Assembly (NCBI GenBank): GCA_013152685.1
Contig: JAADFX010000121.1
Location: 1-42,314 of the forward strand
Direction of reading: 5' to 3'
From: Methanobacteriota archaeon
GTDB taxonomy: Archaea > Hydrothermarchaeota > Hydrothermarchaeia > Hydrothermarchaeales > BMS3B
Length of the DNA: 42,314 nt
In this document: positions 1-42,314 of the stretch, one piece after another
How positions within the stretch are numbered: the first letter of the stretch is position 1
Layout: every line of letters starts with the position of its first letter
Made by a program: the position numbers and the translations under genes
The notes under the pieces: model-generated
Database searches by the model: none
Told to the model about the DNA's origin: nothing
The model's input: only the letters and a program-made list of their open reading frames with translations

Positions 1-290
1 CCCAGCCTCCTCAGGTCCTCCTCCGCCACCATGAACTGCAGGTGCTGCTCCCCTGCCTTCTCCCTGGCGCGCAGGTAGGTGGCCTTCAGGTCCCTGTATG
101 CCTCCTCCGCCCTCTGTGCATCTCCCGCCTCTATCGCCCGCCTGAGCTCTTCATACGCCTCCTCAAAGCTCTTCTGAATCTCCTTTGCCTCCACTATCCT
201 CTCCTTCTCTGGCTCCACCTTCTCCTCCTGGGCACAGCCGGCGGTAAGGGCCAGCAGCACCAGCAGAAGGATGGAATAAGCTGCCTTCAC
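1..290 (-). CDS. Partial CDS (N-terminal part, runs off the window): lipobox-type signal peptide plus helical extracytoplasmic protein, paralog of the gene upstream of it
   Basis: Absent from the ORF track because it has no stop in the window. The reverse strand reads GTG(290)-KAAYSILLLVLLALTAGCAQEEKVEPEKERIVEAKEIQKSFEEAYEELRRAIEAGDAQRAEEAYRDLKATYLRAREKAGEQHLQFMVAEEDLRRL. LTAGC is lipobox-like. The GTG overlaps the TGA of ORF 287..1126 (GTGA). The tail parallels ...AAAYAELRGRAGEEHIDIIVPPDRLQEL of that ORF. Confidence 0.5.
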   Translation of the reverse strand, partial: MKAAYSILLLVLLALTAGCAQEEKVEPEKERIVEAKEIQKSFEEAYEELRRAIEAGDAQRAEEAYRDLKATYLRAREKAGEQHLQFMVAEEDLRRL

Positions 291-1126
291 CTCTCCACCT
301 CCTCGTGTTCCTCAAGCCTTGCGGTTACTATTATTGAGTGGCACCCGTCAACGGAGCACATCCTGCTGTTTATCTCGTGCATCGCCTCCCTTGAAGCATT
401 CAGGTCTCCTCTTCTCAGAGCTTCTTCCAGTCTGTCGATGTACTCCTCCTTCATGGTCTGCTCCGTCTTCTCGGGCATTATCTCAGCCATGACCTCCTTC
501 ATCCTGTGGAAGTGACTCCTGAAGGCGGGAAGCCTGGCCAGCGCCTCCTCTGTGCTGTTTCTTTTTATCGCCCGCACTATGTGGTAGTACTCGCTGGCAA
601 AGTCGTACATTACGCTGCCGCCCTTGGCGTGGCACAGCTCAATCCCGCAGGTGCTTCCAATCTTTGAGAGCGCCCTCTCCGCCGCGCTCAGGTTGCCCTC
701 CCTCAGCGAGAGGTTCAGCTCCTGAAGCCTGTCCGGGGGCACGATTATGTCGATGTGCTCCTCCCCAGCCCTGCCGCGCAACTCCGCGTAGGCGGCTGCG
801 AAGAGCTCAAAGGCCTGCCTGGCCTCCTCCGGGCTGCCGGAGCTGAGGGCGAGTTGCAGCTTCTGGTACGCCTGGGTGTAGTCCAGAGCCTCCTGAAACT
901 CTCCCTCCACTTCGGCGGTTTCCTGCGGGGCTCTGGGGGTGGGTGCCAGCACCACCGCCAGCGCGAGGATCAGCACGACGCCGCCTGCAATCAGGTAGGC
1001 GGACAGATTCCTCCTCTCCCCCTGCCGTGGAGGGAGTGCCCTTAACCTCTCCCTGATGCAGGTGCCGCACACGTGGCAGTAGTTCTGGTCCTCCCTCACC
1101 TCCACGCCGCATTCGGGGCAGTACAT
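287..1126 (-). CDS. Zinc-ribbon / single-TM / extracytoplasmic helical protein (hypothetical)
   Basis: N-terminal MYCPECG...CHVCG (CxxC...CxxC zinc ribbon), then the TM helix AYLIAGGVVLILALAVVLA, then ~200 aa of helical E/A/R-rich sequence. GC3-rich frame; AT-rich spacer upstream (1127-1190). Confidence 0.6.
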   Translation of the reverse strand: MYCPECGVEVREDQNYCHVCGTCIRERLRALPPRQGERRNLSAYLIAGGVVLILALAVVLAPTPRAPQETAEVEGEFQEALDYTQAYQKLQLALSSGSPEEARQAFELFAAAYAELRGRAGEEHIDIIVPPDRLQELNLSLREGNLSAAERALSKIGSTCGIELCHAKGGSVMYDFASEYYHIVRAIKRNSTEEALARLPAFRSHFHRMKEVMAEIMPEKTEQTMKEEYIDRLEEALRRGDLNASREAMHEINSRMCSVDGCHSIIVTARLEEHEEVER

Positions 1127-1139
1127 TACTATAACTATT

Positions 1140-1185
1140 CTCCGGGGAGTATTTTAAATTTTCTTTAAATAGCGGTAAACATTGA
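1140..1185. promoter_or_regulatory. AT-rich divergent promoter region (TATA-like tattttaaatt / tttaaatag)
   Basis: The only AT-rich stretch between divergent genes 287..1126(-) and 1235..1864(+). TATA-like elements lie 25-60 nt from both starts. Confidence 0.35.
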
Positions 1186-1234
1186 TTAACTGCAGGTGGA
1201 AGAAGCTAAATATGATTGCTGCAGAGTTAAAAAT

Positions 1235-1864
1235 ATGCCCCTGAACTTCTTCAAGCGGGGACTGCGTGCCCTCGGCATTGCGGAGAGCTTTTTTAAGAGC
1301 CGCGGCAGGGCTGTACTCGCGGGTGTTGTGATGCGCGGGGACCTGCAGATCGACGGCTTCGGCTTTGCCAGGATTACCCTCGGGGGGCTGGATGCCACGC
1401 AGGGCGTGCTCGAGATATACCGCCGCCTGGGGCGGAGGGATATAAATGTGGTGATGCTCAACGGCTGCATAATAAGCCTGTTCAACCTTATAGACCTGGA
1501 CGAGGTCCACGGGGCAACGGGGCTGCCTGTGCTGTGCGTCAGCTACGAGGACAGCCCCGGCCTTGAGGGCTACCTGCGGGAGCTGCCGGATGCCGGTAGG
1601 AGGCTGGAGATGTACCGCCGCCTGGGCGGAAGGGATGTGGTGGAGCTCCACACGGGGCACAGGGTGTATGTGCGCAGCCGCGGGCTGGAAGAGCACGAGG
1701 TGAGGCACCTGCTCAACCGCTTCACCCTCCAGGGCTCTGTGCCCGAGCCCCTCCGGGTGGCGCGTCTGCTCTCTCGTTCTCTGCTCAGGTGGCTTTCCGC
1801 GGAGTCACCTTCTCCGGAGGCAGTAGGCGAGGAGGGCCAGCACACCCAGGGCGGTGATGATTAG
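1235..1864 (+). CDS. DUF99 / UPF0215 family protein (archaeal, endonuclease V-like fold)
   Basis: MPLNFFKRGLRALGIAESFF...LAGVVMRGDLQIDGFGFARITLGGLDATQGV...DINVVMLNGCIISLFNLIDLDEVHGATGLPVLCV matches the DUF99 pattern as I remember it. Start moved from the track's GTG 1196 to ATG 1235 (family N-termini begin a few residues before K-R-G-hydrophobic-R). The low-complexity C-terminal tail overlaps the convergent gene by 60 nt. Confidence 0.65.
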   Translation: MPLNFFKRGLRALGIAESFFKSRGRAVLAGVVMRGDLQIDGFGFARITLGGLDATQGVLEIYRRLGRRDINVVMLNGCIISLFNLIDLDEVHGATGLPVLCVSYEDSPGLEGYLRELPDAGRRLEMYRRLGGRDVVELHTGHRVYVRSRGLEEHEVRHLLNRFTLQGSVPEPLRVARLLSRSLLRWLSAESPSPEAVGEEGQHTQGGDD

Positions 1865-3019
1865 GGTTCCCCAGGGCGGTGCTCCCCCGCTGGTGCCCCC
1901 GACTTCCCCGCCTTCTCCTTCCCCGCCCTCAGGCGAGAGGTCGAGGGTGAAGTTTGCCAGCAGGTAGGTGTCCTCCGGCTCGTCTGCCCTTCCCACTGCG
2001 ACGAAGAGGGGCGAGTCCCTGGATATGGCGCAGGAGTAGGCGATTATAAACCTCTCCCCATCTATGAGCAGGGCCTTCTGGTCGCACTTGAAGCTGGTGG
2101 GCTGCTCCCGGGAGGCGATGTACTCGGCGTTCCTGGTTATCCTCTCAGGCTGCGACCACCTCACCCCGTCGGGTGAGGAGAATAGGTAGACCTCCTCGTT
2201 TATCCCCTCATCGGAGGTGTAGGCGACCCACACCCTGCCGCCGCTGTCCCTCTTTGCGTCAAGATAGAGCACAAACTTCCCCTGGGATATCAGGCTTATC
2301 CTGGCCGCCCTGCTCCAGTTCTCCCCGTCCTCTGAGCGCATCACGAAGAGGTTGTGCTCATTCACCCTGCTCAGGTTCTCCCAGCTGCCCGTAAAGGCGC
2401 TGAAGAAGAGCAGGTACCCGCCTTCAGTCTCCACCATCCTGGGGAAGACGGCGCCCACCGGAGAGGTCACCTGCTCCAGCTCCTCCCACTGCACGCCGTC
2501 CCGCGACCTGGTATAAAATATGGCATTTGCCACCTCGCCCCGCTGGTTGAACACCATCCTGGAGAGGAAGAGCCAGTAGGTGCCCTTCGAGTCCTGGTAG
2601 ATGAAGGGGTACCAGTCGCTGGTGTGGGTCTGGATGAAGGGCACGGGCGTGCTCCAGTTGCGGCAGTCCTCCGACCTCATGAGGTAGATGTCGTAGTCCC
2701 CCTTCTCAGGGGGCTTCCTGGTGAACACCAGCCAGCAGCTCTTCTGCCGGTCCACCAGGAGGTAGGGCTGGTAGTCGGTGCCATTGAATTCCGTGAGCCT
2801 CTCGGGAGGGCTCCAGCTGAGCCCATCCGGGGAGTGCCTCAGGAAGAGGTTCCTCGCCCCGCCTCCGGTGTGCTTCGAGTAAACCAGCACATAGCTTCCG
2901 TTGAACTCTGCCAGCGCCGGGTAGCTGCTGTAGCTGTCCACCTCCCGGTGCTGCCAGGGTGCAGCCACCCCGCCTCCCACCAGCAGCAAAGCAATCAGGA
3001 GGGCGATGCGGAGCCTCAT
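1805..3019 (-). CDS. Secreted BNR/Asp-box beta-propeller (sialidase-fold) protein with C-terminal TM anchor
   Basis: Signal peptide MRLRIALLIALLLVGGGVAA. Five Asp-boxes: SPDGLSW, SEDCRNW, SRDGVQW, SEDGENW, SPDGVRW. G/E-rich linker, then PPWGTLIITALGVLALLAYCLRRR at the extreme C-terminus. Confidence 0.75.
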   Translation of the reverse strand: MRLRIALLIALLLVGGGVAAPWQHREVDSYSSYPALAEFNGSYVLVYSKHTGGGARNLFLRHSPDGLSWSPPERLTEFNGTDYQPYLLVDRQKSCWLVFTRKPPEKGDYDIYLMRSEDCRNWSTPVPFIQTHTSDWYPFIYQDSKGTYWLFLSRMVFNQRGEVANAIFYTRSRDGVQWEELEQVTSPVGAVFPRMVETEGGYLLFFSAFTGSWENLSRVNEHNLFVMRSEDGENWSRAARISLISQGKFVLYLDAKRDSGGRVWVAYTSDEGINEEVYLFSSPDGVRWSQPERITRNAEYIASREQPTSFKCDQKALLIDGERFIIAYSCAISRDSPLFVAVGRADEPEDTYLLANFTLDLSPEGGEGEGGEVGGTSGGAPPWGTLIITALGVLALLAYCLRRR

Positions 3020-3227
3020 ATAAGCCTTCCAACTTTTACCGTTGTAACACTATTTGAAAAATTTTCAACTGCCCGGCAAAGCCGGAGATGCGGCTGAAGG
3101 GCATATCCGGTGCGCTGGCAGCTGCGGCAAAATCTACAGGCTAAAATCAAAAAACAGCAGATATTCTTCTTCTATTTCTGGAAATTCTCCGTGAACACCT
3201 TTGCCGGCACGGCACCATATTTATGGA

Positions 3228-3297
3228 AAATTTTATATATCAAATTTAATTTTAATTATATTGGGAACCATGGTCCTTGTGGATTTAAAAATTTTCA
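3228..3297 (+). promoter_or_regulatory. AT-rich promoter region of the giant cytochrome gene (ttttatatat 3231-3240; atttaaaaatttt 3283-3295)
   Basis: Two TATA-like elements in an otherwise GC-rich context, 50-115 nt upstream of ATG 3348. Confidence 0.4.
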
Positions 3298-3347
3298 ACA
3301 GGTGTGGCAGTGTGAGCTCAGCTCCTGCTTTTCGGCCTTCCGGGGGT

Positions 3348-6300
3348 ATGGGGAGGGCAACTCCAGCAGGTCTGCTCATCATCCTTCTCATCGCCCTTGC
3401 GCTTTTTTCAGGTGTGGCCGCCCAGGAGGCGGTGCTCCAGCTCAACGTCTCCAGGTATGTGGTGCTGGACGAGCCCAGGACCAACAGCAACGCCGGCGCC
3501 GGCTTCAGCGTCCCATCGCGGGACTGGGGCACCGACGACTGGCGCGGCGAGGCCACCACAATAAGGGCGTATGCCATTATAACCAACGCCTCGGGCGGCG
3601 TGCCCGGCGTGACCGTCACCTTTACAATAAGGAACCCCGCCGGAGCGGCGGTGGCAACCCTCAGCGCCGTGACCAACTCCGCTGGGGTTGCGGTGGTCTC
3701 CTACAACCTGAACAACGTCTACTACTATGGAGGGTGGAGCATTGAGGCGAGCGCCACCGTCGGTGGAAGTAGCCTCAGCGCCAGCCAGAGCTTCATATAC
3801 AACTGGTGGGGGTGCGCCAACTGCCACGGCTGGGAGAACTTGGGGGAGATTGGTACCTTCTCGCAGAAGTCGCCCTACACCATGGGCTACGACTTCCACA
3901 GGAATCCAAACGCCGGTGAGCACTCCACCGCCATGAAGAACGGGCAGTGCGTGGTGTGCCACCAGAGCTACGACAACGCCTGGCACAGCGGAAGCAACCC
4001 TCCCGCGCCCGAGTATCCCGGGGGGATACACGACAACAAGCAGCGCTGCCAGGACTGCCACACCAACGCAGACACCGGCAACAAGCGCGCTGAGATTGCC
4101 GGCTGCTACGACACCGCTGGCTGCCATCCCCAGCAGAATCCGAAGCTGACCCAGGTTCCCACAACCACCGGCTACAGCGTGGGCGGGAACTACAGAAGCA
4201 TCTACAGCCTGGACACCACCACCGGTGAGCCCAGGAAGGCCCACACTCCGGCGGAGACTGTGCCATGCCTCAACTGCCACAACCCCGCTCACATGCTCTC
4301 AAAGCCCGTGGTCAACGGCACCACCAACACCTACACCGAGGATGCGCAGTGCGCCACCTGCCACGTGGGCAGGGGCAGGCACTCCACCTACAACCCCGTG
4401 TACTGCACTGCCTGCCACAGCCAAGACGCCCACAGGGTGGGGATACTCAACGGAAGCGCCTCCACCCAGCCCAGCTACGTCCAGCTGGGCTCTCCCGGAG
4501 CAGTGACAAAGAACTCCTGCCCGGACTGCCACAGCGCTGGCGCGGTGGCGGGCTTCTTCAACAACCTGAGCAGCTACGACAGCGCCGCCTACAACAGGAG
4601 CTACCAGCCCCAGGTTGACAGGTTCGGCTACTCCATAGCGCCCCACAACCAGAGCGTCCCCTGCCTGCTCTGCCACGACAACACCGACTTCCACAGCATC
4701 ACCTTCCTGAACAGCACCGCCGGCTACACCACCGACAGGAGCCGGGCAGTCGGCTGTGAGGACTGCCACGTGCCCGGGGTGAACGACACCGTCAAGAGCT
4801 TTGTGCAGGGCAGGGGCTACTCACCGCCCCAGGTGGATGAGAGGCACAACAATGCCGTGCCCTGCGACGTGTGCCACTCACCCAGCCCACACGGTGGCGC
4901 GCGCTTTCTTGAGAAGAACCTCTCCTCCTACACCACAAACCGCAGCGTCTCCGCCTTCTGCCAGGACTGCCACGTGGGTGGAGGCGCATCGGGAAGGAGC
5001 TTTGTCACGAGAAGCGGAAACTACACCCTGAACCCGCCCCAGGTGGAGGCCAGGCACAACAATGCCGTGCCCTGTGAGGTGTGCCACTCCACCAACCCCC
5101 ACGGCGGCGCCTGGTTCCTGACTCCGGGGCTCTCGGGCTACACCGCCAACCGGAGCGGCGCCGTCACCTGCAAAGACTGCCACACCAACGCCAGCGCGGG
5201 CGGGAGTGTGTTCTCCACCCGGAGCGGGAGCTACACCCTCAACCCGCCCTTCATCGGCAGCTATGCGCTGCAGCACGGCAATGAAACCTGGGAGGGACAG
5301 AACTGGGGCAGCTACTGGAATAAATCGGACGACAACTCCGCCTGTCTTTACTGCCACGACAGCGGGAGCAGCACTGAGGCGCTGCACGCGAGCAGCGCGA
5401 GGGGCAATGTGAGCAGCGTCGCCGACGGCGCCCTGGACATGACTGGCAACTGGTGCGCCAACTGCCACGTCTCTGGCGGCTTCAACCCGCAGTACAACGG
5501 CACCGCCTACTCACCCTCTCCTCCCCTCGCTGATGTGCAGAGCGCTGCCGGCAACAGCGCCGGCAGGAGCTGGTTCAACCACACCTACCTCGTAAGCTCC
5601 AACTACACCGACAGCCTGTGCTACACCTGCCACGCCAGAAGCGACGAGACGCCGGGCAACAACCTCACCCTTTTTGTCCACAACGTGGAGGAGAGCAACG
5701 GCGGCGCCGACTGCGTGAGGTGCCACGCCGTGGGCGCACCTGCGCCGAAGCATGTGGATGTGGGTGCCTTCAAGCGGAGTGTTCACGCGGGTCTGAACTC
5801 CAATGCGACCAACACCACCCGGCTCACCGATGCCGTCGCCAAGGCGTGCTGGGCGTGCCACGGCGACGGGAGTGAGCCAAAGGAGCACCCCTCCAACTAC
5901 AAGGCGCCGAAGCTCTGCGTGGACTGCCACCTGAGCGGCGCCTTTGGTGCTCCCGTTGTGGAGGAGCACTATCTCAACGGCACTGAGATTGTCGCCTCCA
6001 CGGGCGCGAGCTCCGCCCTGGGAAGCTGCCTGAACTGCCACCAGAACCAGGGGATACCCGAGCTCAGGGTGAGCGGCGTGAACGACCCCGACTACGGCAG
6101 CTTCGACGCCGACGGGGACGGCACCTCGGGCGGCAACCTCAGCGCCTACCACTACGCCTCAATTTCATCCTCCCTCATCAGCGGCGGAAGCGCAAACTGC
6201 GCCTACTGCCACCAGCAGAACAGCAGCTTCGATGCTGTTATGCAGGACGTGAGCCACAATGCGATGCTCAACCACACCGACAACTCCCCCGCGCCCACCT

Positions 6301-8408
6301 GCACAGACTGCCACGGCACCGGGAGAATGCACGACTCCACCCTGAGAAAGCCGGTGCTTACCTCCACGAACAACACCCTGTGCATGAGCTGCCACACGGC
6401 GAAGCAGCTCCACAACAGCGCTGGCAACAGGGCGAGGAACGAGACGGTTTACTGCGTCACCTGCCATACGGGGGATGTGAACACCGTCAGGGTGAGGGAC
6501 ATCCACGGAATCAAGTACCTCAACACCTCGGGGAGCTTTGAGGTGTGGGGCACCTCCTCTCCGGCGCTGTGCGTAACCTGCCACCGTAGCAATCCAGGAG
6601 GGAAGTTTGCCAACGCCTCCAGGGTTCCGCCCCTGAGGCACAGCGACGACCCCATCGCTGGCGGGAAGTGGAACAGGAGCTCCGCCACCTACTGGACCCC
6701 CGGGGATGAGCAGAGCGCCTGCAGCTTCTGCCACGGGGACAGCAGGCACAGCGCAAATGCGCTGGGCAACGCCTCTGCCGTGGAGGCGGGGCAGGTGAGG
6801 AACGCCACCGACCTCAGCACCACCTCCTGGTGTGCCGGCTGCCACTTCTCCCAGGCGGCGAACTACAACGGCACCGCCTACTCGCCCAAGGTGGTGAACC
6901 TCTCTGCCTGGGGCCTGAGCAATGCCACCGATGGCACAGCCTACAGGGACCACGTGGCGAGAGGATACATCTCCTCCAGCAGCTACAGCGATGCGGTTTG
7001 CCGCAAGTGCCACGGTGCCCTTGTCGGCTCCACGACCACCTCGGCGGAGTTTGTGCACAGCGTTGCTGAGGGCGTTGCCGGGGGCAACAACTGCATCTCC
7101 TGCCACGACATAGGCGAGCTCGCCTGGGATGTGGACTTCAACGCCACCGAGGACGCAGACGCAGCCCACAGGAATCTGAACAGCAACGCCGTTACCAGCC
7201 TGCCAGCGCAGAACAAGAAGTGCTGGGCGTGCCACGGCGACGGGAGTGAGCCGCCGCCGGGAGACCACCCCTCCGGCTACAACACCCCCAAGCTGTGTGG
7301 CGACTGCCACTTCAGCGGCGCCTTCGGAGCCCCTCTGGTTAAGGAGCACCACAGGAGCGGCGAGGATGTGAAGGTCACGGGTGCCGACTGCTGGAACTGC
7401 CACAGCCTCAAGGAGAACCAGGTTAGCAACCTGGACACCGAGAAGCCCTACCACTACACCAGTGTGGACGACAACAAGAGCTACGCCTCCCACTACGTGA
7501 AGGTCAGGAAGGACCTTAAAGCCAGGCAGGACGAGAGCTACTGCGGCTACTGCCACCAGCAGCAGAAGGGCGGCACCACCAGCAGCGCCTACAACCGGTT
7601 CTTCAGCAACACCAACAGAACCACAATGCCGGACCACAGCTCAAGGATGCGGCGCTACTACGTGCCCTGCTTCAAGTGCCACAACAGCATCAACAACCTC
7701 CACGCCCAGAGCCTGACGGTGCCGAACTTCACAAGCTTTGACTCGGAGTGCAGAACCTGCCACATCCCCGTAACCCGGGGCAACACCCATGTGAGCGGCA
7801 TGGGGTGCAGGCTGTGCCACGTGGGCACCACCAACAGGGTGCACAATGTGAGCTACCTGACGGAGAGCGGAACCTACGTGCCAGCGAAGCAGGCGAAGAG
7901 GGAGTACAGCTACGCCAAGTGCTACAACTGCCACGTTAACAGCTCCCTGGATGCGCTGATGGGCAGCTACGGCTACAGCAGCGTGGTCAAGGTGCCCTGG
8001 GCGGGCCACGGCGACGGCACGGCGGGAGGAACAACCTACTGGAGCGACAACTACACCGCCTGCGTCTTCTGCCACGCCTCGGAGCACAATGAGAACCTCC
8101 CCATAGGGTATGCGGTGCGCCTCGCCGGCATAAGGAGCGGCGACTACCCCGCCAGGATCAACGCAACCATAGCCTCGGGTAGCACCACCTGGTGCGGTTC
8201 CTGCCACATAGCGAGCGACACCGACTATAGCCTGGTGGTTAACTACTACTTTGCCAGAATCTACGGCAAGAAGCCGCCGGCTATAACGCCAGGCACAGGG
8301 AACCACTCCACGCTTGCAGCTCCCTACACCGACGACAAGTGCGCCACCTGCCACTACAGCGGTAGCGCCAGCGATGGAATGGACGCCTTCATGCACAAAA
8401 TCAGATAA
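3348..8408 (+). CDS. Giant secreted multihaem c-type cytochrome (~1,686 aa, about 40 CxxCH motifs) with an N-terminal Ig-like domain
   Basis: 40 CxxCH motifs by manual count (CANCH, CVVCH, CQDCH ... CGSCH, CATCH). Start moved from the track's TTG 3201 to ATG 3348, which gives the signal peptide MGRATPAGLLIILLIALALFSGVAAQE. An Ig-like beta segment (VTVTFTIRNPAGAAVATLSAVTNSAGVAVVSY) precedes the first haem motif. No C-terminal TM segment. Confidence 0.9.
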   Translation: MGRATPAGLLIILLIALALFSGVAAQEAVLQLNVSRYVVLDEPRTNSNAGAGFSVPSRDWGTDDWRGEATTIRAYAIITNASGGVPGVTVTFTIRNPAGAAVATLSAVTNSAGVAVVSYNLNNVYYYGGWSIEASATVGGSSLSASQSFIYNWWGCANCHGWENLGEIGTFSQKSPYTMGYDFHRNPNAGEHSTAMKNGQCVVCHQSYDNAWHSGSNPPAPEYPGGIHDNKQRCQDCHTNADTGNKRAEIAGCYDTAGCHPQQNPKLTQVPTTTGYSVGGNYRSIYSLDTTTGEPRKAHTPAETVPCLNCHNPAHMLSKPVVNGTTNTYTEDAQCATCHVGRGRHSTYNPVYCTACHSQDAHRVGILNGSASTQPSYVQLGSPGAVTKNSCPDCHSAGAVAGFFNNLSSYDSAAYNRSYQPQVDRFGYSIAPHNQSVPCLLCHDNTDFHSITFLNSTAGYTTDRSRAVGCEDCHVPGVNDTVKSFVQGRGYSPPQVDERHNNAVPCDVCHSPSPHGGARFLEKNLSSYTTNRSVSAFCQDCHVGGGASGRSFVTRSGNYTLNPPQVEARHNNAVPCEVCHSTNPHGGAWFLTPGLSGYTANRSGAVTCKDCHTNASAGGSVFSTRSGSYTLNPPFIGSYALQHGNETWEGQNWGSYWNKSDDNSACLYCHDSGSSTEALHASSARGNVSSVADGALDMTGNWCANCHVSGGFNPQYNGTAYSPSPPLADVQSAAGNSAGRSWFNHTYLVSSNYTDSLCYTCHARSDETPGNNLTLFVHNVEESNGGADCVRCHAVGAPAPKHVDVGAFKRSVHAGLNSNATNTTRLTDAVAKACWACHGDGSEPKEHPSNYKAPKLCVDCHLSGAFGAPVVEEHYLNGTEIVASTGASSALGSCLNCHQNQGIPELRVSGVNDPDYGSFDADGDGTSGGNLSAYHYASISSSLISGGSANCAYCHQQNSSFDAVMQDVSHNAMLNHTDNSPAPTCTDCHGTGRMHDSTLRKPVLTSTNNTLCMSCHTAKQLHNSAGNRARNETVYCVTCHTGDVNTVRVRDIHGIKYLNTSGSFEVWGTSSPALCVTCHRSNPGGKFANASRVPPLRHSDDPIAGGKWNRSSATYWTPGDEQSACSFCHGDSRHSANALGNASAVEAGQVRNATDLSTTSWCAGCHFSQAANYNGTAYSPKVVNLSAWGLSNATDGTAYRDHVARGYISSSSYSDAVCRKCHGALVGSTTTSAEFVHSVAEGVAGGNNCISCHDIGELAWDVDFNATEDADAAHRNLNSNAVTSLPAQNKKCWACHGDGSEPPPGDHPSGYNTPKLCGDCHFSGAFGAPLVKEHHRSGEDVKVTGADCWNCHSLKENQVSNLDTEKPYHYTSVDDNKSYASHYVKVRKDLKARQDESYCGYCHQQQKGGTTSSAYNRFFSNTNRTTMPDHSSRMRRYYVPCFKCHNSINNLHAQSLTVPNFTSFDSECRTCHIPVTRGNTHVSGMGCRLCHVGTTNRVHNVSYLTESGTYVPAKQAKREYSYAKCYNCHVNSSLDALMGSYGYSSVVKVPWAGHGDGTAGGTTYWSDNYTACVFCHASEHNENLPIGYAVRLAGIRSGDYPARINATIASGSTTWCGSCHIASDTDYSLVVNYYFARIYGKKPPAITPGTGNHSTLAAPYTDDKCATCHYSGSASDGMDAFMHKIR
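4605..5243 (+). repeat. Three tandem copies of a ~70-aa di-haem unit inside the giant cytochrome
   Basis: Units start at 4605 (diverged, 73 aa), 4824 and 5034; the last two are exactly 210 nt apart. They read PPQVDERHNNAVPCDVCHSPSPHGGARFL...FCQDCH...SGNYTLN versus PPQVEARHNNAVPCEVCHSTNPHGGAWFL...TCKDCH...SGSYTLN. They share the nucleotide run aggcacaacaatgccgtgccctg. Confidence 0.75.
5343..8405 (+). repeat. About 2.25 copies of a ~450-aa super-repeat carrying 12 CxxCH motifs each (units 5343-6719, 6720-8060, partial 8061-8405)
   Basis: Unit starts: SACLYCH / SACSFCH / TACVFCH. Matching landmarks appear in order: NWCANCH/SWCAGCH/TWCGSCH; YNGTAYSP in units 1 and 2; KACWACHGDGSEPKEHPSNYKAPKLCVDCHLSGAFGAPVVEEH versus KKCWACHGDGSEPPPGDHPSGYNTPKLCGDCHFSGAFGAPLVKEH; CLNCHQNQ...AYHYAS...CAYCHQQN versus CWNCHSLKENQ...PYHYTS...CGYCHQQQ. 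Confidence 0.65.
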
Positions 8409-8435
8409 ATTAAAAAAATTTAAGAAATGTTCAAG

Positions 8436-8448
8436 AATATTTTAAATT
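8436..8448 (+). promoter_or_regulatory. TATA-like element (aatattttaaatt) upstream of the first tetrahaem gene
   Basis: AT-rich spacer 8409-8484; the element is centred ~43 nt upstream of ATG 8485. Confidence 0.35.
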
Positions 8449-8484
8449 GATAGGCTGGAGTGAGATAAATAGGGAGAAAGCGAA

Positions 8485-9108
8485 ATGAGATTGACACTCT
8501 TCGCCCTGGGGCTGGTGGCACTGACCTTTCTGGTAATGCCTCAGGCAGTGGCGAAGTTCACAGGGCAGCATCAGTTCGTCAACGGCAGCAGTGTGAACTG
8601 CGGGAAGTGCCATCCCGACATAGTGTCGGAGTACAACAGCGATCCGAACCAGCCCCACAGGTCGATCAACCTGGCCTGCATAGACTGCCACATAGGCACC
8701 ACGGACCCCCTGCTGGGAAGGGTGAAGTGGAGTGAGGTGTACACCCTCACGGGAGAGGAATACTACAAGGGTATAGAGTTCCACGGGGCTGCGCTGGTGG
8801 AGTGCCTGTGGTGCCATGTAAACAATACTTATATAACCGCGGGGGCGGATGTTAATGCAGAATTTAACAACTCTCAGGTGGAGGCTCACCGCCCCCTGTT
8901 CTGGCGGGCAAAGAACGCCTCCGGCTACGATTCCCCGGACCTCCTCAGGGGGGCCAATGAGGCCTGCATAGCCTGTCACACCCACGCTGCGAATGTGACG
9001 ATAATAGAGCCGGTTCAGTACCTGAACATCACCGCCAACTACACGGAGTGCACCGCCGGGGCAAACTGCTACAGCGGATGGGACATATCCCTGGAGGTAA
9101 ACAGGTGA
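8485..9108 (+). CDS. Tetrahaem c-type cytochrome, secreted (paralog 1)
   Basis: Signal peptide MRLTLFALGLVALTFLVMPQAVA/KF. Four CxxCH motifs (CGKCH, CIDCH, CLWCH, CIACH). Several N-x-S/T sequons. Confidence 0.9.
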   Translation: MRLTLFALGLVALTFLVMPQAVAKFTGQHQFVNGSSVNCGKCHPDIVSEYNSDPNQPHRSINLACIDCHIGTTDPLLGRVKWSEVYTLTGEEYYKGIEFHGAALVECLWCHVNNTYITAGADVNAEFNNSQVEAHRPLFWRAKNASGYDSPDLLRGANEACIACHTHAANVTIIEPVQYLNITANYTECTAGANCYSGWDISLEVNR

Positions 9109-9123
9109 GGTTATGGTAATAGA

Positions 9124-9167
9124 AAAATATTTAAATAATGTGGAAAAAATTATAAAATAGGAGGTGA
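9124..9167 (+). promoter_or_regulatory. TATA-like elements plus strong Shine-Dalgarno (GGAGGTGA 9160-9167) of the second tetrahaem gene
   Basis: aaatatttaaataa and aattataaaatagg are followed by ggaggtga 6 nt before ATG 9174. Confidence 0.45.
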
Positions 9168-9173
9168 AAACAC

Positions 9174-9851
9174 ATGAGGAAACTCTTGCTGGTGCTCGGC
9201 CTGGTTGCAGTGGTCTTCCTAGTGATGCCCAGTGCCATGGCGAAGTTCACAGGGCAGCACAAGTTCGTCAACGGCAGCAGCGTGGACTGCGAGCGGTGCC
9301 ACACCACAATAAGCACGGAGCTCCACGCCGGAAATGCCCACAACTGGAGCCAGTCCACCATCGGAACCTCCCCGTGCAGAGTGTGCCACATCCCCAACAA
9401 TGCCAGGGCCAGCGACCCGTACTACAACCCCTATAGAAGCGGCACCGGTACCTACCACGCAGCGGCGATGGTTGAGTGTCTTTACTGCCACGGCATCAGG
9501 AACGGCACAACCACCGACAACGGCGGTCTCACGATACCTGCGGCAAATGTGACGGCGGAGTTTGAGAACAGCAACATTGAGGCACATAGACCGCTGTACT
9601 ACAGGGCAAAGAACGCTTCCGGTCTGGATACCTCCGACCACCTGCAGGGAGCAAACGAGGCTTGCATAGCCTGCCACACCTACGCTGCGAATGTGACGAT
9701 AATAGAGCCCACCCAGTACCTGAACATCACAGCGACGGCGACCAACTGCACTGGCTGGTATCCGGGATTCACTGGCACAGCCGACCCCAACTGCTACAAC
9801 GACGGCTACAGCTTCAACTGGAGCATAACAATTGAAATCAACAGGCCGTAA
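9174..9851 (+). CDS. Tetrahaem c-type cytochrome, secreted (paralog 2)
   Basis: Signal peptide MRKLLLVLGLVAVVFLVMPSAMA/KF. Four CxxCH motifs (CERCH, CRVCH, CLYCH, CIACH). Collinear with 8485..9108 (AKFTGQH.FVNGSSV.C..CH ... GANEACIACHT.AANVTIIEP.QYLNITA). Confidence 0.9.
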   Translation: MRKLLLVLGLVAVVFLVMPSAMAKFTGQHKFVNGSSVDCERCHTTISTELHAGNAHNWSQSTIGTSPCRVCHIPNNARASDPYYNPYRSGTGTYHAAAMVECLYCHGIRNGTTTDNGGLTIPAANVTAEFENSNIEAHRPLYYRAKNASGLDTSDHLQGANEACIACHTYAANVTIIEPTQYLNITATATNCTGWYPGFTGTADPNCYNDGYSFNWSITIEINRP

Positions 9852-9871
9852 AGCTTGAATCCTTACACTTC

Positions 9872-9893
9872 CCTTTTTATTTTTATTTTTTTA
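9872..9893 (+). terminator. Oligo-T tracts (ccctttttatttttattttttt), archaeal-type intrinsic termination signal
   Basis: Three consecutive T-runs start 21 nt after stop 9851. Archaeal RNAP is known to terminate at oligo-T. Confidence 0.45.
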
Positions 9894-9933
9894 ATATTGA
9901 ATTCAAAAATTTTATATTTGAGAATTTTGCAAG

Positions 9934-9956
9934 TTATATTTAAAAATTTTTAAATG
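9934..9956 (+). promoter_or_regulatory. TATA-like element (ttatatttaaaaattttt) for the signal peptidase gene
   Basis: Lies 20-45 nt upstream of ATG 9977. The short or absent leader is the pattern seen at other genes here. Confidence 0.35.
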
Positions 9957-9976
9957 TTATTCTGCTCTCCTCGGGT

Positions 9977-10717
9977 ATGGACTTCATGCAGAAGATGCTG
10001 GTATTCTACTTCCTGGTTATTCTGGTTATAGTTTACTTTATCAGCGGTGTGAGGATTCCCCTTACAAGGCTTCTTCTGCGCTTTGGTCCCATGAGGGAGA
10101 GGCTGGAGAGAAGCATCAGGGAGAGGAAGGTTGCCACGCGCATGCGCCAGATGGTCTTTCCCTACAGACCAAAGACCCTCTCCGAAATCCTGCTGATCTC
10201 AATTCTGTACCTCTTCCTGGGGTATCTGATTCTCTCGAAGTTCTTCTTCTTTGCGGTGGTTGTCAGCGACAGCATGCGTCCTACCTTTGAGAAGGGCGAT
10301 CTGGTGCTAATTCAGACCCTCTCCAGGGAACCTGAGGTGGGTGACATCATCCTGTTCTCCGGATTTATAGAGCTTGACCAAGAGAGGAGGGAGTTTGTGA
10401 TTCACAGGGTGTACGCGATAACTGGGGACGGCATGGTGAAGACGCGGGGGGATGCCATGACCGCCCCCGACCCCTGGGAGGTTCCGCCCGAGAAGATTGT
10501 GGGCAAGGCGGTCACCCTCTTCGGGCATCCGGTGGTTATAAAGAAGGTCGGCGAGAGCCTCATACTGGAGCCCGGGAAGGCGATAACCAACCCCCTGGTT
10601 ATCCAGTACATAATCGGCACGGCGCGGAAGATGGGGATGGTGATATTCCTGCTGGTGATTCTGATGTATGTGCTCCTGGAGTTCAGGGAGTACAGGGTGA
10701 GGAAGGCCCTGAGGTAG
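9977..10717 (+). CDS. Signal peptidase I, archaeal/Sec11 type (S26B)
   Basis: VVVSDSMRPTFEKGDLVLI (SxSMxPT serine box), HRVYAI (His general base as in Sec11/archaeal enzymes), TRGDAMTAPDPW (GDxxxxxD box). TM segments at the N- and C-termini. Confidence 0.8.
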   Translation: MDFMQKMLVFYFLVILVIVYFISGVRIPLTRLLLRFGPMRERLERSIRERKVATRMRQMVFPYRPKTLSEILLISILYLFLGYLILSKFFFFAVVVSDSMRPTFEKGDLVLIQTLSREPEVGDIILFSGFIELDQERREFVIHRVYAITGDGMVKTRGDAMTAPDPWEVPPEKIVGKAVTLFGHPVVIKKVGESLILEPGKAITNPLVIQYIIGTARKMGMVIFLLVILMYVLLEFREYRVRKALR

Positions 10718-10778
10718 GATTTTTATCAATAATAGTTGACCGGCAATAAAATGTTATTTAAAGACAATAAAAAAAATA

Positions 10779-10786
10779 TTTATATA
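10779..10786 (+). promoter_or_regulatory. TATA box (tttatata)
   Basis: Sits ~30 nt upstream of ATG 10816, implying a nearly leaderless transcript. Confidence 0.4.
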
Positions 10787-10815
10787 CGTTAGTCCGTAAA
10801 CTATTGGTGATAAGA

Positions 10816-11943
10816 ATGAACGCATACAATGTTGAGCTGAGTGAGAGGCTCGCTCTGTACTCCTCCTATCTCGTACCAGTTGGAATAATCTTCCTCTCAC
10901 TTGTATCAATTTTCAACGACACCTTTATAAACCCCGACATGCGCGCCCTGGTGCTCGATCTCATCTTCCTCCTGCTGGGTGCCCTGCTTCTCAGCGGTGC
11001 CCACCGGGTTAACGCCAAGTTCAGGCGCAACATCGTGGCGGACAGGGAGTTCAGGTACCTCCTCCTGGAGAAGTTTGAGCCCTTTCTGAAGGAGCTCAGC
11101 AGGTACCAGGTCGCCATTGATGAGCTCTCCGAGAAGGTCGATGCCCTCAGCAGGAGGGTGTCCTACATCTCGAAGGAGAAGGCGGCGCCCCCCGCCTACG
11201 CACCGCCGGTAGCCCTCGCTCCCAACATGACCTTCCTCATCAGGTCTCTAAACATGTCAATAATCACCCTGGGCGCAATAATATTCCTCTACATAAAGCT
11301 GTCCCCCAACAGCATCTACGTAATCCTCATCCTGGTGTTCCTCTGGTGGTATCTGATTACCGATGAGTACGACCTTTTCAGCGACATATCTGCGTATATC
11401 TTCATAATTTTCCCGATACTCGTTATTCCGATAACGAGTTTGATACTTCTCGCCTACTTTGACCTGCAGACGCTGCACCTCTTCCTGTTTATCGCCCTCA
11501 TCCTGTATGTGGTGGGCTACTACACAATTGCCACCTACTACGCCACCGGCAGGATACCCTTCATAGAGAAGCCCCTGGAGACCTATAGAGATGGGGGCAG
11601 CGGGGAGAAGCTGAGGAATGGTGGCACCCGCTCACCCCGCGATGCGGAGGTTGAGGCGGTAAAGGAGGTCCTGGACAGAATCCTGGGCAGCAGGAAGCCG
11701 CCCTACCACCGCAATGGTGGCACCCATGCCGGAGGAGAATATCAGCGCAACGGTGGCAGGTTTGTCGGCGATGGCGAGAGCATAACCATAACGCTGGACA
11801 GGGACACCCTTGCGGAGGTCATCGCCCTCTACCTGGCGATGCAGGGCGTGCGCAGGAGGCCGAGGCTTTTCGATTCCTCGAGGCCACCTTTTTCCCGGAG
11901 CTTCCTGTATGCGCTGTATGAAAAACTCAAAAAATTCAGATAG
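10816..11943 (+). CDS. Polytopic membrane protein (about 6 TM) with internal coiled coil and soluble C-terminal domain; hypothetical
   Basis: Two N-terminal TM helices, the coiled coil LKELSRYQVAIDELSEKVDALSRRVSYISKEK, about four further TM helices, and a C-terminal domain with a reiterated RNGG motif (RNGGT, RNGGT, RNGGR). Start taken at ATG 10816 rather than the track's TTG 10804. Confidence 0.7.
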   Translation: MNAYNVELSERLALYSSYLVPVGIIFLSLVSIFNDTFINPDMRALVLDLIFLLLGALLLSGAHRVNAKFRRNIVADREFRYLLLEKFEPFLKELSRYQVAIDELSEKVDALSRRVSYISKEKAAPPAYAPPVALAPNMTFLIRSLNMSIITLGAIIFLYIKLSPNSIYVILILVFLWWYLITDEYDLFSDISAYIFIIFPILVIPITSLILLAYFDLQTLHLFLFIALILYVVGYYTIATYYATGRIPFIEKPLETYRDGGSGEKLRNGGTRSPRDAEVEAVKEVLDRILGSRKPPYHRNGGTHAGGEYQRNGGRFVGDGESITITLDRDTLAEVIALYLAMQGVRRRPRLFDSSRPPFSRSFLYALYEKLKKFR

Positions 11944-11951
11944 GCGATTGC

Positions 11952-12632
11952 ATGAGGGTAGTTGTGGCACTCGCACTGCTAGTGTTTACTATGGTAATAT
12001 CCTCCCAGGTGTACTCCCAGGAGGAGTACACAAAGATAGAGGGCCTTGACCCGCTGGTCAGGAACTTCGGCGGCATGGGCCACAGCGGGAGCAAGTGCAT
12101 ATACTGCCACGCCTTCCTGATGCCCGACAGGGAGTACGAGGAGAAGTTCCTGCAGGCGGGCTGCAGGTGCCATCAGAGTGATGTGGCCAATGGCTATGAT
12201 GTGCGGATGAACGACATCCGCGAGAAGCACTCCTCCAACCACTGCAAGCTCTGCCATGCGGGCACCAAGAATGTGACCTACCAGCTCTACCATCAGAAGG
12301 TGCACAGGGCGGTGCCCTGCGTAAAGTGCCACAAAATTCAAAATGTGACCGACTTCAGCGTAACCAAGCCCAAGAGCATGGAGTGCAAGACCTGCCACAG
12401 GTACGACATCCACTACACCCACTCCAATGTCCTGGGAAATGTGTGCAAGATGTGCCACGGCACCGGCTTCGCATCCCGGTATACGAAGGAGGACCTGGAG
12501 AGGCTCAACCTGGAGGAAGAGGTGATCAACAGGACGATTAGAGAGAAGCAGCCGCCTAAAAAGGAGGTGAAAGAGGTTGGATTCATTACCATCTCGAAGA
12601 TCCTTGCTTTTATCATTGATATTATTTTCTAG
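11952..12632 (+). CDS. Pentahaem c-type cytochrome with signal peptide and C-terminal TM anchor
   Basis: MRVVVALALLVFTMVISSQVYS signal peptide. Five CxxCH motifs: CIYCH, CKLCH, CVKCH, CKTCH, CKMCH. C-terminal hydrophobic GFITISKILAFIIDIIF. Confidence 0.85.
   Translation: MRVVVALALLVFTMVISSQVYSQEEYTKIEGLDPLVRNFGGMGHSGSKCIYCHAFLMPDREYEEKFLQAGCRCHQSDVANGYDVRMNDIREKHSSNHCKLCHAGTKNVTYQLYHQKVHRAVPCVKCHKIQNVTDFSVTKPKSMECKTCHRYDIHYTHSNVLGNVCKMCHGTGFASRYTKEDLERLNLEEEVINRTIREKQPPKKEVKEVGFITISKILAFIIDIIF
12561..12570 (+). promoter_or_regulatory. Shine-Dalgarno (AAGGAGGTGA) inside the 3' end of the pentahaem gene, serving the overlapping lipoprotein gene
   Basis: Perfect GGAGGTGA 6 nt upstream of TTG 12577. 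Confidence 0.55.
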
Positions 12633-13026
12633 CATCATCGCCGCAGGATGCCTGAAGCTGCAGCCAAAGAAGATAAACGGCATTGAGTTCTCAGTCCAGG
12701 TTGAAAACAACCGGATAGTTCCGGATTCTGTGGAGGTCAGGCTGACTCCTGTGGACCTCACGGAGTACAGGGTGCCGGGCGTTGACTACCCACCCTTCCT
12801 GGCCTTCAGGGGGTACATTGTGCCAAAGGAGAACAGGAGCATAACCCACTCCACCTACTGGGGCCTGGTGCAGTACAGGGGCTCCGGGAGGTACAGGGTG
12901 GTGCTCATAACAGAGAACGGCTACAGCCCCAAGAAGGGGGACGAGGTGAGGTACTACATAACCCTGAGGAGCAGGGATGTGAGGTGGTCCTCCTCCTTCG
13001 TTAGCGGTTCGCGGGTGCTGGAGTGA
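12577..13026 (+). CDS. Small lipoprotein (lipobox IAAGC), beta-rich; hypothetical
   Basis: TTG start with a strong SD. (M)DSLPSRRSLLLSLILFSSIIAAGC is followed by a beta-strand-like sequence. Overlaps the pentahaem gene by 56 nt. Confidence 0.6.
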   Translation: MDSLPSRRSLLLSLILFSSIIAAGCLKLQPKKINGIEFSVQVENNRIVPDSVEVRLTPVDLTEYRVPGVDYPPFLAFRGYIVPKENRSITHSTYWGLVQYRGSGRYRVVLITENGYSPKKGDEVRYYITLRSRDVRWSSSFVSGSRVLE

Positions 13027-13030
13027 TTCC

Positions 13031-14695
13031 ATGAGAGCCGATGTGGTGTTCGCCGCAGCAGTTATGTTCCTGCTCACCCTCCCGGTGGTCTTCTCCGCCG
13101 GCGAAGCCGTGATAGTCTCCGAGGTCGAGGGGCTGGGCGAGTACACTGAGGTGGAGAACCCCGTTTACATGCCCGGGGAGACGGTGAAGCTCTACATTGA
13201 GGCGGAGGACGTAAACCACGCGGGCTTTGTTGCTGTGAACTTCTACATTGTGATCTACAACAGCCGGTTTGAGATAAAGGATGTGCTCCCCTACACCGTA
13301 AGGTACAGGCGCTACCTGAGGGATGTGTACATAACCCCCGAGTTCAAAATTCCGGAGCACTGGGAGGAGGGAAAGTACTACATAAAAATCCACGCCTTCG
13401 ATGTGGCCGATGAGGATAAAGTCAGGAGGATGTACGCGCGGGCTCTGGACTGGTTCAATCCCGACTACGGTGCTGCCAAGTCCTTTACCGACCAGCCGGA
13501 GGGCGTCAACGTCGGGGGCTACTCCGGGTATCTGAAGAGCGAGAGCTCCGCCAGGGCAATTCTGACCAGGACGCTTAGCTTCACAGTGGTCAAGAGGAAG
13601 CAGGTGGTGGAGGAGGGGGCGCCGGAGAGGGAGATAGAGTACTACCCGGTGAACATCACCTACCACCTGGACTCCCAGCGGCTGAGCGCCCCGAAGTTTA
13701 TCTCCCAGAAGCCCTTCACCTTCAACTTTACCCTCTCCAGGGGCATCCACGGCGGCGTCGTTGCCCTGGACTACTTCTTCCTGATAACCAACAGGGATAA
13801 TGAGCCCATCTACTACTCCATGTCCCGGGAGAGGTACATAAAGTACCCGGGCAACTCCATCTCCCACACCTTCTCCTACCAGCTGCCCGAGGGAGAGTAC
13901 TACCTGCTGGTGAAGATCTACGACAGGGCCAATCCAGAGCCCCTCCGGAGCTTCATCCGCAGCCTCAGCGGCTATGCCGAGGAGTACGACATCAGGAAGA
14001 TTGACGCCTACCGGCGCATAAAGGAGGGCAGGGATGTGGACGATGTGCCCTACTCCACCCTGGGGATCCTGAAGCCCTCAACAGAAGAGAACCTGGTTTA
14101 CTTTGCCAAGATACCCTTCGAGGTGGTGACTGAGCTCAGGAAGGAGCGCCTCACAGTTCCGGTCATAAGGTACCTCTCCCTGGAGCCCAGCGAATTCATT
14201 ATAAACATCTCACAGCCCTTCTCCGTGAAGGTCAGGTTCAAGAACATTGGCAAGGAGGGCACCGTGGACATACTCATGGACATAAGGGGCGAGAGGCGGG
14301 GCTATCGCCTGAGGCAGACGGTGTTCGCGGAGCCGGGTGTGGAGAAGACGGTGGTCTTCAACGTCACCCTGCCGCTTACCGAGGGTCCGTGGAAGATATC
14401 AATTGTGAACTCCACCCTAAGCGAGGTGGTGCTGGTCCAGAGGCCTGAGGTGATTGAAAAGTTCGAGGCAAACCTGACGGAAGAGGAGGAGCTCTTTGCC
14501 CCGGTGGAGGTGGAGAAGCCGAAGACTCCCCTGGTAATAATCCTGCTTCTGGTGGTCGCCCTGGTGGCCCTGATGCTCATCCTCAGGAGGAGGTACGGCG
14601 GCGAGGTGCCCCAGGAGTTCGCCCTGCCCATAAAGATAACCCTTCTGCTCCAGCTCGCCCTGCTGGCGCTCTACCTCCTGTACATGTATAAATAA
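13031..14695 (+). CDS. Secreted Ig/CARDB-like repeat protein with C-terminal TM segments; hypothetical surface protein
   Basis: Signal peptide MRADVVFAAAVMFLLTLPVVFSA. Recurring EGKYYIKIHAFD / EGEYYLLVKIYD modules. CARDB-like ISQPFSVKVRFKNIGKEGTVDILMDI...VVFNVTLPL. TM PLVIILLLVVALVALMLILRRR and a second hydrophobic tail. Confidence 0.75.
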   Translation: MRADVVFAAAVMFLLTLPVVFSAGEAVIVSEVEGLGEYTEVENPVYMPGETVKLYIEAEDVNHAGFVAVNFYIVIYNSRFEIKDVLPYTVRYRRYLRDVYITPEFKIPEHWEEGKYYIKIHAFDVADEDKVRRMYARALDWFNPDYGAAKSFTDQPEGVNVGGYSGYLKSESSARAILTRTLSFTVVKRKQVVEEGAPEREIEYYPVNITYHLDSQRLSAPKFISQKPFTFNFTLSRGIHGGVVALDYFFLITNRDNEPIYYSMSRERYIKYPGNSISHTFSYQLPEGEYYLLVKIYDRANPEPLRSFIRSLSGYAEEYDIRKIDAYRRIKEGRDVDDVPYSTLGILKPSTEENLVYFAKIPFEVVTELRKERLTVPVIRYLSLEPSEFIINISQPFSVKVRFKNIGKEGTVDILMDIRGERRGYRLRQTVFAEPGVEKTVVFNVTLPLTEGPWKISIVNSTLSEVVLVQRPEVIEKFEANLTEEEELFAPVEVEKPKTPLVIILLLVVALVALMLILRRRYGGEVPQEFALPIKITLLLQLALLALYLLYMYK

Positions 14696-14733
14696 AATTT
14701 AATGTTATTGTTAAAATTTTGAAATAAGGTGAA

Positions 14734-17700
14734 ATGCGGGCCTGCTCTGCGCTTTTGCTGATTCTCCTCCTGGTCGGGGTGGTTAGGGCGGATGTGATAC
14801 AGGTTACCAGCTCCTCCGGGTGCGTCGCCGCCAACGCCACCTTCTCTGACCCCGGGGAGGCTGTTTTAAACTCCGGCGCCAACGATACCATCATCCTCTG
14901 CCCGGGTGTCTATGAGCTGTCCTCCCTCACCATCGACAAGCCCCTGAAGATAGCCGGCCACCTGCGCGGCACCGCGGTGCTGAACCTCTCCACCCCCGGC
15001 TACAGCAACCGGATCAGCATTCTTGCCGACGGCGTCGAGCTCAGGAACCTGACAGTTGTCTCGGGCGGGGTGAATGTGTACGCCCTCTACATAAGGGGCA
15101 GAAACATAACCGTTGAGGATGTGGCGGTGGAGGATGGCTTCTGGTACGGCTTCTACATAGTCTCCTCCCGAAATGTGGTGCTCAAGAGGGTGAGGGTTCG
15201 CAACATGGCTGAGGCAGCCCTCGAGGTGCGCGACACCACCGGGCTGATTCTGGAGGACTCCACCCTGGTGAGGGAGAGCAGCACCTCCAGCCAGTACACC
15301 GGCAGGTACGTGGCGCTTTACAATGTCTCCGGCTCCACCATAAGGAACAACAGCATCTTCGGCGTCGTGAGGGACAGGAGTGACGGCTACGACTCGGGTT
15401 TTGCCATATACCTGAACTCCTCCTCGGGGAACACAGTGGCAGGCAACTTCGTGCGTAGGGTGTCCTACTGCATATTTTTTGACGACCCCTCCTCCGGCAA
15501 CATCTTTTACAACAACTACTTTGAGTGCGGCACACCTCCCTGCCGGGACAACCTGGGCGGTGTGAACCACTACAACACCAGCAGGAGAGCGGGCCTCAAC
15601 ATCGTGGGCGGCGGCACCCTGCAGGGCAACTACTGGGGCGGCCTGCTGCCCTACAGCGGTAGCGACCTGGACGGCGATGGCATCGGCGACACCCAGCTTC
15701 CCTACAACGCCACGAAGCCCCAGGACGGCGTCACCTACATCCTGGGGGGCGGCGACTGGGGGCCGCTGATAAAGCAGCGGGAGACCTCGCCGCCGGTGGT
15801 GGTGTCTGTGAACCTCCTCCCTGACCAGGAGGTCGCCACCTGCACCGACCTCAACCTGACTGTCACCTCCTACGCCGAGAGGATAGAGGCGTGCACCCTC
15901 GAGCTGGATGGCAGGCAGCTGCCGATGAACGTCTCCGGCGGGAGCTACATATACTACTGCAGCTACCGCCTCTGCCCTGCCGACTTCTCCGGGGGCTACC
16001 TCCCCTACAGGGTGACGGTCAGGGACTCGGCAAACAACACGGCGGATTCAGGCTACAGGGGCCTGCTTGTAAACGCCTCTCCGGCGCTCATTCTAATACA
16101 CTCCCCGCGGGATGGTGCCGCCTACAACGTGAGCACCCTGCCCCTGGAGGTGGGAGCCAGCGACGGAGTTTCCCAGTGGACTTACTCCCTGGATGGCGGG
16201 GCGAACACCAGCTTCACCCCCAACACCACCATCACCGCCGGGGAGGGCTCCCACCTGCTGGAGGTGTATGCGAGGGACTCCGCGGGTTACCTCATATACC
16301 GGAACTCCAGCTTCACCGTTGACCTGACGCCACCCTCCATAAGCCTCACCTCCCCACTGAACGGCTCCATCTACACCACCCGGAATGTCACCCTCAACGG
16401 CACCTCGACGGAGGAGGTCAGCTGGAGCTATGTGCTGAACGGGAGGTCGGGCTACCCCTCGGGATTGCCCGCCAGCCTGAGCGCCGATGAGGGGGCGAAC
16501 CGCCTGCTCGTCAGGGCTGTTGACAGGGCCGGGAATGCCGCCGTCGCAGAGGTCAGCTTTACGGTGGACACATCTCCGCCCACCGCAGCCTCCTCCGCCG
16601 GCAGCAGCGTCAGGGTGGACGTCAACTCCTCCTACAACCTCTCCTGGAGGCTTTACGACAACCTCGCCGGCGGCTACTACAGGCTGCTGCTCAACGGCAG
16701 CCCGCTGGTGGACTGGCGCCCCTGGAGCAACGCCACCGCCGTGGAGGCTGCCGTGGACACCTCACGGCTGGTGGAGTACGTCTACACCCTTGAGTTCAAC
16801 GACTCCGCAGGCTGGCTGGCGGTGAGCCGCGTTGTGGTGGATGTCATCGACCCCAGCCCCCCGGTGATAAACATCACCTCCCCTGCTGACGGTGCCCTTT
16901 ACAGCACAGCTCAACTTCTCATCAACGCCACCGCAGACAGGGCGGTTCACACCTGGCTGTGGAGCCTCAACGGGAGCCAGAATCAGAGCTTCACCCCGCC
17001 GGCCGTGGTAAACCTGACCTCCGACGGCACGTATGTGCTGGACATCTGGGCGAACTCCACCTCTGGGGCGATGGGACACGCGTCGGTGTCCTTCAGCGTG
17101 GACACCACCCCGCCGGCGGTGGTTATAGCATCTCCGGCGAATGCCACCTACGCGGACACAAGAGTCCCCCTGCGGGTGAGCGCCGGGGAGCGGGTATTAA
17201 ACTGGAGCTACCGGCTGAATGGCGGTCCGGAGGTGGGCTTCACGCCAAACACCACGATTGCCGCGGCGGCGGGACAGAACCACCTGGTGGTGTACGCGCT
17301 GGACAGCGCCGGCAACAGGGGCAGTGCGTCGGTCTACTTTACCGTCTCACCCCCCTCCCCGTCCCCCGGTGGCGGCGGAGGCGGGGGGGCGAAGCAGAGC
17401 ACCAGGAGGCTGCAGCTCGTCCTGAAGGATGCGGAGGCCGGCGGGTATACCAGGCTTGAGGTGGAGAGGTGGAACATATCGGAGGTGCTGGTGAAGCCAC
17501 GCCACACCGTATATTACGGGGAGCTGGTGCTGGAGCTTCTGGAAGCCCCTCCGGAGGCTGAGCTTGAGGGGGAGGTGTACCTGAGCTTCAGGCTTGTGAC
17601 CCGGCCGGGCATGCTGGAGGAAGCCAGGATACGCTTCGGCGTTGACGAGGTCTGGCTCAGGCGTCTGAACCTGTCCCCGGAGGACGTGGGAGCGCTTTAC

Positions 17701-18096
17701 CTTACGTCAGAGGGCTGGAAGGAGGTAGCTGTCAGGAGGGCGGGTGTGCTCAACGGGACCCTGCTGTACGAGCTTGTGCTTCACGAGCCCGGGCGGTATG
17801 CTGTGGTTGCCTCGCCGCCCATTGCTGGAGCCGACCGCCTCGTGGATGAGGAGAAGCCCGAGTGGAGGTTCATCCCTCCCGGCACCGGAGCCGCGGGCGG
17901 TGGAGCGGGGGAGGTGAAGGAGGAGCCCGGGGTTTCAGCTCCTTCGCCCCCATCACCCGCGCCGGAGAACGGCAGGTCTGCGGGGTCCCCGCAGGAGGAG
18001 AGGGGTGGAATATGCGGTCCCACCCTTCTGCTTCTAGTCTCCCTTGTCCCGCTGCTCGGCGCCAGGCTTCTGCGTCAGCCTCAGCCTGCCGAGTAG
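14734..18096 (+). CDS. Large surface protein: right-handed beta-helix (NosD/PbH1-like), multiple Ig-like repeats, PGF-pre-PGF-like domain, C-terminal TM anchor
   Basis: Signal peptide MRACSALLLILLLVGVVRA. Beta-helix turns (NNSIFG, GNTVAGNFV, NIFYNNYF) and DLDGDGIGDTQLPY. Repeated ~95-aa modules (...SPRDGAAYNVSTLPLEV...WTYSLDGGANTSFTPNTTI...; ...SPADGALYSTAQLLINA...WLWSLNGSQNQSFTPPAVV...; ...SPANATYADTRVPLRV...WSYRLNGGPEVGFTPNTTI...). Gly7 linker. C-terminal GGICGPTLLLLVSLVPLLGARLLRQ. Confidence 0.85.
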   Translation: MRACSALLLILLLVGVVRADVIQVTSSSGCVAANATFSDPGEAVLNSGANDTIILCPGVYELSSLTIDKPLKIAGHLRGTAVLNLSTPGYSNRISILADGVELRNLTVVSGGVNVYALYIRGRNITVEDVAVEDGFWYGFYIVSSRNVVLKRVRVRNMAEAALEVRDTTGLILEDSTLVRESSTSSQYTGRYVALYNVSGSTIRNNSIFGVVRDRSDGYDSGFAIYLNSSSGNTVAGNFVRRVSYCIFFDDPSSGNIFYNNYFECGTPPCRDNLGGVNHYNTSRRAGLNIVGGGTLQGNYWGGLLPYSGSDLDGDGIGDTQLPYNATKPQDGVTYILGGGDWGPLIKQRETSPPVVVSVNLLPDQEVATCTDLNLTVTSYAERIEACTLELDGRQLPMNVSGGSYIYYCSYRLCPADFSGGYLPYRVTVRDSANNTADSGYRGLLVNASPALILIHSPRDGAAYNVSTLPLEVGASDGVSQWTYSLDGGANTSFTPNTTITAGEGSHLLEVYARDSAGYLIYRNSSFTVDLTPPSISLTSPLNGSIYTTRNVTLNGTSTEEVSWSYVLNGRSGYPSGLPASLSADEGANRLLVRAVDRAGNAAVAEVSFTVDTSPPTAASSAGSSVRVDVNSSYNLSWRLYDNLAGGYYRLLLNGSPLVDWRPWSNATAVEAAVDTSRLVEYVYTLEFNDSAGWLAVSRVVVDVIDPSPPVINITSPADGALYSTAQLLINATADRAVHTWLWSLNGSQNQSFTPPAVVNLTSDGTYVLDIWANSTSGAMGHASVSFSVDTTPPAVVIASPANATYADTRVPLRVSAGERVLNWSYRLNGGPEVGFTPNTTIAAAAGQNHLVVYALDSAGNRGSASVYFTVSPPSPSPGGGGGGGAKQSTRRLQLVLKDAEAGGYTRLEVERWNISEVLVKPRHTVYYGELVLELLEAPPEAELEGEVYLSFRLVTRPGMLEEARIRFGVDEVWLRRLNLSPEDVGALYLTSEGWKEVAVRRAGVLNGTLLYELVLHEPGRYAVVASPPIAGADRLVDEEKPEWRFIPPGTGAAGGGAGEVKEEPGVSAPSPPSPAPENGRSAGSPQEERGGICGPTLLLLVSLVPLLGARLLRQPQPAE

Positions 18097-18666
18097 CGCT
18101 CTGAGGAAGCTCCTGCTGCCCCTCCCGTTGGTGGCATACACCTTCTCAGCGCCCGAGCTGAATACGGTGCCCAGGCAGCTCTCACAGAAGAGCAGCGACT
18201 TTCTGTCTATCTCATCCACGGTGCTGGAGAACTTCATGTTGCACTCGCTGTTCTCGCAGTGCACCATGCCCAGGGTGTGCCCCAGCTCATGCAGCGCCTC
18301 CTTGAGCAGCCTCTCCAGGAACAGCTCCCTCTCCCATTCCCGGCCGTGCCGGGCATCCCGGAGTCGGAAGGGGGATATAACCGCCCACCTGCCCCCCAGC
18401 GCCGCAAGGCCGAAGATGTAGTCAACCCCCGCGACGGTGATGTCCCTGTCTATCACGGCGAGCACCCTCTCCGCCGCGGTGGGGCGTGAGGCCAGGGTGT
18501 CCAGGAGGTGGTCTGCCAGCACCTGCCCCCTGGAGTTGAAGCGGAGGGGCACCTCCACCGGAGGCGAAACCACAACCTCACCGAAGAACTCGGCCAGCCT
18601 GTCCCTGAGGTACCGCAGCCACTCGTCCTCAACGCAGCCAATGGGTAGTATCTCGAGCACCGTCAC
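18034..18666 (-). CDS. amzA: Archaemetzincin (peptidase M54)
   Basis: HELGHTLGMVHCENSECNMKFSSTVDEIDRKSLLFCESC matches the archaemetzincin signature HExxHxxGxxxCxxxxCxM...CxxC. Typical N-terminus MTVLEILPIG. The 3' tail overlaps the convergent 14734..18096 gene by 63 nt. Confidence 0.85.
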   Translation of the reverse strand: MTVLEILPIGCVEDEWLRYLRDRLAEFFGEVVVSPPVEVPLRFNSRGQVLADHLLDTLASRPTAAERVLAVIDRDITVAGVDYIFGLAALGGRWAVISPFRLRDARHGREWERELFLERLLKEALHELGHTLGMVHCENSECNMKFSSTVDEIDRKSLLFCESCLGTVFSSGAEKVYATNGRGSRSFLRALLGRLRLTQKPGAEQRDKGD

Positions 18667-18689
18667 AGATATACTCTATCTGCTTCACG

Positions 18690-18712
18690 ATTTAAAAATT
18701 TTTTTATATAAG
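18690..18712. promoter_or_regulatory. Shared AT-rich bidirectional promoter (tttaaaaatttttttatata) between amzA and the beta-helix/CWB2 gene
   Basis: Lies 24-44 nt from ATG 18666(-) and 20-40 nt from ATG 18731(+). Both transcripts would be (nearly) leaderless. Confidence 0.4.
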
Positions 18713-18730
18713 CTTGGAAAATATTTATCC

Positions 18731-20590
18731 ATGAGACACCTCCCCCTGCTCCTGCTGCTGCTCCTATCCCTTCCGGCGGCATTTCCGGCGACGGTGTGTC
18801 CCACGGGGTGCGACTACTCCTCCCTCCAGGAGGCGGTTTCCTCTGCCGCGGAGGGGGAGGTTATACTGGTGAAGGGGGGCAGCTATTCTGTCAATCTGGT
18901 GATAAACAGGAGCCTGACGGTGGTGGGCGAGGGCGGTGTGCTCCTCACGCCGGGAGATAGCAGGCTACCTGTGGTGTACGTGGTGTCCTCCGCCAACGTC
19001 ACCCTCAGGGGGCTGGGCATCGACGGCGCAGGACAGAGCTGCGTGGAGGTGGAGCTGTCACGCGGCGTGAGGCTTGAGGAGCTTGAGCTGAGGTCCTGCC
19101 TCTACGGGCTGAGGGTATCCGACTCCTCGAGGCTCGAGGCGGGGGCGCTTACGGTGGAGGGCGCCTCCTTTGGCGTTGAGGTTCAGAACACCACGGGGGT
19201 GAGGCTCGAGGGGCTCACCCTCAGGTCCCCGACTGTGGCGGGGGTAATCCTCTCCGGTAGCAGCGGCTGCTACCTGGGGAAGAGCAGCATACTCCCTGCT
19301 GGAGCTGCCGGCGGTCTCTATCTTCAGAATTCGGACAGCTGCACCATCTCCGAGGTGCTGGTGAGCGGCGGCGGCACGGCGGTTTCGCTTGACGGCTCCT
19401 CCGGGAACACCCTGAGGGGCATCAGGATAGCAGACTCCTCCACCGGCTTTGAGCTTTCAGGCTCCAGGGACAACACCATAACGGGCAGCTCTGTTTCGAG
19501 TGCCGGCGTCGCCGTGTACCTCAAAAACTCCCGGGGGAACCTGCTCTACGGGAACGACTTCACCTCCGGTGGTCCCCAGGCGGTGGTGGACGATAACCCG
19601 AACCTGTGGAACAGCAGCACCGGCAACTACTGGCGGGACTACGGGGGCAGGGACGCGGATGGCGATGGCTTTGGGGATGTGCCCTACGTTATAAACTCCC
19701 TGAATGTGGACCACCTGCCTGTGGTGAGGCCCTTCTTCGCCTTAGCCACCTCCTCGCCGCCCCCGCCTGCGGGGGGAGGCGCCGGGAAGAGGAGGGACCC
19801 CCTGGCTGCGGGCGAGTTTTTCAGGCTGGATGAGGAGCTTCTACTCAGCATACTGGACTACTTCGACGTCAGGGGTAGGGTGTACTCGGTATCCCCGGCT
19901 GCGGGCGCCGCCCTCCTCGCCATCAGAGACAGGAGTCTGTTTCCTGTGACGGGCGCCGGGGAGGTGGACTCCAGGCTGGGCGCTCCCGCGGAGTGGTCGG
20001 GCGGGGACTACAGCCTGGTTGTGGAGGAGGTGGGCAGCTCCTTCACCTTCTCGGAGGACGTGGTGGTGGCGCGGGGGGACATAGGCGCTGATGCGGTATC
20101 TGCGATAGCCTACGCCAGGGCGAGGAGGATACCCCTGCTCCTGGTGGAGCCCGGGCGCACCCCGGCCGAGGTGAGGGGGCTGATTGAGCGGCTGGGCGTC
20201 CGGAGGGTGGTGATAGTGGGCGGACCACGGGCGGTTTCCCCGGCTGTGGAGCGGGAGCTCGCCTCCCTGGCTGAGGTTGTCCGCATATACGGCGAAACCC
20301 GGGTGGAGACCTCCATCAGAATGGCGCAGGCGCTGGAAGGTGTCCGCGGCACCCCGAGGCTGCTGCTGGTGCAGGACGGCTGGCGCACTTCTCCCGGGGC
20401 TGCGATACTCTCCGCCCTGTATGAGGCTCCAGTGCTCTACGTGAGGGGCGACGAGCTCCCACCCTCTCTCGAGGAGTACCTAAAGGAGCTCTCGGGCAGG
20501 GGTGTGGCGGTGGTTTTTGCGGGGGTTTCCCCACCGGTGGAGTCGGCGGTGAGGGAGATACTCAAAGGTCAGAGAAGCCCCACTCCCTGA
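18731..20590 (+). CDS. Secreted beta-helix (NosD-like) protein with C-terminal cell-wall-binding-repeat-2 (CWB2)-like domain
   Basis: Start moved from the track's 18437 (which would overlap amzA antisense) to ATG 18731, giving MRHLPLLLLLLLSLPAAFPA. Beta-helix repeats and DADGDGFGDVPYV. The C-terminal half has CWB2-like motifs (RIPLLLV, VVIVGGPRAVSPAVE, RIYGETRVETSIRMAQ, APVLYV). Confidence 0.8.
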   Translation: MRHLPLLLLLLLSLPAAFPATVCPTGCDYSSLQEAVSSAAEGEVILVKGGSYSVNLVINRSLTVVGEGGVLLTPGDSRLPVVYVVSSANVTLRGLGIDGAGQSCVEVELSRGVRLEELELRSCLYGLRVSDSSRLEAGALTVEGASFGVEVQNTTGVRLEGLTLRSPTVAGVILSGSSGCYLGKSSILPAGAAGGLYLQNSDSCTISEVLVSGGGTAVSLDGSSGNTLRGIRIADSSTGFELSGSRDNTITGSSVSSAGVAVYLKNSRGNLLYGNDFTSGGPQAVVDDNPNLWNSSTGNYWRDYGGRDADGDGFGDVPYVINSLNVDHLPVVRPFFALATSSPPPPAGGGAGKRRDPLAAGEFFRLDEELLLSILDYFDVRGRVYSVSPAAGAALLAIRDRSLFPVTGAGEVDSRLGAPAEWSGGDYSLVVEEVGSSFTFSEDVVVARGDIGADAVSAIAYARARRIPLLLVEPGRTPAEVRGLIERLGVRRVVIVGGPRAVSPAVERELASLAEVVRIYGETRVETSIRMAQALEGVRGTPRLLLVQDGWRTSPGAAILSALYEAPVLYVRGDELPPSLEEYLKELSGRGVAVVFAGVSPPVESAVREILKGQRSPTP

Positions 20591-21857
20591 GGTGGACGTG
20601 CTCCTCACCGCTCCTGAGCCTCTCTATCCTCTCCTCCGTCAGGGCGATGTACCTCCTCAGGTCCTCCTCCAGCCTTGCCACCCTCTCCAGGTCTATCCTG
20701 GAGCCCAGGTCGCCACCGCCTCCCAGCGAGTCCCTGAAGCGTCTGTACTTCTCCAGGCTCTTCTCCATTATTCCGCGCAGGCTGAAGCCACCCAGGAGGA
20801 TGAGCACATCCACTGTGCTCCTTCCGGGCTCTGCGACCAGGCTGGTGTACCTGAGCACTCCCTCCCCTGCCAGGTGCCGGGATGCCCACTCCCTGGCCAC
20901 GTCCTCCAGGTCCTCCTGGGTAATCTCGCCGCCTGTCACCCTCTCCTCGGGTGCCGCAACCACGATGTAGGCCATCGTGCCGGTTCCCCTCTCCACAGGC
21001 GCCATGGCGTTGCCGGAGGCGCTCTCCAGCATCGCCTCCAGGCTCAGCACCTCAGGGTCGTTCCCCAGGCTGAGGCAGGGGGTGAAGTGCACAGTGCCGA
21101 TGTTGCTGGGCAGCTGGTAGTAGTCGGCAATGTCTATAGTGGCCCTGGACCACCGGCTGCTGGGCGCAATGAGCAGGTGTATTGTCCTTATAATCTCCTG
21201 GTTTATCCTGTGGTATCGCTCCGCCCTCTGCCCCCTCCTGATGCCCAGCACCCTCTCCACCTGGGAGTTGTCCACCAGTATCACCAGGGCGGCGTTCTGC
21301 TCACCCTCGTAGCGCAGGAGCCTCGCAAGGCCGCAGATGGCGTTGAAGTGCCTCTGGGGCCCCTCGAAGTCGTAGGGGAGGATTCCCAGCGCCAGGAAGT
21401 TGTTGACCCTCTCCAGCCCCTGTCCCGGGTTCCTCCTCACCCTGTGGATGATGTAGGGCAGCGAGCCGTTCCCCGTGCCTCCGCCCAGGGTGGTGATCCC
21501 CAGAAGCACATCGCTGCTCCTGAGCCTGAGGTCAGCGATGTACCTCCTGATGCTGTCGTAGTCGTCCATCGCCTCCCTCTCACCCAGCACCCAGTTGTTC
21601 CCCGCCCCGCTCGGAGCCCTTCCGAAGATGCAGACGCGCCTCCTCCTTATCCTCTCGAACTCCTTCCTGAGCTCCGGCTCTGAGGCAAATATCTGCTCCA
21701 GGGGCGCCTCCGGCCTCAGGTCTGCCGGCGTAGTGTTCAGCAGCAGCACCCTGTCCTCAATTGCGGGGTTCCTGTACTTTGCGTAGTAGAGGAAGGCTAT
21801 CCTGTTGGCGCCCTGCCCGCTTGCGATTATTCCCCACCGCGTTAGCATTTTCTTCAA
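20562..21857 (-). CDS. Divergent tubulin/FtsZ-superfamily GTPase, CetZ-like (protein B of the pair)
   Basis: IIASGQGANRI (T1-like), GAGNNW (T3-like), GGGTGNG (nt 21465-21485, signature), ILPYDFEG...LVILVDNSQV, TIDIADY (T7-like), and a C-terminal domain ending VDVLILLGGFS. The TTG start overlaps the upstream stop (TTGA); an alternative ATG lies at 21848. Confidence 0.75.
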   Translation of the reverse strand: MKKMLTRWGIIASGQGANRIAFLYYAKYRNPAIEDRVLLLNTTPADLRPEAPLEQIFASEPELRKEFERIRRRRVCIFGRAPSGAGNNWVLGEREAMDDYDSIRRYIADLRLRSSDVLLGITTLGGGTGNGSLPYIIHRVRRNPGQGLERVNNFLALGILPYDFEGPQRHFNAICGLARLLRYEGEQNAALVILVDNSQVERVLGIRRGQRAERYHRINQEIIRTIHLLIAPSSRWSRATIDIADYYQLPSNIGTVHFTPCLSLGNDPEVLSLEAMLESASGNAMAPVERGTGTMAYIVVAAPEERVTGGEITQEDLEDVAREWASRHLAGEGVLRYTSLVAEPGRSTVDVLILLGGFSLRGIMEKSLEKYRRFRDSLGGGGDLGSRIDLERVARLEEDLRRYIALTEERIERLRSGEEHVHLREWGFSDL

Positions 21858-23218
21858 CCCTTCAGCCTGAGCACCTTGCCCTCCAGCACCGCCTCCGGAT
21901 GGGACTCGCTGTACAGCCTCAGGAACTCCTCGGCGTAGCGCACCCCGAGTTCGCCCGCCGAGACCCTGCCCGCCTCCGCCAGCTTCCGGGATATAATCCT
22001 CTCCACCGCGGGGTAGTTCCTGGCTATCTTGACCTCCCTGTACCTCCTGGAGAAGTCTGCGGCTAGGGCGGTGAGCACCTCCAGTGCGCTGCCCGCAAAC
22101 TCCCTGAACTCCCTCCGGGGGTCCAGCTCCGAGATTCTACCCCCGGCGCCCGTCCCCTCCACCGCCCTTCCGAGCTTTCTGAGTTCCTCGTCCAGCACTG
22201 AGATCTCCCTTGCCATCGCCCTGGCGAGCTCCAGGGTGAGCCTCTTCGCCTCCTGGCGGATGCTCCTGAACTCAGCCAGCTGGCCCGGGTCTGTGTAGCT
22301 CTTGGCACGCTCCCTGAGCTCGCGGAGCACCTGCCGTTCCCTCTCAAAGCCCCGGCTCAGCTCCAGCATCCTGTCCAGGTAGGCCAGCACCTCCTCTCTG
22401 GCCTCAAGGAAGGGGCGCGTCAGGTAGCTGGAGACCTCACTCCTGACCCTGAGTAGCCTGTAAACGCTCTCAACCTTCTCCCTCTCCCGCTTTACCCGCT
22501 CCAGCTCCTCCCTGAGGTGGGAGACGTCTGCCACCCCCTCGGCTGTGGTGAGCAGGAACTCGGCCTCCCGAATGCACCTCTCCACCAGCCTCCCGTACTG
22601 CTCCTCACCGCGCCTCCGCTTCTCCAGCAGGTCCTGGAGGCTGGCGGCAGGCATGGATGCAACCCTCCTAAGCTCCTCGTACTCCTCCCTGACGGAGAAG
22701 CCGCCCTCCACCAGCATCTGGGCGGCATCCAGCAGCTCCTGCATGCGCCCAGCCACGGCCTCACCGTAGCTCGCCACCACCAGCGACTCCAGGCTGCGCA
22801 GCTGCTGCTCCACCTTCCTGCTCTCCAGCTCTATGGCGGTCAGGGTCACCCTGTCGATTTTCCCCTCGTTTATCTGGAACTCCCCCGTAAAGAATCCCCT
22901 GGATATCAGCCCCCGCTTTATCCCGGCCAGGTCCTCCATAAAGGGCTCCACGTCCACCATCTCCGACGCTGCCCTGAGGTTCCTCTCCAGCACCTCCACC
23001 GCGTCCTTAATCTTGTTCAGAATTTCAATCTTCAGCAGGACCACAGTTCTGTCGGTTTTGCTCTTCCACCAGGTGTAGACCAGGCTTGCCAGGAGAACGC
23101 TTAGGATCACGCCCACGGCGAGGTAGGACACAAAGCTTATCCCGAAGGTGAGGAGCAGGGCGACCCCCACCCCCAGGGTGAGGAGCACCACGAGTGCGGT
23201 CACCGCGTACTCATTCAT
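21854..23218 (-). CDS. Membrane-hairpin (2 TM) coiled-coil protein, hypothetical; candidate filament tether
   Basis: MNEYAVTALVVLLTLGVGVALLLTFG and FVSYLAVGVILSVLLASLVYTWW, then ~380 aa of E/R/L-rich heptad-like sequence. A possible small globular C-terminal end (ARNYPAVERIISRKLAEAGRVSAGELG...). The ATG overlaps the upstream stop (ATGA 23215-23218). Confidence 0.8.
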   Translation of the reverse strand: MNEYAVTALVVLLTLGVGVALLLTFGISFVSYLAVGVILSVLLASLVYTWWKSKTDRTVVLLKIEILNKIKDAVEVLERNLRAASEMVDVEPFMEDLAGIKRGLISRGFFTGEFQINEGKIDRVTLTAIELESRKVEQQLRSLESLVVASYGEAVAGRMQELLDAAQMLVEGGFSVREEYEELRRVASMPAASLQDLLEKRRRGEEQYGRLVERCIREAEFLLTTAEGVADVSHLREELERVKREREKVESVYRLLRVRSEVSSYLTRPFLEAREEVLAYLDRMLELSRGFERERQVLRELRERAKSYTDPGQLAEFRSIRQEAKRLTLELARAMAREISVLDEELRKLGRAVEGTGAGGRISELDPRREFREFAGSALEVLTALAADFSRRYREVKIARNYPAVERIISRKLAEAGRVSAGELGVRYAEEFLRLYSESHPEAVLEGKVLRLKG

Positions 23219-24417
23219 GCTTCCGCCTCACTCTCCAGAAAGTCCTTCTCGTACTCCTCCAGCACCCTCAGCGAGATGTCCTTGTACTGGCTCGCCAGCT
23301 GGCTCAGGGTTCTGAGCCTCGATATCTGGTTGGGACGGTAGGTGAGCAGCACCGTGGCTGTTGCCAGGTTGCGCTTCGTCAGAGCCACGCCGAAGTGGGT
23401 CTCCCCCAGGCGGGAGTGCTCCTCCATGACCTGCTTCGCCATGCTGGTGTTTATCCTCCCGCGCTTTGTCAGGTAAACCGGAGGTATGCGGAGCAGCACT
23501 AGGTTCTTCTCAGCGTGCTCAGGCCTGAGCTCCGCCACAGTCAGCTTCATGAAGCTCCTGTACAGCAGGGAGATCACATCTATCTCCCGGTGCCCCCCGA
23601 AGGGGAATATGTAGTGCAGGAAGTTCCTTGTCCTCTCGGAGGCCCTCCCCAGGGCGGCGAATCCGTGGCGGGTGCGCTTTCCGAAGGAGAAGCTGGTTGC
23701 CGCGATCATGTCCTTGAGGTCGATCACCGGTGCATAGCCCTCATACCTGGAGGGGTCCACCCTCTCTATGGCGGTGCCTATAAGTATGTCCCTTATGCTC
23801 CTCGCCACATACTCGTTGTACCTCTGGAAGAGGCTCTCGGCGCTCTCCGCGTGGGCAAGCTTCTGGTTGTCCACCAGGATTACGGAGTCCACATTCTCTA
23901 TGAGCAGGTTGAGGCTCTCCACGGAATTTTTTGCTGTCAGCCCCCCCTCGTGGGTTGCCGGAAGAACCACAACGGCTATCACGGGAACTCCCATCTCCTT
24001 GAGCACCCCTGCCACCACGGGTCCGGCACCGCTTCCCGTCCCGCCTCCCAGGGCGAAGGCGACAAATGCCACGGGCACACCCACGCCGCTGTCCCCCTCC
24101 CCCACCCTGGTTCTCTCCACAATCACCTCCTTCAGGTTCTCCCTGAAGCGCAGGGCGTCCTCCTCGGCCCTGGCGCGGTTCTTCCCGTAGCCGCCGCTGA
24201 CGAAGTGCTCAAAGCCGTGCATTGTTCCGGGTATGAACCCCCTGTCCCGGGACATCCCCACCCAGTGCTCCCTCCCGAGGTTCTTGAGCGTCTGAAGGTC
24301 CAGGGTGGCTGAGTTGATTGCTATTGGCACCGCTATCTTGAACATCACCTCGTCGTAAAAAGCAGCATCAATTATGGCGCCGCCGCACTGTCCAACACCG
24401 ATAAACACGTAGGGCAT
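23215..24417 (-). CDS. CetZ-like tubulin/FtsZ-superfamily GTPase (protein A of the pair)
   Basis: MPYVFIGVGQCGGAIIDAAF (tubulin-like GQCG T1 loop), FALGGGTGSGAGPVVAG (signature, nt 24028-24048), VVLPATHEGGLTAKNS...VILVDNQ, VIDLKDM (T7-like), and an FtsZ_C-like end (KNLVLLRIPP...THFGVALT...ATVLLTY). Start moved from the track's 24468 to ATG 24417; the extension lies in the AT-rich promoter. Confidence 0.8.
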   Translation of the reverse strand: MPYVFIGVGQCGGAIIDAAFYDEVMFKIAVPIAINSATLDLQTLKNLGREHWVGMSRDRGFIPGTMHGFEHFVSGGYGKNRARAEEDALRFRENLKEVIVERTRVGEGDSGVGVPVAFVAFALGGGTGSGAGPVVAGVLKEMGVPVIAVVVLPATHEGGLTAKNSVESLNLLIENVDSVILVDNQKLAHAESAESLFQRYNEYVARSIRDILIGTAIERVDPSRYEGYAPVIDLKDMIAATSFSFGKRTRHGFAALGRASERTRNFLHYIFPFGGHREIDVISLLYRSFMKLTVAELRPEHAEKNLVLLRIPPVYLTKRGRINTSMAKQVMEEHSRLGETHFGVALTKRNLATATVLLTYRPNQISRLRTLSQLASQYKDISLRVLEEYEKDFLESEAEA

Positions 24418-24443
24418 TCTTCCACCGGACCTCGGAGACCAGC

Positions 24444-24475
24444 TTTTATATTTAATTACCAAGGTCAATATAAAA
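24444..24475. promoter_or_regulatory. Bidirectional promoter: perfect 9-nt inverted repeat of TATA-like elements (ttttatatt 24444-24452 / aatataaaa 24467-24475)
   Basis: The only AT-rich stretch in the 67-nt spacer between ATG 24417(-) and ATG 24485(+). The distances fit short or absent leaders on both sides. Confidence 0.45.
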
Positions 24476-24484
24476 CATTACTGC

Positions 24485-25429
24485 ATGGGCAGGCCGGTGC
24501 TCCTCCTCGTTTTTATCCTCCTCCTGCCGGCGGTGGCGGCGCAGGACTGCGGCAGTGTGCTCACTGAGCTGAGGGGCTTCACCTCCCCCCTTCTCTCCTC
24601 ACAGCCGGAGTTCGCCCAGGTGAAGCAGGATGTGCTCCTCCTCCTGTACTCCCGGGAGCGCGGGGCATGCGGCCCGGATATGGCAGGCTTCGCCTCGCTG
24701 ACGCTTGAGTACCTGCGGGAGGCCCACGAGGCGTACCTGCTCATGAGCTCCGGGGTGCTCAGCGAGCGCAGGAGCGGCGTGGAGAGGCTGGTGGAGGCGG
24801 CGAACCTGCTGGCTGAGATGGAGTCCTACGCATCGACGCTTGGTCCTGTGGCGGAGGATGCGGTGTTCGCCGCCAGGGAGGGCAGGCGGGGGCTGCTGCT
24901 TGCCCAGGGCATGAGCTCCGAGAGGATGGCGGAGGAGTCCCCGGGCACCCGGGAGAAGCTGGAGCACCTTGAGCTGGCGATAATGAGCTATGAGGCGGCG
25001 GACGCCCTCCAGGCGAAGAGCCTTGAGGTCAGGAGGCAGAACCTGGAGGAGAGGTACACCGCCGACATGGCAGAGGCGGCGCGGCACCTGGAGGAGGCGT
25101 CCATCAGGCTCCGCAGGGCGGTTGAGCTCCGCGACGCCTTTCCCGGCTTCATAGACGCCTACGCCCTTGCCAGGGAGGCGAGGCTGGAGCTCCTCAGGGC
25201 TGGAGAGCTGTACTCTCTCCACAGGGAAGAGGAGATGCTCAGGCAGGTGGAGAGCAGCCTGTCCACAGCCCAGGAAATCTACACCACCTCCCGCCGCAGA
25301 ATACTCCTGCTCTTTGCCCTTGTGGCGGCTGTTCTCACCTCCCTCTCAGTCTACATACAGAGCAGGATCCGGAGCTGGGAGCGGGACAACCACGAGTGCA
25401 GCCTGGGAAATGAGCTGGTGGGTGTGTGA
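24485..25429 (+). CDS. Secreted helical protein with C-terminal TM anchor; hypothetical
   Basis: Signal peptide MGRPVLLLVFILLLPAVAAQ, ~250 aa of A/E/L/R-rich helical sequence, TM ILLLFALVAAVLTSLSVYI, and a short cytoplasmic tail. The stop is 1 nt before the next ATG. Confidence 0.7.
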   Translation: MGRPVLLLVFILLLPAVAAQDCGSVLTELRGFTSPLLSSQPEFAQVKQDVLLLLYSRERGACGPDMAGFASLTLEYLREAHEAYLLMSSGVLSERRSGVERLVEAANLLAEMESYASTLGPVAEDAVFAAREGRRGLLLAQGMSSERMAEESPGTREKLEHLELAIMSYEAADALQAKSLEVRRQNLEERYTADMAEAARHLEEASIRLRRAVELRDAFPGFIDAYALAREARLELLRAGELYSLHREEEMLRQVESSLSTAQEIYTTSRRRILLLFALVAAVLTSLSVYIQSRIRSWERDNHECSLGNELVGV

Positions 25430-25430
25430 G

Positions 25431-27440
25431 ATGCGCTGCCTCCTCCTTCCACTGCTGGTTCTCCTCCTCCTGCCTGCCGCTGCGGCGCAGGTTGAGGCGA
25501 AGTTCAGCTACACCGATGTGGACTTCTACTTCAATGCACCCAGGGACGAGGTCAGCCACTTTGAGGTCAACCTCACCCTGAGGCTGTACAACTCCGACAA
25601 CGAGAGCGCCGCCATCGTTTCCGACCTGAAGGCGGAACTCAGGGGGGAGGCCGCCCAGCGGGGTGTCCAGGTGCTTCTGGAGAAGAGCTACGTGAGGGTG
25701 GAGCCGGAGAGCGTCTCCTACGTGAGGGTCACCTTCAGGGCACCCTCCTCCCTGGCGCAGGGGAGCTATGATGCGGAGCTCAGCGTCAGGGGCAACTACA
25801 CCTACGTAACCAAGGGCGGCGCCTACCTGCTGGTGCACCAGTTCTACATAACGGTGAATGTGGAGCATCCGCCGCCAACCCTGGAGGCCAGCTGGGACAT
25901 GGCCAGGTGGGGCCAGCTGAAGGCGGGGCAGAGCTTTGAGCGGAGGCTGACTGTGCGGGAGGTCTTCGGCTATGCGGATGCGGAGAATGTTACTGTGTAC
26001 CTCTCCAAGACGGGTCCGGTGGAGCTGAACTACTCGCCCCACCTCGGGGACATCCCCGCCGGCGGCTCCAGGCACATGAGCGTTGAGGTGATGGTGCCCT
26101 TGAGGAACCTGGAGCCCGGGGACTACCGGGTGACACCGCGGATTGTCAGTGACGCGGGGGTTGATGTTGCGGAAGCGGAGGGGGCGAACTACACAATTCC
26201 GGAGCCCAGCATGACCCTTTCCACCACCGTTGTGGACTTCGGCAAGCTCACCTTCGAGGCAGGGAGGGATTCCGCAACCCGGAGCGTGGTTGTCTCGGAG
26301 GCGGGGGGCTACACCCCCATAGAGGGCCTGGAGGTAAGGCTGGAAGAAGGTGAGGAGGGCTGGATATCCACCGCCGGTGTGGACTACATTCCCCCGGGGG
26401 GCAGCGTCTCCCTGAACCTCTCGCTGCTTCTCCCGCCGGATGCGAGCCTGGGGAAGAAGAGCTGGGTGTTCCTGCTCACCACCAGGTACGCGGGGAGTGC
26501 GCGGCTGACGGCGAGAGCCACTGTGTACTTCCCGGGGCTGGAGGAGGCGGAGCGGCGGCTCGCGGAGCTGAAGGACCCCAGATACGCCGGCGCCATCGAC
26601 AACCTGAAGAACCTGATAGCCGCGTCCAAGGAGGTCACGGAGCTCAGGGAGATTGCCATGGTAATGGCTGTTTACAGCGGCGTTGTGTCCTTTGTGGACA
26701 GCTTCTCCTCCCCAGAGAACAGGACGCTGGAGGAGAGGGTTGAGATGCTGCTCCTCACCAGGAGCAGCCTGAGCAGGGCGAAGGCGGGTGCGCTTTCCCT
26801 CCGGGACGAGAGCCTCAGGAGCTATGCAATTCCCGCCGTGGAGACTCTGGAGGAGGCCTGGAGGGGCGAGGCCCTTGCGGTTGCAGAGGCCATCCAGGAG
26901 CGCCTGAGGAGCGGCGCCGACTACCGGAGCGCCGCCCTGGACTACGGCAGGCTCAGGACCCTCTACGCCCTGCTGGGTGAGGAGGAGCGCTCCCGCGCCT
27001 ACGCCTCCCGCCAGGAGGAGATGGAGGCAGCCTACTACGGGGCGCTCAGTGAGGCGGCACGGCTCCTGAGGGAGTCGGAGGATGAGTTCTCGGCGGCGCG
27101 GGCGCTGACCCTGAACCTCAGGGAGGCCTCCTTTGTGCTCAGCCCCTTCCGCTATGAGCGCGTGGTCGCCCACTACAGGAACGCCATATCCCTGGCGGAG
27201 AGGGCGGCAGCGCTGCTCAGGAGCGCGGGTGAGGCGGAGGAGGCGGAGCTTGCGGAGAGGCGGGCGGCTGAGCTGAGCAGGACGCTGCGCGACCTGGAGA
27301 GGGCCTTCGCCCTCTACCTGGCGCTTCTCACGGCCTTCTTCCTGTGGTTTGTGGCGAGGGTGACCCTGGGCCTTATTCGCTGGGTCAGGGACTCTGAGGT
27401 CCTCTCGGAGGGGGATGTGGTGCTGGGCGGCGAGACCTGA
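25431..27440 (+). CDS. Secreted protein: N-terminal beta-rich (Ig/CARDB-like) domains, helical domain, C-terminal TM anchor; hypothetical
   Basis: Start moved from the track's 25167 to ATG 25431, giving MRCLLLPLLVLLLLPAAAAQ. Beta-rich first ~400 aa, then a helical A/E/R-rich region, TM YLALLTAFFLWFVARVTLGLI, and a short tail. Confidence 0.75.
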   Translation: MRCLLLPLLVLLLLPAAAAQVEAKFSYTDVDFYFNAPRDEVSHFEVNLTLRLYNSDNESAAIVSDLKAELRGEAAQRGVQVLLEKSYVRVEPESVSYVRVTFRAPSSLAQGSYDAELSVRGNYTYVTKGGAYLLVHQFYITVNVEHPPPTLEASWDMARWGQLKAGQSFERRLTVREVFGYADAENVTVYLSKTGPVELNYSPHLGDIPAGGSRHMSVEVMVPLRNLEPGDYRVTPRIVSDAGVDVAEAEGANYTIPEPSMTLSTTVVDFGKLTFEAGRDSATRSVVVSEAGGYTPIEGLEVRLEEGEEGWISTAGVDYIPPGGSVSLNLSLLLPPDASLGKKSWVFLLTTRYAGSARLTARATVYFPGLEEAERRLAELKDPRYAGAIDNLKNLIAASKEVTELREIAMVMAVYSGVVSFVDSFSSPENRTLEERVEMLLLTRSSLSRAKAGALSLRDESLRSYAIPAVETLEEAWRGEALAVAEAIQERLRSGADYRSAALDYGRLRTLYALLGEEERSRAYASRQEEMEAAYYGALSEAARLLRESEDEFSAARALTLNLREASFVLSPFRYERVVAHYRNAISLAERAAALLRSAGEAEEAELAERRAAELSRTLRDLERAFALYLALLTAFFLWFVARVTLGLIRWVRDSEVLSEGDVVLGGET

Positions 27441-27448
27441 GGCGGGGG

Positions 27449-29842
27449 CTAGAGGTGGCTCCCCCGCAGCCTCATCAGGACCTCCTCGCTCTTCAGCATG
27501 TGCTCCAGGCACAGCAGCAGGTAGCTGGCGAAGCCCAGGAGCGCCTCCTTTTGCTCTGGTGAGGCGCTCTCCGCCCTCTCCAGAAGCTTTTTTGACACCC
27601 GCCACAGGGATGCGGGCGGGTGGATGGAAAGCTCTCCGAGCAGCGAGGTGAGCCTTTCGTCCGCCTCCTGAAGCCGCCTCTCCACCTGCGCGCTGTCCAC
27701 CTCTCCGCCTGTGGAGAAGGGCGGGGGCTCACACCCCTCGGCGCTGCGCATTCTTGAGGAGGCGGAGACCGCCAGATTCTTCCAGTCCTGCATCGCCTCG
27801 ATGAGTAGCTCTACCGCATACCCGGCCGCCTCCACGGCGCCCATTCCCCGGAGCAGGGCCATCTCCTCCGCTCCCCTGAGAACCTCCTCCGCGGCTCTCC
27901 GGAAGAACACGGGCAGGCACGGGTCGTCTACAGAGATGCGCTCGCAGCTCTCGGCAACACTCCGCCTCAGCTCCCCGAGCGTGGCCCTCACCTCCGGCGG
28001 GAGCTCACCCGCAGGCCTGAGCTCCACTTGAACCTCCCCTTCTCCCGGCGGAACCTCCACCTCGCGGGGGGCGAAGCCCTCCTTCTCCACCCTCAGCAGA
28101 GACGGCGCCTCCCCCGCGGGGAGCTCTGCCCTGCCGGAGGCGTCCGTGGTGCTGCCCGCATCGCCCATCCTCACCGCTGCCCCGCTGATTGGCCCGCCGC
28201 CTGGCCCTGTAACCCTTACCCTGAGCCTTCTCTCGGCAGCCTCCACCCCGGCGCCTGCCTCCTGCCTCCTTCGCCTGAGGAGCAGGGCTCCGCCACCTAG
28301 CAGCAGAAGGGCAGCCAGCGCGTATATGAGCCGGGCATCAGCCGCGGGCGCTGAGGTGGAAGCCTTCCCGGTGGGTACCCTCAGAATTCTCCCACCGGAC
28401 AGCACAAGGGCAGCGCTTCCATCAGGCGCCAGGGATATGTCCACCACCCTCGCTAGTGGGCGGAGCGTCCACACCGGCTCGCCCTCCCGGGTCATCAGGT
28501 CCACCCTCCCGGGCGAGGCGAGGAGCAGGTACCCTCCCCCCGCGTCCATTACGGTGGCGTTGTGGTCGAGGGGCAGGGTGCGCACCACTCTGCCGCCGGA
28601 GAGCATCACCACCTCATCCCCCAGCAGCAGGTACAGGACATCTCCCCCTGCTTCGAGGTCCAGGATGCTTGTGTTGAGATTCACCCTCCAGAGTGGGGCG
28701 CCCTCGCCGGAGAGCATCACCACCCTGCCACCGGCAGCAGCGGCGATTCCCTCCCCCGAAACCTCCAGCAGCTCGGGGGTGAACTCGGGCACCTTCCTCC
28801 ACAGCAGTGCTCCGGCGGTGTTGTACAGGTGCAGCTCGCTCCCGGCGAAGAGGGCTATCCTTTCCCTGGAGGCGGCGAGCAGCACCACCTCCCCACCGGT
28901 TGAGGCGTTCCACTGCCTGGCTACCCCGGCGTAGTGGACGATTTTATCCCCCTCTGCGACCACAAACCCCCCATCGTAGGCGGATACCAGCGGTGCAGGG
29001 GAGGTGGCCACCCTGCCCAGCAGCTCTCCGGAGCTGCCCAAGAGGTAGAGCTCGCCCCTGCCCACCGCCACCATGCCCCCGGAGGTCGCCACCACCCGGG
29101 TGATGTTGCCCGGCGGTAGTATCCAGCTTCCCGGGGGTGCGGTGGAGGGCTTCACCAGGGTGATTACCCTGCTGGCTGAGGCGGTTCTGTTGCCAAGGCT
29201 TATGTTCACCACCAGCGGGTACCTGCCAGGTGGCAGTCCGGAGGTGTCCCAGCGGTAGGGCAGGGTGCTGCTCTTCAGGCTTCCGTTGATGTACACCGCC
29301 GGGCTGGCTCCCGGTGTGTGGAGGGCGTCCACCACCAGCACATCTCCCTCAGAGAGGACCTCCTCGAGGGGGGAGGTTATCTCCACATACAGGGCCGGGG
29401 AGGTGTTCAGCACCACCACCTCCCCGTGGGCATAGGCGGTGGCGCACCCGTCTTTAAATGTGAATCTCACCGTCAGGGCGTAGCTTCCGGGGCTGGGAGG
29501 GGCAAAGAAGCCGAAGGAGGAGGCCACCTCCTGCCCGGGAATCGCGCTGCCGGAGTACAGCCGTGCCAGCGGCTGCTCGCTCCAGTTTCCCAGGAGCTCC
29601 GCCTCCACCCGCGTGGCGGCGGCCTCTCCGAAGACCCAGCCTATCCTCCCCTCAATCCTCTGCAGCGGTGCCGCGGCGATGCTCCCCTGCTGCCCCCCAG
29701 CCTCAGGGTTCAGGTCGAAGACGGTTAGGCTCATGAGCTCCGTGCTGCTCCCCGGGCTGAGGTGGTACACATCCCCCCTGCATGAGGCGTGCAGCGGTGG
29801 AAGAAGGAGCAGCAGCATCACAAAGGCTGGTGCCATCCGCAT
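27449..29842 (-). CDS. Single-pass membrane protein: extracellular Ig-like plus PQQ-like beta-propeller, TM, cytoplasmic CarboxypepD_reg-like beta domain and helical domain
   Basis: Signal peptide MRMAPAFVMLLLLLPPLHAS. About seven ~38-aa repeats (e.g. GELYLLGSSGELLGRV, SELHLYNTAGALLWRK, RVVMLSGEGAPLWRV, RVDLMTREGEPVWTL). TM LIYALAALLLLGGGALLLRRRRQ. Then VRVTGPGGGPISGAAVRMGDAGSTTDASGRAEL...LLRVEKEGFAPREVEV and ~200 aa of helical sequence. Confidence 0.75.
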   Translation of the reverse strand: MRMAPAFVMLLLLLPPLHASCRGDVYHLSPGSSTELMSLTVFDLNPEAGGQQGSIAAAPLQRIEGRIGWVFGEAAATRVEAELLGNWSEQPLARLYSGSAIPGQEVASSFGFFAPPSPGSYALTVRFTFKDGCATAYAHGEVVVLNTSPALYVEITSPLEEVLSEGDVLVVDALHTPGASPAVYINGSLKSSTLPYRWDTSGLPPGRYPLVVNISLGNRTASASRVITLVKPSTAPPGSWILPPGNITRVVATSGGMVAVGRGELYLLGSSGELLGRVATSPAPLVSAYDGGFVVAEGDKIVHYAGVARQWNASTGGEVVLLAASRERIALFAGSELHLYNTAGALLWRKVPEFTPELLEVSGEGIAAAAGGRVVMLSGEGAPLWRVNLNTSILDLEAGGDVLYLLLGDEVVMLSGGRVVRTLPLDHNATVMDAGGGYLLLASPGRVDLMTREGEPVWTLRPLARVVDISLAPDGSAALVLSGGRILRVPTGKASTSAPAADARLIYALAALLLLGGGALLLRRRRQEAGAGVEAAERRLRVRVTGPGGGPISGAAVRMGDAGSTTDASGRAELPAGEAPSLLRVEKEGFAPREVEVPPGEGEVQVELRPAGELPPEVRATLGELRRSVAESCERISVDDPCLPVFFRRAAEEVLRGAEEMALLRGMGAVEAAGYAVELLIEAMQDWKNLAVSASSRMRSAEGCEPPPFSTGGEVDSAQVERRLQEADERLTSLLGELSIHPPASLWRVSKKLLERAESASPEQKEALLGFASYLLLCLEHMLKSEEVLMRLRGSHL

Positions 29843-29874
29843 GGAGATAATTTGTTGCGGGTGCAATATGAAGC

Positions 29875-30651
29875 TTAGCACACCTCACCCTCGGCGAAGC
29901 CCTGCCGCAGGTGGGTTATCCTCACCCTCACCTCATCCCCCCTCCGGGCGCCTCTTACGAATACCCTTGTCCCCTTTATGCGGGCTATTCCGTCTCCCCT
30001 CCGACTCTCCCCGGCGATCTTCACCCGGTACACCTCACCCCTCCTGAGCCTGGAGAACCCCCTGCCTATCAGGTACACCTCGGCACTTTCACTGCGGCTC
30101 GCTCTGGGCTTGGTGAGCTTAACATAGCCGAAGCACCCCCTAACCCTCTCCACCAGGCTCTGCAGGAGCTCCCCCTGGAAGACCTTCAGAAGCAGATTGC
30201 CCCCCGGCACCAGGTGCTCCTCTGCAATCTCCAGTGCGAGTTCGCAGAGCTCAATACTCCTGGCGTGGTCTACGTCCCAGATGCCGCTTATGTCTGGAGA
30301 CGCGTCGCTTATCAGGGCATCGCACTCGGGTATGAGCTCCCTGAGCCTCTCCCTGACCTCGGTGCTCCTGAAGTCGCCCCTGAGCAGCACCACATTTTCG
30401 TATTCCAGGGGCTCCACCGCCTGGAGGTCAACCCCCACCACAAGCCCAGAGTCGCCCACAGCCTCCGCGGCAACCTGGGTCCACCCGCCTGGGGCGCACC
30501 CCAGCTCTATCACCCTGTAGCCGGGCCTGAGGATTCCAAAGCGGCGGTTGAGCTGGAGCAGCTTGTACGCCGCCCTGGAGCGGTAGTGCTCCTTCTTCGC
30601 CCTCCTGTAGTAGTAGTCCCTCTTTCTCTCCTTCAGCCAGCGCTTTCCCAT
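29875..30651 (-). CDS. rlmE: 23S rRNA 2'-O-ribose methyltransferase RlmE/FtsJ fused to a C-terminal TRAM domain
   Basis: MGKRWLKERKRDYYYRRAKKEHYRSRAAYKLLQLNRRF...VIELGCAPGGWTQV...DVLISDASPDISG (FtsJ SAM-MTase motifs). C-terminal GEVYRVKIAGESRRGDGIARIKGTRVFVRGARRGDEVRVRI is the TRAM domain. Start taken at ATG 30651 (typical MGK... N-terminus), not the track's 30729. Confidence 0.85.
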   Translation of the reverse strand: MGKRWLKERKRDYYYRRAKKEHYRSRAAYKLLQLNRRFGILRPGYRVIELGCAPGGWTQVAAEAVGDSGLVVGVDLQAVEPLEYENVVLLRGDFRSTEVRERLRELIPECDALISDASPDISGIWDVDHARSIELCELALEIAEEHLVPGGNLLLKVFQGELLQSLVERVRGCFGYVKLTKPRASRSESAEVYLIGRGFSRLRRGEVYRVKIAGESRRGDGIARIKGTRVFVRGARRGDEVRVRITHLRQGFAEGEVC

Positions 30652-30691
30652 ATTCCCACGCACAACGTTAATCATCGCGGGTATTATTGAA

Positions 30692-31525
30692 ATGGAATGC
30701 CTCCTATACCTGGGCTGCATGGTGTACAACCGCTTCCCCGACTATGAGATTGCCGCCAGGGCGGTGCTCGCGAGGCTGGGGATAGAGGCCAGGGACTTCC
30801 ACGATTTCGCCTGCTGCTCCTCCACCTTCCTTCCCTCTGTCAGTGATGAGTGGCTCTACCTGGCGAGCTACAACCTGGCTCTGGCAGAGAGGAGGGGGAT
30901 GGACATAGTGTCCCTGTGCGGTACCTGCACGGGAATGCTCAGGAGGGCCCTGCGGGAGCTCCGGGACGGTGAGGTCAGGGACAGGGTGAACTCCAGGCTC
31001 GCGGAGGTGGGGCTGGAGGTTGCCGGCAGCGCTGGGGTTGCCCACCTGATTGAGGTGCTGATACAGCACAGGGAGAAGGTGGAGCGGGAGGTGAGCACCC
31101 CCCTTAAGCTCAGGGTAGCGCTGCAGCACCCCTGCAACGTCTTTCGTCCCGCAGAGCTTGCCGGGTTTGACGACCCCTGGCGGCCCAGAGCCATGCGCGA
31201 GCTTGCTGAACTCACAGGCGCGGAGGTGGTGGACTACCCCCTGGAGTACGAGTGCTGCGGCTCCACACTGCTCCTGACCTCGGAGGAGATGGGGATATCC
31301 TCGGGCGCGGACAAGCTCCTCTCGGCGCGGGAGGCGGGCGCTCAGGCGATGGTGGTCTCCTGCGGCAACTGCGCCTACCTCTTTGACAGGCACCTGCAGG
31401 AGATAAGGGCAAGGAGGGCGGAGGCGGAGCTGCCCACCCTCTTCCTGCCCCAGCTTCTGGGGCTATCCTTCGGCATCTCCGCCAGGGAGCTTGGCCTGGA
31501 CATAAGGGGGGTTGAGCTTGGGTGA
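30692..31525 (+). CDS. hdrB: Heterodisulfide reductase subunit B-like protein (two CCG domains)
   Basis: FHDFACCSSTFLP...SLCGTC and LQHPCNV...EYECCGSTLLL...VVSCGNC fit the duplicated CCG cysteine motif. Confidence 0.8.
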   Translation: MECLLYLGCMVYNRFPDYEIAARAVLARLGIEARDFHDFACCSSTFLPSVSDEWLYLASYNLALAERRGMDIVSLCGTCTGMLRRALRELRDGEVRDRVNSRLAEVGLEVAGSAGVAHLIEVLIQHREKVEREVSTPLKLRVALQHPCNVFRPAELAGFDDPWRPRAMRELAELTGAEVVDYPLEYECCGSTLLLTSEEMGISSGADKLLSAREAGAQAMVVSCGNCAYLFDRHLQEIRARRAEAELPTLFLPQLLGLSFGISARELGLDIRGVELG

Positions 31526-31874
31526 GTGCACCCGCTGCGGCGCCTGCGTCAGGGTGTGCATCGCCGCCAGGAGGGGCACACCAACGGGTGCGAGTGTTCT
31601 GGAGAGGGAGGACCCCTTCACCTGCGCCGGCTGCTGGAAGTGCGTTGAGGCCTGCCCCGAGGGCGTTGACATCTACGCCCTGATGCTGGAGGCCCGCCGC
31701 CGGGGACGGCTGCCCGAAAGCTTCAGCTTCGCCCTGAGGAACATCCTGGACACCGGCTACTCCATGCCTGTGCGCGGCGTCAACGCCATAAGGGAGATGT
31801 ACGGCCTCCCGCCAATAAGGAGGGTCAAGCCCGAGGTCGTCAGGAAGCTCCTGCGGGACGTGAAGCCCGGGTAG
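31512..31874 (+). CDS. hdrC: Heterodisulfide reductase subunit C-like 2x[4Fe-4S] ferredoxin
   Basis: CTRCGACVRVC and CAGCWKCVEACP (CxxCxxCxxxC(P) twice). TTG start overlaps the hdrB 3' end by 14 nt. Confidence 0.7.
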   Translation: MSLGECTRCGACVRVCIAARRGTPTGASVLEREDPFTCAGCWKCVEACPEGVDIYALMLEARRRGRLPESFSFALRNILDTGYSMPVRGVNAIREMYGLPPIRRVKPEVVRKLLRDVKPG

Positions 31875-31875
31875 C

Positions 31876-32082
31876 TCAGGGCTCACCGGAGCCCCTCACC
31901 AGCTCCATTGCCTCCTCAACCAGCCTCCTGTGGCGCTCCTCAGACTTGATCAGCTCGCCTATGAACCTCTTCAGCTCCTCGTCCTCCAGCTCGTCAAACA
32001 GCTCCTGGTACACGTCCCTGGCGTTTTTCTCAATTTCGGCAAGGTTCTGAAGCACACCCAGTACAACTTCCCTAGAACTCAT
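31876..32082 (-). CDS. Small two-helix protein, half-ferritin/rubrerythrin-like
   Basis: MSSREVVLGVLQNLAEIEKNARDVYQELF...LKRFIGELIKSEERHRRLV fits A-E-x-E-x-x-A-x-x-x-Y on helix 1 and E-x-x-H on helix 2. ATG 32082 is preceded by GGAGG. The track's upstream start 32118 would overlap the neighbour more. Confidence 0.5.
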   Translation of the reverse strand: MSSREVVLGVLQNLAEIEKNARDVYQELFDELEDEELKRFIGELIKSEERHRRLVEEAMELVRGSGEP

Positions 32083-32311
32083 CCTTTGCCTCCATTTTGA
32101 GTCTGTTGACAACTCCAACTATCGCCTTCTTGTGCCCCTCTGACTCTCTCCTTATAATCTCGGCGATTTCCAGGATCCTCTGCCTGTGCTCCTCCTCCAG
32201 GTCGCTCCTGTTGAGCAGCTTAATCAGGGAGCGGGTTATGAGCTTTACCCCCTCGTCCTCGAGCTCCGCAATATTCTCTAACCTTCTTATCAGCTTCTGC
32301 TTCGGAATCAT
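32072..32311 (-). CDS. Small two-helix protein, diverged paralog of 31876..32082
   Basis: MIPKQKLIRRLENIAELEDEGVKLITRSL...ILEIAEIIRRESEGHKKAIV has the same helix-loop-helix layout, but ESEGH replaces a clean ExxH. Confidence 0.5.
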   Translation of the reverse strand: MIPKQKLIRRLENIAELEDEGVKLITRSLIKLLNRSDLEEEHRQRILEIAEIIRRESEGHKKAIVGVVNRLKMEAKDEF

Positions 32312-32337
32312 CTTCTCCCCACCGGAATCTACAAGTA

Positions 32338-32370
32338 AGTATATAAAAGGTTGTTGAACCTTTATATACT
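32338..32370. promoter_or_regulatory. Palindromic bidirectional promoter (agtatataaaaggtt-gttg-aacctttatatact)
   Basis: Near-perfect 14/15-nt inverted repeat with one TATA box per arm. Each TATA is ~25-30 nt from the ATG it faces (32311 on - and 32390 on +), implying leaderless transcripts. Confidence 0.5.
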
Positions 32371-32389
32371 TTGCTTTTCATAGCTTAAA

Positions 32390-33619
32390 ATGATGGTTGA
32401 CACAGAATTTATAAAAATGCTTCTTATCTCTGCTCTTGTGGGCGGTCTTCTCGGCGTGGAGAGGGAGCTGAAGGTTCAGGTTATCGCAGGCACGCGCACC
32501 TTCATGCTGGTCTCCATTACAGGCACCCTGAGCGTCTATCTTGCCGCGCAGCTGGGCGTTGAGCTGGTGGTGAGCATCGCGACCCTCGGGGTGGTGCTCC
32601 TGGTCCTGCTGCTGGGGGTAATCAAGAACTTCAGGACCTTTGATGTGGGAATAACCACGCCCGTCGCCTTCTTCCTGGCGTACCTCATAGGGGTACTGGT
32701 GGGCCTCGGGCTGTACATCGAGGCGGTTACCGCCAGCATCCTGGTCACCAGCATCCTGGTGTTCAAGAAGTACACCACCATCCTCTCAGAGGCGCTGGGA
32801 CACGAGGAGATGCGCTCCGCCATGGAGTTCGGGTTAATCGCCTTTGTGCTCTACCCCGTGGCGCCCGACTATGCGGTCGACCCCCTGGGAATTCTGAATC
32901 CCAGGCACCTCCTGCTGGCGGTGATAGTGGTCTCCACCACAGGCTTTGCCGGCTTTCTTGTGCTCAGGTTCCTGGGCTCGGAGCTCAGCTCCGCGGTGGC
33001 CGGAGCCATGGGCGGCCTGGTAAGCCTGCGCGCAACAGTGGGCACCTTCTCCCGGGAGGCCTCCAGGCGGGGAGAGATCGCACGGGACGCCCTGGGTGGA
33101 ATGCTCCTGTCCTGCTCCTCTGGCGTGCTGCGCAGCCTGCTCCTTGCCGGCCTGCTGAGCGTTGACCTTCTCAGGCAGCTGTGGCTTCCTGCAGGTGTGA
33201 TGGCTGCCGTCACCGCGGCGGCGGTGCTCCTGCCCGGCAGGAGCGGGACGAAGGGCGCGGTTGAGCTGCCCCTGCGCTCACCCTTTGCGATTCTGCCCAG
33301 TCTGCGCTTTGCCCTCCTTTTCTCTGCGGTCGCGGCCGTGGCGGGGTATCCCGGGACGCCCCAGTGGGGCGTCTATATCGCCTCCCTCATCGGCGGCGGC
33401 CTGGGGGCGGCTGCGACGGTGGGCGCCCTCGCCTCCCTGGTGGAGCTCGATCTGCTAGAGCCCTCGGCCGCCGCTCCTGCCGCCCTGCTCGCCCTTGTGG
33501 GCGGCGGCATGGCAGCCGCCCGCACTGCGCTTCTCGGGAACCGGAGGCTGGGGGTGCAGTACTCAGCTGGGGTGCTCCTGGGCGCCGCCGCCGGCTTCGC
33601 CGCCCTGCTGCTGGCGTAG
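32390..33619 (+). CDS. MgtC/SapB-family membrane protein with DUF4010-type C-terminal extension
   Basis: N-terminal ALVGGLLGVERE motif typical of MgtC. About 10 hydrophobic helices over 409 aa. Confidence 0.7.
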   Translation: MMVDTEFIKMLLISALVGGLLGVERELKVQVIAGTRTFMLVSITGTLSVYLAAQLGVELVVSIATLGVVLLVLLLGVIKNFRTFDVGITTPVAFFLAYLIGVLVGLGLYIEAVTASILVTSILVFKKYTTILSEALGHEEMRSAMEFGLIAFVLYPVAPDYAVDPLGILNPRHLLLAVIVVSTTGFAGFLVLRFLGSELSSAVAGAMGGLVSLRATVGTFSREASRRGEIARDALGGMLLSCSSGVLRSLLLAGLLSVDLLRQLWLPAGVMAAVTAAAVLLPGRSGTKGAVELPLRSPFAILPSLRFALLFSAVAAVAGYPGTPQWGVYIASLIGGGLGAAATVGALASLVELDLLEPSAAAPAALLALVGGGMAAARTALLGNRRLGVQYSAGVLLGAAAGFAALLLA

Positions 33620-33659
33620 CAACCTTACCATTGTTAAGAATCGCCTCTTCATCGGAGAA

Positions 33660-34739
33660 ATGCGCGAAACTGGTGATGTTGAGGAGCAGGTGAGGCTGAA
33701 CTGCGAGATAAGCAACGCCAACTTCTGGGGGATATACTCCATCTGTGGCCTCCTGATGCGGCTTCGCAGCCTCTACAGGTTTGAGCACTCCATGAAGCCC
33801 TGGGAGAGGATAGACTCCGCAGGGCTGATGGAGTGGATAGGCGCCAAGGAGAGGCTCTGGCAGTCCCTCAGGGGAAGGGAGATTGAGCCGCTGCGCATTG
33901 GAGGCAGAGCCATAGACGCCTTCGACGTCGCAGAGGTGGAGAGGCACCTGCCCGCGAAGCTGTGCTACGGCGCAGGCTACGCCACGGCGATGAAGCCCAG
34001 CTTCTTCCTGGGCGAGCTGGCGGAGCGCCGCGTGGAGCAGGGATTTGCGGTTTACGTGGTGGAGCGCGAGCGCGTGCGCGACCTGCTTGCTGTGCCGGCG
34101 ATGCAGCAGGGGAGGAGGATATACCTGCGGATGCAGGTGTTCAGGGAGTACCTCTGGGATAAGGTGGAGGAGCTACGAATGGGAGGCGCAAGCCAGGCGC
34201 TGAGGGAGGCCTTTGCCCACTGCGGCGTGCCCGAGGAGCAGCTGCGCAGCGGCGGCGAGGAGCTTGCTCAGGCGGTGGAGCGCATAGCCAGGGAGGAGAG
34301 CTACACCCTCATCGCCCACGAGCTGGGCGAGGCGCTTGAGGACGAGTTCCCCGAGGAGCTGTGGCACGAGCTCGCCTCACGCTCACCCTTCCTGGAGCGC
34401 CTGGTGCGCGGGCTCAGGGACATCCTCGCAGACACCCACGAGAGGGGCATGCTCTCTGCAATTGTCGCACGGCAGCGAATCGCCTCCCTCGCCTTCTACG
34501 TGGCGTCCCTGAGCGGTTTCAGGAGGGAGCTCTTCCCGGAGGTCAGGGAGGCCTATGAGGAGGCGAAGAGGGGCAGGTGGGGCGCCGTCGAGGAGGCTGC
34601 CCGCAGGGCGAGGGAGAGGGTGCTTGGGAGCATACGCACCCTCCAGGAGATAACCAGCAGTGCCGGAGACAGGGACGAGCTCTGGCTGAGGAGGAGGGTT
34701 CAGAAGGAGCTGCTCCAGCCCCTGGGGATAAATTTATAA
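33660..34739 (+). CDS. Conserved-looking soluble helical protein, function unknown
   Basis: Start moved from the track's 33495 (overlaps the MgtC gene) to ATG 33660. GC3-rich frame. No motif I can name. Confidence 0.6.
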   Translation: MRETGDVEEQVRLNCEISNANFWGIYSICGLLMRLRSLYRFEHSMKPWERIDSAGLMEWIGAKERLWQSLRGREIEPLRIGGRAIDAFDVAEVERHLPAKLCYGAGYATAMKPSFFLGELAERRVEQGFAVYVVERERVRDLLAVPAMQQGRRIYLRMQVFREYLWDKVEELRMGGASQALREAFAHCGVPEEQLRSGGEELAQAVERIAREESYTLIAHELGEALEDEFPEELWHELASRSPFLERLVRGLRDILADTHERGMLSAIVARQRIASLAFYVASLSGFRRELFPEVREAYEEAKRGRWGAVEEAARRARERVLGSIRTLQEITSSAGDRDELWLRRRVQKELLQPLGINL

Positions 34740-34797
34740 ACCCCTTCGCCCAAAAATATGATGCCCAAAAAAACCGAAAGGACGGGATAGATAAGGA

Positions 34798-35103
34798 ATG
34801 GAGATCTGCTCTGTTTGTGGCTTACCAGAGGATCTGTGCATCTGTGAAGAGATTGCAAGGGAGACCCAGAAAATCACCATATCCCTAGCCAAGCGTAAGT
34901 TCGGCAAGTCGATGACAGTGGTAGAGGGGATAAGCGAGAAGTCTATTAACATCGCCGACCTGGCAAAGAAGCTCAAGGGCGAGCTCGCCTGCGGGGGCAC
35001 CGTCAAGGACGGCAGGATAGAGCTCCAGGGCGACCACCGGCAGCGCGTGAAGGAGTTTCTGATAAAGCACGGCTACTCCGAGGAGCTTATTGAGGTGAAG
35101 TAG
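34798..35103 (+). CDS. sui1: Translation initiation factor aSUI1 (eIF1 homolog)
   Basis: [18 protein letters not shown]...[18 protein letters not shown]...[34 protein letters not shown] is the classic archaeal SUI1 sequence. Confidence 0.9.
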
Positions 35104-35107
35104 CGCC

Positions 35108-35608
35108 TTGCATGCGAAGCAGGTTATTGAGGCTGCGCTTTTTGTCTCCTCTGAGCCGGTGTCGGTGGACAAGCTGGCGGAGATTTCAGGAAAAACCCGC
35201 GATGAGGTTCGCGCCCTTGTGGAGGAGCTGCGCAGTGACTACGCCTCGCGCGACAGTGCCATTGAGATTCGCAGCATAGGCGAGGACCACTACCTGATGC
35301 AGGCGAAGGAGGCGCTCTCGGGCCTGCTCATAGAGCTGGTGAAGCCGGCAGTTGCCCAGGACGTGCTGAAGACTCTTTCGCTAATAGCGCTCAGGCAGCC
35401 CATCACCCAGGCGGAGGTGGTCAAGGCGAGGGGCAGCTCCGCCTATGCGCACATCAGGGAGCTCATCGCCAAGGGCTTCGTCGCAGCTGCGCCGGCGGGG
35501 AGGACGAAGATGCTTACCACTACAGAGAAGTTCTCCGATTACTTCGGCTTCAGCAGGGACATCGCGGAGGTTAAGAAGCAGATAGGCAGACTGCTCATGA
35601 AGCGCTGA
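35108..35608 (+). CDS. scpB: Segregation and condensation protein B
   Basis: QVIEAALFVSSEPVSVDKLAEISG...(winged helix 1) and TLSLIALRQPITQAEVVKARG (winged helix 2). TTG start 4 nt after the SUI1 stop. Confidence 0.8.
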   Translation: MHAKQVIEAALFVSSEPVSVDKLAEISGKTRDEVRALVEELRSDYASRDSAIEIRSIGEDHYLMQAKEALSGLLIELVKPAVAQDVLKTLSLIALRQPITQAEVVKARGSSAYAHIRELIAKGFVAAAPAGRTKMLTTTEKFSDYFGFSRDIAEVKKQIGRLLMKR

Positions 35609-35771
35609 GCTTCTGCCTGAGCCTGAGCACCTGCTTCTTCAGCTGCTCGCTCTCCCTGCGCAGGCTGAAGATTTCCCTCTCCAGCGACCTGACCTTCAGG
35701 TAGTGGTAGGCGTTCAGCAGCAGCAGAGCGGCGGTTATTGCGTACAGCGCAAACAAAACTGAACCCGCCAT
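35595..35771 (-). CDS. Unlisted 58-aa ORF: N-terminal TM helix plus short coiled coil
   Basis: Below the track's size cut-off. MAGSVLFALYAITAALLLLNAYHYLKVRSLEREIFSLRRESEQLKKQVLRLRQKLSAS. AGGGGTG sits upstream of the ATG, and an AT-rich stretch (tattttaatg) lies further upstream. Confidence 0.35.
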   Translation of the reverse strand: MAGSVLFALYAITAALLLLNAYHYLKVRSLEREIFSLRRESEQLKKQVLRLRQKLSAS

Positions 35772-35851
35772 AGGTACACCCCTTCTTTTAAGACTGAGAA
35801 GCGTAACATTAAAATAGGAATTCGTCCATAGTGTGCTCGCCCGGTGATTTC

Positions 35852-37222
35852 ATGAGGTGCGATGTTGCAATTATCGGCGCCGGTCCTGCAGGGCTGTTCG
35901 CAGCCTATGAGCTCGCCGAAAGGAGCCGCCTCAGTGTAGTGGTCATAGACATGGGGAAGGACGTGGACAGGCGCACCTGCCCCATGGAGAAGACGGGGGT
36001 GTGCGTGAACTGCAAGCCCTGCAACGTAATGAGCGGCGTGGGCGGGGCAGGAGGGCTGAGCGACGGCACCCTGAATCTGCGCCCCGATATAGGCGGCAAC
36101 CTGTACGAGTTCCTCACCGAGAGCGAGGCCTGGGAGCTCATCCGCTACGTGGATGCGATATACGTGAAGCACGGCACGCCGGAGAAGCTTTACGAGGCCA
36201 CGAGCGAAGAGGAGGAGGAGCTCTCCCGCAAGGCGGCGAGCGCGGGGATAGAGTTTGTGCAGATACCCCAGAGGCACATCGGAAGCGACCACACGCCAGA
36301 GGTGATTAAAAGCATCGCCCGGCACCTGCGAAGTAAGGGGGTGAAGTTCCTCCTGGAAACCCGGGTGGAGGAGATAACACCGGAGCTTGAGCTCAGGCTG
36401 TCGAGCGGCGAGAGGCTTAAGCCCAAGTACGTCATCGCCGCCCCCGGGAGGAGCGGCGCGCCCTGGATGGTGAAGCAGGCGCAGAAGCTGGGGCTGAAGA
36501 TACGCCACGGCCCAATTGACGTGGGGGTGCGCGTCGAGGTGCCGGCGGTTATCATGGAGCCGGTGTGCAGGATTAACAGAGACCCCAAGTTCCACATTAT
36601 AACCAAAACCTATGACGACTTCGTCAGAACCTTCTGCGTGAACCACCGCGGGTTCATGGTGAAGGAGAGCTACAAGGGCTACGTGGGCGTAAACGGTCAC
36701 TCCCTGAGGGATAAGCAGAGCAACAACACCAACTTCGCCTTCCTCACCAGGATAGAGCTTACGGAGCCGGTTGAGAACTCCACGGAGTACGGGGAGAGCA
36801 TCGCCAAGACCGCCACCACCCTGGGAGGGGGCAACCCGCTGATTCAGCGTCTCGGGGACCTGCGCAGGGGGAGGCGCTCCACCTGGAAGCGCATAGACTC
36901 CGGCCTTGTGAAGCCGACCCTCAGGGCGGTTACTCCGGGGGACATCGCCATGGTGATGCCCCACCGCATAGTAACCAACATCCTCGAGGGTCTGGAGCGC
37001 CTGGACAAGGTGATCCCCGGCGTGGCGAGCGACTCTACGCTGCTCTACGCGCCCGAGATAAAGTACTACGCGATGCGCGTGGAGGTGGACAAGAGCATGG
37101 AGACCAGCATCCCCAACCTCTTCGTCGCGGGCGACGGCGTGGGAGTTTCCAGGGGCATAGTCATAGCCTCCGCCACGGGGATACTCGCCGCCAGGGGGAT
37201 AATGGCGAAGGAGGGCGCCTGA
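35852..37222 (+). CDS. FAD-dependent oxidoreductase (COG2509-like)
   Basis: MRCDVAIIGAGPAGLFAAYELA (GxGxxG Rossmann) and GVGGAGGLSDGTLNL. Start taken at ATG 35852. Confidence 0.8.
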   Translation: MRCDVAIIGAGPAGLFAAYELAERSRLSVVVIDMGKDVDRRTCPMEKTGVCVNCKPCNVMSGVGGAGGLSDGTLNLRPDIGGNLYEFLTESEAWELIRYVDAIYVKHGTPEKLYEATSEEEEELSRKAASAGIEFVQIPQRHIGSDHTPEVIKSIARHLRSKGVKFLLETRVEEITPELELRLSSGERLKPKYVIAAPGRSGAPWMVKQAQKLGLKIRHGPIDVGVRVEVPAVIMEPVCRINRDPKFHIITKTYDDFVRTFCVNHRGFMVKESYKGYVGVNGHSLRDKQSNNTNFAFLTRIELTEPVENSTEYGESIAKTATTLGGGNPLIQRLGDLRRGRRSTWKRIDSGLVKPTLRAVTPGDIAMVMPHRIVTNILEGLERLDKVIPGVASDSTLLYAPEIKYYAMRVEVDKSMETSIPNLFVAGDGVGVSRGIVIASATGILAARGIMAKEGA

Positions 37223-37299
37223 CGGGAGGAGTGAGGGCACAGCTGCGCGGGGCAAAAGTAAAATAGGGCGGCGGGAGATACTTCGCATCAGGTGGTTGG

Positions 37300-38667
37300 A
37301 TGGAGCACATCTTTCGCGCCTACGACGTTCGCGGAGTTTTCAACGTGGATGTCACCGCCGAGGTGGCGGCGAGGATAGGTATGGCCTTCGGCACCTACCT
37401 GGGGGAAGGCCGCGTGCTCCTGGCGAGGGACCCGCGCGTTACCAGCGAGATATTTGAGCGCGCCTTCTGCTCGGGCCTTGCCTCCACAGGCGTGGACGTT
37501 TACCTGGGAGGCATGCTCCCCATACCCGTGGCCAACTTCGCGGTGGCGAGGGGAGATTACAGCGCCGGCGCCTACGTCACGGCCTCGCACAACCCGCCGG
37601 AGTACAACGGCGTGCGCTTTCGCAGAGCAGACGGCACGGGCTACACCCGGGAGAACCAGGAGGTTAAGAGGCTCTTCTTCTCGGATAAGCTCAGGCTGCC
37701 GGAGTGGAGCGGCGTGGGCGAGATTGTGGAGCTCAACCCGAAGCAGGTGCTTCAGGAGTACCAGGAGTACCTGCTGGCGAGGCTCAGCCTGGAGCGCGAG
37801 CTCAGGGTGGTCCTGGACCTGGGCAACGGCGCCGCCGGCGTGGTGGCTCCTTATGTTTTCAGAAAGGCCGGAGCGAGGGTGACGACGCTGAACGCTCAGC
37901 CTGATGGGACCTTTCCGGGGCGAAAGAGCGAGCCCGACGCAGAGAGCCTGGCCGACTTAGCTAGAGTTGTGCCTGCAGTGGGCGCAGCCTTCGGCGCGGG
38001 TTATGATGGCGACGCCGACCGCGTGGTGTTTGTGGACGACCTGGGCAGGGTGGTGCAGACTGAGAAGGTGGGGATAATAATAGCCAGGGAGATACTGCGC
38101 GAGAAGGGCGGGGGCACTGTGGTGGCGAATGTGGAGTGCTCCAGCATAGTGGAGGAGGAGCTCTCCAGGCACGGGGGGAAGGTTGAGAGGGTGCGCGTTG
38201 GCGATGTTTTCGTGTGCGAGGCGATAAAGCAGTACGGTGCGGTTTTTGCCATGGAGACGAGCGCCCACTACTTCTACCCCGACTTTTACCCCTTCGACGA
38301 CCCTATTCTAATAAGCCTGAAGCTGGCTTCGATTCTCTCAGAGCGCGGGGAGAGGCTCTCCAAGCTGGTGGATGAGATTCCAAGCTACCCGAAGCTGCAC
38401 CGCAACTTCCCCTGCGACGACAGGATCAAGTTCAGGGTGATGGACAGGATTATCCAGAGCCTCAGGGAGAAGGGCTACACACTAGACCTAACCGACGGCG
38501 CACGCATAGTCTTTGAGGACGGCTGGGCCCTGCTGAGGCCGAGCAACACCTCCCCGCTGATAAGGGCGAGCATTGAGGCTAGAACCGAGGAGCGCGTCAG
38601 GGAGCTTCTCAGCCTGGTGGAGAGGGAGCTGGAGGAGGCGAAGGATAGCGAGGTAAATGTAAAATAG
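37300..38667 (+). CDS. Phosphohexomutase (phosphoglucosamine mutase / phosphomannomutase family)
   Basis: FRAYDVRG, active-site TASHNPPEYNG, Mg-site GYDGDADR, and GETSAH-like METSAH. Confidence 0.85.
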   Translation: MEHIFRAYDVRGVFNVDVTAEVAARIGMAFGTYLGEGRVLLARDPRVTSEIFERAFCSGLASTGVDVYLGGMLPIPVANFAVARGDYSAGAYVTASHNPPEYNGVRFRRADGTGYTRENQEVKRLFFSDKLRLPEWSGVGEIVELNPKQVLQEYQEYLLARLSLERELRVVLDLGNGAAGVVAPYVFRKAGARVTTLNAQPDGTFPGRKSEPDAESLADLARVVPAVGAAFGAGYDGDADRVVFVDDLGRVVQTEKVGIIIAREILREKGGGTVVANVECSSIVEEELSRHGGKVERVRVGDVFVCEAIKQYGAVFAMETSAHYFYPDFYPFDDPILISLKLASILSERGERLSKLVDEIPSYPKLHRNFPCDDRIKFRVMDRIIQSLREKGYTLDLTDGARIVFEDGWALLRPSNTSPLIRASIEARTEERVRELLSLVERELEEAKDSEVNVK

Positions 38668-38719
38668 GTATGCGTGAGCAGAACGAAAAGGGATTGAAAC
38701 GTTAGGCTGGCTTTAGTTT

Positions 38720-39724
38720 GTGATGCTTCAAGGTGTGGTCAGGAGGATAAGGCAGCGCGCCCTGGAAGAGCTCCGCGCAAGGGGAAACTTCGCCGCATGG
38801 CGGGAGAGGGACTTCCTGCACGGGGAGAGCGTTGATGCGGGAGTTGTGGTGCTCTCCACGCGGGGCTGCGCCTGGGCGCTGCGCGGCGGCTGCACCATGT
38901 GCGGCTACGTCTACGACTCCTCCAGGCAGGTGGGCCAGGAGGAGGTGCTCCAGCAGCTCAGGCAGGCGCTGGCGGGGCTGGAGGGGGTTGCCTACCTGAA
39001 GGTGTTCAACTCCGGCAGCTTCTTTGACCCCGGGGAAATAGCCCCGGAGACGAGGCGGGAGATCTACCGCCTGGTGAACTCCCTGGGGGTTGAGCGCCTG
39101 CAGGTGGAGTCCCGCCCGGAGTACATCTCCCGGGAGGTGGTGGAGGAGGCCGTAGCCCTGCTGGAGCCGGAGCTGGAGGTGGGCATTGGCCTCGAAACCA
39201 CAAGCGACTACATTCGCGAGGTGTGCATAAACAAGGGCTTCACCCTGGCGGAGTTCGCCCGCGCCCTCGAGGTGTGCAGAGGCGCGGGTGCGAAGGTCAA
39301 GGCCTACCTGCTCATAAAGCCGCCCTTCCTCACGGAGGCTGAGGCGATTGAGGATGCCGTCAGGAGCGCCCTGAAGGCGGCGCGCATGGGTGTTTCCAGG
39401 CTCAGCTTCAACCCCGTCAATGTGCAGCGGGGCACGCTGGTGGAGGAGCTGTTCAAAAGGGGTGAGTACCGCCCGCCCTGGCTGTGGAGCGTGGTGGAGG
39501 TGGTGAGGCGCGTTAAGGCCAGGGTGGACATACCCGTGGTGTGTTCCCCCTCCGGCGCCGGCACCGGGCGGGGTGCCAGCAACTGCGGCAGGTGCGACGC
39601 TCGCGTAGTGGAGGCGCTGCGCAGCTTCTCGGCCACGCAGGAAATGCGGCACCTGGAGGAGCTGAGCTGTGCATGCAAGCGGCGCTGGAGGGAGGAGCTG
39701 GCGCTGGAGGTGTTCCTGAGGTGA
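38720..39724 (+). CDS. Radical SAM protein, TIGR01210-type (RaSEA-like, archaeosine-related)
   Basis: TRGCAWALRGGCTMCGY cysteine cluster near the N-terminus, a TIM-barrel-like alternation, and a C-terminal CGRCD...C.C cysteines. The family call is from memory of this architecture. Confidence 0.6.
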   Translation: MMLQGVVRRIRQRALEELRARGNFAAWRERDFLHGESVDAGVVVLSTRGCAWALRGGCTMCGYVYDSSRQVGQEEVLQQLRQALAGLEGVAYLKVFNSGSFFDPGEIAPETRREIYRLVNSLGVERLQVESRPEYISREVVEEAVALLEPELEVGIGLETTSDYIREVCINKGFTLAEFARALEVCRGAGAKVKAYLLIKPPFLTEAEAIEDAVRSALKAARMGVSRLSFNPVNVQRGTLVEELFKRGEYRPPWLWSVVEVVRRVKARVDIPVVCSPSGAGTGRGASNCGRCDARVVEALRSFSATQEMRHLEELSCACKRRWREELALEVFLR

Positions 39725-40119
39725 GGATAAGGGTCAGGAGGATCTGCGGCGGCTACGCCGAGGGCGAGGCGGTTGTCACGCGGGAGCCCATCACCTTCCT
39801 GGGGGGCGTCGATCCAGAGCGGGGCGTGGTGGTGGAGCACGGGCACGAGCTGGAGGGGGTGAGCATCGCCGGAAGGATTCTGGTGCTCCCCCACACCAAG
39901 GGCTCGACGGTGGGGAGCTACGTGATATACAGGATGAAGAAGCTGGGCACGGCGCCCCTCGCCATCGTCGCCGTGAGGGCGGATGAGATGCTGGCCGCGG
40001 GGGCGGTAATCTCGGGAATACCCCTGGTGGACTCCCCCGGCGGAGATGTGCTCCGCATACCCCGGGGTGCGAGGATGAGGGTAAACGCCGACGAGGGCTA
40101 CGTAGAGGTGGAAGGTTGA
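39721..40119 (+). CDS. Aconitase X swivel domain protein (DUF126; small subunit type of archaeal phosphomevalonate dehydratase)
   Basis: GTG 39721 overlaps the upstream TGA (GTGA). GEAVVTREPITFLGGVDPERGVV...GRILVLPHTKGSTVGSYVIY...GTAPLAIV matches the DUF126 pattern. The track's longer start at 39541 lies inside the previous gene. Confidence 0.65.
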   Translation: MRIRVRRICGGYAEGEAVVTREPITFLGGVDPERGVVVEHGHELEGVSIAGRILVLPHTKGSTVGSYVIYRMKKLGTAPLAIVAVRADEMLAAGAVISGIPLVDSPGGDVLRIPRGARMRVNADEGYVEVEG

Positions 40120-41201
40120 GCTACGCCGTAGCTGAGGAAGAGGAGGGCTTCGAGGAGATTATTGCCAGGGGCTTCGCCATAAGGGCGCGCTACTTCGGCA
40201 GAAGCGTGAGCTACGAGGTGGTGCCCCTCTTTGGGCACGAGCGCAGCTTTGAGATTGTGCTGCGCGGCTTCGAGGGCACTGGATACTACCCCCTATACAG
40301 GGAGAGGGACGGAAGGTACTTCATCACCATCGTGAAGAGGTCGAAGCGGGGCTTCTCCCCGCCCGGGTGGGCGCACGCGCTGCTCCTGCTGGTAACCCTG
40401 GTCACGGTAACCCTGGCGGGATACTACTGGTGGGCGGAGGGAGACCTTCTCCAGAGCCTGCTCTTCGCAGCGGCGCTGATGCTCATCCTGGGCGGCCACG
40501 AGCTGGGCCACTACCTCACCGCAAGGCGCCACCGCGTTAGTGCAACGCTGCCCTTCTTCATTCCCGTGCCCCCCAACATCTTCCCCTTTGGCACGATGGG
40601 GGCGGTAATTACCATGCGCTCCCCCATCCCGGACAGGCGCGCCCTGCTGGAGGTGGGCATCTCGGGGCCGCTCACCGGCTTCATCCTCGCGCTTCCTTTC
40701 ATTGCCTACGGGCTAATGCACTCCACGCCAGTTCCACTGGCGGAGACCAAGGATGAGATAACCTTCTTCATGCCCCTCGCCATGCAGGCGATAGCAAAGC
40801 TTGTGCTGGGCGAGCTGGGCGACGTGAGCCTTGAGGCGCATCCTCTAGCGATGGCGGGCTGGATCGGCCTGTTCGTCACCTCCCTCAACCTTCTGCCCAT
40901 GGGCCAGCTGGACGGCGGGCACGTGGTGAGGGCGCTTTTCCCCAGGCGCTACCGCCTTGTGTACAGGCTGACCTTCCTGCTGCTCCTCCTTGCCTTTCTA
41001 ATCTGGCCGGGCTGGCTCTTCTGGGCGGTGGTGGCGTACCTGATAACCCGGCTGGAGCACCCAGGTCCGCTGAACGACGTCACCCCGCTGGATGCCAGGG
41101 AAAAGCTCCTCGCTCTGGCGGCGCTTCTGCTGCTGGTGCTCACCTTCATGCCCGTGCCCTTCATCTCCACGGAGCTGCTGCTGGAGATTTCAGGGGGGTG
41201 A
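40116..41201 (+). CDS. Site-2 protease family zinc metalloprotease (M50)
   Basis: LGGHELGHYL (HExxH within a TM helix), later NLLPMGQLDGGH (NxxPxxxLDG motif), and multiple TM helices. The TTG start overlaps the upstream stop (TTGA). Confidence 0.8.
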   Translation: MSYAVAEEEEGFEEIIARGFAIRARYFGRSVSYEVVPLFGHERSFEIVLRGFEGTGYYPLYRERDGRYFITIVKRSKRGFSPPGWAHALLLLVTLVTVTLAGYYWWAEGDLLQSLLFAAALMLILGGHELGHYLTARRHRVSATLPFFIPVPPNIFPFGTMGAVITMRSPIPDRRALLEVGISGPLTGFILALPFIAYGLMHSTPVPLAETKDEITFFMPLAMQAIAKLVLGELGDVSLEAHPLAMAGWIGLFVTSLNLLPMGQLDGGHVVRALFPRRYRLVYRLTFLLLLLAFLIWPGWLFWAVVAYLITRLEHPGPLNDVTPLDAREKLLALAALLLLVLTFMPVPFISTELLLEISGG

Positions 41202-41202
41202 G

Positions 41203-41307
41203 GGTATCGGCGATAAAGCCTACTCCTCCAGAAAAAACTACAAAATTGCCAGGAGCAGGGAGATAGCCCTGATCTCGCCTCATAAGAAAAAATTCAGAAG
41301 TAAATGA
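41203..41307 (+). pseudogene. Remnant of an IS5/IS4-type DDE transposase (C-terminal ~34 codons only)
   Basis: GIGDKAYSSRKNYKIARSREIALISPHKKKFRSK* resembles the conserved DK(A/G)Y(D/S)S..N.......R.I...I(P/S)P.K block of IS5-family transposases. No upstream remainder of the gene exists. Confidence 0.45.
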
Positions 41308-41510
41308 AAGTGTGTTCTTAGTGGGAGAGAACGTTCCATTGCGTACATAGAGATGTAAGTGAAATTCGTGCACGGTTTATATGCTGCGAGGTTTGCGGTG
41401 AGCGAACATATGTATATTAAAGATTTTTACATGCTCTGACGAGAAATTTTTTTATACTACCAGCAATTATAGGAGATGTCCGGAGAAAGAGGGGGAGAAT
41501 CACCCCGGAG

Positions 41511-41975
41511 GTGATGCGAACGGTCTTTGAGGAGGATATTCAGGGACTGAAGGAGTTTGTTGAGAGAGCGAGGAAAAGGGAACTTGAAGCAATTGATGTT
41601 TTGAAAGTATCTATATTTTCATCAGGTTTCATAGTAGGTACAATTCTCATAATACTAAAAGTAAAAATATTTATAGCTCTTTCACTTTTGTTAATTTATT
41701 TTATTGTTTCTTCGGTTATTTTTGGATTATTATTCATGAAAAAGGATTTAGAAGAACATGCAAGGCTTGCTGCCATTTTGATTGGGGGATCTCTCTGGAT
41801 TTTAACTGGAGAACTGTACGAATGGTATACTGGTTGGGAACTTGATCCAACACGTGTTCCTTGGCTTCAGGCATGGGAATCTCCGGGATTTTACATCGGG
41901 GCATTTATAGGGCTAATAACTGGAATCATCGTATACAGATCCATCAAAAAATTCTATGGGGGTGGGAAGAAGTGA
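41511..41975 (+). CDS. Low-GC membrane protein (about 4 TM), hypothetical
   Basis: GGAGGTGATG start region. Coding sequence is visibly AT-rich (A/T-ending codons), unlike the rest of the window. Hydrophobic helices FIVGTILIILKV, IALSLLLIYFIVSSVIFGLLF, AAILIGGSLWIL, FYIGAFIGLITGIIV. Confidence 0.6.
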   Translation: MMRTVFEEDIQGLKEFVERARKRELEAIDVLKVSIFSSGFIVGTILIILKVKIFIALSLLLIYFIVSSVIFGLLFMKKDLEEHARLAAILIGGSLWILTGELYEWYTGWELDPTRVPWLQAWESPGFYIGAFIGLITGIIVYRSIKKFYGGGKK

Positions 41976-41977
41976 GG

Positions 41978-42211
41978 ATGTTTTCATTAATTTTAACAGT
42001 TACGATTATATGTGTGGCGGTTTATATGCCCTAGGTTTATGCACAGAGTGGCGGCTCTAGCTCAACAGCAGATTCCAAGGGCAATGCTTCCATAATTGAA
42101 AAGCTCGCTTATGGTAAAAGCGGCTGGAAGCAGACCGGTTGTGAGCTGTGGCATTTCGGAGACGGGCGCTGGGTTGTAGCCTCTGTCAGCTCCTTGCTCA
42201 CCGCAACCTGA
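41978..42211 (+). pseudogene. Small secreted-protein ORF interrupted by one in-frame TAG (42032-42034)
   Basis: ATG 41978 MFSLILTVTIICVAVYMP-TAG-VYAQSGGSSSTADSKGNAS...SLLTAT-TGA(42209-42211). The hydrophobic signal and the VYA/QS cleavage-type site straddle the stop. Confidence 0.3.
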
Positions 42212-42219
42212 AGGGGTAG

Positions 42220-42314
42220 CTATCTCCCGAACCTGCGCTGCCTCTGCTGGTATGTCCTCAGGGCGCGCAGGAAGTCTATCTTCCTGAACTTGGGCCAGAA
42301 GGTCTCGCAGAAGT
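42220..42314 (-). CDS. uppS: 3' end of cis-prenyltransferase (undecaprenyl-diphosphate synthase family), partial
   Basis: The reverse strand reads ...[30 protein letters not shown], matching the conserved C-terminus (LWP.F...DF..A...Y..R.RRFG) of UPP synthases. Confidence 0.6.

Follow-up and report, generated by a model that had tools for sequence, protein, structure and literature searches.

A Probable Extracellular Electron-Transfer Island with a Conserved Cassette of Nanowire-Type Cytochrome Genes in an Uncultured Hydrothermarchaeota Archaeon

Introduction

AvECN, an extracellular cytochrome nanowire from Archaeoglobus veneficus, has a solved structure (PDB 8E5G; Baquero et al. 2023) and forms filaments (Baquero et al. 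2023, as cited in PMC12954529). MmcX, from the Methanocellales archaeon Met12, is a homolog of AvECN that is very highly expressed and electro-active (PMC11176372), and small four-heme multiheme cytochromes (MHCs) are among the top transcripts of ANME-1 (PMC9012536). Much larger cytochromes are also known, with up to 67 motifs in the MHCs of JdFR Hydrothermarchaeota (Kato et al. 2019). In ANME archaea, Syntrophoarchaeum, Geoglobus, and Ferroglobus, a signal peptidase is paired with a membrane protein described as "8x TMH," and the two have been proposed as multiheme-cytochrome maturation factors with no homologs outside those groups (Chadwick et al. 2022, PLoS Biol, PMC9012536). Here, we describe a locus that bears on each of these systems.

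Results

Heme motifs and gene content of the island

The window, by which we mean the whole stretch of DNA analyzed, is an entire 42.3-kb contig from an uncultured Hydrothermarchaeota archaeon that is a close relative of Candidatus Pyrohabitans JdFR-17. The source metagenome is of deep-sea origin, from a hydrothermal vent or crustal fluid. Positions 3348-20590 constitute a coherent, codirectional island of surface and extracellular electron-transfer genes, built round a conserved cassette (8485-14695). The features are as follows.

3225..3347, + strand: promoter-like AT-rich region and leader of the 40-heme gene, with TATA-like TTTATATA at 3232-3239
3348..8408, + strand: secreted 40-heme c-type cytochrome, 1686 aa from ATG 3348 (ORF open from 3201)
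8485..9108, + strand: ecnA, tetraheme AvECN-family cytochrome, 207 aa, with predicted signal-peptide cleavage between AVA and KFTGQH
9174..9851, + strand: ecnB, AvECN-family tetraheme paralog, 225 aa, with a TATA-like box upstream at 9130 and a T-rich tract after the stop
9977..10717, + strand: dedicated signal peptidase I (S26) of the archaeal/ER type, with transmembrane (TM) segments at both termini
10816..11943, + strand: rare 6-TM membrane protein, with three RNGG motifs in its C-terminal tail
11952..12632, + strand: pentaheme c-type cytochrome, with signal peptide and C-terminal hydrophobic anchor
12577..13026, + strand: small protein, secreted or lipoprotein-like, in which an AAGC resembling a lipobox was read by eye
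13031..14695, + strand: 554-aa secreted protein (p554), with C-terminal TM segment(s), beta-strand-rich by eye
14734..18096, + strand: 1120-aa surface protein that combines a right-handed beta-helix of NosD type with several Ig-like domains, a linker rich in Pro and Gly, and a TM anchor at the C terminus
18034..18666, - strand: archaemetzincin (M54 zinc metalloprotease), convergent with the 14734..18096 gene (63-bp overlap)
18731..20590, + strand: secreted protein of 619 aa, with a NosD-like beta-helix and, at its C terminus, a CWB2 (cell-wall-binding 2) domain; TATA-like box at 18703-18710

An exact count returned 53 CxxCH motifs in four secreted proteins, in agreement with the first-pass annotation. 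The ORF at 3201-8408 holds 40, those at 8485-9108 and 9174-9851 hold 4 each, and that at 11952-12632 holds 5, with no Cx3-4CH variants in any of the four. Outside these genes, a six-frame scan of the window found just four CxxCH motifs, none of them in frame with a real gene (16833, 38238, and, on the minus strand, 15691 and 6945). Motif density was ~2e-2 per codon in the four genes versus ~5e-5 elsewhere, and enrichment over the out-of-frame background was ~450-fold.

The window has 10 copies of the motif TTTAWATA, where 0.17 would be expected, and the presence of several TATA-like boxes within the island suggests that it is not a single transcription unit. Two boundaries given by the first-pass annotation had to be moved. 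Its island start, 3228, falls in the promoter-like AT-rich region, and the 40-heme gene most likely begins at ATG 3348 (MGRATPAG..., a predicted signal peptide), immediately preceded by GGGGGT; its start for the last gene, 18437, is corrected to ATG 18731. The beta-helix and CWB2 surface proteins that it had listed were recovered, with NosD/beta-helix matches in both, Ig-like domains in the 14734..18096 product, and CWB2 in the last gene (47.4 bits versus a cutoff of 24.9). The 1120-aa protein carries 38 N-glycosylation sequons, and its gene is syntenic only within Hydrothermarchaeota and related metagenome-assembled genomes (MAGs). The archaemetzincin (79 bits for Pfam M54; 145 bits for NF033823, equal to the cutoff), which it had singled out as an outsider, lies on the minus strand and is probably not part of the system. 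In contrast, p554 had been called Ig/CARDB-type, and it has no significant Pfam or NCBIfam match. For the putative lipoprotein at 12577..13026, the lipobox-like motif is in keeping with the label, but the sole basis of that label is a reading by eye. Pfam and NCBIfam scans returned no family match for this protein, and the overlap of its ORF with the pentaheme gene leaves the start codon uncertain. Its homologs are found in Hydrothermarchaeota and related MAGs, and in one ANME-1 locus an ORF on the minus strand matches it weakly.

Tetraheme homologs of a solved filament subunit

We searched the PDB with the products of ecnA and ecnB, which are 58% identical to each other. Both had 8E5G as their sole significant match (EcnA, E = 2.5e-10 over residues 2-195; EcnB, E = 1.5e-7 over nearly the full length). 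A family profile of 31 ECN sequences matched 8E5G at E = 1e-32 over positions 4-204 of 210, with NrfA as the runner-up (E = 2.7e-5). Because the 40-heme and pentaheme cytochromes, taken as controls, found no relative in the PDB, these matches are not an artifact of shared CxxCH motifs. Judged from sequence, EcnA and EcnB are full-length AvECN homologs, albeit at ~30% identity and 40 to 55 aa shorter (207 and 225 versus 262 aa). The AF2 model obtained for EcnA was of low quality (pLDDT 63), and no known structure matched it. Across the family, four CxxCH motifs and four extra histidines are invariant, enough histidines for bis-His ligation to be possible, as are P19, F25, Q28, and H29, which surround the site of predicted cleavage. 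Since AvECN forms filaments, its full-length homologs EcnA and EcnB are likely to be the long-range wire.

The first-pass annotation had distributed these roles differently, with the tetrahemes as small shuttles and the 40-heme protein as a giant wire. On such an account, the tetrahemes would be soluble carriers in the pseudo-periplasm, the 40-heme protein would be the actual long-distance wire, and the peptidase would be a spare general enzyme. The 40-heme protein has features that fit. Its MtrC/MtrF-like pentaheme modules (Pfam MtrC/MtrF II-IV domain, 154 bits) could span tens of nanometers, and it contains 87 histidines, 46 N-glycosylation sequons, and internal repeats (three ~70-aa units at 391-634; 603-977 matching 1070-1431) behind a signal peptide and an N-terminal nonheme beta-sandwich with a subthreshold MG2 match. 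Pfam gives the tetrahemes only generic cytochrome c7/c3-type similarity, and small MHCs also appear as membrane-to-S-layer intermediates in Chadwick et al. (PMC9012536). However, the tetrahemes are specific, full-length homologs of a solved filament subunit, and the large cytochrome is not kept with the cassette beyond two or three lineages. Where a large MHC does recur directly upstream of the ECN genes, it has 26, 31, or 40 hemes (loci L011 and L035 and the window). Moreover, the peptidase is tied to ECN genes across phyla and is present wherever the 6-TM gene occurs, which is unexpected for a housekeeping enzyme. We judge this allocation of roles unlikely, and the 40-heme protein appears instead to be a lineage-variable add-on to an ECN wire.

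A conserved cassette with a dedicated peptidase

By gene order, the core at 8485-14695 is a conserved cassette that accompanies ECN genes. It comprises the ECN genes, an archaeal-type signal peptidase I, a 6-TM protein, an anchored pentaheme cytochrome, and a TM-anchored protein, and it recurs in Hydrothermarchaeota, Methanoperedens, ANME-1, GoM-Arc1, other Methanosarcinales, and Thermoplasmata, and in reduced form in Archaeoglobus, where one locus (L068) has the peptidase and no 6-TM gene nearby. Among genomes sampled across these lineages, 25 of 59 have the order ECN, S26, (cytochrome), 6-TM, p554, with a same-strand pentaheme gene nearby. The N-terminal ~150-aa domain of p554 is conserved beside the 6-TM gene in Methanoperedens, ANME-1, GoM-Arc1, and Archaeoglobus. 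The pentaheme protein, with five CxxCH motifs and five conserved histidines, is kept within the cassette and is a candidate membrane-proximal base cytochrome.

The predicted signal peptidase was borne out by matches to Pfam S26 and TIGR02228 (64.3 bits versus a cutoff of 51.85); similarity to the SipW family NF046067 was weak (29.5 bits). Its S-x-SM-x-PT, HR, and GD...D motifs are invariant among homologs, and its gene adjoins ECN genes in 30 fetched loci. The neighboring 6-TM family is rare (62 clusters among 1.84e9 representatives), and its gene lies next to the S26 gene in all 27 loci that contain it. Its members share the motifs WW..I(T/S)x(E/D) and PI..P and have a ~70-aa coiled-coil loop between TM2 and TM3. 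Because family members are fused to signal-less TPR and zinc-ribbon domains (P0205, P0187, and P0212) and occur in an SP-propeller-Ig-TM fusion (P0218), we infer an N-in/C-in topology, with the N terminus, coiled-coil loop, and C-terminal tail in the cytoplasm. Only very short loops would then face the outside, where heme is attached. The 6-TM protein is a candidate whose role is assigned solely by gene linkage, and it is the probable equivalent of the "8x TMH" protein, with which we equate it by description and arrangement.

Chadwick et al. would have this pair act as general multiheme maturation factors, the membrane protein handling heme as CcmC and CcmF do, with no specificity for nanowires. 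Some of the genomic context agrees: the pair lies beside CcmF in ANME-1 loci L059 and L067, where our cassette matches their BSM_13360, BSM_13380, and BSM_13430, and it is next to CcmF2 and MHC-B in ANME-2 (PMC9012536). The conserved WW pair points the same way. However, an alignment of 20 sequences of the 6-TM family has no conserved His or Cys and no WGxxWxWD motif, the family has no Pfam or NCBIfam relation to PF01578, and the four fusions place its soluble parts on the wrong side for heme handling. A general heme-handling role therefore seems very improbable to us.

Scans of ~45 ORFs across the window gave no match to PF01578 (CcmC/CcmF/CcsA), CcmE, or ResB, as the first-pass annotation had reported. 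Its conclusion that the maturation machinery is encoded elsewhere also stands. Among related MAGs, the published tables for JdFR-17 include CcmC-like, CcmE, and CcdA/DsbD-like genes, and those for JdFR-18 include CcmE and CcmF (Carr 2019 Table S11). The Ccm machinery of the source archaeon must lie elsewhere in its genome, which is normal for a 42-kb contig. The broader first-pass statement that the island has no cytochrome maturation genes holds for Ccm and ResB, but the island is not free of candidates, because the peptidase and 6-TM protein match the maturation pair proposed by Chadwick et al.

Discussion

On balance, the locus is probably an electron-transfer island in which ECN filaments are served by a dedicated peptidase/6-TM cassette. 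In the mechanism we propose, Sec would export all four cytochromes, and a System I (Ccm) apparatus encoded elsewhere would add heme on the membrane's outer face. EcnA and EcnB would be cut between (V/L)MPxA(V/M)A and KF(T/S)GQH, a conserved site, by the neighboring peptidase acting together with the adjacent 6-TM protein, and would polymerize into heme-stacked filaments like that of A. veneficus. The C-terminally anchored pentaheme cytochrome could feed or drain the filament at the membrane, and the 40-heme protein may be a lineage-specific extension, either an envelope bridge or a large terminal contact surface. The beta-helix, Ig, and CWB2 proteins may serve as a surface or adhesion scaffold, with archaemetzincin as a presumed bystander. 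The island has no quinol- or membrane-carrier-oxidizing module or other electron entry point, and the earlier description of a complete conduit is not borne out.

Electrons could flow either way, outward to minerals or partners, or inward. Uptake from reduced minerals, Fe(II), or a syntrophic partner would use the same hardware and is a variant of the favored explanation rather than a true alternative. MmcX restored cathodic uptake, not anodic export, in Shewanella (PMC11176372), and most of the iron dissolved in the crustal fluids of Juan de Fuca is ferrous (PMC6759336). Yet sequence fixes no direction, and export is the presumed direction in the relatives A. veneficus, Geoglobus, and the ANME archaea. 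We regard an island running in reverse as possible but doubtful.

Among known systems, AvECN shares with the tetrahemes of the window four CxxCH motifs, four conserved extra histidines, and a Sec signal peptide followed by (K/L)F(T/L)GQH, and the proteins can be aligned nearly end to end. They differ in that AvECN is a solved filament from Archaeoglobi, whereas EcnA and EcnB are tandem paralogs from Hydrothermarchaeota known here from genes alone. The Geobacter nanowires OmcS, OmcE, and OmcZ are also polymerized MHCs for long-range electron transfer, and maturation of OmcZ requires a dedicated protease. They have no detectable sequence relation to the ECN family (OmcS, E = 0.56 in a profile search), and Geobacter species are diderm bacteria with porin-cytochrome conduits, unlike the window archaeon.

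Like ANME MHC-A, -B, and -C and the large cytochromes of Geoglobus, Ferroglobus, and JdFR Hydrothermarchaeota, the 40-heme protein is very large and secreted, contains tens of CxxCH motifs, and is predicted to be heavily N-glycosylated. Electron carriage across the envelope has been proposed for all of them. [quoted passage not shown]

The pair described by Chadwick et al. and the pair in the window both consist of an archaeal signal peptidase beside an unannotated polytopic membrane protein within cytochrome clusters, and their arrangement relative to CcmF in ANME-1 is the same. In contrast to that description, we count six TM segments rather than eight, the pair extends to Hydrothermarchaeota and Thermoplasmata/Methanomassiliicoccales, and the fusions argue against heme handling. 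The cassette is a lead on nanowire processing and assembly, for which the 6-TM protein and the peptidase may be factors. Similar operon logic is seen in tapA-sipW-tasA of Bacillus subtilis (PMC9245690) and in haloarchaeal Tafi (TafD signal peptidase and TafG; PMC12337348), where the gene for a secreted fiber subunit lies next to genes for a dedicated signal peptidase I of the ER/archaeal type and for proteins with accessory or anchoring roles. The subunits are not homologous: those of tapA-sipW-tasA and Tafi are jelly-roll pilins joined by donor-strand exchange, whereas that of the cassette is a multiheme cytochrome.

Composition of the island

Eleven genes, all but one of them on the plus strand, occupy 3.2-20.6 kb of the window, which has a GC content of approximately 62% over its 42,314 bp. 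The main features are as follows:

3348-8408 (+), 40-haem cytochrome
8485-9108 (+), ecnA, small tetrahaem cytochrome
9174-9851 (+), ecnB, small tetrahaem cytochrome
9977-10717 (+), S26 signal peptidase
10816-11943 (+), membrane protein with six transmembrane segments (6-TM protein)
11952-12632 (+), pentahaem cytochrome
13031-14695 (+), 554-aa protein (p554)
18034-18666 (-), archaemetzincin
about 18291 (-), archaemetzincin (M54) motif HExxHxxGxxH plus a Cys-rich motif: HELGHTLGMVHC
from 18731 (+), protein with a CWB2 domain

The first-pass annotation had assigned 40, 4, 4, and 5 CxxCH motifs to the four cytochrome genes, and we recovered the same numbers. Because only four stray CxxCH motifs occurred outside these cytochromes (in other frames and in all other genes of the window), none of them in the frame of a real gene, the enrichment of haem motifs is several hundred-fold and not due to chance. 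Family scans identified the remaining proteins much as described previously, including the S26 signal peptidase, two beta-helix proteins of the NosD type (the first carries Ig-like domains, the second a CWB2 domain), and the archaemetzincin on the minus strand (PF07998, 79 bits; NF033823, 145 bits versus a cutoff of 145). The earlier inventory of genes held, but two of its start positions did not. The 40-haem gene most likely begins at the ATG at 3348, with a TATA-like box upstream at 3232, and the last gene, encoding the CWB2 protein, begins at 18731. The island is real and coherent, and its haem count is correct.

The 554-aa protein, a small lipoprotein-like protein, and the 6-TM protein had no matches in Pfam at E values up to 10, and the first two had no family match in scans of Pfam and NCBIfam. 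Among the surface proteins, there was no NCBIfam match to PGF-CTERM or archaeosortase signals. The archaemetzincin gene is convergent with the gene for a 1,120-aa beta-helix protein, and their 3' ends share 63 bp (18034-18096).

The neighborhood of the island also encodes surface proteins. Divergent from the 40-haem gene, a gene on the minus strand (1805-3019) encodes a BNR/sialidase-like beta-propeller protein that is secreted and has a transmembrane anchor at its C terminus. It holds the same position in four related loci (L001-L004), and may therefore belong to the surface island. On the other side, three more large secreted or membrane-anchored proteins of 314, 757, and 810 aa (24485-29881) have long coiled-coil regions and weak matches to NEW3 or CarboxypepD_reg beta-sandwich domains, so that the surface-protein region runs past the end first proposed for the island. 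A three-gene unit on the minus strand (20562-24468) consists of two very divergent genes of the tubulin/FtsZ superfamily (Pfam Tubulin, 29.4 and 81.6 bits; TIGR00065, 30.7 and 75.4 bits versus a cutoff of 295) that flank a gene for a 454-aa coiled-coil protein with N-terminal transmembrane segments. The pair is neither FtsZ nor an obvious CetZ.

The tetrahaem cytochromes belong to a nanowire family

We compared the cytochromes with all sequences in the PDB. For ecnA and ecnB, the sole significant match was 8E5G, the filament subunit AvECN of Archaeoglobus veneficus (E = 2.5e-10 and 1.5e-7, respectively), while the 40-haem and pentahaem proteins, which served as controls, had no match. A profile built from 31 members of the family (hereafter ECN) matched 8E5G at positions 4-204 of 210 (201 of 210; E = 1e-32). 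The runner-up to this profile was NrfA (E = 2.7e-5), and neither OmcS nor the Pyrobaculum filament was significant in the same search. The homology of ecnA and ecnB to a solved nanowire subunit extends over the full length of the protein.

In the alignment of the 31 sequences, all four CxxCH motifs are invariant, along with four additional histidines (H29, H58, H100, and H135). These residues would suffice for bis-His ligation of all four haems, and we infer that they act as the distal ligands in 8E5G. The region around the predicted cleavage site of the signal peptide, (V/L)MPxAxA followed after the predicted cut by KF(T/S)GQH, is unusually conserved, with P19, F25, Q28, and H29 invariant. 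An AlphaFold2 monomer model of ecnA, based on the same alignment, had a pLDDT of 63 and no Foldseek match in the PDB below E = 4.6; we discarded it because apo-models of multihaem proteins are uninformative.

In a Methanocellales archaeon, the gene for the ECN homolog MmcX is one of those with the highest expression, and the protein shows electro-activity in Shewanella (PMC11176372). The top transcripts of ANME-1 include small four-haem cytochromes (PMC9012536). The first-pass annotation had viewed the tetrahaem proteins as small shuttles, but this is the less likely reading given that they are members of the 8E5G nanowire family. Rather, ecnA and ecnB are probably the long-range wire, with polymerization predicted from their homology to 8E5G.

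The 40-haem cytochrome directly upstream is of a different kind. Six stretches of the protein match PF22113, the pentahaem modules of MtrC/MtrF domains II/IV (154 bits), and its scores against whole-protein models are far below cutoff (TIGR03508, 82.7 versus 192). The likeness to MtrC/OmcA-type cytochromes is at the level of modules only. In the S-layer conduit of ANME, MHC-A/B has an S-layer domain and a C-terminal transmembrane helix. In contrast, the 40-haem protein has neither: Pfam and NCBIfam scans returned no S-layer domain, and its C terminus (...DAFMHKIR) is non-hydrophobic and without a membrane anchor. Among the fetched loci, homologs were found only in Hydrothermarchaeota-type metagenome-assembled genomes (MAGs) and one Archaeoglobi MAG, again directly upstream of ECN genes and with haem numbers of 26 or 31. 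The 40-haem protein has been enlarged through internal duplication.

A conserved gene cassette in diverse archaea

To describe the setting of ECN genes, we compared 77 loci from species-representative genomes that encode members of the family with all of the island proteins. A set of genes recurred on one strand: one or more ECN genes, the S26 peptidase, sometimes another cytochrome, the 6-TM gene, and a p554-like gene, with the gene for the anchored pentahaem cytochrome nearby. In the window, this cassette spans 8485-14695. It was found in Hydrothermarchaeota, ANME-1, GoM-Arc1, other Methanosarcinales, and five MAGs of Thermoplasmata or Methanomassiliicoccales. The first-pass annotation had proposed a synteny comparison with Methanoperedens, among others, and the cassette is present in eight Methanoperedens-type genomes. 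Beyond the cassette members found by BLAST, HMM searches of these loci yielded no others.

The composition of the cassette varies among lineages. Thermoplasmata loci have no pentahaem and p554-like genes, an Archaeoglobus locus lacks the 6-TM gene and keeps those for the peptidase, the pentahaem cytochrome, and the p554-like protein, and a Syntrophoarchaeum locus (L062) has only the peptidase. In 25 of 59 genomes, the peptidase and 6-TM genes are paired next to an ECN gene; of the other loci, many are truncated or paralogue sites. Wherever the 6-TM gene occurred (27 of 27 loci), it adjoined the peptidase gene, and in three MAGs the two overlap by 4 bp.

A pair of this kind has been described before. 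Chadwick et al. (2022; PMC9012536) reported a signal peptidase and an "8x TMH" protein in cytochrome gene clusters of ANME, Syntrophoarchaeum, Geoglobus, and Ferroglobus, with no homologs outside those groups. They proposed a function in maturation of multihaem cytochromes, with the membrane protein possibly handling haem. Homologs of both window genes are adjacent in loci of ANME-1, ANME-2d, GoM-Arc1, and other Methanosarcinales. In two ANME-1 loci (L059 and L067), the order is peptidase, membrane protein, pentahaem cytochrome, and CcmF, which corresponds to BSM_13360, 13380, and 13430. On the gene order in these loci, the pair in the window is probably that of Chadwick et al. Our analysis extends the pair to Hydrothermarchaeota and Thermoplasmata and ties it to genes of the filament-forming ECN family. 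In the literature that we searched, which did not extend to Baquero 2023, no study linked the peptidase and membrane-protein pair to nanowires.

The peptidase and the adjacent membrane protein

The peptidase scores above the cutoff for archaeal/ER-type signal peptidase I (S26B; TIGR02228, 64.3 bits versus 51.85), and its catalytic motifs (S-x-SM-x-PT, HR, and GD...D) do not vary among 22 homologs. The 6-TM protein belongs to a small family: a search of 1.84 billion representative proteins found 62 clusters at E ≤ 1e-3. Conserved positions in 20 homologs include a WW pair, a (T/S)x(E/D) motif, PI..P, and several tyrosines. There was no conserved His, Cys, or WWD motif among them. An AlphaFold2 model of the protein had a pLDDT of 53 and a pTM of 0.26.

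Domain fusions bear on the topology of the family. In Thermoplasmata members, the N-terminal part consists of TPR repeats, an acidic linker, and zinc ribbons, with no signal peptide. A 1,483-aa relative has a signal peptide, a beta-propeller, Ig domains, and one transmembrane helix ahead of the 6-TM module, followed by a long K/E-rich repeat tail. Fusions of the 6-TM domain occur in the relatives P0205, P0187, P0212, and P0218. Both the signal-less fusions and the one with a signal peptide and transmembrane helix place the N terminus of the module in the cytoplasm and, with six transmembrane segments, a 70-residue coiled-coil loop and the C-terminal tail would be cytoplasmic too. In Hydrothermarchaeota, this predicted cytoplasmic tail contains one to three copies of an RNGG motif (11560-11800 in the window; relatives P0168-P0180), which was absent from 87,689 aa of other fetched proteins. 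A distant member of the family (P0193) has three copies in the form PRNGGMYRY.

A haem-handling role outside the membrane, like that of CcmC or CcmF, is unlikely for the 6-TM protein: it has no WWD motif and no conserved His or Cys, and the fusions place its soluble parts in the cytoplasm. Instead, based on gene linkage, we favor the view that the 6-TM protein may work with or regulate the dedicated peptidase, or provide a platform for assembly.

Maturation genes

Covalent attachment of haem requires System I or System II. As the first-pass annotation had noted, no Ccm or ResB gene is present in the window; scans of approximately 45 ORFs returned no PF01578 (CcmC/CcmF/CcsA), CcmE, or ResB. WGxxWxWD proteins were found only in ANME-1 loci and not in the window. 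In two ANME-1 genomes, the cassette of ECN, peptidase, 6-TM, and pentahaem genes is followed immediately by a gene for CcmF (WGGYWAWD; L059, 17862-19817, and L067, 17197-19155), so that cassette and haem lyase are physically linked there. Unlike in ANME-1, there is no CcmF gene adjacent to the cassette in the window, and the linkage is absent in Hydrothermarchaeota.

It had been suggested that the maturation system is encoded elsewhere in the genome. This is supported for relatives and is the ordinary situation: in Table S11 of Carr 2019, the entries for JdFR-17 are a CcmC-type protein together with CcmE and CcdA/DsbD-like proteins, and those for JdFR-18 are CcmE and CcmF. A protein search with an ANME-1 CcmF, aimed at a counterpart in Hydrothermarchaeota, was uninformative, as none of the 120 matches listed of 5,962 was named Hydrothermarchaeota. 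That the window has no Ccm genes is unremarkable and matters little.

Expression signals and source lineage

The TATA-like octamer TTTAWATA occurred 10 times in the window versus 0.17 expected. Almost all sites, which include 1164, 3232, 9130, 9937, 10779, 18703, 32340, and 32361, lie 25-120 nt before start codons, and the 40-haem gene, ecnB, the 6-TM gene, and the CWB2 gene all have an octamer upstream. There is a T-rich tract 3' of ecnB, and the genes from 10816 to 18096 are separated by gaps of 38 bp or less. Taken together, these signals suggest that the island is likely divided into several transcription units, and the subunit genes may be expressed separately. The box at 18703 is only 21 nt before the ATG at 18731, which suggests a leaderless mRNA for the CWB2 gene. 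A scan for sigma-70 promoters and terminators was set aside as not applicable to archaea; its matches only mark AT-rich intergenic DNA.

The nearest public relative of the tetrahaem gene (86% amino-acid identity) is from Candidatus Pyrohabitans sp. JdFR-17 of the Hydrothermarchaeota, in which the island has the same gene order. An exact search for ecnA in public assemblies returned nothing, and the window's own contig was represented only by protein P0167. The order is also the same in a further relative (GCA_027051235.1 and a 67.8-kb metagenome scaffold), with two additional ORFs between ecnB and the peptidase gene. In close relatives (L001, 11942-13570; L002, 11854-13482), two extra ORFs in this interval encode proteins of 265 and 272 aa with no Pfam match; the same interval in the window is an AT-rich spacer of 125 bp without them. 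Public sequencing runs that contain part of the sequence (9-18% of words) are DNA from hydrothermal-vent metagenomes, with no RNA run among them.

We considered recent horizontal transfer as the cause of a dip in GC at 9-13 kb, but GC3 ruled it out. Values for cassette genes (0.73-0.78) overlap those of housekeeping genes (SUI1, 0.75; ScpB, 0.78), and the dip therefore reflects amino-acid composition. Near the contig end, a TM-rich ORF of 154 aa (41511-41975, plus strand) with no family match has a GC of 0.37 and a GC3 of 0.32, versus 0.73-0.87 for all other genes, and could be of foreign origin or mark a chimeric end of the contig.

Significance and comparison with known systems

The island brings together the AvECN family, what is probably the peptidase and TMH pair of Chadwick et al., and large archaeal multihaem cytochromes, in a phylum already known for multihaem cytochromes. 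Carr 2019 and Kato 2019 had described such cytochromes in these MAGs, with as many as 67 motifs, and had raised a possible part for them in extracellular electron transfer. What is gained is a move from having multihaem cytochromes to having the nanowire-type cassette, which sharpens predictions on mineral- or partner-linked respiration in subseafloor crust. A phylum without a cultured member carries a gene set that is seen with AvECN-family genes in methane- and alkane-oxidizing archaea and Thermoplasmata and, in reduced form, in Archaeoglobi. The value of the island is in showing that these pieces belong together. As a shared cassette, it narrows the search for processing and assembly factors to a few candidates, which heterologous co-expression could test.

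Tentatively, and with more doubt than confidence, we propose that the peptidase and the 6-TM protein, with its cytoplasmic coiled coil, form a two-component machine for processing and assembly that is specific to AvECN-type nanowires, with the anchored pentahaem and 554-aa proteins as base and anchor. If true, no archaeal cytochrome filament would have had a candidate biogenesis system before this one, and the parts of the 6-TM protein in the cytoplasm might link assembly with a signal or partner there. The operon logic is similar to that of tapA-sipW-tasA in Bacillus (PMC9245690) and of the haloarchaeal Tafi (PMC12337348), both of which combine genes for fibre subunits with those for helper proteins and a dedicated signal peptidase of the ER type.

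Follow-up and report, generated by a model that had tools for sequence, protein, structure and literature searches.

Giant multihaem cytochromes (MHCs) are already known from archaea, and some of them carry more than 100 haems. The MHCs of Methanoperedenaceae have more than 50 and up to 113 haems (Leu et al. 2020, PMC7327174), and Hydrothermarchaeota MAGs encode up to 67 motifs per MHC (Kato et al. 2019, PMC6759336). Ferp_0672 of Ferroglobus placidus is listed by a secondary source among the MHCs tied by omics to Fe(III) reduction in that organism (PMC13104607). Another archaeal cytochrome, AvECN of Archaeoglobus veneficus, forms a nanowire (PDB 8E5G). In bacteria, OmcE nanowire clusters contain the subunit together with multihaem cytochromes and beta-propeller proteins, and the export, anchoring and electron supply of nanowires are still open questions (bioRxiv 10.1101/2025.10.22.684050). 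The same question is open for Methanoperedens (2026 review).

In this study, we analysed a stretch of 42,314 nucleotides, which we call the window, and found a giant MHC of 1,686 aa plus stop that adds a member to the known archaeal family. The new point is its context, a conserved cluster with two AvECN-type genes and a signal peptidase. The genes of this cluster are:

3348-8408, plus strand: giant multihaem c-type cytochrome gene with 40 CxxCH and one CX5CH, having full-length orthologues at 77-78% identity
1805-3019, minus strand: BNR/GH43-like beta-propeller with a signal peptide and a Gly/Glu linker, anchored by a TM segment at its C-terminus (Pfam BNR_2, translation)
8485-9108, plus strand: AvECN-family tetrahaem cytochrome A, 207 aa (PDB 8E5G_A, E=2.5e-10)
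9174-9851, plus strand: AvECN-family tetrahaem cytochrome B, 225 aa, paralogous to A with 56% identity
9977-10717, plus strand: signal peptidase I of archaeal type, 246 aa, containing TM segments (TIGR02228, 64.3 bits against a cutoff of 51.85; Pfam Peptidase_S26)
10804-11943, plus strand: polytopic membrane protein, 379 aa, with about seven hydrophobic segments, conserved near ECN-like genes
11952-12632, plus strand: pentahaem cytochrome, 226 aa, bearing five CxxCH as well as a signal peptide and, at its C-terminus, a hydrophobic tail anchor

All homologues of the giant MHC were archaeal, and aSUI1, Endo_dU and a signal peptidase of archaeal type are encoded in the window as well, so the gene is archaeal, as the first-pass annotation of this DNA had held, and most likely from a Hydrothermarchaeota-like genome. 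The homologue search proposed in that annotation matched Ferroglobus and Methanoperedens cytochromes; Ferp_0672, Archaeoglobus sp. JdFR-37 and numerous Methanoperedens MAGs are among the homologues. The kinship that it had suggested with Archaeoglobales and Methanoperedens therefore stands as far as homologues are concerned, but the likely host lineage, which is Hydrothermarchaeota-like, had been missed.

The protein has the N-terminal MG/Ig-like domain, the haem core, the non-canonical CXnCH site and the beta-propeller neighbour of the Ferp_0672-type family. Its MG-like domain and haem core are about 52% identical to Ferp_0672 over 370 aa (E=1e-111), a match that covers aa 2-371 of the N-terminal module query, and the best BLASTP local alignment with Ferp_0672 spans 31% of the giant MHC query. 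The loci of Ferp_0672 and other Archaeoglobi giant MHCs share with ours an adjoining beta-propeller gene and small ECN-like cytochromes. Unlike our protein, Ferp_0672 has 29 CxxCH in 1,639 aa and another C-terminal part, and the host here appears to be Hydrothermarchaeota-like, unlike that of the Archaeoglobi MHCs. The giant MHCs of Methanoperedenaceae/ANME-2 have haem modules at about 30-35% identity to ours, are likewise strongly enriched in sequons, and adjoin ECN-like, signal peptidase and membrane-protein genes. Many of them differ in being larger, and four (P0017, P0031, P0042 and P0043) differ in having PF07752, an S-layer domain, together with a TM anchor at the C-terminus. Neither PF07752 nor a TM helix was found in our giant MHC by Pfam and hydropathy, and it is not an S-layer-MHC fusion. 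The Ferp_0672-type family is thus extended to a high-GC, Hydrothermarchaeota-like lineage, within a phylum from which larger motif numbers have already been reported.

A regular-expression search of the translation gave exactly 40 CxxCH motifs in 1,686 residues, in agreement with the manual count of the first-pass annotation, and shuffled residues averaged 0.2 and never exceeded 3. The further idea that this number lies at the upper end for archaea was not borne out, given the 113 haems (PMC7327174) and 67 motifs (PMC6759336) reported before and the values of 43-47 in the relatives that we retrieved. Eighty of the 82 Cys lie within CxxCH and the last two form C253-X5-C259-H260, so that 41 haem sites are likely. 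C253, C259 and H260 are invariant across a 24-sequence alignment (A1). In family members the site ranges from CX3CH to CX6CH while the flanking residues stay the same, and the Ferp_0672 counterpart is GCYDTCH (CX3CH, against CX5CH here), indicating that CX5CH is a known non-canonical site with a different loop length. The term CX5CH as a haem motif was not found in an open-literature search; in view of the family variants, we rejected it as a new motif.

Outside the motifs the protein has 46 of its 87 His, and 45 of these 46 are kept in the orthologues with 77-78% identity (41 at 54% identity), which is enough for bis-His ligation of every haem. One distal His per haem would thus be available, in keeping with a class III-like, bis-His multihaem cytochrome with about 41 residues per haem. 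A motif search of the whole protein found neither CxxCK nor long-spacer (CX15CH-type) catalytic signatures, the NCBIfam octahaem_Shew model scored 15 bits against a cutoff of 375, and no enzyme family matched above threshold. The NrfA matches of the family profile in the PDB search were weak and local, reflecting haem packing. These results suggest that the giant MHC is not a catalytic multihaem enzyme of the NrfA, HAO, octahaem Otr or MccA type.

The haem sites are arranged in the following parts of the protein:

3348-3422, plus strand: Sec-type signal peptide (aa 1-25), with predicted cleavage after VAA
3432-3806, plus strand: MG2-like/Ig-like beta-sandwich domain (aa 29-153; Pfam MG2, AlphaFold2, Foldseek)
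3807-4607, plus strand: family-defining 8-haem core (aa 154-420) with seven CxxCH and the non-canonical site (alignment A1)
4104-4127, plus strand: CX5CH (CYDTAGCH, aa 253-260), the probable 41st haem site, its residues invariant in alignment A1
4608-5255, plus strand: three tandem 2-haem repeats of about 72 aa each (aa 421-636; self-alignment)
5268-6632, plus strand: 12-haem module A (aa 641-1095), which aligns to A' and matches Pfam MtrC/MtrF II/IV
6633-7997, plus strand: 12-haem module A' (aa 1096-1550), a tandem duplicate of A (alignment to A)
7998-8405, plus strand: partial module of 3 haems at the C-terminus (aa 1551-1686), which closes with the conserved DGMDxFxHxI

The N-terminal domain had been described as Ig-like, and our results agree. 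Pfam MG2 matched it at E=2e-6 (below the gathering score), AlphaFold2 modelled aa 29-153 as a beta-sandwich with block-mean pLDDT of about 67-93, and the top Foldseek matches were the MG domains of C5, alpha2-macroglobulin and C3 (E of about 5e-5). The Cys and His columns of the 8-haem core are invariant in alignment A1. When 1.84 billion representatives were searched with the N-terminal module (aa 26-400), only 46 clusters matched at E<=1e-30.

The remaining parts point to modular growth. Identity between neighbouring 2-haem repeats is 44% and 63%, both motifs being aligned in register, and their DNA contains an 86-nt repeat of 84% identity. Modules A and A' are 39.6% identical with 12 of 12 CxxCH in register, and the C-terminal module aligns to the first three haems of both; its final motif is common to P0002, P0003, P0004 and P0006. 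The haem count is therefore built up from a core of eight haems, a 2-haem repeat in three copies, a pair of 12-haem modules and one partial module of 3 haems. This makes the scaling of haem number visible, and the tandem duplication of the 12-haem module explains the wide spread of haem counts among relatives. AlphaFold2 models were informative for the MG-like domain only (pLDDT 68 for aa 1-660; mean pLDDT 43.8 and pTM 0.30 for aa 641-1686), and Foldseek found no match in the haem region of the aa 1-660 model.

A link to cytochromes of extracellular electron transfer (EET), proposed earlier, was also recovered. Pfam MtrC/MtrF II/IV (PF22113) matched the giant MHC with 155 bits in seven stretches, and module A alone reached 60.5 bits against a cutoff of 30. 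A PDB search with the single sequence gave no match; the family profile reached OmcA (4LMH, 1.6e-11), MtrA (6R2Q_A, 5e-11) and OmhA (6QVM, 1.6e-9), as well as MtrF and MtrC. As judged by these matches, the haem modules are homologues of the pentahaem domains found in Shewanella MtrC, OmcA and MtrF and in Carboxydothermus OmhA, belong to the same domain II/IV fold family (4LMH, 3PMQ, 6QYC, 6QVM), and share with them a presumed cell-surface role. As a whole protein the giant MHC is different. The described proteins have 10-11 haems, are lipoproteins or S-layer associated and contain beta-barrel domains I/III, whereas ours has about 41 haems, no lipobox and no detected beta-barrel domain besides the MG domain. 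The NCBIfam OmcA/MtrC and DmsE models were far below their cutoffs on the giant MHC (TIGR03508, 82.7 bits against 192; TIGR03507 not listed). The pentahaem domain of OmcA, MtrC and MtrF is thus shared, and their overall architecture, ten-haem size and lipoprotein nature are not. An archaeon also has no outer membrane to hold a porin partner such as MtrAB.

Haem attachment takes place outside the cytoplasm, and the protein needs an export signal. The N-terminus reads MGRATPAGLLIILLIALALFSGVAA, followed after the cleavage point by QEAV, and is a typical Sec signal. This signal peptide is the sole hydrophobic segment (KD19 maximum 2.67). Past residue 40 all 19-residue Kyte-Doolittle windows are at or below 1.49, so the protein has no TM helix, and hydropathy and sequence also gave no PGF-CTERM or other C-terminal anchor or sorting signal. 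No lipobox Cys follows the signal peptide. The first-pass annotation had read the export signal and the missing anchor in the same way. The protein has 46 N-X-S/T sequons against 22 +/- 4 in shuffles, an excess that fits an archaeal surface glycoprotein as expected, and it is probably N-glycosylated.

We then compared the neighbouring genes. Cytochromes A and B are full-length homologues of AvECN with the four CxxCH aligned. In a single-sequence search B matched 8E5G at E=1.5e-7, and the family profile matched it over nearly the full length at E=1.5e-33. Four CxxCH and four distal His are invariant among the neighbouring ECN-like proteins, as is an F-x-x-Q-H motif in the ECN precursors, and A and B may polymerise into a filament. 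The giant MHC differs in architecture from the AvECN family, whose tetrahaem subunits have about 200-260 aa, and is not an ECN subunit. The two downstream genes, absent from the first-pass annotation, are the better candidates for a long-range wire.

An ECN-like gene lies directly downstream of the MHC in the window and in four of the four orthologue contexts examined (L002, L039, L043 and L044). The samples that contain the orthologues are ENA ERZ23495399 and ERZ23495063, SRR10312489 and SRR4450313. ECN-like genes also adjoin giant MHCs in the F. placidus locus (L042) and in Methanoperedens loci including L019, L021, L030 and L037. The order MHC, two ECN, signal peptidase and membrane protein is kept in the window, L039 (77%) and L044 (about 50%), which we counted as three diverged lineages. 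In L043 the cluster is partly rearranged, and the signal peptidase and membrane-protein genes are not beside the MHC orthologue. The beta-propeller gene adjoins the MHC homologue, directly upstream, in L001 and L039-L043, including F. placidus (L042), and in L002 and L033 no more than a few kb separate the two. Signal peptidase genes lie near ECN-like genes in L021, L037, L039, L040 and L044. The 379-aa membrane protein had no match in Pfam or NCBIfam, and its homologues stand beside ECN-like genes in L021, L030, L001, L034, L039 and L044. The pentahaem cytochrome gave weak Pfam c7/c3 matches and is kept in L039 at 79% identity; a minus-strand ORF at 11979-12761 was dropped in favour of this conserved plus-strand gene. 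No cytochrome c maturation (Ccm) genes and no quinol-oxidising module were found in the window, and tRNA and Rfam scans of it returned nothing.

Based on these results, we consider it probable, though well short of assured, that the giant MHC is an envelope-spanning electron conduit that works with or feeds a polymeric cytochrome filament. The protein would be Sec-exported, probably N-glycosylated and sited in the archaeal cell envelope without an anchor of its own. It would hold about 41 bis-His haems, possibly as a continuous chain, lengthened by tandem duplication of the 12-haem module. Most likely it would serve as a non-catalytic conduit for EET, taking up electrons from cytochromes anchored in the membrane, for instance the pentahaem protein (11952-12632), and carrying them across the pseudoperiplasm and the S-layer. 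From there the electrons may pass to minerals, to partner cells, or to filaments that the neighbouring pair of AvECN-type tetrahaem subunits would build. A candidate tether is the conserved membrane-anchored beta-propeller, whose gene lies upstream on the opposite strand. Gene adjacency does not prove physical or functional coupling of the giant MHC to the ECN-like proteins. The cluster offers a short list of testable candidates for nanowire export, anchoring and electron supply, and EET in hot, iron- and sulfur-rich crustal or vent habitats, if true, would bear on subsurface iron cycling.

A more specific reading is tentative and somewhat doubtful. An AvECN-type nanowire could have the giant MHC as its cell-proximal base or charging adaptor, within a conserved assembly locus that would export, process, root and electrically connect the filament across the S-layer. 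Such a locus would take in the beta-propeller, signal peptidase I, the 379-aa membrane protein and the tail-anchored pentahaem cytochrome. The peptidase could be dedicated to the filament, by analogy with SipW for TasA fibres.

Among the alternatives, the one that survives best is a free-standing terminal metal-oxide reductase, released or loosely attached to the surface, that reduces Fe(III)/Mn(IV) minerals directly, as OmcA, MtrC and OmhA do, with no link to the ECN neighbours. The profile homology to OmcA, MtrF, MtrC and S-layer-associated OmhA, the missing anchor, and the rearranged L043 locus without the adjoining signal peptidase and membrane-protein genes are all consistent with it, and the Ferp_0672 family is implicated in Fe(III) reduction by a secondary source. 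We nevertheless regard it as unlikely, because an ECN-like gene directly follows the MHC in the window, L002, L039, L043 and L044, and a protein of about 41 haems far exceeds the length that a terminal reductase would require; known terminal metal reductases have 10-11 haems.

It is quite improbable that electrons flow in the reverse direction, supplied by Fe(II), by reduced minerals, by a cathode or by a partner in syntrophy and fed into a Hydrothermarchaeota metabolism, for example the reduction of CO2, nitrate or sulfate. Chains of bis-His MHCs can run either way, MmcX, a homologue of AvECN, has been proposed for electron uptake in a Methanocellales acetogen (PMC11176372), and Hydrothermarchaeota are predicted nitrate/sulfate reducers of Fe- and S-rich vents (PMC6759336), but the window holds no indicator of direction, and a secondary source ties Ferp_0672, the one homologue for which physiological data exist, to Fe(III) reduction. 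A pseudoperiplasmic electron store (capacitor) or redox buffer rather than a directional wire would suit the very high haem density and the soluble, anchorless protein; it is very improbable, since the conserved cluster contains filament-type cytochromes and surface proteins, and the sequon enrichment and adhesin-like MG domain suggest surface exposure. Scarcely credible is an artefact (an assembly chimera, a pseudogene with a frameshift, or an ORF arising spuriously in DNA of high GC), for which we found no support although the window is probably a metagenomic contig, because the frame is intact and collinear with full-length orthologues from independent assemblies that keep all 41 haem sites, a repeat search of the gene DNA found no long near-identical repeats, and GC3 equals that of the adjoining genes, making a frameshift or assembly chimera unlikely.

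The reading frame of the giant MHC opens at 3201. The public gene call starts at ATG 3270 (1,712 aa) and ours at ATG 3348, and the mature protein is identical whichever of these starts is used. The ECN sub-cluster has a GC of 0.53-0.57 against 0.63, but GC3 is uniform at 0.73-0.87, indicating that the difference is due to amino-acid composition; horizontal acquisition of the sub-cluster was rejected. The terminator count was at chance level, and the sigma-70 promoter/terminator scan is inapplicable to archaea. Read directly, the spacers between the cluster genes are AT-rich and TATA-like, and the genes may be transcribed separately. A T-rich, terminator-like run follows the gene for cytochrome B at 9874-9892.

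We analysed the giant multihaem cytochrome (MHC) gene at window 3348-8408 (+), for which the first-pass annotation had proposed about 40 CxxCH motifs in about 1,686 residues, a Sec signal peptide, an N-terminal Ig-like domain and no transmembrane (TM) or C-terminal sorting signal. A single ORF spans window 3201-8408 (+), and translation from the ATG at 3348 gives 1,686 residues. The CxxCH count by regular expression was exactly 40, at intervals of 18-73 residues, against a mean of 0.2 and a maximum of 3 in same-composition shuffles. The motifs take up 80 of the 82 cysteines, the other two forming C253-X5-C259-H260 (CYDTAGCH), and 46 of the 87 histidines are non-motif. The sole hydrophobic stretch is the N-terminal signal, AGLLIILLIALALFSGVAA, which runs into QEAV; because the Kyte-Doolittle 19-residue maximum beyond residue 40 is 1.49, the protein has neither a TM helix nor a sorting signal at its C-terminus. 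These results confirmed the annotated observation in every particular, including the Ig-like domain, which was recovered by Pfam (MG2), by AlphaFold2 as a beta-sandwich and by Foldseek as macroglobulin matches. N-X-S/T sequons numbered 46 compared with 22 +/- 4 in shuffles, an excess that fits a putatively N-glycosylated archaeal surface protein. The start codon is ambiguous: the public gene call uses ATG 3270 (1,712 aa), whose opening MVLVDL resembles the MLIDL of the orthologous protein P0002, and the first-pass annotation used ATG 3348, which GGGGGT immediately precedes with zero spacing. Two TATA-like elements lie at ~3231-3262. The mature protein is identical under either start.

The protein was divided into the following modules.

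Modules of the giant MHC (plus strand, residue numbers)
aa 29-153: MG2-like / Ig-like beta-sandwich (Pfam MG2 E=2e-6, below its cutoff; AlphaFold2; Foldseek)
aa 154-420: 8-haem core, Cys and His columns invariant in a 24-sequence family alignment
aa 253-260 (window 4104-4127): CX5CH site CYDTAGCH within the core, invariant in the same alignment
aa 421-636: three tandem 2-haem repeats of ~72 aa each, 44% and 63% identity
aa 641-1095: first 12-haem module, 39.6% identical to the second, 12/12 motifs in register
aa 1096-1550: second 12-haem module, 39.6% identical to the first, 12/12 motifs in register
aa 1551-1686: 3-haem partial module, aligning with the beginning of the 12-haem modules

AlphaFold2 gave the MG-like domain a block-mean pLDDT of ~67-93, and Foldseek matched it to macroglobulin domains in complement C5, alpha2-macroglobulin and C3; AlphaFold2 yielded no usable model for the haem-rich two-thirds. 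Family counterparts of the CX5CH are CX3CH (GCYDTCH in Ferroglobus placidus Ferp_0672), CX4CH and CX6CH with identical flanking residues, and because these sites share its flanks, the CX5CH is a version of a non-canonical haem site that differs in loop length. It is a probable 41st site, and the haem sum over the modules is 8+6+12+12+3 = 41. The term CX5CH was not found in any paper of the searchable open literature. Haem number is the outcome of tandem module duplication, which explains the range of 19 to 47 CxxCH motifs among relatives.

The suggestion that 40 haems stand at the upper end for archaea did not hold. The results showed 43-47 motifs in seven homologous proteins (P0010, P0011, P0012, P0039, P0230, P0244 and P0260) and in an ORF of the homologous locus L019, and published counts go higher: above 50 and up to 113 haems in Methanoperedenaceae MHCs (Leu et al. 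2020, PMC7327174) and up to 67 motifs in Hydrothermarchaeota MAGs (Kato et al. 2019, PMC6759336). The Methanoperedens locus L019 carries a 47-haem ORF of 2,707 aa (8834-16957) with a tetrahaem gene resembling the Archaeoglobus veneficus extracellular cytochrome nanowire (AvECN; ECN-like) ~2 kb downstream, and Methanoperedens L030 carries a 40-haem ORF of 2,662 aa (7733-15721) near ECN-like tetrahaem genes; beside these two ORFs the window's haem count is unremarkable within the broader group.

Pfam searches matched MtrC/MtrF domain II/IV (155 bits, 7 stretches) and the cytochrome c7 and c3 families. The family profile matched OmcA (4LMH, 1.6e-11), MtrF and MtrC, surface metal reductases sharing the pentahaem electron-transfer module, as well as the periplasmic decahaem protein MtrA (6R2Q_A, 5e-11) and the S-layer-associated OmhA of Carboxydothermus (6QVM, 1.6e-9). 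The giant MHC nevertheless scored far below the cutoffs of the DmsE and OmcA/MtrC whole-protein models, and a motif scan and family models showed no catalytic haem signature; it has the module yet is not a member of these decahaem families. The N-terminal MG-plus-core module defines a small family that includes Ferp_0672 (E=1e-111): of 1.84 billion representative proteins searched with it, 46 clusters matched at E<=1e-30. A 2026 paper (PMC13104607) lists Ferp_0672, with reference to Smith et al. 2015, as one of the MHCs linked by omics to Fe(III) reduction. Top matches in species-representative genomes were Archaeoglobus sp. JdFR-37 (50%), an unclassified vent archaeon, many Methanoperedens MAGs, Methanocellales and ANME-2, which bears out the expected kinship to Archaeoglobales and Methanoperedens cytochromes. 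The giant MHC is thus one of the known archaeal giant extracellular electron transfer (EET) cytochromes, in the Ferp_0672 family, and such proteins had already been reported from the lineage; of the earlier interpretation, the EET-type kinship stood and the exceptional haem count did not.

The gene lies in the following cluster.

Genes around the giant MHC (window coordinates)
1805-3019 (-): BNR/GH43-like beta-propeller, signal peptide, Gly/Glu linker, C-terminal TM anchor; upstream, opposite strand to the MHC
8485-9108 (+): tetrahaem cytochrome ECN-A, PDB 8E5G_A (AvECN) E=2.5e-10
9174-9851 (+): tetrahaem cytochrome ECN-B, PDB 8E5G_A (AvECN) E=1.5e-7
9977-10717 (+): archaeal-type signal peptidase I with extra TM segments, TIGR02228 above cutoff
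10804-11943 (+): family-less polytopic membrane protein, 379 aa
11952-12632 (+): pentahaem cytochrome, signal peptide and C-terminal tail anchor

ECN-A and ECN-B are paralogues (56% identical), each preceded by a strong Shine-Dalgarno sequence, and might form a heteropolymer or a major and a minor subunit. Their family profile matched 8E5G_A across nearly the whole chain (E=1.5e-33) and conserves 4/4 CxxCH, an invariant F-x-x-Q-H right after the signal peptide and three more distal His. In the homologous loci L039 (77% orthologue) and L044 (~50% orthologue), the MHC is likewise followed by two ECN genes, the signal peptidase and the membrane protein, in that order. An inserted HNH endonuclease gene (5173-6531, RRXRR domain, 452 aa) separates the giant MHC from the ECN-like genes in L044. 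L043 retains the propeller, the MHC and one ECN gene; in Ferroglobus placidus, the surroundings of Ferp_0670 and Ferp_0672 include the propeller and several small cytochromes of ECN-like type; and in Methanoperedens L021, L030 and L037, ECN-like genes, accompanied by genes for a signal peptidase and/or a 379-aa-family protein, lie no more than a few kb from a giant MHC. ECN-like genes thus have signal peptidase I and/or the 379-aa protein as neighbours in contigs as far apart as Hydrothermarchaeota-like ones and Methanoperedens (L021, L030, L037, L039, L044), and both may be filament processing or assembly factors. Their placement is reminiscent of SipW, a signal peptidase dedicated to TasA fibres. 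Bacterial OmcE nanowire clusters likewise include multihaem cytochromes and beta-propeller proteins, the latter comparable to the anchored propeller beside the giant MHC, and the secretion and assembly of these bacterial filaments have been called unexplained (bioRxiv 10.1101/2025.10.22.684050). The MHC-ECN association may already be described in the AvECN paper. Intergenic spacers of the cluster are AT-rich and TATA-like, with a T-run only after ECN-B (9874-9892), and separate transcription of the genes is possible. Cytochrome maturation and quinol-oxidase genes were absent from the 42,314-nt window. A slightly longer minus-strand ORF (11979-12761) overlaps the pentahaem gene and was rejected in favour of the plus-strand cytochrome; longest-ORF gene calling would be misled here. 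The next ORF (12577-13026, 149 aa) has a lipobox-like LSLILFSSIIAAGC.

Sequence comparison shows that the giant MHC has ~41 haem sites and a conserved distal His for every one of them, together with an export signal, electron-transfer (not catalytic) pentahaem homology, Ferp_0672-family membership and a conserved AvECN-type cluster. We propose that it sits in the pseudoperiplasm or S-layer, kept in place by the anchored propeller or MG-like domain, and would connect membrane-anchored cytochromes, as an electron relay, either straight to minerals or partners or to the ECN-type filament. OmcS, GSU1996 and MtrC extend ~0.7-1 nm per haem, and on this estimate 41 haems could span roughly 25-40 nm, sufficient to cross an archaeal envelope. 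The wire past the S-layer suggested earlier is more plausibly a polymer of the neighbouring tetrahaem subunits than the giant MHC. As a rival reading, the giant MHC may be a free-standing terminal reductase. Other rivals are reversed electron flow, with uptake through the giant MHC, and a redox capacitor. What makes the protein of interest is mainly its conserved association with genes for nanowire subunits and a signal peptidase in the cluster, and a haem chain that has clearly grown by modules.

That the ORF is an artefact is effectively excluded. P0002 (78% identity) and P0003 (77%), from independent assemblies, are full-length and collinear with the giant MHC and retain 40/40 CxxCH, the CX5CH and 45 of the 46 non-motif His, and P0004 (54% identity in global alignment, 48% by BLASTP) misses only one 2-haem repeat. 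Long near-identical DNA repeats were absent within the gene (best, 86 nt at 84% identity), and its GC3 of 0.86 matches the 0.73-0.87 of the rest of the window. These results make a frameshift or an assembly chimera, the objections named beforehand, or a recent foreign insertion unlikely.

All homologues of the giant MHC are archaeal, and the window also carries aSUI1, Endo_dU, ScpB and archaeal signal peptidase genes. A phosphoglucosamine-mutase-like housekeeping protein (37300-38667) has relatives up to 91% identical; the named ones above ~57% are Candidatus Hydrothermarchaeota, Hydrothermarchaeaceae and Hydrothermarchaeales (57-62%), except for broader labels such as Euryarchaeota and Methanobacteriota archaeon. 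One ECN-like homologue is labelled Candidatus Pyrohabitans, a genus of Hydrothermarchaeota. Therefore, judged by this single marker and the ECN homologue, the host is most likely a high-GC Hydrothermarchaeota-like archaeon, not Archaeoglobus or ANME; the archaeal origin assumed at first was upheld, and the Archaeoglobales/ANME setting was not.

Large secreted or surface proteins form a run at 14734-18096 and 18437-20590 (+) and at 25167-29881, comprising NosD/beta-helix proteins that carry Ig-like domains, a protein containing the cell-wall-binding domain CWB2, and further ones in which NEW3 or CarboxypepD_reg domains occur. Since L039 and L043 also have the NosD pair in linkage with the MHC locus, the region looks like a cell-surface island. 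A family-less 454-aa protein is encoded between two genes of the tubulin/FtsZ superfamily at 20562-24468 (-), one a strong hit (E=1e-22) and the other weak and short of the Pfam cutoff; this may be a non-canonical tubulin cassette, CetZ-like or of another type.

Follow-up and report, generated by a model that had tools for sequence, protein, structure and literature searches.

What kind of system is encoded where two distantly related tubulin-superfamily GTPases bracket a membrane protein within a single archaeal operon? That question is raised by a contig of a Methanobacteriota archaeon of the Hydrothermarchaeota lineage (JAADFX010000121.1), of which a stretch of 42,314 nucleotides, here ‘the window’, was analysed. 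A preliminary description had proposed a trio of genes there, i.e., two CetZ/tubulin-type GTPases, here A and B, along with a coiled-coil membrane protein, here CC, as a possibly undescribed module. The A-CC-B cluster is indeed a real, uncharacterised tubulin-type cytoskeletal system, one which may reveal how archaeal tubulin-like filaments are attached to the cell envelope. Its genes, along with their upstream region, are as follows:

24418..24484, no strand: AT-rich divergent promoter region, 67 bp, common to the A-CC-B operon and to the W314-W680 operon considered further on
23215..24417, minus strand: A, a CetZ-like tubulin-superfamily GTPase of 400 aa, with which the A-CC-B operon opens
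21854..23218, minus strand: CC, a membrane protein of 454 aa, middle gene of that operon
20562..21857, minus strand: B, a deep-branching tubulin-superfamily GTPase of 431 aa if started at TTG 21857, or of 428 aa if started at ATG 21848

All three open reading frames thus lie on the minus strand with the coordinates first proposed, and translation places every motif that had been quoted for A and B where it was said to be. The start of A, ATG 24417, is preceded by GGTGG as well as by an AT-rich, TATA-like stretch, and the divergent promoter region, as read from its sequence, holds the TATA-like elements TTTATATT and AAATATAAAA. The claimed ATGA at 23215-23218 is indeed an overlap of the A stop with the CC start. 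Of the second claimed overlap, TTGA, what stands is that the CC stop (TGA, 21854-21856) overlaps TTG 21857. B more likely starts, however, at ATG 21848, 9 nt further downstream, as its homologues begin with M..TRW and its database representative is 428 aa in length. CC and B are tightly coupled genes whichever start is used, though overlaps of 4 nt are frequent in prokaryotic operons and alone are not remarkable.

That A and B both possess the tubulin/FtsZ fold, as had been suggested, with its two domains (GTPase and C-terminal activation) and its helix H7, is borne out by the Pfam tubulin family (PF00091), by a profile search of the PDB with the B family, by the AlphaFold model of B together with its Foldseek matches, and by alignment of A with CetZ1, with the resemblance being far above chance for both. 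Their T1, T3, T4, and T7 motifs are intact, and are invariant throughout the two families, with the acidic D..D of T7 kept as VIDLKD in A and as TIDIAD in B. Both thus display the GGGTG(S/N)G signature of T4 and the glycine-rich T1 loop by which the superfamily is recognised.

A also carries GVGQCGG (aa 7-13), GGGTGSG (aa 124-130; nt 24048-24028), VLPATHEGG, and ILVDNQ, and it matches PF00091 at 81.7 bits, the cutoff being 33. Its closest characterised relatives are CetZ proteins, the tubulin homologues of archaeal cell shape that include CetZ1 and CetZ2 of H. volcanii and CetZ of M. thermophila, and with these it shares a GxGQxGG T1 loop along with GGGTGSG. Its residues 3-388 align full length with residues 3-375 of CetZ1 (4b46; phmmer, E 5e-17), the A-family profile finds the three CetZ structures as its best three PDB matches, and hhalign aligns A with a CetZ profile at 4.5e-35 over 348 columns, C-terminal domain included. 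A nonetheless lies outside of canonical CetZ, such that the earlier comparison with CetZ holds as a statement of kinship but not of membership. Identity to CetZ is 26-29%, and E-values jump sharply, from 1e-50 to 1e-14, where the A family ends and CetZ begins. PF21011, which we take to be the CetZ C-terminal domain and which accompanies PF00091 in CetZ-type matches, has no match in A at E ≤ 1 in a Pfam search, and in precomputed Pfam annotation it is found in every CetZ-type match but in zero A-family members. As the C-terminal halves can be aligned by hhalign, this is a matter of divergence rather than of a different fold. Similarly, of the FtsZ_C-like end that had been ascribed to A, Pfam FtsZ_C is not detected, though the C-terminal half does align along its entire length with both CetZ1 4b46 and the CetZ profile. 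In a crude neighbour-joining tree, one without archaeal FtsZ or tubulin outgroups, A forms its own clade (100% bootstrap), CetZ and bacterial CetZ-like sequences group at 93% to the exclusion of A, and the position of A is divided between CetZ (43%) and B plus a third haloarchaeal tubulin-like protein (45%).

B has the motifs SGQGANR, GAGNNW, GGGTGNG (nt 21485-21465; extended, GGGTGNGS), ILPYDFEG, and ILVDNSQ, along with a T7 motif of the form xIDxxDY and a C-terminal EWGF. Its match to PF00091 (29.4 bits, E 1.2e-6) is slightly below the cutoff of 33. The B-family profile, as searched against the PDB, retrieves archaeal FtsZ and CetZ1 at 1e-13 to 1e-14, and Foldseek matches the structure that AlphaFold predicts for B (pLDDT 83, pTM 0.87) to OdinTubulin, M. 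jannaschii FtsZ, and CetZ (E about 1e-17, TM 0.6-0.84). B is a separate, deep-branching family with a tubulin-like T3 loop, GAGNNW, and its tubulin-like character is limited to that loop. As a tubulin proper B is rejected, i.e., the same profile gives just 5e-9 with gamma-tubulin and 2e-6 with BtubB, and Pfam searches of B match neither Tubulin_C nor Tubulin_2. The C-terminal peptide, as (E/K)WGF, is conserved in Hydrothermarchaeota and Altiarchaeales, and in Micrarchaeota both A and B possess polybasic tails.

Might A and B alternate obligately in one heteropolymer, as do the subunits of alpha/beta-tubulin, BtubA/B, and Asgard AtubA/B, and might CC tether this co-polymer to the membrane? Operons that hold a pair of tubulin genes are known from elsewhere (bioRxiv 10.64898/2026.02.15.705738), A, CC, and B are translationally chained in Hydrothermarchaeota, and A and B share a cluster in four lineages, with both families present even in Altiarchaeales, if unlinked there. 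A and B are only about 21-25% identical, however, and each scores better with CetZ than with the other (hhalign, 8e-22 for B with CetZ versus 7e-16 for A with B), so that they are not a recent pair of the alpha/beta type. Nor does B group with A in the same crude tree, joining instead the third haloarchaeal tubulin-like protein (91%), and nowhere are the genes for A and B immediate neighbours in the way that those for BtubA/B and AtubA/B are. As both retain the full acidic T7 motif, there also is no sign of the catalytic asymmetry of alpha/beta-tubulin. Archaeal FtsZ1/FtsZ2 and CetZ1/CetZ2, furthermore, are paired paralogues which need not co-polymerise. An obligate heteropolymer is, in our estimation, unlikely, if still worth keeping in view, and we think it more likely that A and B are found in separate or laterally associated filaments.

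CC begins with two transmembrane (TM) helices (aa 2-25 and 27-54), which form an N-terminal hairpin that is followed by WWKSK, and in the remainder of the protein E, R, and L make up 15%, 14%, and 13% of residues. Basic residues right after the hairpin place the helical domain, by prediction, in the cytoplasm, in agreement with the topology first put forward. In the AlphaFold model (pLDDT 89.8) the hairpin (aa 2-54) gives way to about 360 helical residues (57-416) and then to a small alpha/beta domain (418-452). The initial picture of a membrane hairpin bearing a coiled coil is retained as to the hairpin, but the model supplies a series of helices of 28-46 residues rather than a single continuous coiled coil. 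The C-terminal domain has a winged-helix-like topology, i.e., alpha-beta-alpha-alpha-beta-beta in order, with a putative recognition helix, AEEFLRLYSES, that is acidic and hydrophobic, not basic. No Pfam or NCBIfam family matches CC above threshold, Foldseek finds no match to its fold in the PDB (best E 0.26, TM below 0.2), and a CC profile recovers from the PDB just generic helical bundles (E at least 0.009) and no relative. The CC family is tiny, a set of 1.84 billion proteins containing just 34 representatives of it, almost every one of which matches across approximately the full length, and its members are located in A-CC-B clusters wherever genome context was examined.

The A/CC/B set is conserved well outside of the genome of the window, in support of the initial reading. 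Four distant archaeal groups possess A, CC, and B together: Hydrothermarchaeota (23 of 25 Hydrothermarchaeota-like loci), Micrarchaeota (6 of 6), Methanoperedens-like archaea (3 of 3), and many Halobacteria (22 of 24 loci), with loci missing one of the three being mostly cut by contig ends. In 55 of 57 such loci the gene next to B on its upstream side is CC. Identities to the window proteins, as A/CC/B, are 73/30/54% for L001, a further Hydrothermarchaeota locus, 45/25/46% for Micrarchaeota, and 39/weak/38% for Methanoperedens-like archaea, an order which is the same for all three proteins and which fits with their joint inheritance as a single unit.

Within this unit A is less firmly linked to B than CC is. 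Micrarchaeota encode A on the opposite strand, Halobacteria have extra genes between A and the CC/B pair, and in Altiarchaeales A and B each occur as an unlinked singleton. B is found alone amid housekeeping genes both there and in 25 ANME-2/Methanosarcinales loci, and B-family proteins therefore do not universally need CC. The opposite-strand A of Micrarchaeota and the singleton B of ANME-2 count additionally against an obligate heteropolymer. With CC so regularly adjacent to B, and with A elsewhere inverted, separated, or unlinked, CC seems better read as a partner of B than as the tether of an A/B co-polymer. That A and B can occur as unlinked singletons might imply instead no joint function at all, with A, CC, and B being neighbours by shared ancestry or chance and acting independently. 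Adjacency of CC and B and co-occurrence of A persist, however, at 35-45% identity of A and B to the window (lower for CC), and this linkage outlasts rearrangement of surrounding genes. We consider such independence to be exceedingly improbable.

The whole cluster is present on plasmid pHS2 of the laboratory organism Halobacterium salinarum R1, a plasmid which has three tubulin-like genes, and it is carried by megaplasmids in several haloarchaea. Being plasmid-borne there, the module is accessory. Residence on megaplasmids might be taken to indicate TubZ-like DNA or plasmid segregation, with a tubulin-like motor moving DNA that is bound by the C-terminal domain of CC, the structural order of which is typical of winged helices. 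TubZRC systems provide a precedent, as in these a winged-helix protein binds the TubZ tail. In Hydrothermarchaeota, however, the cluster is chromosomal (contigs of 0.6-1.9 Mb). Iterated, centromere-like repeats were sought in and near the A-CC-B operon, including within the promoter region, and none were found. TubZ is a weak match in PDB profile searches with the A and B families (7e-8 to 7e-11), CC is membrane-anchored with a non-basic C-terminal domain and putative recognition helix, and at least six conserved proteins of the clusters are secreted or lie in the membrane, which does not fit a partition system. A TubZRC-type system is rejected, and to segregation more generally we give next to no weight. 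Matches to PHROGs are weak for both A (PhuZ, E 9.5e-4) and B, no relatives were found on viral contigs, and defence models yielded no matches.

Three of the additional membrane proteins are encoded within the window beside the trio:

24485..25429, plus strand: W314, a helical ectodomain between a signal peptide and a C-terminal TM anchor (TM/signal-peptide scan)
25419..27440, plus strand: W680, with a signal peptide and an NPCBM_assoc/CARDB-like beta-sandwich, then a helical region that is a paralogue of W314, and a TM segment at the C-terminus
27449..29881, minus strand: W810, with a signal peptide, beta-propeller-like ectodomain of ~480 aa, TM segment (517-535), and cytoplasmic region, W810C

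W314 and W680 form a divergent two-gene operon relative to A-CC-B, and W810 is convergent. W314 and W680 share 11 nt where the former stops and the latter starts, as do their counterparts in L001, and the W810 start codon is uncertain. W314 has no Pfam match; W810 matches PF13620 (E 2.7e-7), and W810C, C-terminal to the TM segment, consists of a CarboxypepD_reg-like beta-sandwich plus a helical domain. W314 has an orthologue at the corresponding place in L001 and in other Hydrothermarchaeota, and is represented also in the Methanoperedens-like and Halobacteria clusters, with W314-, W680-, and W810C-type proteins being co-conserved across these three groups. The W810C domain occurs in 1-3 membrane proteins of each cluster type. 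The Micrarchaeota version lacks W314 and W680 but has a 285-aa W810C protein directly downstream of B. While A, CC, and B do form a conserved set, the unit is thus larger than a trio, its three co-conserved envelope proteins extending over window positions 24485-29881.

Tubulin-superfamily GTPases, a membrane-inserted partner, and further membrane proteins might together be viewed as a membrane-remodelling, division-accessory, or vesicle-forming system, with A and B constricting or deforming the membrane as per FtsZl1, or FtsZ1/FtsZ2 with SepF. Makarova and Koonin proposed membrane remodelling for other non-canonical FtsZ-like clusters, and the FtsZl1 of their study is of Tubulin_2 type, its partners being a vWA protein, a GTPase of a distinct kind, and proteins of the OmpA family (PMC2875224). 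The present locus does not match such a neighbourhood, i.e., Tubulin_2 is below cutoff in A (11.3 bits versus 27), a Pfam search finds no vWA, OmpA, or extra GTPase among cluster neighbours, and a C-terminal domain is present. FtsZl1 proteins, by contrast, were reportedly described by Makarova and Koonin in 2010 as being without the FtsZ C-terminal domain. Neither SepF nor ESCRT genes are within the cluster, its patchy, plasmid-borne distribution speaks against a core division role, and its large ectodomains (beta-propeller, Ig-like) suggest the surface rather than scission. Remodelling seems to us quite improbable.

Folds, motifs, topology, conservation, and gene linkage are established by computation, and from these we infer polymerisation, contact between CC and B, and coupling to the envelope proteins. 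A, as CetZ-like, and B, as a separate and older family, are predicted to be active GTPases that would polymerise beneath the membrane. With its hairpin in the membrane, CC would reach into the cytoplasm with its ~360 helical residues and small C-terminal globular domain, acting as an adaptor that is dedicated to B filaments at the membrane, or as their organiser, possibly by binding the conserved EWGF peptide at the B C-terminus just as ZipA, FtsA, and SepF bind the FtsZ tail. W314, W680, and W810 would be the outward-facing part of the module, with the conserved cytoplasmic domain of W810-type proteins potentially docking on filaments or on CC and the beta-propeller lying outside. The likely output, and as to cellular role this is a guess, would lie in cell shape or surface organisation, with the envelope or structures on the surface being positioned or shaped, rather than in core cell division. 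That the window, from a Pyrohabitans-like member of the Hydrothermarchaeota, holds one copy of a conserved, horizontally spread module of archaea by which tubulin-type filaments are coupled to the cell envelope is as a whole the reading towards which we lean, as somewhat probable.

No characterised operon was found to match, though to call the module undescribed is only partly apt, as earlier counts of the tubulin superfamily probably include its proteins already, under non-canonical or CetZ-like, and mention ‘quasi-tandem’ copies as well as neighbours with coiled coils (PMC9871819, PMC9856176). These surveys, of Brown and Duggin (2023) and Santana-Molina et al. (2023), also report blocks of tubulin-like sequence at the N-terminus in Altiarchaeota, Methanosarcina, and Halobacteria, all of which fits the GAGNNW loop of B and the A-CC-B cluster. 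Eight tubulin-superfamily (TSF) proteins are given there for H. salinarum R1, three of them in a last column that is read here as the non-canonical class, which agrees with the three tubulin-like genes of pHS2. A and B probably are the same proteins as the ‘non-canonical’ ones of Brown and Duggin and the ‘CetZ-like’/‘Halo.Tub’ ones of Santana-Molina et al. Neither survey, however, delimits A, B, and CC as families or sets out the conserved genes, their spread to Hydrothermarchaeota and Micrarchaeota, or a function. Described CetZ neighbourhoods, involving type IV pili along with cofactor and nucleotide biosynthesis (PMC9856176), are unlike the A-CC-B cluster.

With FtsZl1/FtsZl2 the cluster shares a non-canonical FtsZ-like GTPase encoded among membrane proteins and predicted to act at the membrane. 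With SepF, ZipA, FtsA, and EzrA it shares a membrane-anchored protein encoded along with a tubulin-type polymer and presumed to recruit it, often via a C-terminal peptide of that polymer. EzrA consists of an N-terminal TM segment and then a long helical cytoplasmic domain, an arrangement that CC resembles. In neither sequence nor fold, however, does CC detectably resemble any of these, and its membrane anchor is a hairpin of two helices where theirs is a single TM segment or an amphipathic helix. As CC is unlike any known FtsZ or tubulin tether, it is topology and gene linkage that suggest this role for it; for CetZ we know of no dedicated membrane partner. BtubA/B(-BtubC), AtubA/B, and alpha/beta-tubulin, lastly, resemble A and B in being two paralogues encoded in one operon, with genes that overlap or lie very close together. 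Those genes, though, are adjacent, and their products are mutual closest relatives and obligate heterodimers, whereas A and B are distant from one another, have CC between them, and sometimes are unlinked.

The genes encoding two tubulin/FtsZ-superfamily GTPases, A and B, along with a membrane-hairpin helical protein, CC, are found as follows, in a window which has a G+C content of ~62% and, over its whole length, no tRNA or Rfam features:

23215-24417, minus strand: open reading frame of A
21854-23218, minus strand: open reading frame of CC
20562-21857, minus strand: open reading frame of B
67 bp, upstream of the A start: AT-rich region, also serving a divergently transcribed gene pair

Upon translation, the motifs of A and B that were quoted in the preliminary description all are present at the nucleotides assigned to them, and the ATGA at 23215-23218 indeed holds both the stop codon of A and the start codon of CC. 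A itself starts with an ATG at 24417, with GGTGG preceding. The CC stop is a TGA (21854-21856), and two candidate B starts exist, i.e., a TTG at 21857, overlapping the CC end, or instead an ATG nine bases downstream, with the ATG more probably the real start as homologues begin M..TRW. No excess of terminator-like sites was found, nor were sigma-70-type promoter matches, this second scan being a bacterial one that is not meaningful for an archaeon. The closest homologues, at ~80% identity, are labelled Candidatus Pyrohabitans or Hydrothermarchaeota, which assigns the window to this phylum.

A scores above threshold against Pfam Tubulin (81.7 bits) and aligns full-length with H. volcanii CetZ1 (4b46; E 5e-17, single-sequence PDB search). 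Given a family profile, three CetZ structures rank first in the PDB (4e-22 to 1e-19), with FtsZ behind (6e-16). The suggestion that A resembles CetZ thus stands, but A does not belong to CetZ proper. That is, relatives of A at E <= 1e-50 come from Hydrothermarchaeota, Altiarchaeales, Micrarchaeota and Halobacteria, with canonical CetZ following after a gap, at E values no better than 1e-14 and sharing 26-29% identity with A, and PF21011 is found in every canonical CetZ match of A and in no A-family member. On the basis of that gap, of the missing PF21011, and of a separate clade in an NJ tree, canonical CetZ was rejected as an identity for A, which, judging from these comparisons, is CetZ-like, not a CetZ.

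B falls just below the Pfam Tubulin threshold (29.4 bits, E 1.2e-6) and aligns with M. jannaschii FtsZ over both domains (E 4e-7, single-sequence PDB search). The B-family profile matches archaeal FtsZ about as well as it does CetZ1 (about 1e-13 to 1e-14), with gamma-tubulin next (5e-9). As modelled by AlphaFold (pLDDT 83, pTM 0.87), B displays a complete tubulin/FtsZ fold, for which Foldseek returns OdinTubulin (TM 0.73), M. jannaschii FtsZ and CetZ at E values of about 1e-17, and therefore B, as had been proposed, is placed within rather than outside of that fold. Its T3 loop, GAGNNW, is tubulin-like, and a C-terminal (E/K)WGF peptide is conserved. As the T1, T4 and T7 elements show little or no variation across both families, with both acidic T7 residues kept in A (VIDLKD) as well as in B (TIDIAD), the two proteins are predicted to be catalytically competent.

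Profile-profile comparison yields 4.5e-35 for A-CetZ, 8e-22 for B-CetZ and 7e-16 for A-B. In the bootstrapped NJ tree, which is crude and has limited outgroups, A, B, canonical CetZ and C (a third haloarchaeal tubulin-superfamily paralogue, not to be confused with CC) each are monophyletic at 100%, and B groups with C at 91%, with no supported placement for A. Together with the split among the relatives of A, these E values and this tree argue that A and B are ancient, distinct families rather than products of a recent alpha/beta-type duplication. Membership in the FtsZl1/FtsZl2 (FtsZL1/FtsZL2) families, which had been raised as a possible match, was rejected, with Tubulin_2 under its cutoff and the typical partner genes, i.e., vWA, OmpA or an extra GTPase, absent among neighbours.

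The CC N-terminus consists of two TM helices and then WWKSK, on which basis the remaining 400 residues are predicted to be cytoplasmic. In the AlphaFold model (pLDDT 89.8) a chain of long helices, 57-416, is followed by a compact element, 418-452, which resembles a winged helix in its predicted alpha-beta-alpha-alpha-beta-beta order. This C-terminal element also is the best-conserved stretch of the CC family. No Pfam or NCBIfam family was found for CC, Foldseek against the PDB returned nothing below E 0.26, and the CC profile against the PDB returned generic helical bundles only; neither an EzrA-like nor another known fold was found by these searches. When 1.84 billion representatives were searched exhaustively with HMMER, only 34 relatives were recovered, nearly all of them aligned over approximately full length, which argues for CC being a specific family rather than a generic coiled coil. 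Internal sequence repeats are unsupported, as helix-unit pairwise z-scores are <=2.9, and the ‘long helix - short helix’ periodicity consequently is structural only.

When one genome per GTDB species was scanned, B-family genes were found in 104 species, ranging over Hydrothermarchaeota, Micrarchaeota, Altiarchaeales, ANME-2/Methanosarcinales, Methanoperedens and many cultured Halobacteria. Profiles of A, B and CC then were used to score the ORFs in 88 fetched loci, whose contexts mostly are MAG contigs.

Presence of A and CC, and gene arrangement, among fetched loci
Hydrothermarchaeota-like: A in 23/25, CC in 24/25; tight A-CC-B
Micrarchaeota: A in 6/6, CC in 6/6; CC-B, with A on the opposite strand
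Methanoperedens-like: A in 3/3, CC in 3/3; A, two small membrane genes, long CC, B
Halobacteria: A in 22/24, CC in 24/24; like Methanoperedens-like, plus a third tubulin-like gene upstream

The three-gene arrangement thus is conserved beyond this genome in the sense of co-occurrence in several lineages, with a layout that varies and with A, in Micrarchaeota, on the opposite strand. Identity to the window drops in parallel for A, CC and B across lineages. CC lies directly upstream of B in 55 of the 57 loci having CC. B stands alone, with CC absent within 10 kb to either side, in 25 ANME-2 and 5 Altiarchaeales-like loci, where neighbours, if examined, are housekeeping genes, and the Altiarchaeales A gene likewise is a singleton. 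From this adjacency and these singletons, the conserved pair is CC-B, with A a regular but more loosely linked member. The preliminary description suggested that A and B may form a heteropolymer and that CC may tether it; an obligate A/B heteropolymer we consider to be unlikely. As to individual singletons, in ANME-2 Methanogaster (L052, 3821-11263) B is beside CdhC, with an S-layer protein gene nearby; in one Altiarchaeales-like locus (L008) it adjoins a phage-sheath-like gene and a 1068-aa multi-TM CARDB protein; and in another (L036) it is among housekeeping genes.

The conserved unit is larger than the A-CC-B trio, with neighbouring genes encoding envelope proteins:

24485-25429, divergent operon: W314, with signal peptide, helical ectodomain and C-terminal TM
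25419-27440, divergent operon: W680, with signal peptide, beta-sandwich, helical region and C-terminal TM
27449-29881, convergent: W810, with signal peptide, beta-propeller-like ectodomain, TM, and a cytoplasmic CarboxypepD_reg-like plus helical domain (W810C)

W314 and W680 overlap by 11 nt, and the W680 helical region is paralogous to W314. Orthologues of all three occupy the same positions in other Hydrothermarchaeota, and homologues are present in Methanoperedens-like and haloarchaeal clusters. The W810C domain is found on one to three membrane proteins in each cluster, is appended as well to long CC forms, and in Micrarchaeota is carried, for example, by the 285-aa protein whose gene comes next after B. 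How specific the domain is to tubulin clusters can be judged from the fetched loci only, as a global search, by a word-indexed method too insensitive for so fast-evolving a domain, gave a single match; a sequence search of W810C against the PDB found nothing. Micrarchaeota A homologues (L003, 10355-11977, minus strand; L029-L038 equivalents) are ~540 aa and carry a C-terminal extension matching the CarboxypepD_reg-like part of W810C and then a polybasic tail, and Micrarchaeota B homologues have polybasic tails in place of the WGF motif.

An FtsJ/RlmE-like methyltransferase gene with a TRAM domain (29875-30729, minus strand) overlaps the annotated W810 start by 7 nt, and W810 therefore may be co-transcribed with it or may start further downstream, e.g., at the MRMAPAF methionines. 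Also adjoining the cluster are two large secreted NosD/right-handed beta-helix proteins (14734-18096 and 18437-20590, both plus strand), one with Ig-like domains and a C-terminal TM and the other with a CWB2 cell-wall-binding domain, a pair not conserved with the cluster in the homologous locus L001. Unrelated to the cluster are an archaemetzincin-like M54 peptidase (18034-18666, minus strand) and a DUF6866 protein that has the N-terminal as well as the C-terminal domain (33495-34739, plus strand). A 1735-aa multihaem cytochrome (3201-8408, plus strand), in which MtrC/MtrF-like domain II/IV is matched six times and which also has an MG2 domain and repeats of cytochrome c7 and c3, suggests a capacity for extracellular electron transfer in this Hydrothermarchaeota genome.

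The whole cluster is present on plasmid pHS2 of H. salinarum R1, where the annotation ‘cell division protein FtsZ’ is given to A (OE_RS12060) and to the third paralogue, and ‘hypothetical protein’ to B (OE_RS12040) and CC (OE_RS12045). B-family homologues are found on four other haloarchaeal plasmids. Paralogue C, of ~530-540 aa (OE_RS12070, L089 6372-7994; L006 247-1836; L066-L088 upstream regions), has as its neighbours a membrane protein of 630 aa and a protein of 454 aa without a detectable domain, and with these may constitute a second filament-plus-partner module. Beside the pHS2 cluster (L089 21675-25906) are a 911-aa PQQ-like beta-propeller/CARDB protein and a 498-aa CDC48-like AAA ATPase, the latter a partner missing from the Hydrothermarchaeota version.

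CetZ proteins control cell shape and motility, and we know of no anchor or envelope partner identified for them. Brown and Duggin (2023) reserve the name CetZ for proteins of Halobacteria, Thermococcales, Archaeoglobales, Methanomicrobiales and Methanosarcinales, setting others aside as ‘non-canonical’; in their table H. salinarum R1 has 8 tubulin-superfamily proteins, of which 3 stand in a last column that we read as that non-canonical class, a count matching pHS2. Two groups named by Santana-Molina et al. (2023), ‘CetZ-like’ and ‘Halo.Tub’, show tubulin-like blocks at the N-terminus, coiled-coil neighbours and ‘quasi-tandem’ copies, in gene contexts which those authors call unknown. No published definition of the A, B or CC families, of the conserved cluster or of its function was found in a search outside of which most subscription journals lay. 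The cluster, partly glimpsed in this earlier work, therefore is a genuine variant of a tubulin-type cytoskeletal system and an uncharacterised one.

By a slight margin of belief, we favour a conserved module made up of tubulin-type filaments, CC and envelope proteins. A and B would polymerise under the membrane, CC would recruit or organise B filaments, plausibly by its conserved C-terminal domain contacting the (E/K)WGF peptide of B, and W810C domains would connect filaments to ectodomains outside. The polybasic tails of Micrarchaeota A and B are compatible with direct lipid binding. The proposed CC-B contact has parallels in ZipA, FtsA and SepF, which bind FtsZ tails, and in the winged-helix TubR, which binds that of TubZ. 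Less likely than either this module or the heteropolymer are membrane remodelling, DNA segregation or no joint function of A, CC and B: no centromere-like repeats were found, PADLOC defence systems gave no match, and PHROGs matches are weak (A to PhuZ, E 9.5e-4; B, E 6e-4). With no relatives found on viral contigs as well, a defence-system or phage origin is unsupported. The module's role is likely envelope or shape organisation and, from its patchy, plasmid-borne distribution, it is accessory rather than part of core division.

What this bears on is membrane or envelope attachment of archaeal tubulin-like filaments other than FtsZ. The candidate set consists of non-canonical tubulin-superfamily GTPases, of which there are two, or three in haloarchaea, together with a membrane adaptor specific to the family and envelope proteins with a common cytoplasmic domain, as conserved from Hydrothermarchaeota and DPANN archaea through Halobacteria. 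The ‘non-canonical’ tubulin-like proteins of recent surveys thereby gain a defined family structure and genomic context and, with a complete cluster on pHS2 of Halobacterium salinarum R1, an organism amenable to genetics, these hypotheses are directly testable. A bolder and quite improbable extension is that of a trans-envelope linkage machine, in which dynamic filaments of A, B and haloarchaeal C would be mechanically coupled, via CC and W810C, to surface proteins, the outer partners being single-pass proteins with beta-propeller and Ig-like ectodomains. If true, then an archaeon would be moving, patterning or pulling surface structures from inside, the first cytoskeleton-to-surface force-transmitting system in archaea, with a logic resembling that of integrin-type focal adhesions or Myxococcus gliding complexes.

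Follow-up and report, generated by a model that had tools for sequence, protein, structure and literature searches.

CetZ proteins, such as CetZ1 and CetZ2 of Haloferax volcanii and the CetZ of Methanosaeta, are archaeal members of the tubulin superfamily that are linked to cell shape, and we know of neither a paired paralog nor a dedicated membrane anchor for them. Prosthecobacter encodes the bacterial, eukaryote-like tubulins BtubA and BtubB, together with BtubC, a soluble, kinesin-light-chain-like protein that binds and stabilizes the filament. To our knowledge, archaeal tubulin-superfamily diversity has come mostly from sequence surveys, with only FtsZ and CetZ studied in cells, and no heterodimeric tubulin is known in which both interfaces hydrolyze GTP. 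Asgard archaea of the Kariarchaeaceae have the operon-encoded heterodimeric tubulins AtubA and AtubB (PMC13394414). Alpha/beta-tubulin and AtubA/AtubB each include one GTPase-dead subunit, in which a lysine in the T7 loop (K254 in beta-tubulin, K248 in AtubA) makes the intradimer interface incapable of GTP hydrolysis (PMC13394414). The FtsZl1 family of archaea and bacteria is FtsZ-like and was predicted to act in membrane remodeling (Makarova and Koonin, 2010; PMC2875224).

Organization of the A-MID-B locus

We analyzed a 42,314-nucleotide stretch of DNA (the window) from a Methanobacteriota archaeon assigned to the Hydrothermarchaeota. Three overlapping minus-strand genes in this window encode a CetZ-like GTPase (protein A), a middle protein (MID) and a divergent second GTPase (protein B). 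As in AtubA/AtubB, two tubulin paralogs are encoded in an overlapping archaeal operon and are probably made in equal amounts. Unlike AtubA/AtubB, which belong to the tubulin clade and have a GTPase-dead K248 interface, the proteins described here are CetZ-like and divergent, respectively, both have the catalytic Asp, and a gene for a helical protein with a membrane hairpin lies between the two. An operon with two tubulin paralogs and one additional protein that is not a tubulin is also seen in BtubA/BtubB/BtubC; however, BtubC is soluble, whereas MID carries a membrane hairpin and an apparently new helical fold. The features of the locus are as follows.

18437..20590, plus strand: possible associated gene for a NosD/right-handed beta-helix/CW_binding_2 surface protein, convergent with B (Pfam)
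20562..21857, minus strand: protein B, divergent tubulin/FtsZ-superfamily GTPase (B-family), 431 aa from a TTG start (Pfam Tubulin, AlphaFold fold)
21854..21857, minus strand: TTGA overlap of the MID stop and the B TTG start (sequence)
21854..23218, minus strand: MID, N-terminal hydrophobic helical hairpin and cytoplasmic all-helical bundle, 454 aa (hydropathy, AlphaFold)
23215..23218, minus strand: ATGA overlap of the A stop and the MID start (sequence)
23215..24417, minus strand: protein A, CetZ-like tubulin-superfamily GTPase (A-family), 400 aa (Pfam Tubulin, match to CetZ1 4b46)
24485..25429, plus strand: S314, surface protein with an N-terminal signal and a C-terminal membrane anchor, divergent from A (hydropathy)
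25431..27440, plus strand: S669, surface protein with a NEW3/NPCBM-associated Ig-like domain (PF10633, E 8e-5) and a C-terminal membrane anchor (hydropathy)
27449..29881, minus strand: S810, single-pass membrane protein with an extracellular N-domain (topology, CarboxypepD_reg)

An initial annotation of this DNA, made from the sequence alone, described the three genes as chained by 4-nt overlaps, and we confirmed both overlaps on the minus strand. Such overlaps are conserved in many relatives, in which the tight A/MID/B gene spacing also recurs. The A reading frame can be extended to a TTG at 24468, but homologs favor the ATG at 24417. A search of sequencing runs for the locus listed no RNA dataset, and the DNA contigs that it listed had small word shares. 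Terminator-like matches in a promoter/terminator scan were at chance level (3 versus 2.8 expected), and the sigma-70 model used in that scan is unsuited to archaea.

A and B belong to two deep families of the tubulin superfamily

All of the motifs reported for A and B in the initial annotation are present at their positions. Translated from 24417, A has GVGQCGG at residue 7, GGGTGSG at 124 (nt 24028-24048), VLPATHEGG at 151, ILVDNQ at 180 and VIDLKD at 231. The same order recurs in B, which (from the TTG at 21857) has SGQGANR at residue 13, GAGNNW at 84, GGGTGNG at 125 (nt 21465-21485), ILPYDFEG at 159, ILVDNSQ at 193 and TIDIAD at 240. Pfam Tubulin (PF00091) matches A with an E-value of 1.1e-22 and B with 1.2e-6, the latter under the Pfam gathering cut-off. 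AlphaFold models B with a complete tubulin-like fold (pTM 0.90). The Foldseek neighbors of this model (E about 1e-17) are CetZ, FtsZ, OdinTubulin and tubulins, with Haloferax volcanii CetZ1 (4b46) and Methanosaeta CetZ (3zid) as the top structural matches. The motifs, the Pfam matches and the model of B bear out the earlier assignment of both proteins to the tubulin/FtsZ-superfamily GTPases, including the fold placement of B, for which an HHpred-style check had been proposed.

The comparison of A with euryarchaeal CetZ was only partly upheld. The nearest solved structure to A by sequence is indeed H. volcanii CetZ1 (4b46). However, the CetZ_C domain (PF21011) was not found in A or B even at E <= 10, whereas a canonical CetZ used as a control (P0080) matched it at 1.5e-65. 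In a tree whose deep nodes are unresolved, A-family sequences group in a clade of their own (SH-aLRT 100), separately from the CetZ sequences that bear PF21011; the CetZ-like C105 paralogs of the host genome also lie outside the A-family clade. The missing CetZ_C and the separate clade rule out that A is a canonical CetZ, and we refer to it as CetZ-like. We could not sustain the suggestion of an FtsZ_C-like end: there is no FtsZ_C Pfam match, and the FtsZ-like C-terminus varies across the A-family, so that the resemblance in this protein is probably due to chance. Against the FtsZ equivalog model TIGR00065 (cut-off 295 bits), A scored 75 bits and B 31 bits, both far below the threshold.

A and B share only ~25% identity across ~180 residues, and neither is of the tubulin clade. 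Judged by their sequences, they are two separate, deep families, both lacking CetZ_C and outside the canonical CetZ clade, and neither is canonical CetZ or FtsZ. Motifs T1-T7 are intact in both, and the T7 Asp is invariant within each family: D236 in 13 A-family sequences, and D242/D245 in the B-family, with D245 assessed in 16 sequences; the positions were checked against an FtsZ alignment. Given that the machinery for GTP binding and hydrolysis is intact in both, each protein can probably polymerize. Both therefore keep the catalytic residue, unlike beta-tubulin and Asgard AtubA. This leaves the proposed analogy with alpha/beta-tubulin or BtubA/BtubB, in its tubulin-like form, unsupported; on the T7 residues we rejected a heterodimer of the strict alpha/beta kind, in which one interface is dead, and these residues also weaken the case for an obligate mixed polymer. 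A and B may still co-polymerize.

MID and its predicted contact with B

Hydropathy places a hydrophobic stretch at residues 1-51 of MID, with a helical hairpin of residues 3-25 and 27-51 and a hinge at Gly26. The protein is rich in E (13.7%), L (14.1%) and R (12.1%). It was initially described as a membrane hairpin followed by a heptad-like coiled coil. The N-terminal hydrophobic hairpin and the E/L/R-rich composition hold, but AlphaFold (pLDDT 89.5) predicts a compact bundle of long helices rather than one long coiled coil. No Pfam domain was found in MID, and Foldseek searches of the PDB with the model gave no relatives. A VIA-wide structure comparison returned generic helical bundles only (Z from 7 to at most 12.1), among them the cytoplasmic domain of EzrA (Z 8.8, a weak match), F-BAR domains and designed bundles; we did not take these resemblances as a sign of kinship. 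The family itself is conserved among relatives: a word-based homology search gave eight close ones, and HMM searches of the fetched loci gave many more.

We predicted the complex of MID residues 52-454 with B in three runs, together with controls. The score was 0.67 in the three runs versus 0.00 for all controls. On the MID side, the predicted interface is the C-terminal segment 397-432, which is the most conserved part of the protein and includes the invariant residues E406, I409, L413 and Y428. On the B side it lies in the C-terminal domain, at the end of strand S7, the S7-H9 loop and helix H9. By analogy to tubulin, this site maps near the M-loop, which makes lateral contacts, and MID bound there could compete with filament bundling. 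MID is thus predicted to bind B via its C-terminal segment. The model supports, without proving, the earlier proposal that the middle protein is a membrane tether, with which its helical nature and hydrophobic hairpin also agree.

A separate protein that ties a polymer to the membrane, as predicted for MID, is also the arrangement of FtsZ with SepF, FtsA, ZipA, EzrA or the haloarchaeal CdpA. EzrA and MID are further alike in having an N-terminal membrane segment followed by a helical cytoplasmic domain. However, MID has no sequence relationship to the FtsZ anchors, and its predicted site is on the C-terminal domain of B rather than on an FtsZ-type C-terminal peptide.

Neighboring genes encode surface proteins

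S314 is conserved where the locus takes its Hydrothermarchaeota or Methanoperedens form, and homologs occupy the equivalent place in loci L013-L031. S669 is also a conserved neighbor in relatives; its start is uncertain, as the ORF is open from 25167. In S810, a membrane span near residues 519-537 is followed by RRRR and a cytoplasmic C-domain with a CarboxypepD_reg-like fold (Pfam CarboxypepD_reg, E 2.7e-7). In Micrarchaeota, the cytoplasmic domain of the S810 family is fused to A-family proteins, and a standalone homolog of this domain is encoded beside B. Based on the fusion, S810 probably contacts A. On the other side of the operon, the NosD/beta-helix/CW_binding_2 gene also adjoins B in another locus (L004). 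Like FtsZl1 (PMC2875224), the operon adjoins membrane-protein genes; its gene context differs from that of the family, as the vWA protein, P-loop GTPase and OmpA of the FtsZl1 context were not found among the neighbors in Pfam scans at the locus.

The operon is conserved and co-inherited

The initial annotation left open whether the three-gene arrangement extends beyond this genome, and we found the A-MID-B order across several archaeal groups. It is kept in Hydrothermarchaeota/Pyrohabitans and in Methanobacteriota and Methanoperedens MAGs, as well as in haloarchaeal cassettes, in which MID is longer. In Micrarchaeota the cassette is present but rearranged. Cultured haloarchaea with the cassette include Haloarcula, Halorubrum, Halobaculum, Natrinema and Halobacterium salinarum R1 (OE_RS12060/OE_RS12045/OE_RS12040). 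Several haloarchaeal copies are plasmid-borne (PHS2 of H. salinarum R1, and plasmids of Halobaculum and Natrinema), and Hydrothermarchaeota cassettes are on chromosome-scale contigs (1.9 Mb and 620 kb).

We counted both genes in 38 genomes of the host phylum: A is encoded in 23, and B adjoins A in every one of these. One genome has B only, at a contig edge, and 14 have neither. The module is thus patchy, and is missing from several lineages of the phylum. Across 53 loci, the trees of the two families agree in shape (Mantel r 0.94). These observations support A, MID and B as a tightly coupled, widely conserved and co-inherited operon. Altiarchaeales have A-family proteins with neither MID nor B nearby, indicating that A can work without the partner set in some lineages.

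Possible roles of the module

The reading that we favor, and hold to be somewhat probable, is that A, MID and B, along with the surface proteins, make up a filament module that is tethered to the membrane and connects a polymer in the cytoplasm with the cell surface. A and B would be GTP-binding filament proteins, co-produced at matched levels from the translationally coupled operon; separate polymers and one mixed polymer would both be compatible with this. MID would embed in the cytoplasmic membrane by its tight hydrophobic hairpin, which could sense or bend membrane curvature, while its helical domain would hold B by the most conserved C-terminal segment and so tether the filaments to the membrane. 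The cytoplasmic domain of S810 probably touches A, and its extracellular domain, with S314 and S669, would couple the filaments to the cell surface. In this way the module probably organizes or reshapes a patch of membrane and surface, for example in cell shape, surface-protein placement or membrane protrusion. Polymerization and the membrane tether are, like this role, deduced rather than observed, and the role we infer solely from the neighboring surface proteins.

A more specific version of this module is speculative, and we consider it doubtful. A and B would form a single mixed filament in which both interfaces hydrolyze GTP, MID would pin the side of the filament via the M-loop region of B, and S810 would be the trans-membrane link to the extracellular proteins. 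The whole would be an archaeal inside-outside cytoskeletal bridge that organizes the cell surface, and gene transfer would have distributed it among Euryarchaeota, haloarchaea and DPANN. If A and B do co-assemble with both interfaces active, two-subunit tubulin filaments would have a third, independent design.

Alternatively, the operon could encode an archaeal analog of alpha/beta-tubulin, with a stable A-B heterodimer, alternating protofilaments, and MID as a membrane-binding accessory in the position that BtubC has for BtubA/BtubB. The constant co-inheritance of two tubulin paralogs, encoded in a single operon with coupled translation, fits this, and the genetic set-up matches Asgard AtubA/AtubB (PMC13394414) and Prosthecobacter BtubA/B/C. 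However, the known systems carry a T7 Lys in one subunit, and A and B, with their invariant catalytic Asp, low identity and position outside the tubulin clade, make such a heterodimer rather unlikely. The distance between the two paralogs instead suits an arrangement without co-polymer, in which A is a CetZ-like filament and B acts as its regulator, cap or nucleator (or polymerizes by itself), with MID keeping B at the membrane. The predicted binding of MID is specific to B, the Micrarchaeota fusion ties A to the S810 cytoplasmic domain and not to MID, and A works without B in Altiarchaeales. Nevertheless, strict co-occurrence and congruent trees fit an obligate partnership equally well, and the complete GTPase and conserved T7 loop of B favor a polymer-forming activity of its own; we regard this arrangement as unlikely.

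The host genome encodes separate FtsZ1 and FtsZ2, and the module is therefore unlikely to be the main cell-division ring. An accessory ring, as a third FtsZ-like system aiding division, would share with FtsZ and SepF or EzrA the design of a tubulin-superfamily polymer with a helical membrane anchor, but the resemblance of MID to EzrA is weak, neither A nor B is FtsZ or close to it, and the module is tied to surface proteins and patchy across the host phylum, all of which make this role very unlikely. We give about as little credence, or slightly less, to plasmid or DNA partition of the type III TubZ/TubR/TubY kind. In that system, TubY binds the membrane and is the known partner of a tubulin-like motor protein (PMC7762940), so that MID could be the counterpart of TubY as the helical partner of a tubulin-like GTPase, and the plasmid-borne haloarchaeal cassettes fit such a function. 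Yet Pfam scans at the locus found no DNA-binding domain among the neighbors, no tandem or centromere-like repeat array was found near it, the adjacent genes encode surface proteins, and the cassette is chromosomal in many lineages, including the Hydrothermarchaeota. For lack of centromere-like repeats and of a DNA-binding neighbor, we rejected the partition reading.

Our favored membrane-tethered module unites two tubulin families with surface proteins and a new helical protein that has a membrane hairpin, and is a candidate new archaeal cytoskeletal system. Given that the cassette recurs across unrelated archaeal groups, it is probably an unstudied membrane-attached cytoskeleton. The suggestion that the module is undescribed holds insofar as our literature search found no paper naming the A-MID-B trio. 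A 2023 survey reported haloarchaeal tubulin-like genes with coiled-coil neighbors as "Halo.Tub" (PMC9871819), and these may overlap with the haloarchaeal members of the cassette. As the cassette occurs in cultured, genetically workable haloarchaea, the pairing of the tubulin paralogs and the attachment of filaments to the membrane are directly testable.

Conservation of the A-MID-B locus

The window is contig C121 of a 1.8 Mb archaeal genome (96% complete, 130 contigs, GC 0.60). It is most closely related to Hydrothermarchaeota MAGs and Candidatus Pyrohabitans, with identities of 89-92% for A and about 80% for B, so the host itself probably belongs to the Hydrothermarchaeota. The locus comprises three genes:

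20562-21857 (-): B, divergent tubulin-superfamily GTPase
21854-23218 (-): MID, 454-aa protein encoded between A and B
23215-24417 (-): A, CetZ-like tubulin-superfamily GTPase

The genes are joined as originally annotated, with ATGA at 23215-23218 combining the A stop and MID start, and TTGA at 21854-21857 combining the MID stop and the TTG start of B. This close spacing, including the overlaps, is repeated in relatives.

An A-family profile run against a single genome for each GTDB species yielded 72 loci, and the loci were searched with HMMs for A, MID and B. The order A-MID-B occurs in every sufficiently flanked locus from Hydrothermarchaeota/Pyrohabitans, Methanobacteriota and Methanoperedens. 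The HMM search detected MID in all complete loci; a word-based search recovered close relatives of MID only. The haloarchaeal MID is longer, at 690-1070 aa, and between its gene and A are two small genes of 83 and 352 aa. Three genes of the Halobacterium salinarum R1 plasmid PHS2 illustrate this group:

OE_RS12060: A, annotated FtsZ
OE_RS12045: MID, 690 aa
OE_RS12040: B

Haloarchaeal loci (e.g., L085, and 184903-189846 of the PHS2 record) also have a third tubulin-like gene of ~540 aa upstream of A, as well as conserved 454-aa and 631-aa genes upstream of A; these loci number 27-28. The Micrarchaeota have MID adjoining B with A on the opposite strand, and in Altiarchaeales A is present with neither MID nor B nearby. 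The altiarchaeal A-family proteins carry a long Lys/Glu-rich C-terminal extension (717 aa in total in locus L032).

Within the host phylum, A was detected in 23 of 38 genomes, and B adjoins it in all 23. One further genome has B only, at a contig start, and 14 lack both. The trees of A and B agree with each other: over 53 loci the Mantel r was 0.94, a value that no permutation reached.

Family placement of A and B

The motifs from which A and B were initially annotated as tubulin homologs, among them GGGTGSG (24028-24048) in A and GGGTGNG (21465-21485) in B, are all exactly present, coordinates included. Both proteins match Pfam Tubulin (1.1e-22 for A; 1.2e-6 for B, which is under the curated cut-off). 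Neither is an FtsZ, because their NCBIfam FtsZ scores fall far short of the cut-off. The AlphaFold model of B (pTM 0.90) shows a complete tubulin fold, with the C-terminal helices H11/H12 present, and its top Foldseek matches (E about 1e-17) are Methanosaeta CetZ (3zid), H. volcanii CetZ1 (4b46), M. jannaschii FtsZ, OdinTubulin and eukaryotic tubulins. Based on this fold and these matches, B belongs in the tubulin superfamily, as proposed.

The suggested resemblance of A to CetZ holds in part. By sequence, the solved structure closest to A is CetZ1 4b46 (E 5e-17), but the CetZ_C domain, a strong match in canonical CetZ, was not found in A. Moreover, a maximum-likelihood tree built from 65 proteins groups the A-family, with its haloarchaeal members annotated "FtsZ," in a well-supported clade of its own, separate from canonical CetZ, FtsZ and the CetZ-like paralogs of the host genome. 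Given the missing domain and the separate clade, A is best called CetZ-like, not CetZ. The B-family forms a long, separate branch.

The host genome has seven tubulin-superfamily genes: A, B, two FtsZ (contigs C106 and C24) and three CetZ-like genes in tandem:

C105:12433-16627 (-): three CetZ-like tubulin genes, 381, 338 and 390 aa

The proteins of this tandem cluster with canonical CetZ, two of the three on long branches. A 272-aa signal-peptide protein is encoded among them.

MID and its predicted contact with B

The MID N-terminus is a hydrophobic stretch of 51 residues by hydropathy, and the model shows one helix at 3-25, a hinge at Gly26 and a second helix that starts at 27 and reaches residue 84. 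The F-G hinge is conserved, and the region looks like a tight membrane-embedded helical hairpin. After it comes a bundle of long helices, predicted with confidence (AlphaFold pLDDT 89.5), which would be cytoplasmic because positive residues follow the hairpin. A Pfam scan of MID found no domain, and a Foldseek search found no structural homologs. VIA-wide matched MID only to generic helical bundles, among them the cytoplasmic domain of EzrA and F-BAR domains (Z about 8-9), and such matches do not speak for kinship.

In complex prediction, three runs with MID (residues 52-454) and B scored 0.67, and all controls scored 0.00; in calibration, the mark was reached by 58 of 80 solved complexes and by only 2 of the 110 mismatched pairs. 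On the MID side, the predicted interface is 397-428, the most conserved MID segment, with invariant E406, I409, L413 and Y428. The B side, 263-282, covers the end of strand S7, the S7-H9 loop and helix H9, and would correspond to the tubulin M-loop region. The predicted complex and the conserved segment are support, short of proof, for a direct MID-B contact.

Surface proteins adjacent to the locus

Three further conserved genes (S314, S669 and S810) are reported as running divergently from A on the opposite strand:

24485-25429 (+): S314, signal peptide and C-terminal membrane anchor
25431-27440 (+): S669, NEW3/NPCBM-associated Ig-like domain and C-terminal anchor
27449-29881 (-): S810, extracellular N-domain, a single membrane span with RRRR directly after it, and cytoplasmic C-domain with a CarboxypepD_reg-like fold

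The part of S810 conserved across lineages is the cytoplasmic domain. Its CarboxypepD_reg (transthyretin-like) domain (residues 553-615) is predicted to be cytoplasmic, an unusual site for this domain family. In Micrarchaeota, a standalone copy of the S810 cytoplasmic domain adjoins B. The A-family proteins of these genomes, 498-604 aa long, are extended at the C-terminus by a region homologous to that domain (blastp E 1e-5 to 3e-12). Such a fusion is good evidence that A works together with the S810 cytoplasmic domain, which it probably binds.

Other genes flank the locus:

14734-18096 (+): second large NosD/right-handed beta-helix surface protein, with bacterial Ig-like domains
18437-20590 (+): NosD/right-handed beta-helix surface protein with CW_binding_2, convergent with B
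29875-33619: downstream genes for FtsJ/TRAM rRNA methyltransferase, CCG (cysteine-rich) protein, MgtC/DUF4010, DUF6866 and phosphoglucomutase

A homolog of the 18437-20590 protein occupies the matching place beside B in locus L004, and in locus L001, too, the cassette is followed by the MgtC/DUF4010 and aminotransferase genes. The cumulative GC skew of the window turns at about 32-34 kb, which may reflect local gene orientation and not a replication origin.

Proposed function and alternatives

The best-supported reading is that A-MID-B is a membrane-attached cytoskeletal module conserved in archaea. The two GTPases are made together and probably form filaments, as their intact motifs suggest, and the MID hairpin would hold these at the membrane through the predicted binding to B. 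Bitopic S810 and the neighbouring surface proteins may link the module to the cell surface, as indicated by the fusion and the gene order, both directly observed.

Through its T7 "synergy" loop (VIDLKD in A, TIDIAD in B), each subunit completes the GTPase site of the one that follows. These loops align with NLDFAD of FtsZ and VVDSSE of CetZ. The catalytic position (FtsZ D212, alpha-tubulin E254) is an invariant Asp in 13 A-family and 16 B-family sequences. In contrast, alpha/beta-tubulin and the recently characterised Asgard AtubA/AtubB have Lys there in one subunit, resulting in a non-hydrolysing intradimer interface (PMC13394414). The A/B design thus differs from both, and if A and B co-polymerise, both interfaces would be GTPase-competent. 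This weakens the alpha/beta-style heteropolymer initially proposed, and an obligate heterodimer of that kind seems unlikely. Separate functions, with B as a regulator of A, are slightly less probable still.

The presence of FtsZ1 and FtsZ2 in the host genome makes a purpose other than division most likely for the membrane-attached module, namely shape, surface-protein patterning or membrane remodelling, and an accessory division ring is accordingly very improbable. We consider a TubZRY-like partition system the least probable alternative; a search for centromere-like repeats near the locus found none. The gene context also differs from that of FtsZl1 of Makarova and Koonin (PMC2875224). Our literature search found no paper on the A-MID-B cassette itself. 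Santana-Molina et al. (2023; PMC9871819) mention "Halo.Tub" genes of haloarchaea that have coiled-coil neighbours and near-tandem copies, and these may overlap the haloarchaeal members of this family.

Follow-up and report, generated by a model that had tools for sequence, protein, structure and literature searches.

Two diverged tubulin-superfamily families and a predicted membrane tether in a conserved archaeal gene module

Introduction

In a 42,314-nucleotide stretch of a Hydrothermarchaeota genome (contig JAADFX010000121.1, hereafter the window), two genes encoding tubulin-superfamily GTPases, here called A and B, enclose the gene of a membrane protein, mid. This arrangement raises the question of what kind of tubulin homologues A and B are, and whether they work together with the protein encoded between them. 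No function is known for archaeal tubulin homologues other than FtsZ and CetZ, and little is known of how any of them is linked to the membrane and the cell envelope.

Organization of the A-mid-B locus

The three open reading frames described in the first-pass annotation of the window are present on the minus strand. They encode A (23215..24417, 400 aa), mid (21854..23218, 454 aa) and B (20562..21857, 431 aa if translated from the TTG at 21857 and 428 aa from the ATG at 21848). The start codon of A is the ATG at 24417, with GGTGGA upstream and a TATA-like AT-rich box (AAATATAAAAG) about 30 nt upstream of the ATG. A longer ORF starting with the TTG at 24468 would cross this box.

The three genes had also been described as chained by 4-nt overlaps. 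This is the case for A and mid, whose stop and start are joined in ATGA at 23215-23218. The corresponding TTGA at 21854-21857 exists in the DNA between the mid stop and the TTG of B, but B more likely starts at the ATG at 21848, 9 nt downstream of the TTG and 5 nt past the mid stop. This start is suggested because it fits the N-termini of all B homologues (M-x-x-T-R-W) and agrees with a 428-aa database record (P0004). Even with this start, the genes are still tightly packed.

Classification of A and B

The sequence of B alone scores 29.4 bits on PF00091, under the cut-off of 33, and does not match PF13809 (Tubulin_2). The profile of the B family matches FtsZ, CetZ and gamma-tubulin chains with E-values of 3e-15 to 1e-9. 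In the AF2 model of B (pLDDT 89.8, pTM 0.91), the two-domain tubulin fold with its GTPase and C-terminal activation domains is complete, and Foldseek relates the model to CetZ, FtsZ and tubulins with a probability of 1.00 (TM by target 0.86 for CetZ1 and 0.73 for OdinTubulin). As had been proposed, B is a true member of the tubulin superfamily, though a strongly diverged one. Its motifs are ASGQGANR (T1), GAGNNW (T3), GGGTGNG (T4, residues 125-131, nt 21465-21485) and TIDIAD (T7, nt 21123-21137). Throughout the B family, N130 of T4 and both D242 and D245 of T7 are invariant, and an L.EWGF tail is kept at the C-terminus.

For A, the match to PF00091 reaches 81.7 bits against the same Pfam cut-off of 33. 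The motifs are GVGQCGG (T1), GGGTGSG (T4, residues 124-130, nt 24028-24048) and VIDLKD (T7, nt 23710-23724), with D236 invariant and D233 nearly invariant in the family, and the C-terminal tail is acidic. The positions of both T4 motifs, derived from the translations, are those reported previously. Compared with the tubulin signature GGGTG[ST]G, A has S at the variable position of T4 and B has N. An FtsZ_C-like end had been attributed to A as well, but no match to the Pfam FtsZ_C model was found.

The first-pass annotation was right in placing A in the tubulin/FtsZ superfamily, and CetZ is its nearest solved or named relative. The A family profile matches the CetZ structures 3zid and 4b46 with E-values of 3e-24 and 2e-23, and aligns to CetZ1 across positions 1-323. 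Nevertheless, A is not a CetZ. HMMER E-values drop from 1e-50 inside the A family to 1e-14 at CetZ, and CetZ_C (PF21011) matches neither A nor B, even at E up to 1. The source genome has its own CetZs on another contig, which score 229 and 95 bits on PF21011. In a quick IQ-TREE run, which leaves the deep branching order unresolved, the PF21011-bearing CetZ clade has a support of 97 and excludes both A and B, each of which forms its own clade with a support of 100. An assignment of A to CetZ was rejected on these grounds. The same applies to FtsZL1, since A scores only 11.3 bits against a cut-off of 27 on PF13809, which we take to be the model covering this family. By sequence, A and B are therefore two new tubulin families that are neither FtsZ, CetZ nor FtsZL1.

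The membrane protein mid and its predicted docking on B

A hydrophobic hairpin is found at the N-terminus of mid (nt 23057-23215), with segments at residues 5-23 (mean Kyte-Doolittle value 2.67) and 29-47 (2.46). It is modelled as helices 2-25 and 27-54 and is followed by the K/R-rich sequence WWKSKTDR. In the AF2 model (pLDDT 89.9), the cytoplasmic part of about 400 aa consists of antiparallel helical bundles and a small C-terminal alpha/beta domain. This domain (residues ~397-454, nt 21857-22030) is winged-helix-like, with residues 400-454 matching winged-helix domains at Z 7.1 and rmsd 2.0. The previous description of mid as a membrane-hairpin coiled-coil protein thus holds for the N-terminal transmembrane (TM) hairpin, but the remainder forms helical bundles with a winged-helix-like end rather than one long coiled coil. 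No Pfam or NCBIfam family covers mid, and its own family comprises 92 cluster representatives among 1.84 billion proteins. Foldseek against the PDB returned nothing at E up to 0.001, and the values for EzrA in a VIA search (Z 7.5-7.9, rmsd 10-31 A) are within the noise for helical proteins.

The suggestion that mid is a dedicated membrane tether is supported by a complex prediction, for B only. The predicted complex of B and mid has an ipSAE of 0.64 (0.66, 0.64 and 0.63 in the individual runs), compared to 0.00 for the best control. Of 80 solved complexes, 58 attained this ipSAE mark, as did 2 of 110 mismatched pairs; the counts hold only roughly, since own alignments were used here. At least 97 % of the contacts are common to the runs, with a pLDDT of 84 or higher for the partner. 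The score is a measure of model confidence only. In the predicted contact, the winged-helix-like domain of mid lies on the S7-H9 side face of B, at a patch of residues 263-282 (nt 21012-21071). This domain is also the most conserved cytoplasmic stretch of mid, with an entropy of 2.08 for the interface segment vs 2.62. On the side of B, the interface residues are no better conserved than average (1.82 vs 1.57) and differ in the halobacterial clade. We know of no complex that resembles this one. Based on the model, mid probably anchors B at the membrane.

Distribution, gene order and co-occurrence

The trio is conserved well outside the source genome and occurs in Hydrothermarchaeota, Micrarchaeota, Methanoperedens and Halobacteria with perfect co-occurrence. 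Wherever a Hydrothermarchaeota contig spans the whole locus, A, mid and B adjoin in this order, and mid lies immediately upstream of B in Micrarchaeota, in Methanoperedens and in every Halobacteria locus. In Micrarchaeota, A is encoded on the opposite strand and is extended at its C-terminus by a part with weak PEGA/CarboxypepD_reg matches, which are at or below the Pfam cut-offs. The Halobacteria loci contain a third tubulin in addition, which has a separate, unrelated membrane partner. B stands alone in ANME-2, where it adjoins cdhC, and in Altarchaeum, while exactly one strong A and one mid are encoded elsewhere in all five of these genomes. The lone B in ANME-2 indicates that physical coupling in an operon is not required.

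The distribution of the module is patchy and covers dozens of genomes in several archaeal phyla. It is carried by 24 of the 38 genomes of the phylum and is absent from a sister genus with a completeness of 96-98 %. Among 201 Halobacteria genomes, the same 22 contain B, mid and A, and the other 179 contain none of them. Within the 121 genomes in the class of one ANME-2 genome, B and mid were found in that genome only. The module is chromosomal in most genomes, and is also found on haloarchaeal megaplasmids, including pHS2 of Halobacterium salinarum R1 and Natrinema plasmids; A and B share the same five plasmids. No integrase was found near the module in the window, searches of the module for phage and defence-family matches found none, and PHROG gave only marginal matches to phage tubulin families (E about 1e-3). 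The arrangement is not a chance product, given the PF00091 score of A, the profile matches of B to FtsZ and CetZ and the recurrence in dozens of genomes.

Surface proteins of the six-gene set

The unit had been described as consisting of three genes. The trio is present, but at least six genes are conserved, adding three membrane or surface proteins that span 24485-29881 and are conserved next to the trio in Halobacteria, too. All non-tubulin members of this set are membrane proteins. On the plus strand, p314 (24485..25429) encodes a signal peptide, a helical ectodomain and a C-terminal TM anchor, with TM segments at 1-19 and 273-291 and no Pfam family. A homologue adjoins the trio in locus L001, and full-length homologues are found in Halobacteria and Methanoperedens loci. 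The 669-aa product of p680 (25431..27440, plus strand) combines a signal peptide, an NPCBM_assoc-like beta-sandwich, a helical ectodomain and a C-terminal TM anchor, and likewise has full-length homologues in Halobacteria and Methanoperedens. On the minus strand, p810 (27449..29881) encodes a signal peptide, a large N-terminal part that is presumably outside the cell, a TM segment (518-536), and a cytoplasmic portion with CarboxypepD_reg (553-615) and a helical domain. The only indication of a beta-propeller in p810 is a weak Pfam match on its L001 homologue. Its C-terminal part of about 290 aa is homologous to the gene directly after B in Micrarchaeota, locus L004, Methanoperedens and Halobacteria. 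Matches to the domain type of p810 (PEGA/CarboxypepD_reg) also occur in the long forms of mid, with the fused-domain matches at or below the Pfam cut-offs.

Between A and p314 lies a divergent intergenic region of 67 bp (24418..24484), which is AT-rich amid surroundings of about 63 % GC and contains two AT-rich TATA-like boxes. It likely serves as a bidirectional promoter for A-mid-B and p314-p680. Their joint occurrence in each of the genome sets covered is an argument for A, mid, B and the surface proteins acting as one unit.

Function of the module

Taken as a whole, the locus would, with moderate confidence, represent a conserved accessory archaeal module in which the diverged tubulins A and B act with the integral-membrane partner mid and are coupled to surface proteins. 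In this reading the module does not serve cell division, since FtsZ1, FtsZ2 and CetZs are also encoded in the source genome, and since close relatives and about 90 % of the sampled Halobacteria lack it. A and B are most likely both polymerising GTPases, each able to activate hydrolysis in its neighbour, because the nucleotide-binding loops and both acidic T7 residues are kept. The TM hairpin of mid would place both its ends in the cytoplasm, followed by a helical stalk of about 350 aa and the winged-helix-like domain. The predicted docking site of this domain is the side face of B and comprises the end of S7, the S7-H9 loop (the position of the tubulin M-loop) and H9, which would leave the longitudinal polymerisation faces of B free. 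Filaments of B, or mixed filaments of A and B, could thereby be tied to the inner face of the membrane, where they may meet the cytoplasmic CarboxypepD_reg and helical domain of p810, and could be coupled via p810, p314 and p680 to proteins exposed on the cell surface. Judging from the domain architecture, such a membrane-spanning apparatus from cytoskeleton to surface might position or reshape an envelope structure.

In its most novel form, this proposal is tentative: membrane-tethered filaments of two tubulins, possibly with alternating A and B, would be linked mechanically via mid and p810 to dedicated surface proteins, as a trans-envelope cytoskeletal apparatus not recognised before. So conceived, the apparatus would be common to Hydrothermarchaeota, DPANN lineages, ANME/Methanoperedens and some Halobacteria, and its tether would hold a tubulin homologue by the M-loop face.

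How A and B are combined can be read in two ways, both of which we regard as possible rather than probable. They could form an obligate hetero-polymer, like alpha/beta-tubulin, BtubA/B or Asgard AtubA/B, with mid as its tether. This would be in line with the strict 1:1 co-occurrence of A and B, mostly in one operon, with nucleotide and T7 motifs that are complete in both, and with an internal branching of the two clades that looks alike in the tree. However, T7 has the D..D pattern in both proteins with no alpha/beta-like asymmetry, A and B share only about 21 % identity at profile level with none detected by BLASTP, and they are unlinked in ANME-2 and Altarchaeum. The third halobacterial tubulin with its own membrane partner also hints at one tubulin per partner. 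Moreover, strict co-occurrence is equally expected from two cooperating homopolymers, for which archaeal FtsZ1 and FtsZ2 are a precedent. In this second, equally uncertain reading, A and B would be separate homopolymers that share labour, with mid as the anchor of B and another member, such as the cytoplasmic domain of p810, as that of A. The predicted tether touches B only, and the gene neighbour of mid is B rather than A. The extension of the opposite-strand A in Micrarchaeota points in the same direction, as it resembles the domain type of p810 and of the long mid forms, but the matches of these fused domains are at or below the Pfam cut-offs.

Alternatively, A and/or B could be non-polymerising GTPase switches that control how the surface proteins encoded nearby are inserted or secreted. 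The high divergence of B with its sub-threshold Pfam score and the fact that all partners are envelope proteins would be compatible with this. It is improbable, since the 'synergy' aspartates of T7 are required only where hydrolysis takes place across the interface of a polymer and are invariant in B, with one invariant and one nearly so in A, and since the whole two-domain tubulin fold is kept. Finally, the patchy spread and the megaplasmid copies could point to a mobile element or plasmid that uses the module for DNA segregation or maintenance, like TubZ or PhuZ, but this is very unlikely, as the module is chromosomal in most genomes, no TubR-like protein turned up, nor any other partner assigned to a Pfam DNA-binding family, B is the predicted target of the winged-helix-like end of mid, the partners all belong to the membrane or the surface and the plasmids are typed as non-mobilizable.

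For the membrane-coupled module favoured here, the present work contributes two tubulin families, three surface proteins conserved alongside them and a putative membrane tether whose predicted interface is specific. The whole module is found in cultured haloarchaea, and for H. salinarum R1, which carries it on pHS2, genetic tools are available. Therefore, deletion, tagging and cryo-ET are feasible now. The module also offers a natural case for the evolution of paired tubulin paralogues and lateral-face adaptors outside eukaryotes.

Comparison with known systems

CetZ (Haloferax volcanii CetZ1/CetZ2 and Methanosaeta CetZ; PDB 4b46, 4b45, 3zid) is the nearest solved or named relative of A, with E-values of 3e-24 to 6.5e-22, and among the best structural matches of B. 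As for A and B, CetZ is a tubulin homologue of archaea with a role outside division and a link to the envelope. The M-loop of CetZ1 is a functional surface (bioRxiv 10.1101/2024.04.08.588506), and the predicted partner patch of B lies at the same position. Unlike the module, CetZ is not known to have a dedicated TM partner gene or an obligate paralogue pair. Its gene neighbourhoods differ (PMC9856176). Santana-Molina et al. 2023 (PMC9871819) mention a 'CetZ-like' group with members in Halobacterota and Altiarchaeota, and a group 'Halo.Tub' in Halobacteria, whose loci contain several tubulin copies in quasi-tandem and coiled-coil neighbours. Going by this description, these are probably A/B-type proteins, and the 'Halo.Tub' context matches loci L018, L019 and L073-L099. 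This brief phylogenetic mention does not include the A/B pairing, the mid family, co-occurrence, membrane partners or a function, nor a module in Hydrothermarchaeota or Micrarchaeota.

In FtsZ and its anchors (SepF for archaeal FtsZ2; FtsA, ZipA and EzrA in bacteria), as proposed for the module, a polymer of the tubulin family in the cytoplasm is fixed to the membrane by a protein dedicated to this task. Among these, EzrA resembles mid in its layout, with a TM segment at the N-terminus and a long cytoplasmic domain of helical repeats. To our knowledge, SepF is the only anchor of an archaeal tubulin homologue. In contrast to mid, which is predicted to bind a globular side face of B, the known anchors bind the C-terminal peptide of FtsZ. 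No homology to mid is apparent for them, and the module is neither universal nor linked to division genes.

FtsZL1 and FtsZL2 are also diverged GTPases of the FtsZ-like kind, for which a part in membrane-remodelling systems of several components has been proposed (Makarova and Koonin 2010, PMC2875224). The expectation that the trio matches no characterised operon is consistent with the PF13809 results for A and B and with the finding that no VWA, OmpA or extra GTPase genes occur among the module neighbours, so this is not an FtsZL1 neighbourhood.

In BtubA/B-BtubC, Asgard AtubA/B and Heimdall alpha/beta, two tubulin paralogues are also encoded together with a helical accessory protein, and A and B are, as expected of a heterodimer pair, two paralogues that co-occur and are co-encoded. 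The module differs from these heterodimeric prokaryotic tubulins in that A and B are no close relatives of eukaryotic tubulin and its accessory proteins are membrane proteins.

Gene organization

The genome comprises 1.8 Mb and is 96 % complete, and the nearest database relatives of the window's proteins are named Candidatus Pyrohabitans, phylum Hydrothermarchaeota. Neither tRNA genes nor Rfam families were found in the window. On the reverse strand, the tubulin-superfamily GTPase A (23215-24417, ORF of 400 aa) is tightly packed with the membrane protein mid (21854-23218, 454 aa), followed by the diverged tubulin-superfamily GTPase B (20562-21857, 431 aa from a TTG start). A starts with the ATG at 24417, with GGTGGA upstream and an AT-rich TATA-like box about 30 nt 5' of the start; a second AT-rich TATA-like box lies in the 67-bp gap between A and the divergent gene at 24485. 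The motif coordinates given for A and B in the first-pass annotation were correct, and the ATGA in which the A stop and the mid start overlap is real in the DNA. The TTGA overlap proposed for mid and B also exists in the DNA, but B more likely starts at the ATG at 21848, 9 nt past the TTG. Since this alternative agrees with the N-termini of all homologues and with a 428-aa database record, mid and B probably do not overlap but have 5 nt between them.

The trio had been regarded as the complete unit. This view is too narrow, as homologues of three further genes accompany the trio in other lineages, giving a module of at least six genes. p314 (24485-25429) and p680 (25431-27440) diverge from the trio and encode proteins with a signal peptide and a C-terminal TM anchor. 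p810 (27449-29881) combines a signal peptide, a large N-terminal part that is presumably outside the cell, a TM segment, and a cytoplasmic CarboxypepD_reg plus helical domain. All three occur beside the trio in one other Hydrothermarchaeota contig, and an iterative search within the fetched loci detected full-length homologues of p314 and p680 in Halobacteria and Methanoperedens. Iterative searching also showed that the cytoplasmic C-terminal part of p810 (about 290 aa) is homologous to the gene directly after B in Micrarchaeota, Methanoperedens, and Halobacteria, with direct BLASTP matches in loci L003 and L004. For this part, the ESM Atlas returned generic CarboxypepD_reg/PEGA leads only, all below 0.9. 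The non-tubulin genes of these clusters all encode membrane proteins. A phage origin was rejected, as PHROG gave only marginal matches (E ~1e-3) to phage tubulin families and tblastn no match in 50,697 phage records; a defence system was likewise rejected, as none of the six proteins matched PADLOC.

Several other genes in the window were recorded. Two large NosD/beta-helix surface proteins, one with Ig-like domains and the other with a CWB2 domain, are encoded directly downstream of B at 14734-18096 (+) and 18437-20590 (+), the second being convergent with B and overlapping its 3' end by 29 nt; an archaemetzincin (Peptidase_M54, 18034-18666, -) lies between them. A 1735-aa ORF at 3201-8408 (+) with multihaem cytochrome c7/c3 motifs and an MtrC/MtrF-like domain II/IV (154 bits) represents a giant multihaem cytochrome, of the type serving extracellular electron transfer, in a Hydrothermarchaeota genome. 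An MgtC/DUF4010 membrane protein is found a few kb from the module both here (32390-33619, +) and in a distant Hydrothermarchaeota contig (L001, 9648-10943), which is probably local synteny only.

Family assignment of A and B

A matches the Pfam Tubulin model (PF00091) with 81.7 bits against a cut-off of 33, and B falls just under this cut-off with 29.4 bits. The proposal that B is a strongly diverged member of the tubulin superfamily is borne out by profile and structure comparisons. A B-family profile built from 32 sequences matched solved structures of archaeal FtsZ (E 3e-15), CetZ1 (3e-14), and gamma-tubulin (2e-9). The AlphaFold2 model of B (pLDDT 89.8, pTM 0.91) shows the complete order of tubulin elements up to two long C-terminal helices, and it matched CetZ, FtsZ, OdinTubulin, and eukaryotic tubulins with a Foldseek probability of 1.00 (TM 0.86 by target for CetZ1, 0.73 by query for OdinTubulin). 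The A-family profile matched CetZ structures at E 3e-24 to 6.5e-22. Between A and B, BLASTP gave an E-value of 1.4 and profile-profile alignment a probability of 98.6 % (E 1.3e-15, 21 % identity); judged by their sequences, the two are very distant from one another.

Alignments revealed fixed or near-fixed residues in both families. In the B family these are S13, G14, and G16 of the nucleotide-binding loop T1, a tubulin-like GAGN in T3, GGGTGNGS, the T6 asparagine, and D242 and D245 of the catalytic loop T7, and in the A family G9/G12, GGGTGxG, N184, the invariant D236, and the nearly invariant D233. In FtsZ and tubulin enzymology, the acidic residues of T7 are tied to the function of a polymerising GTPase. 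Read in this light, the aspartate pair kept in both families argues for A and B both still being polymerising GTPases.

Some family members differ in their architecture. The C-terminus of B (~420-431, window ~20565-20600) carries a family-conserved L-x-(E/K)-W-G-F tail located outside the predicted mid interface, and in Micrarchaeota it is swapped for a W-containing motif and a lysine-rich tail. Two A-family members from other metagenomes (P0126/P0133) have extra domains: a TrmB/MarR-like winged helix at the C-terminus of one (weak, E ~1e-3), and in the GTPase domain of the other an inserted zinc ribbon that scores above cut-off (28.6 bits).

A had been interpreted as CetZ-type, which was not upheld. 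CetZ_C was matched by neither A nor B even at E up to 1, and in a homologue search with A the last family member has an E-value of 1e-50 and the first CetZ one of 1e-14. In a tree with FtsZ as outgroup, A (21 sequences) and B (16) form separate clades with a support of 100 outside the CetZ_C-bearing clade; this tree was built without eukaryotic tubulins and does not settle the deep branching order of A, B, and CetZ. CetZ membership was therefore rejected for both families. Membership in FtsZL1/FtsZL2, suggested as a check, was also rejected: for PF13809 (Tubulin_2), which we take to be the model covering FtsZL1-type proteins, A scored 11 bits against a cut-off of 27 and B gave no match, and none of the neighbours known from FtsZL1 loci (VWA, OmpA, GTPase) were found around the trio.

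The genome contains seven tubulin-family loci, namely two FtsZs, three in tandem on another contig (C105), A, and B. Two of the tandem proteins have a CetZ_C domain, at 229 and 95 bits. This second cluster (L016, 4434-8628, -) consists of a CetZ (229 bits), a 338-aa tubulin-family protein without CetZ_C, a 272-aa protein of no family, and a CetZ-like protein (95 bits), and it adjoins a 1202-aa NosD/beta-helix surface protein.

Conservation and co-occurrence

B-family genes were found in 94 of 185,579 species-representative genomes, in Hydrothermarchaeota, Micrarchaeota, Altiarchaeales, ANME-2, Methanoperedens, and many cultured Halobacteria. Scoring 80 retrieved B loci with the A, B, and mid profiles showed that the arrangement recurs beyond this genome, in a form that differs between lineages. 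A-mid-B is contiguous in every hydrothermarchaeotal locus where the contig covers the region. In Micrarchaeota, mid-B is kept together and A is encoded 1-3.5 kb off on the other strand; Methanoperedens and all Halobacteria have a third tubulin followed by A and by a long form of mid next to B. B stands alone in ANME-2, where it lies beside cdhC, and in Altarchaeum. In each of five genomes with such a lone B, a single strong A (E 1e-70 to 1e-166) and a single mid (E 1e-86 to 1e-104) are present at other sites.

In a sample of 201 Halobacteria, all three genes were present in the same 22 genomes, in single copy save for one genome with a split mid match, and none of the three in the other 179. 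Of 121 genomes from the class that includes the ANME-2 genome G001, G001 alone has B and it alone has mid, and the same five PLSDB plasmids hold A and B. Within the window's own phylum, B occurs in 24 of 38 genomes and is missing from a sister genus (96-98 % complete) and from one whole family. Given this joint presence and absence, A, mid, and B behave as one accessory unit. The whole set is also present on plasmid pHS2 of Halobacterium salinarum R1 (NC_010369.1, 167065-192258; OE_RS12075 to OE_RS12025), where the annotation lists the B homologue simply as a hypothetical protein. Natrinema versiforme JCM 10478 and Halorubrum persicum are further cultured carriers.

The loci contain additional genes. 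In halobacterial loci (L100 on pHS2, L018, L019, L073-L099), the third tubulin is very diverged (528-540 aa) and followed by its own membrane protein. This protein has no detectable kinship to mid (hhalign probability 1.6 %), so that a single repeated tubulin-plus-mid cassette was dropped as an explanation. Small membrane proteins of 83-93 aa and others of ~350 aa are inserted between A and mid in halobacterial loci, and a PQQ-like beta-propeller protein and an ATP-binding protein adjoin the module on pHS2. In two Altarchaeum-type loci (L008, 4261-5658, -; L045), the lone B adjoins a phage-sheath-like protein (PF04984) and a 1068-aa CARDB multi-pass membrane protein.

The membrane protein and its predicted contact with B

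No Pfam or NCBIfam family was matched by mid. Two strongly hydrophobic stretches, residues 5-23 and 29-47, form a helical hairpin in the model; WWKSKTDR follows, which by the positive-inside rule would place both termini in the cytoplasm. The hairpin thus agrees with the two TM helices described in the first-pass annotation, but the AlphaFold2 model (pLDDT 89.9, pTM 0.68) consists of antiparallel helical bundles and not of a single long coiled coil. At the C-terminus, from about residue 400 to 454, lies a small alpha/beta domain that superposes on winged-helix domains (Z 7.1, rmsd 2.0 A, 53-55 residues) and is better conserved than any other cytoplasmic part; the remainder of mid resembles generic helical bundles only. 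A Foldseek search of the fold against the PDB returned nothing at E up to 0.001, a structure atlas search only unnamed Bathyarchaeota proteins (TM 0.49), and weak rows for PRC1 and EzrA with an rmsd above 10 A were not used. A word-based search detected close relatives only, and an exhaustive profile search of 1.84 billion representatives was needed to recover the wider family of 92 members. These fall into size classes of about 450-480 and about 690-720 aa; the long form of L004 has a CarboxypepD_reg domain after the mid core, and that of L019 has no Pfam match.

Complex prediction was applied to B and mid residues 55-454 in three runs with three controls. This pair was chosen because a prediction for A and B would mostly mirror how closely they resemble solved tubulin dimers. 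For B and mid, an ipSAE of 0.64 was obtained (runs 0.66, 0.64, and 0.63) against 0.00 for the best control. Among solved complexes, 58 of 80 attain this mark, and among mismatched pairs 2 of 110; these counts apply only roughly here, as home-built alignments were used. The runs shared at least 97 % of contacts, with a partner pLDDT of at least 84, so that binding of mid to B is supported as a prediction. The predicted interface places residues 397-412 and 424-428 of mid, in the winged-helix-like domain, against residues 263-282 of B, which by secondary-structure order in the model cover the S7 end, the S7-H9 loop, and H9. The S7-H9 loop takes the place that the M-loop has on the lateral face of tubulin. 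According to a recent preprint, the M-loop is functionally important in CetZ1. A contact at this site would keep the longitudinal faces free for assembly; the contact residues of B are not unusually conserved. The idea of mid as a membrane tether is consistent with this contact and the hairpin, with its fold corrected to a helical bundle with a winged helix.

Proposed function and relation to known systems

In the proposed mechanism, A and B would form filaments with GTP at the inner membrane face, and mid, rooted via its hairpin, would grip the side face of B. The cytoplasmic domain of p810 and the CarboxypepD_reg extension of at least one long mid form from other lineages may share the same layer, with p810, p314, and p680 displaying large domains at the cell surface. 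The module would thereby link a cytoplasmic tubulin-type polymer to envelope proteins and position or reshape some surface structure. As it is dispensable, patchily distributed, and in some copies plasmid-borne, it is not the division apparatus.

Within this scheme, A and B may co-polymerise, as first suggested, or may form two cooperating homopolymers; their strict co-occurrence is compatible with both arrangements. There is no asymmetry of the alpha/beta type, as the catalytic T7 residues are kept in both. In Micrarchaeota, A itself is extended at the C-terminus, and the weak PEGA/CarboxypepD_reg signals of this extension may point to A being attached separately.

The earlier interpretation is right in outline, in that two diverged tubulins and a dedicated membrane partner form a conserved, uncharacterised module. 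The literature searched yielded no paper defining the A/B pairing, the mid family, the six-gene set, or a function, and nothing on 'ftsZ5' in Halobacterium; at most, the tubulin groups are mentioned. VNG6260G on pNRC200, named 'cetZ5' and regulated over the growth curve (PMC7439475), is an unverified candidate for a member of the module. The module is directly testable in cultured haloarchaea. A 2023 survey of CetZ listed 'non-canonical' members of the tubulin superfamily but did not analyse them. Santana-Molina et al. 2023 (PMC9871819) described 'CetZ-like' proteins in Halobacterota and Altiarchaeota and a 'Halo.Tub' group with several copies in quasi-tandem and coiled-coil neighbours, and called their origins unclear. 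Matched by description alone, the A and B families fit these 'CetZ-like' and 'Halo.Tub' groups.
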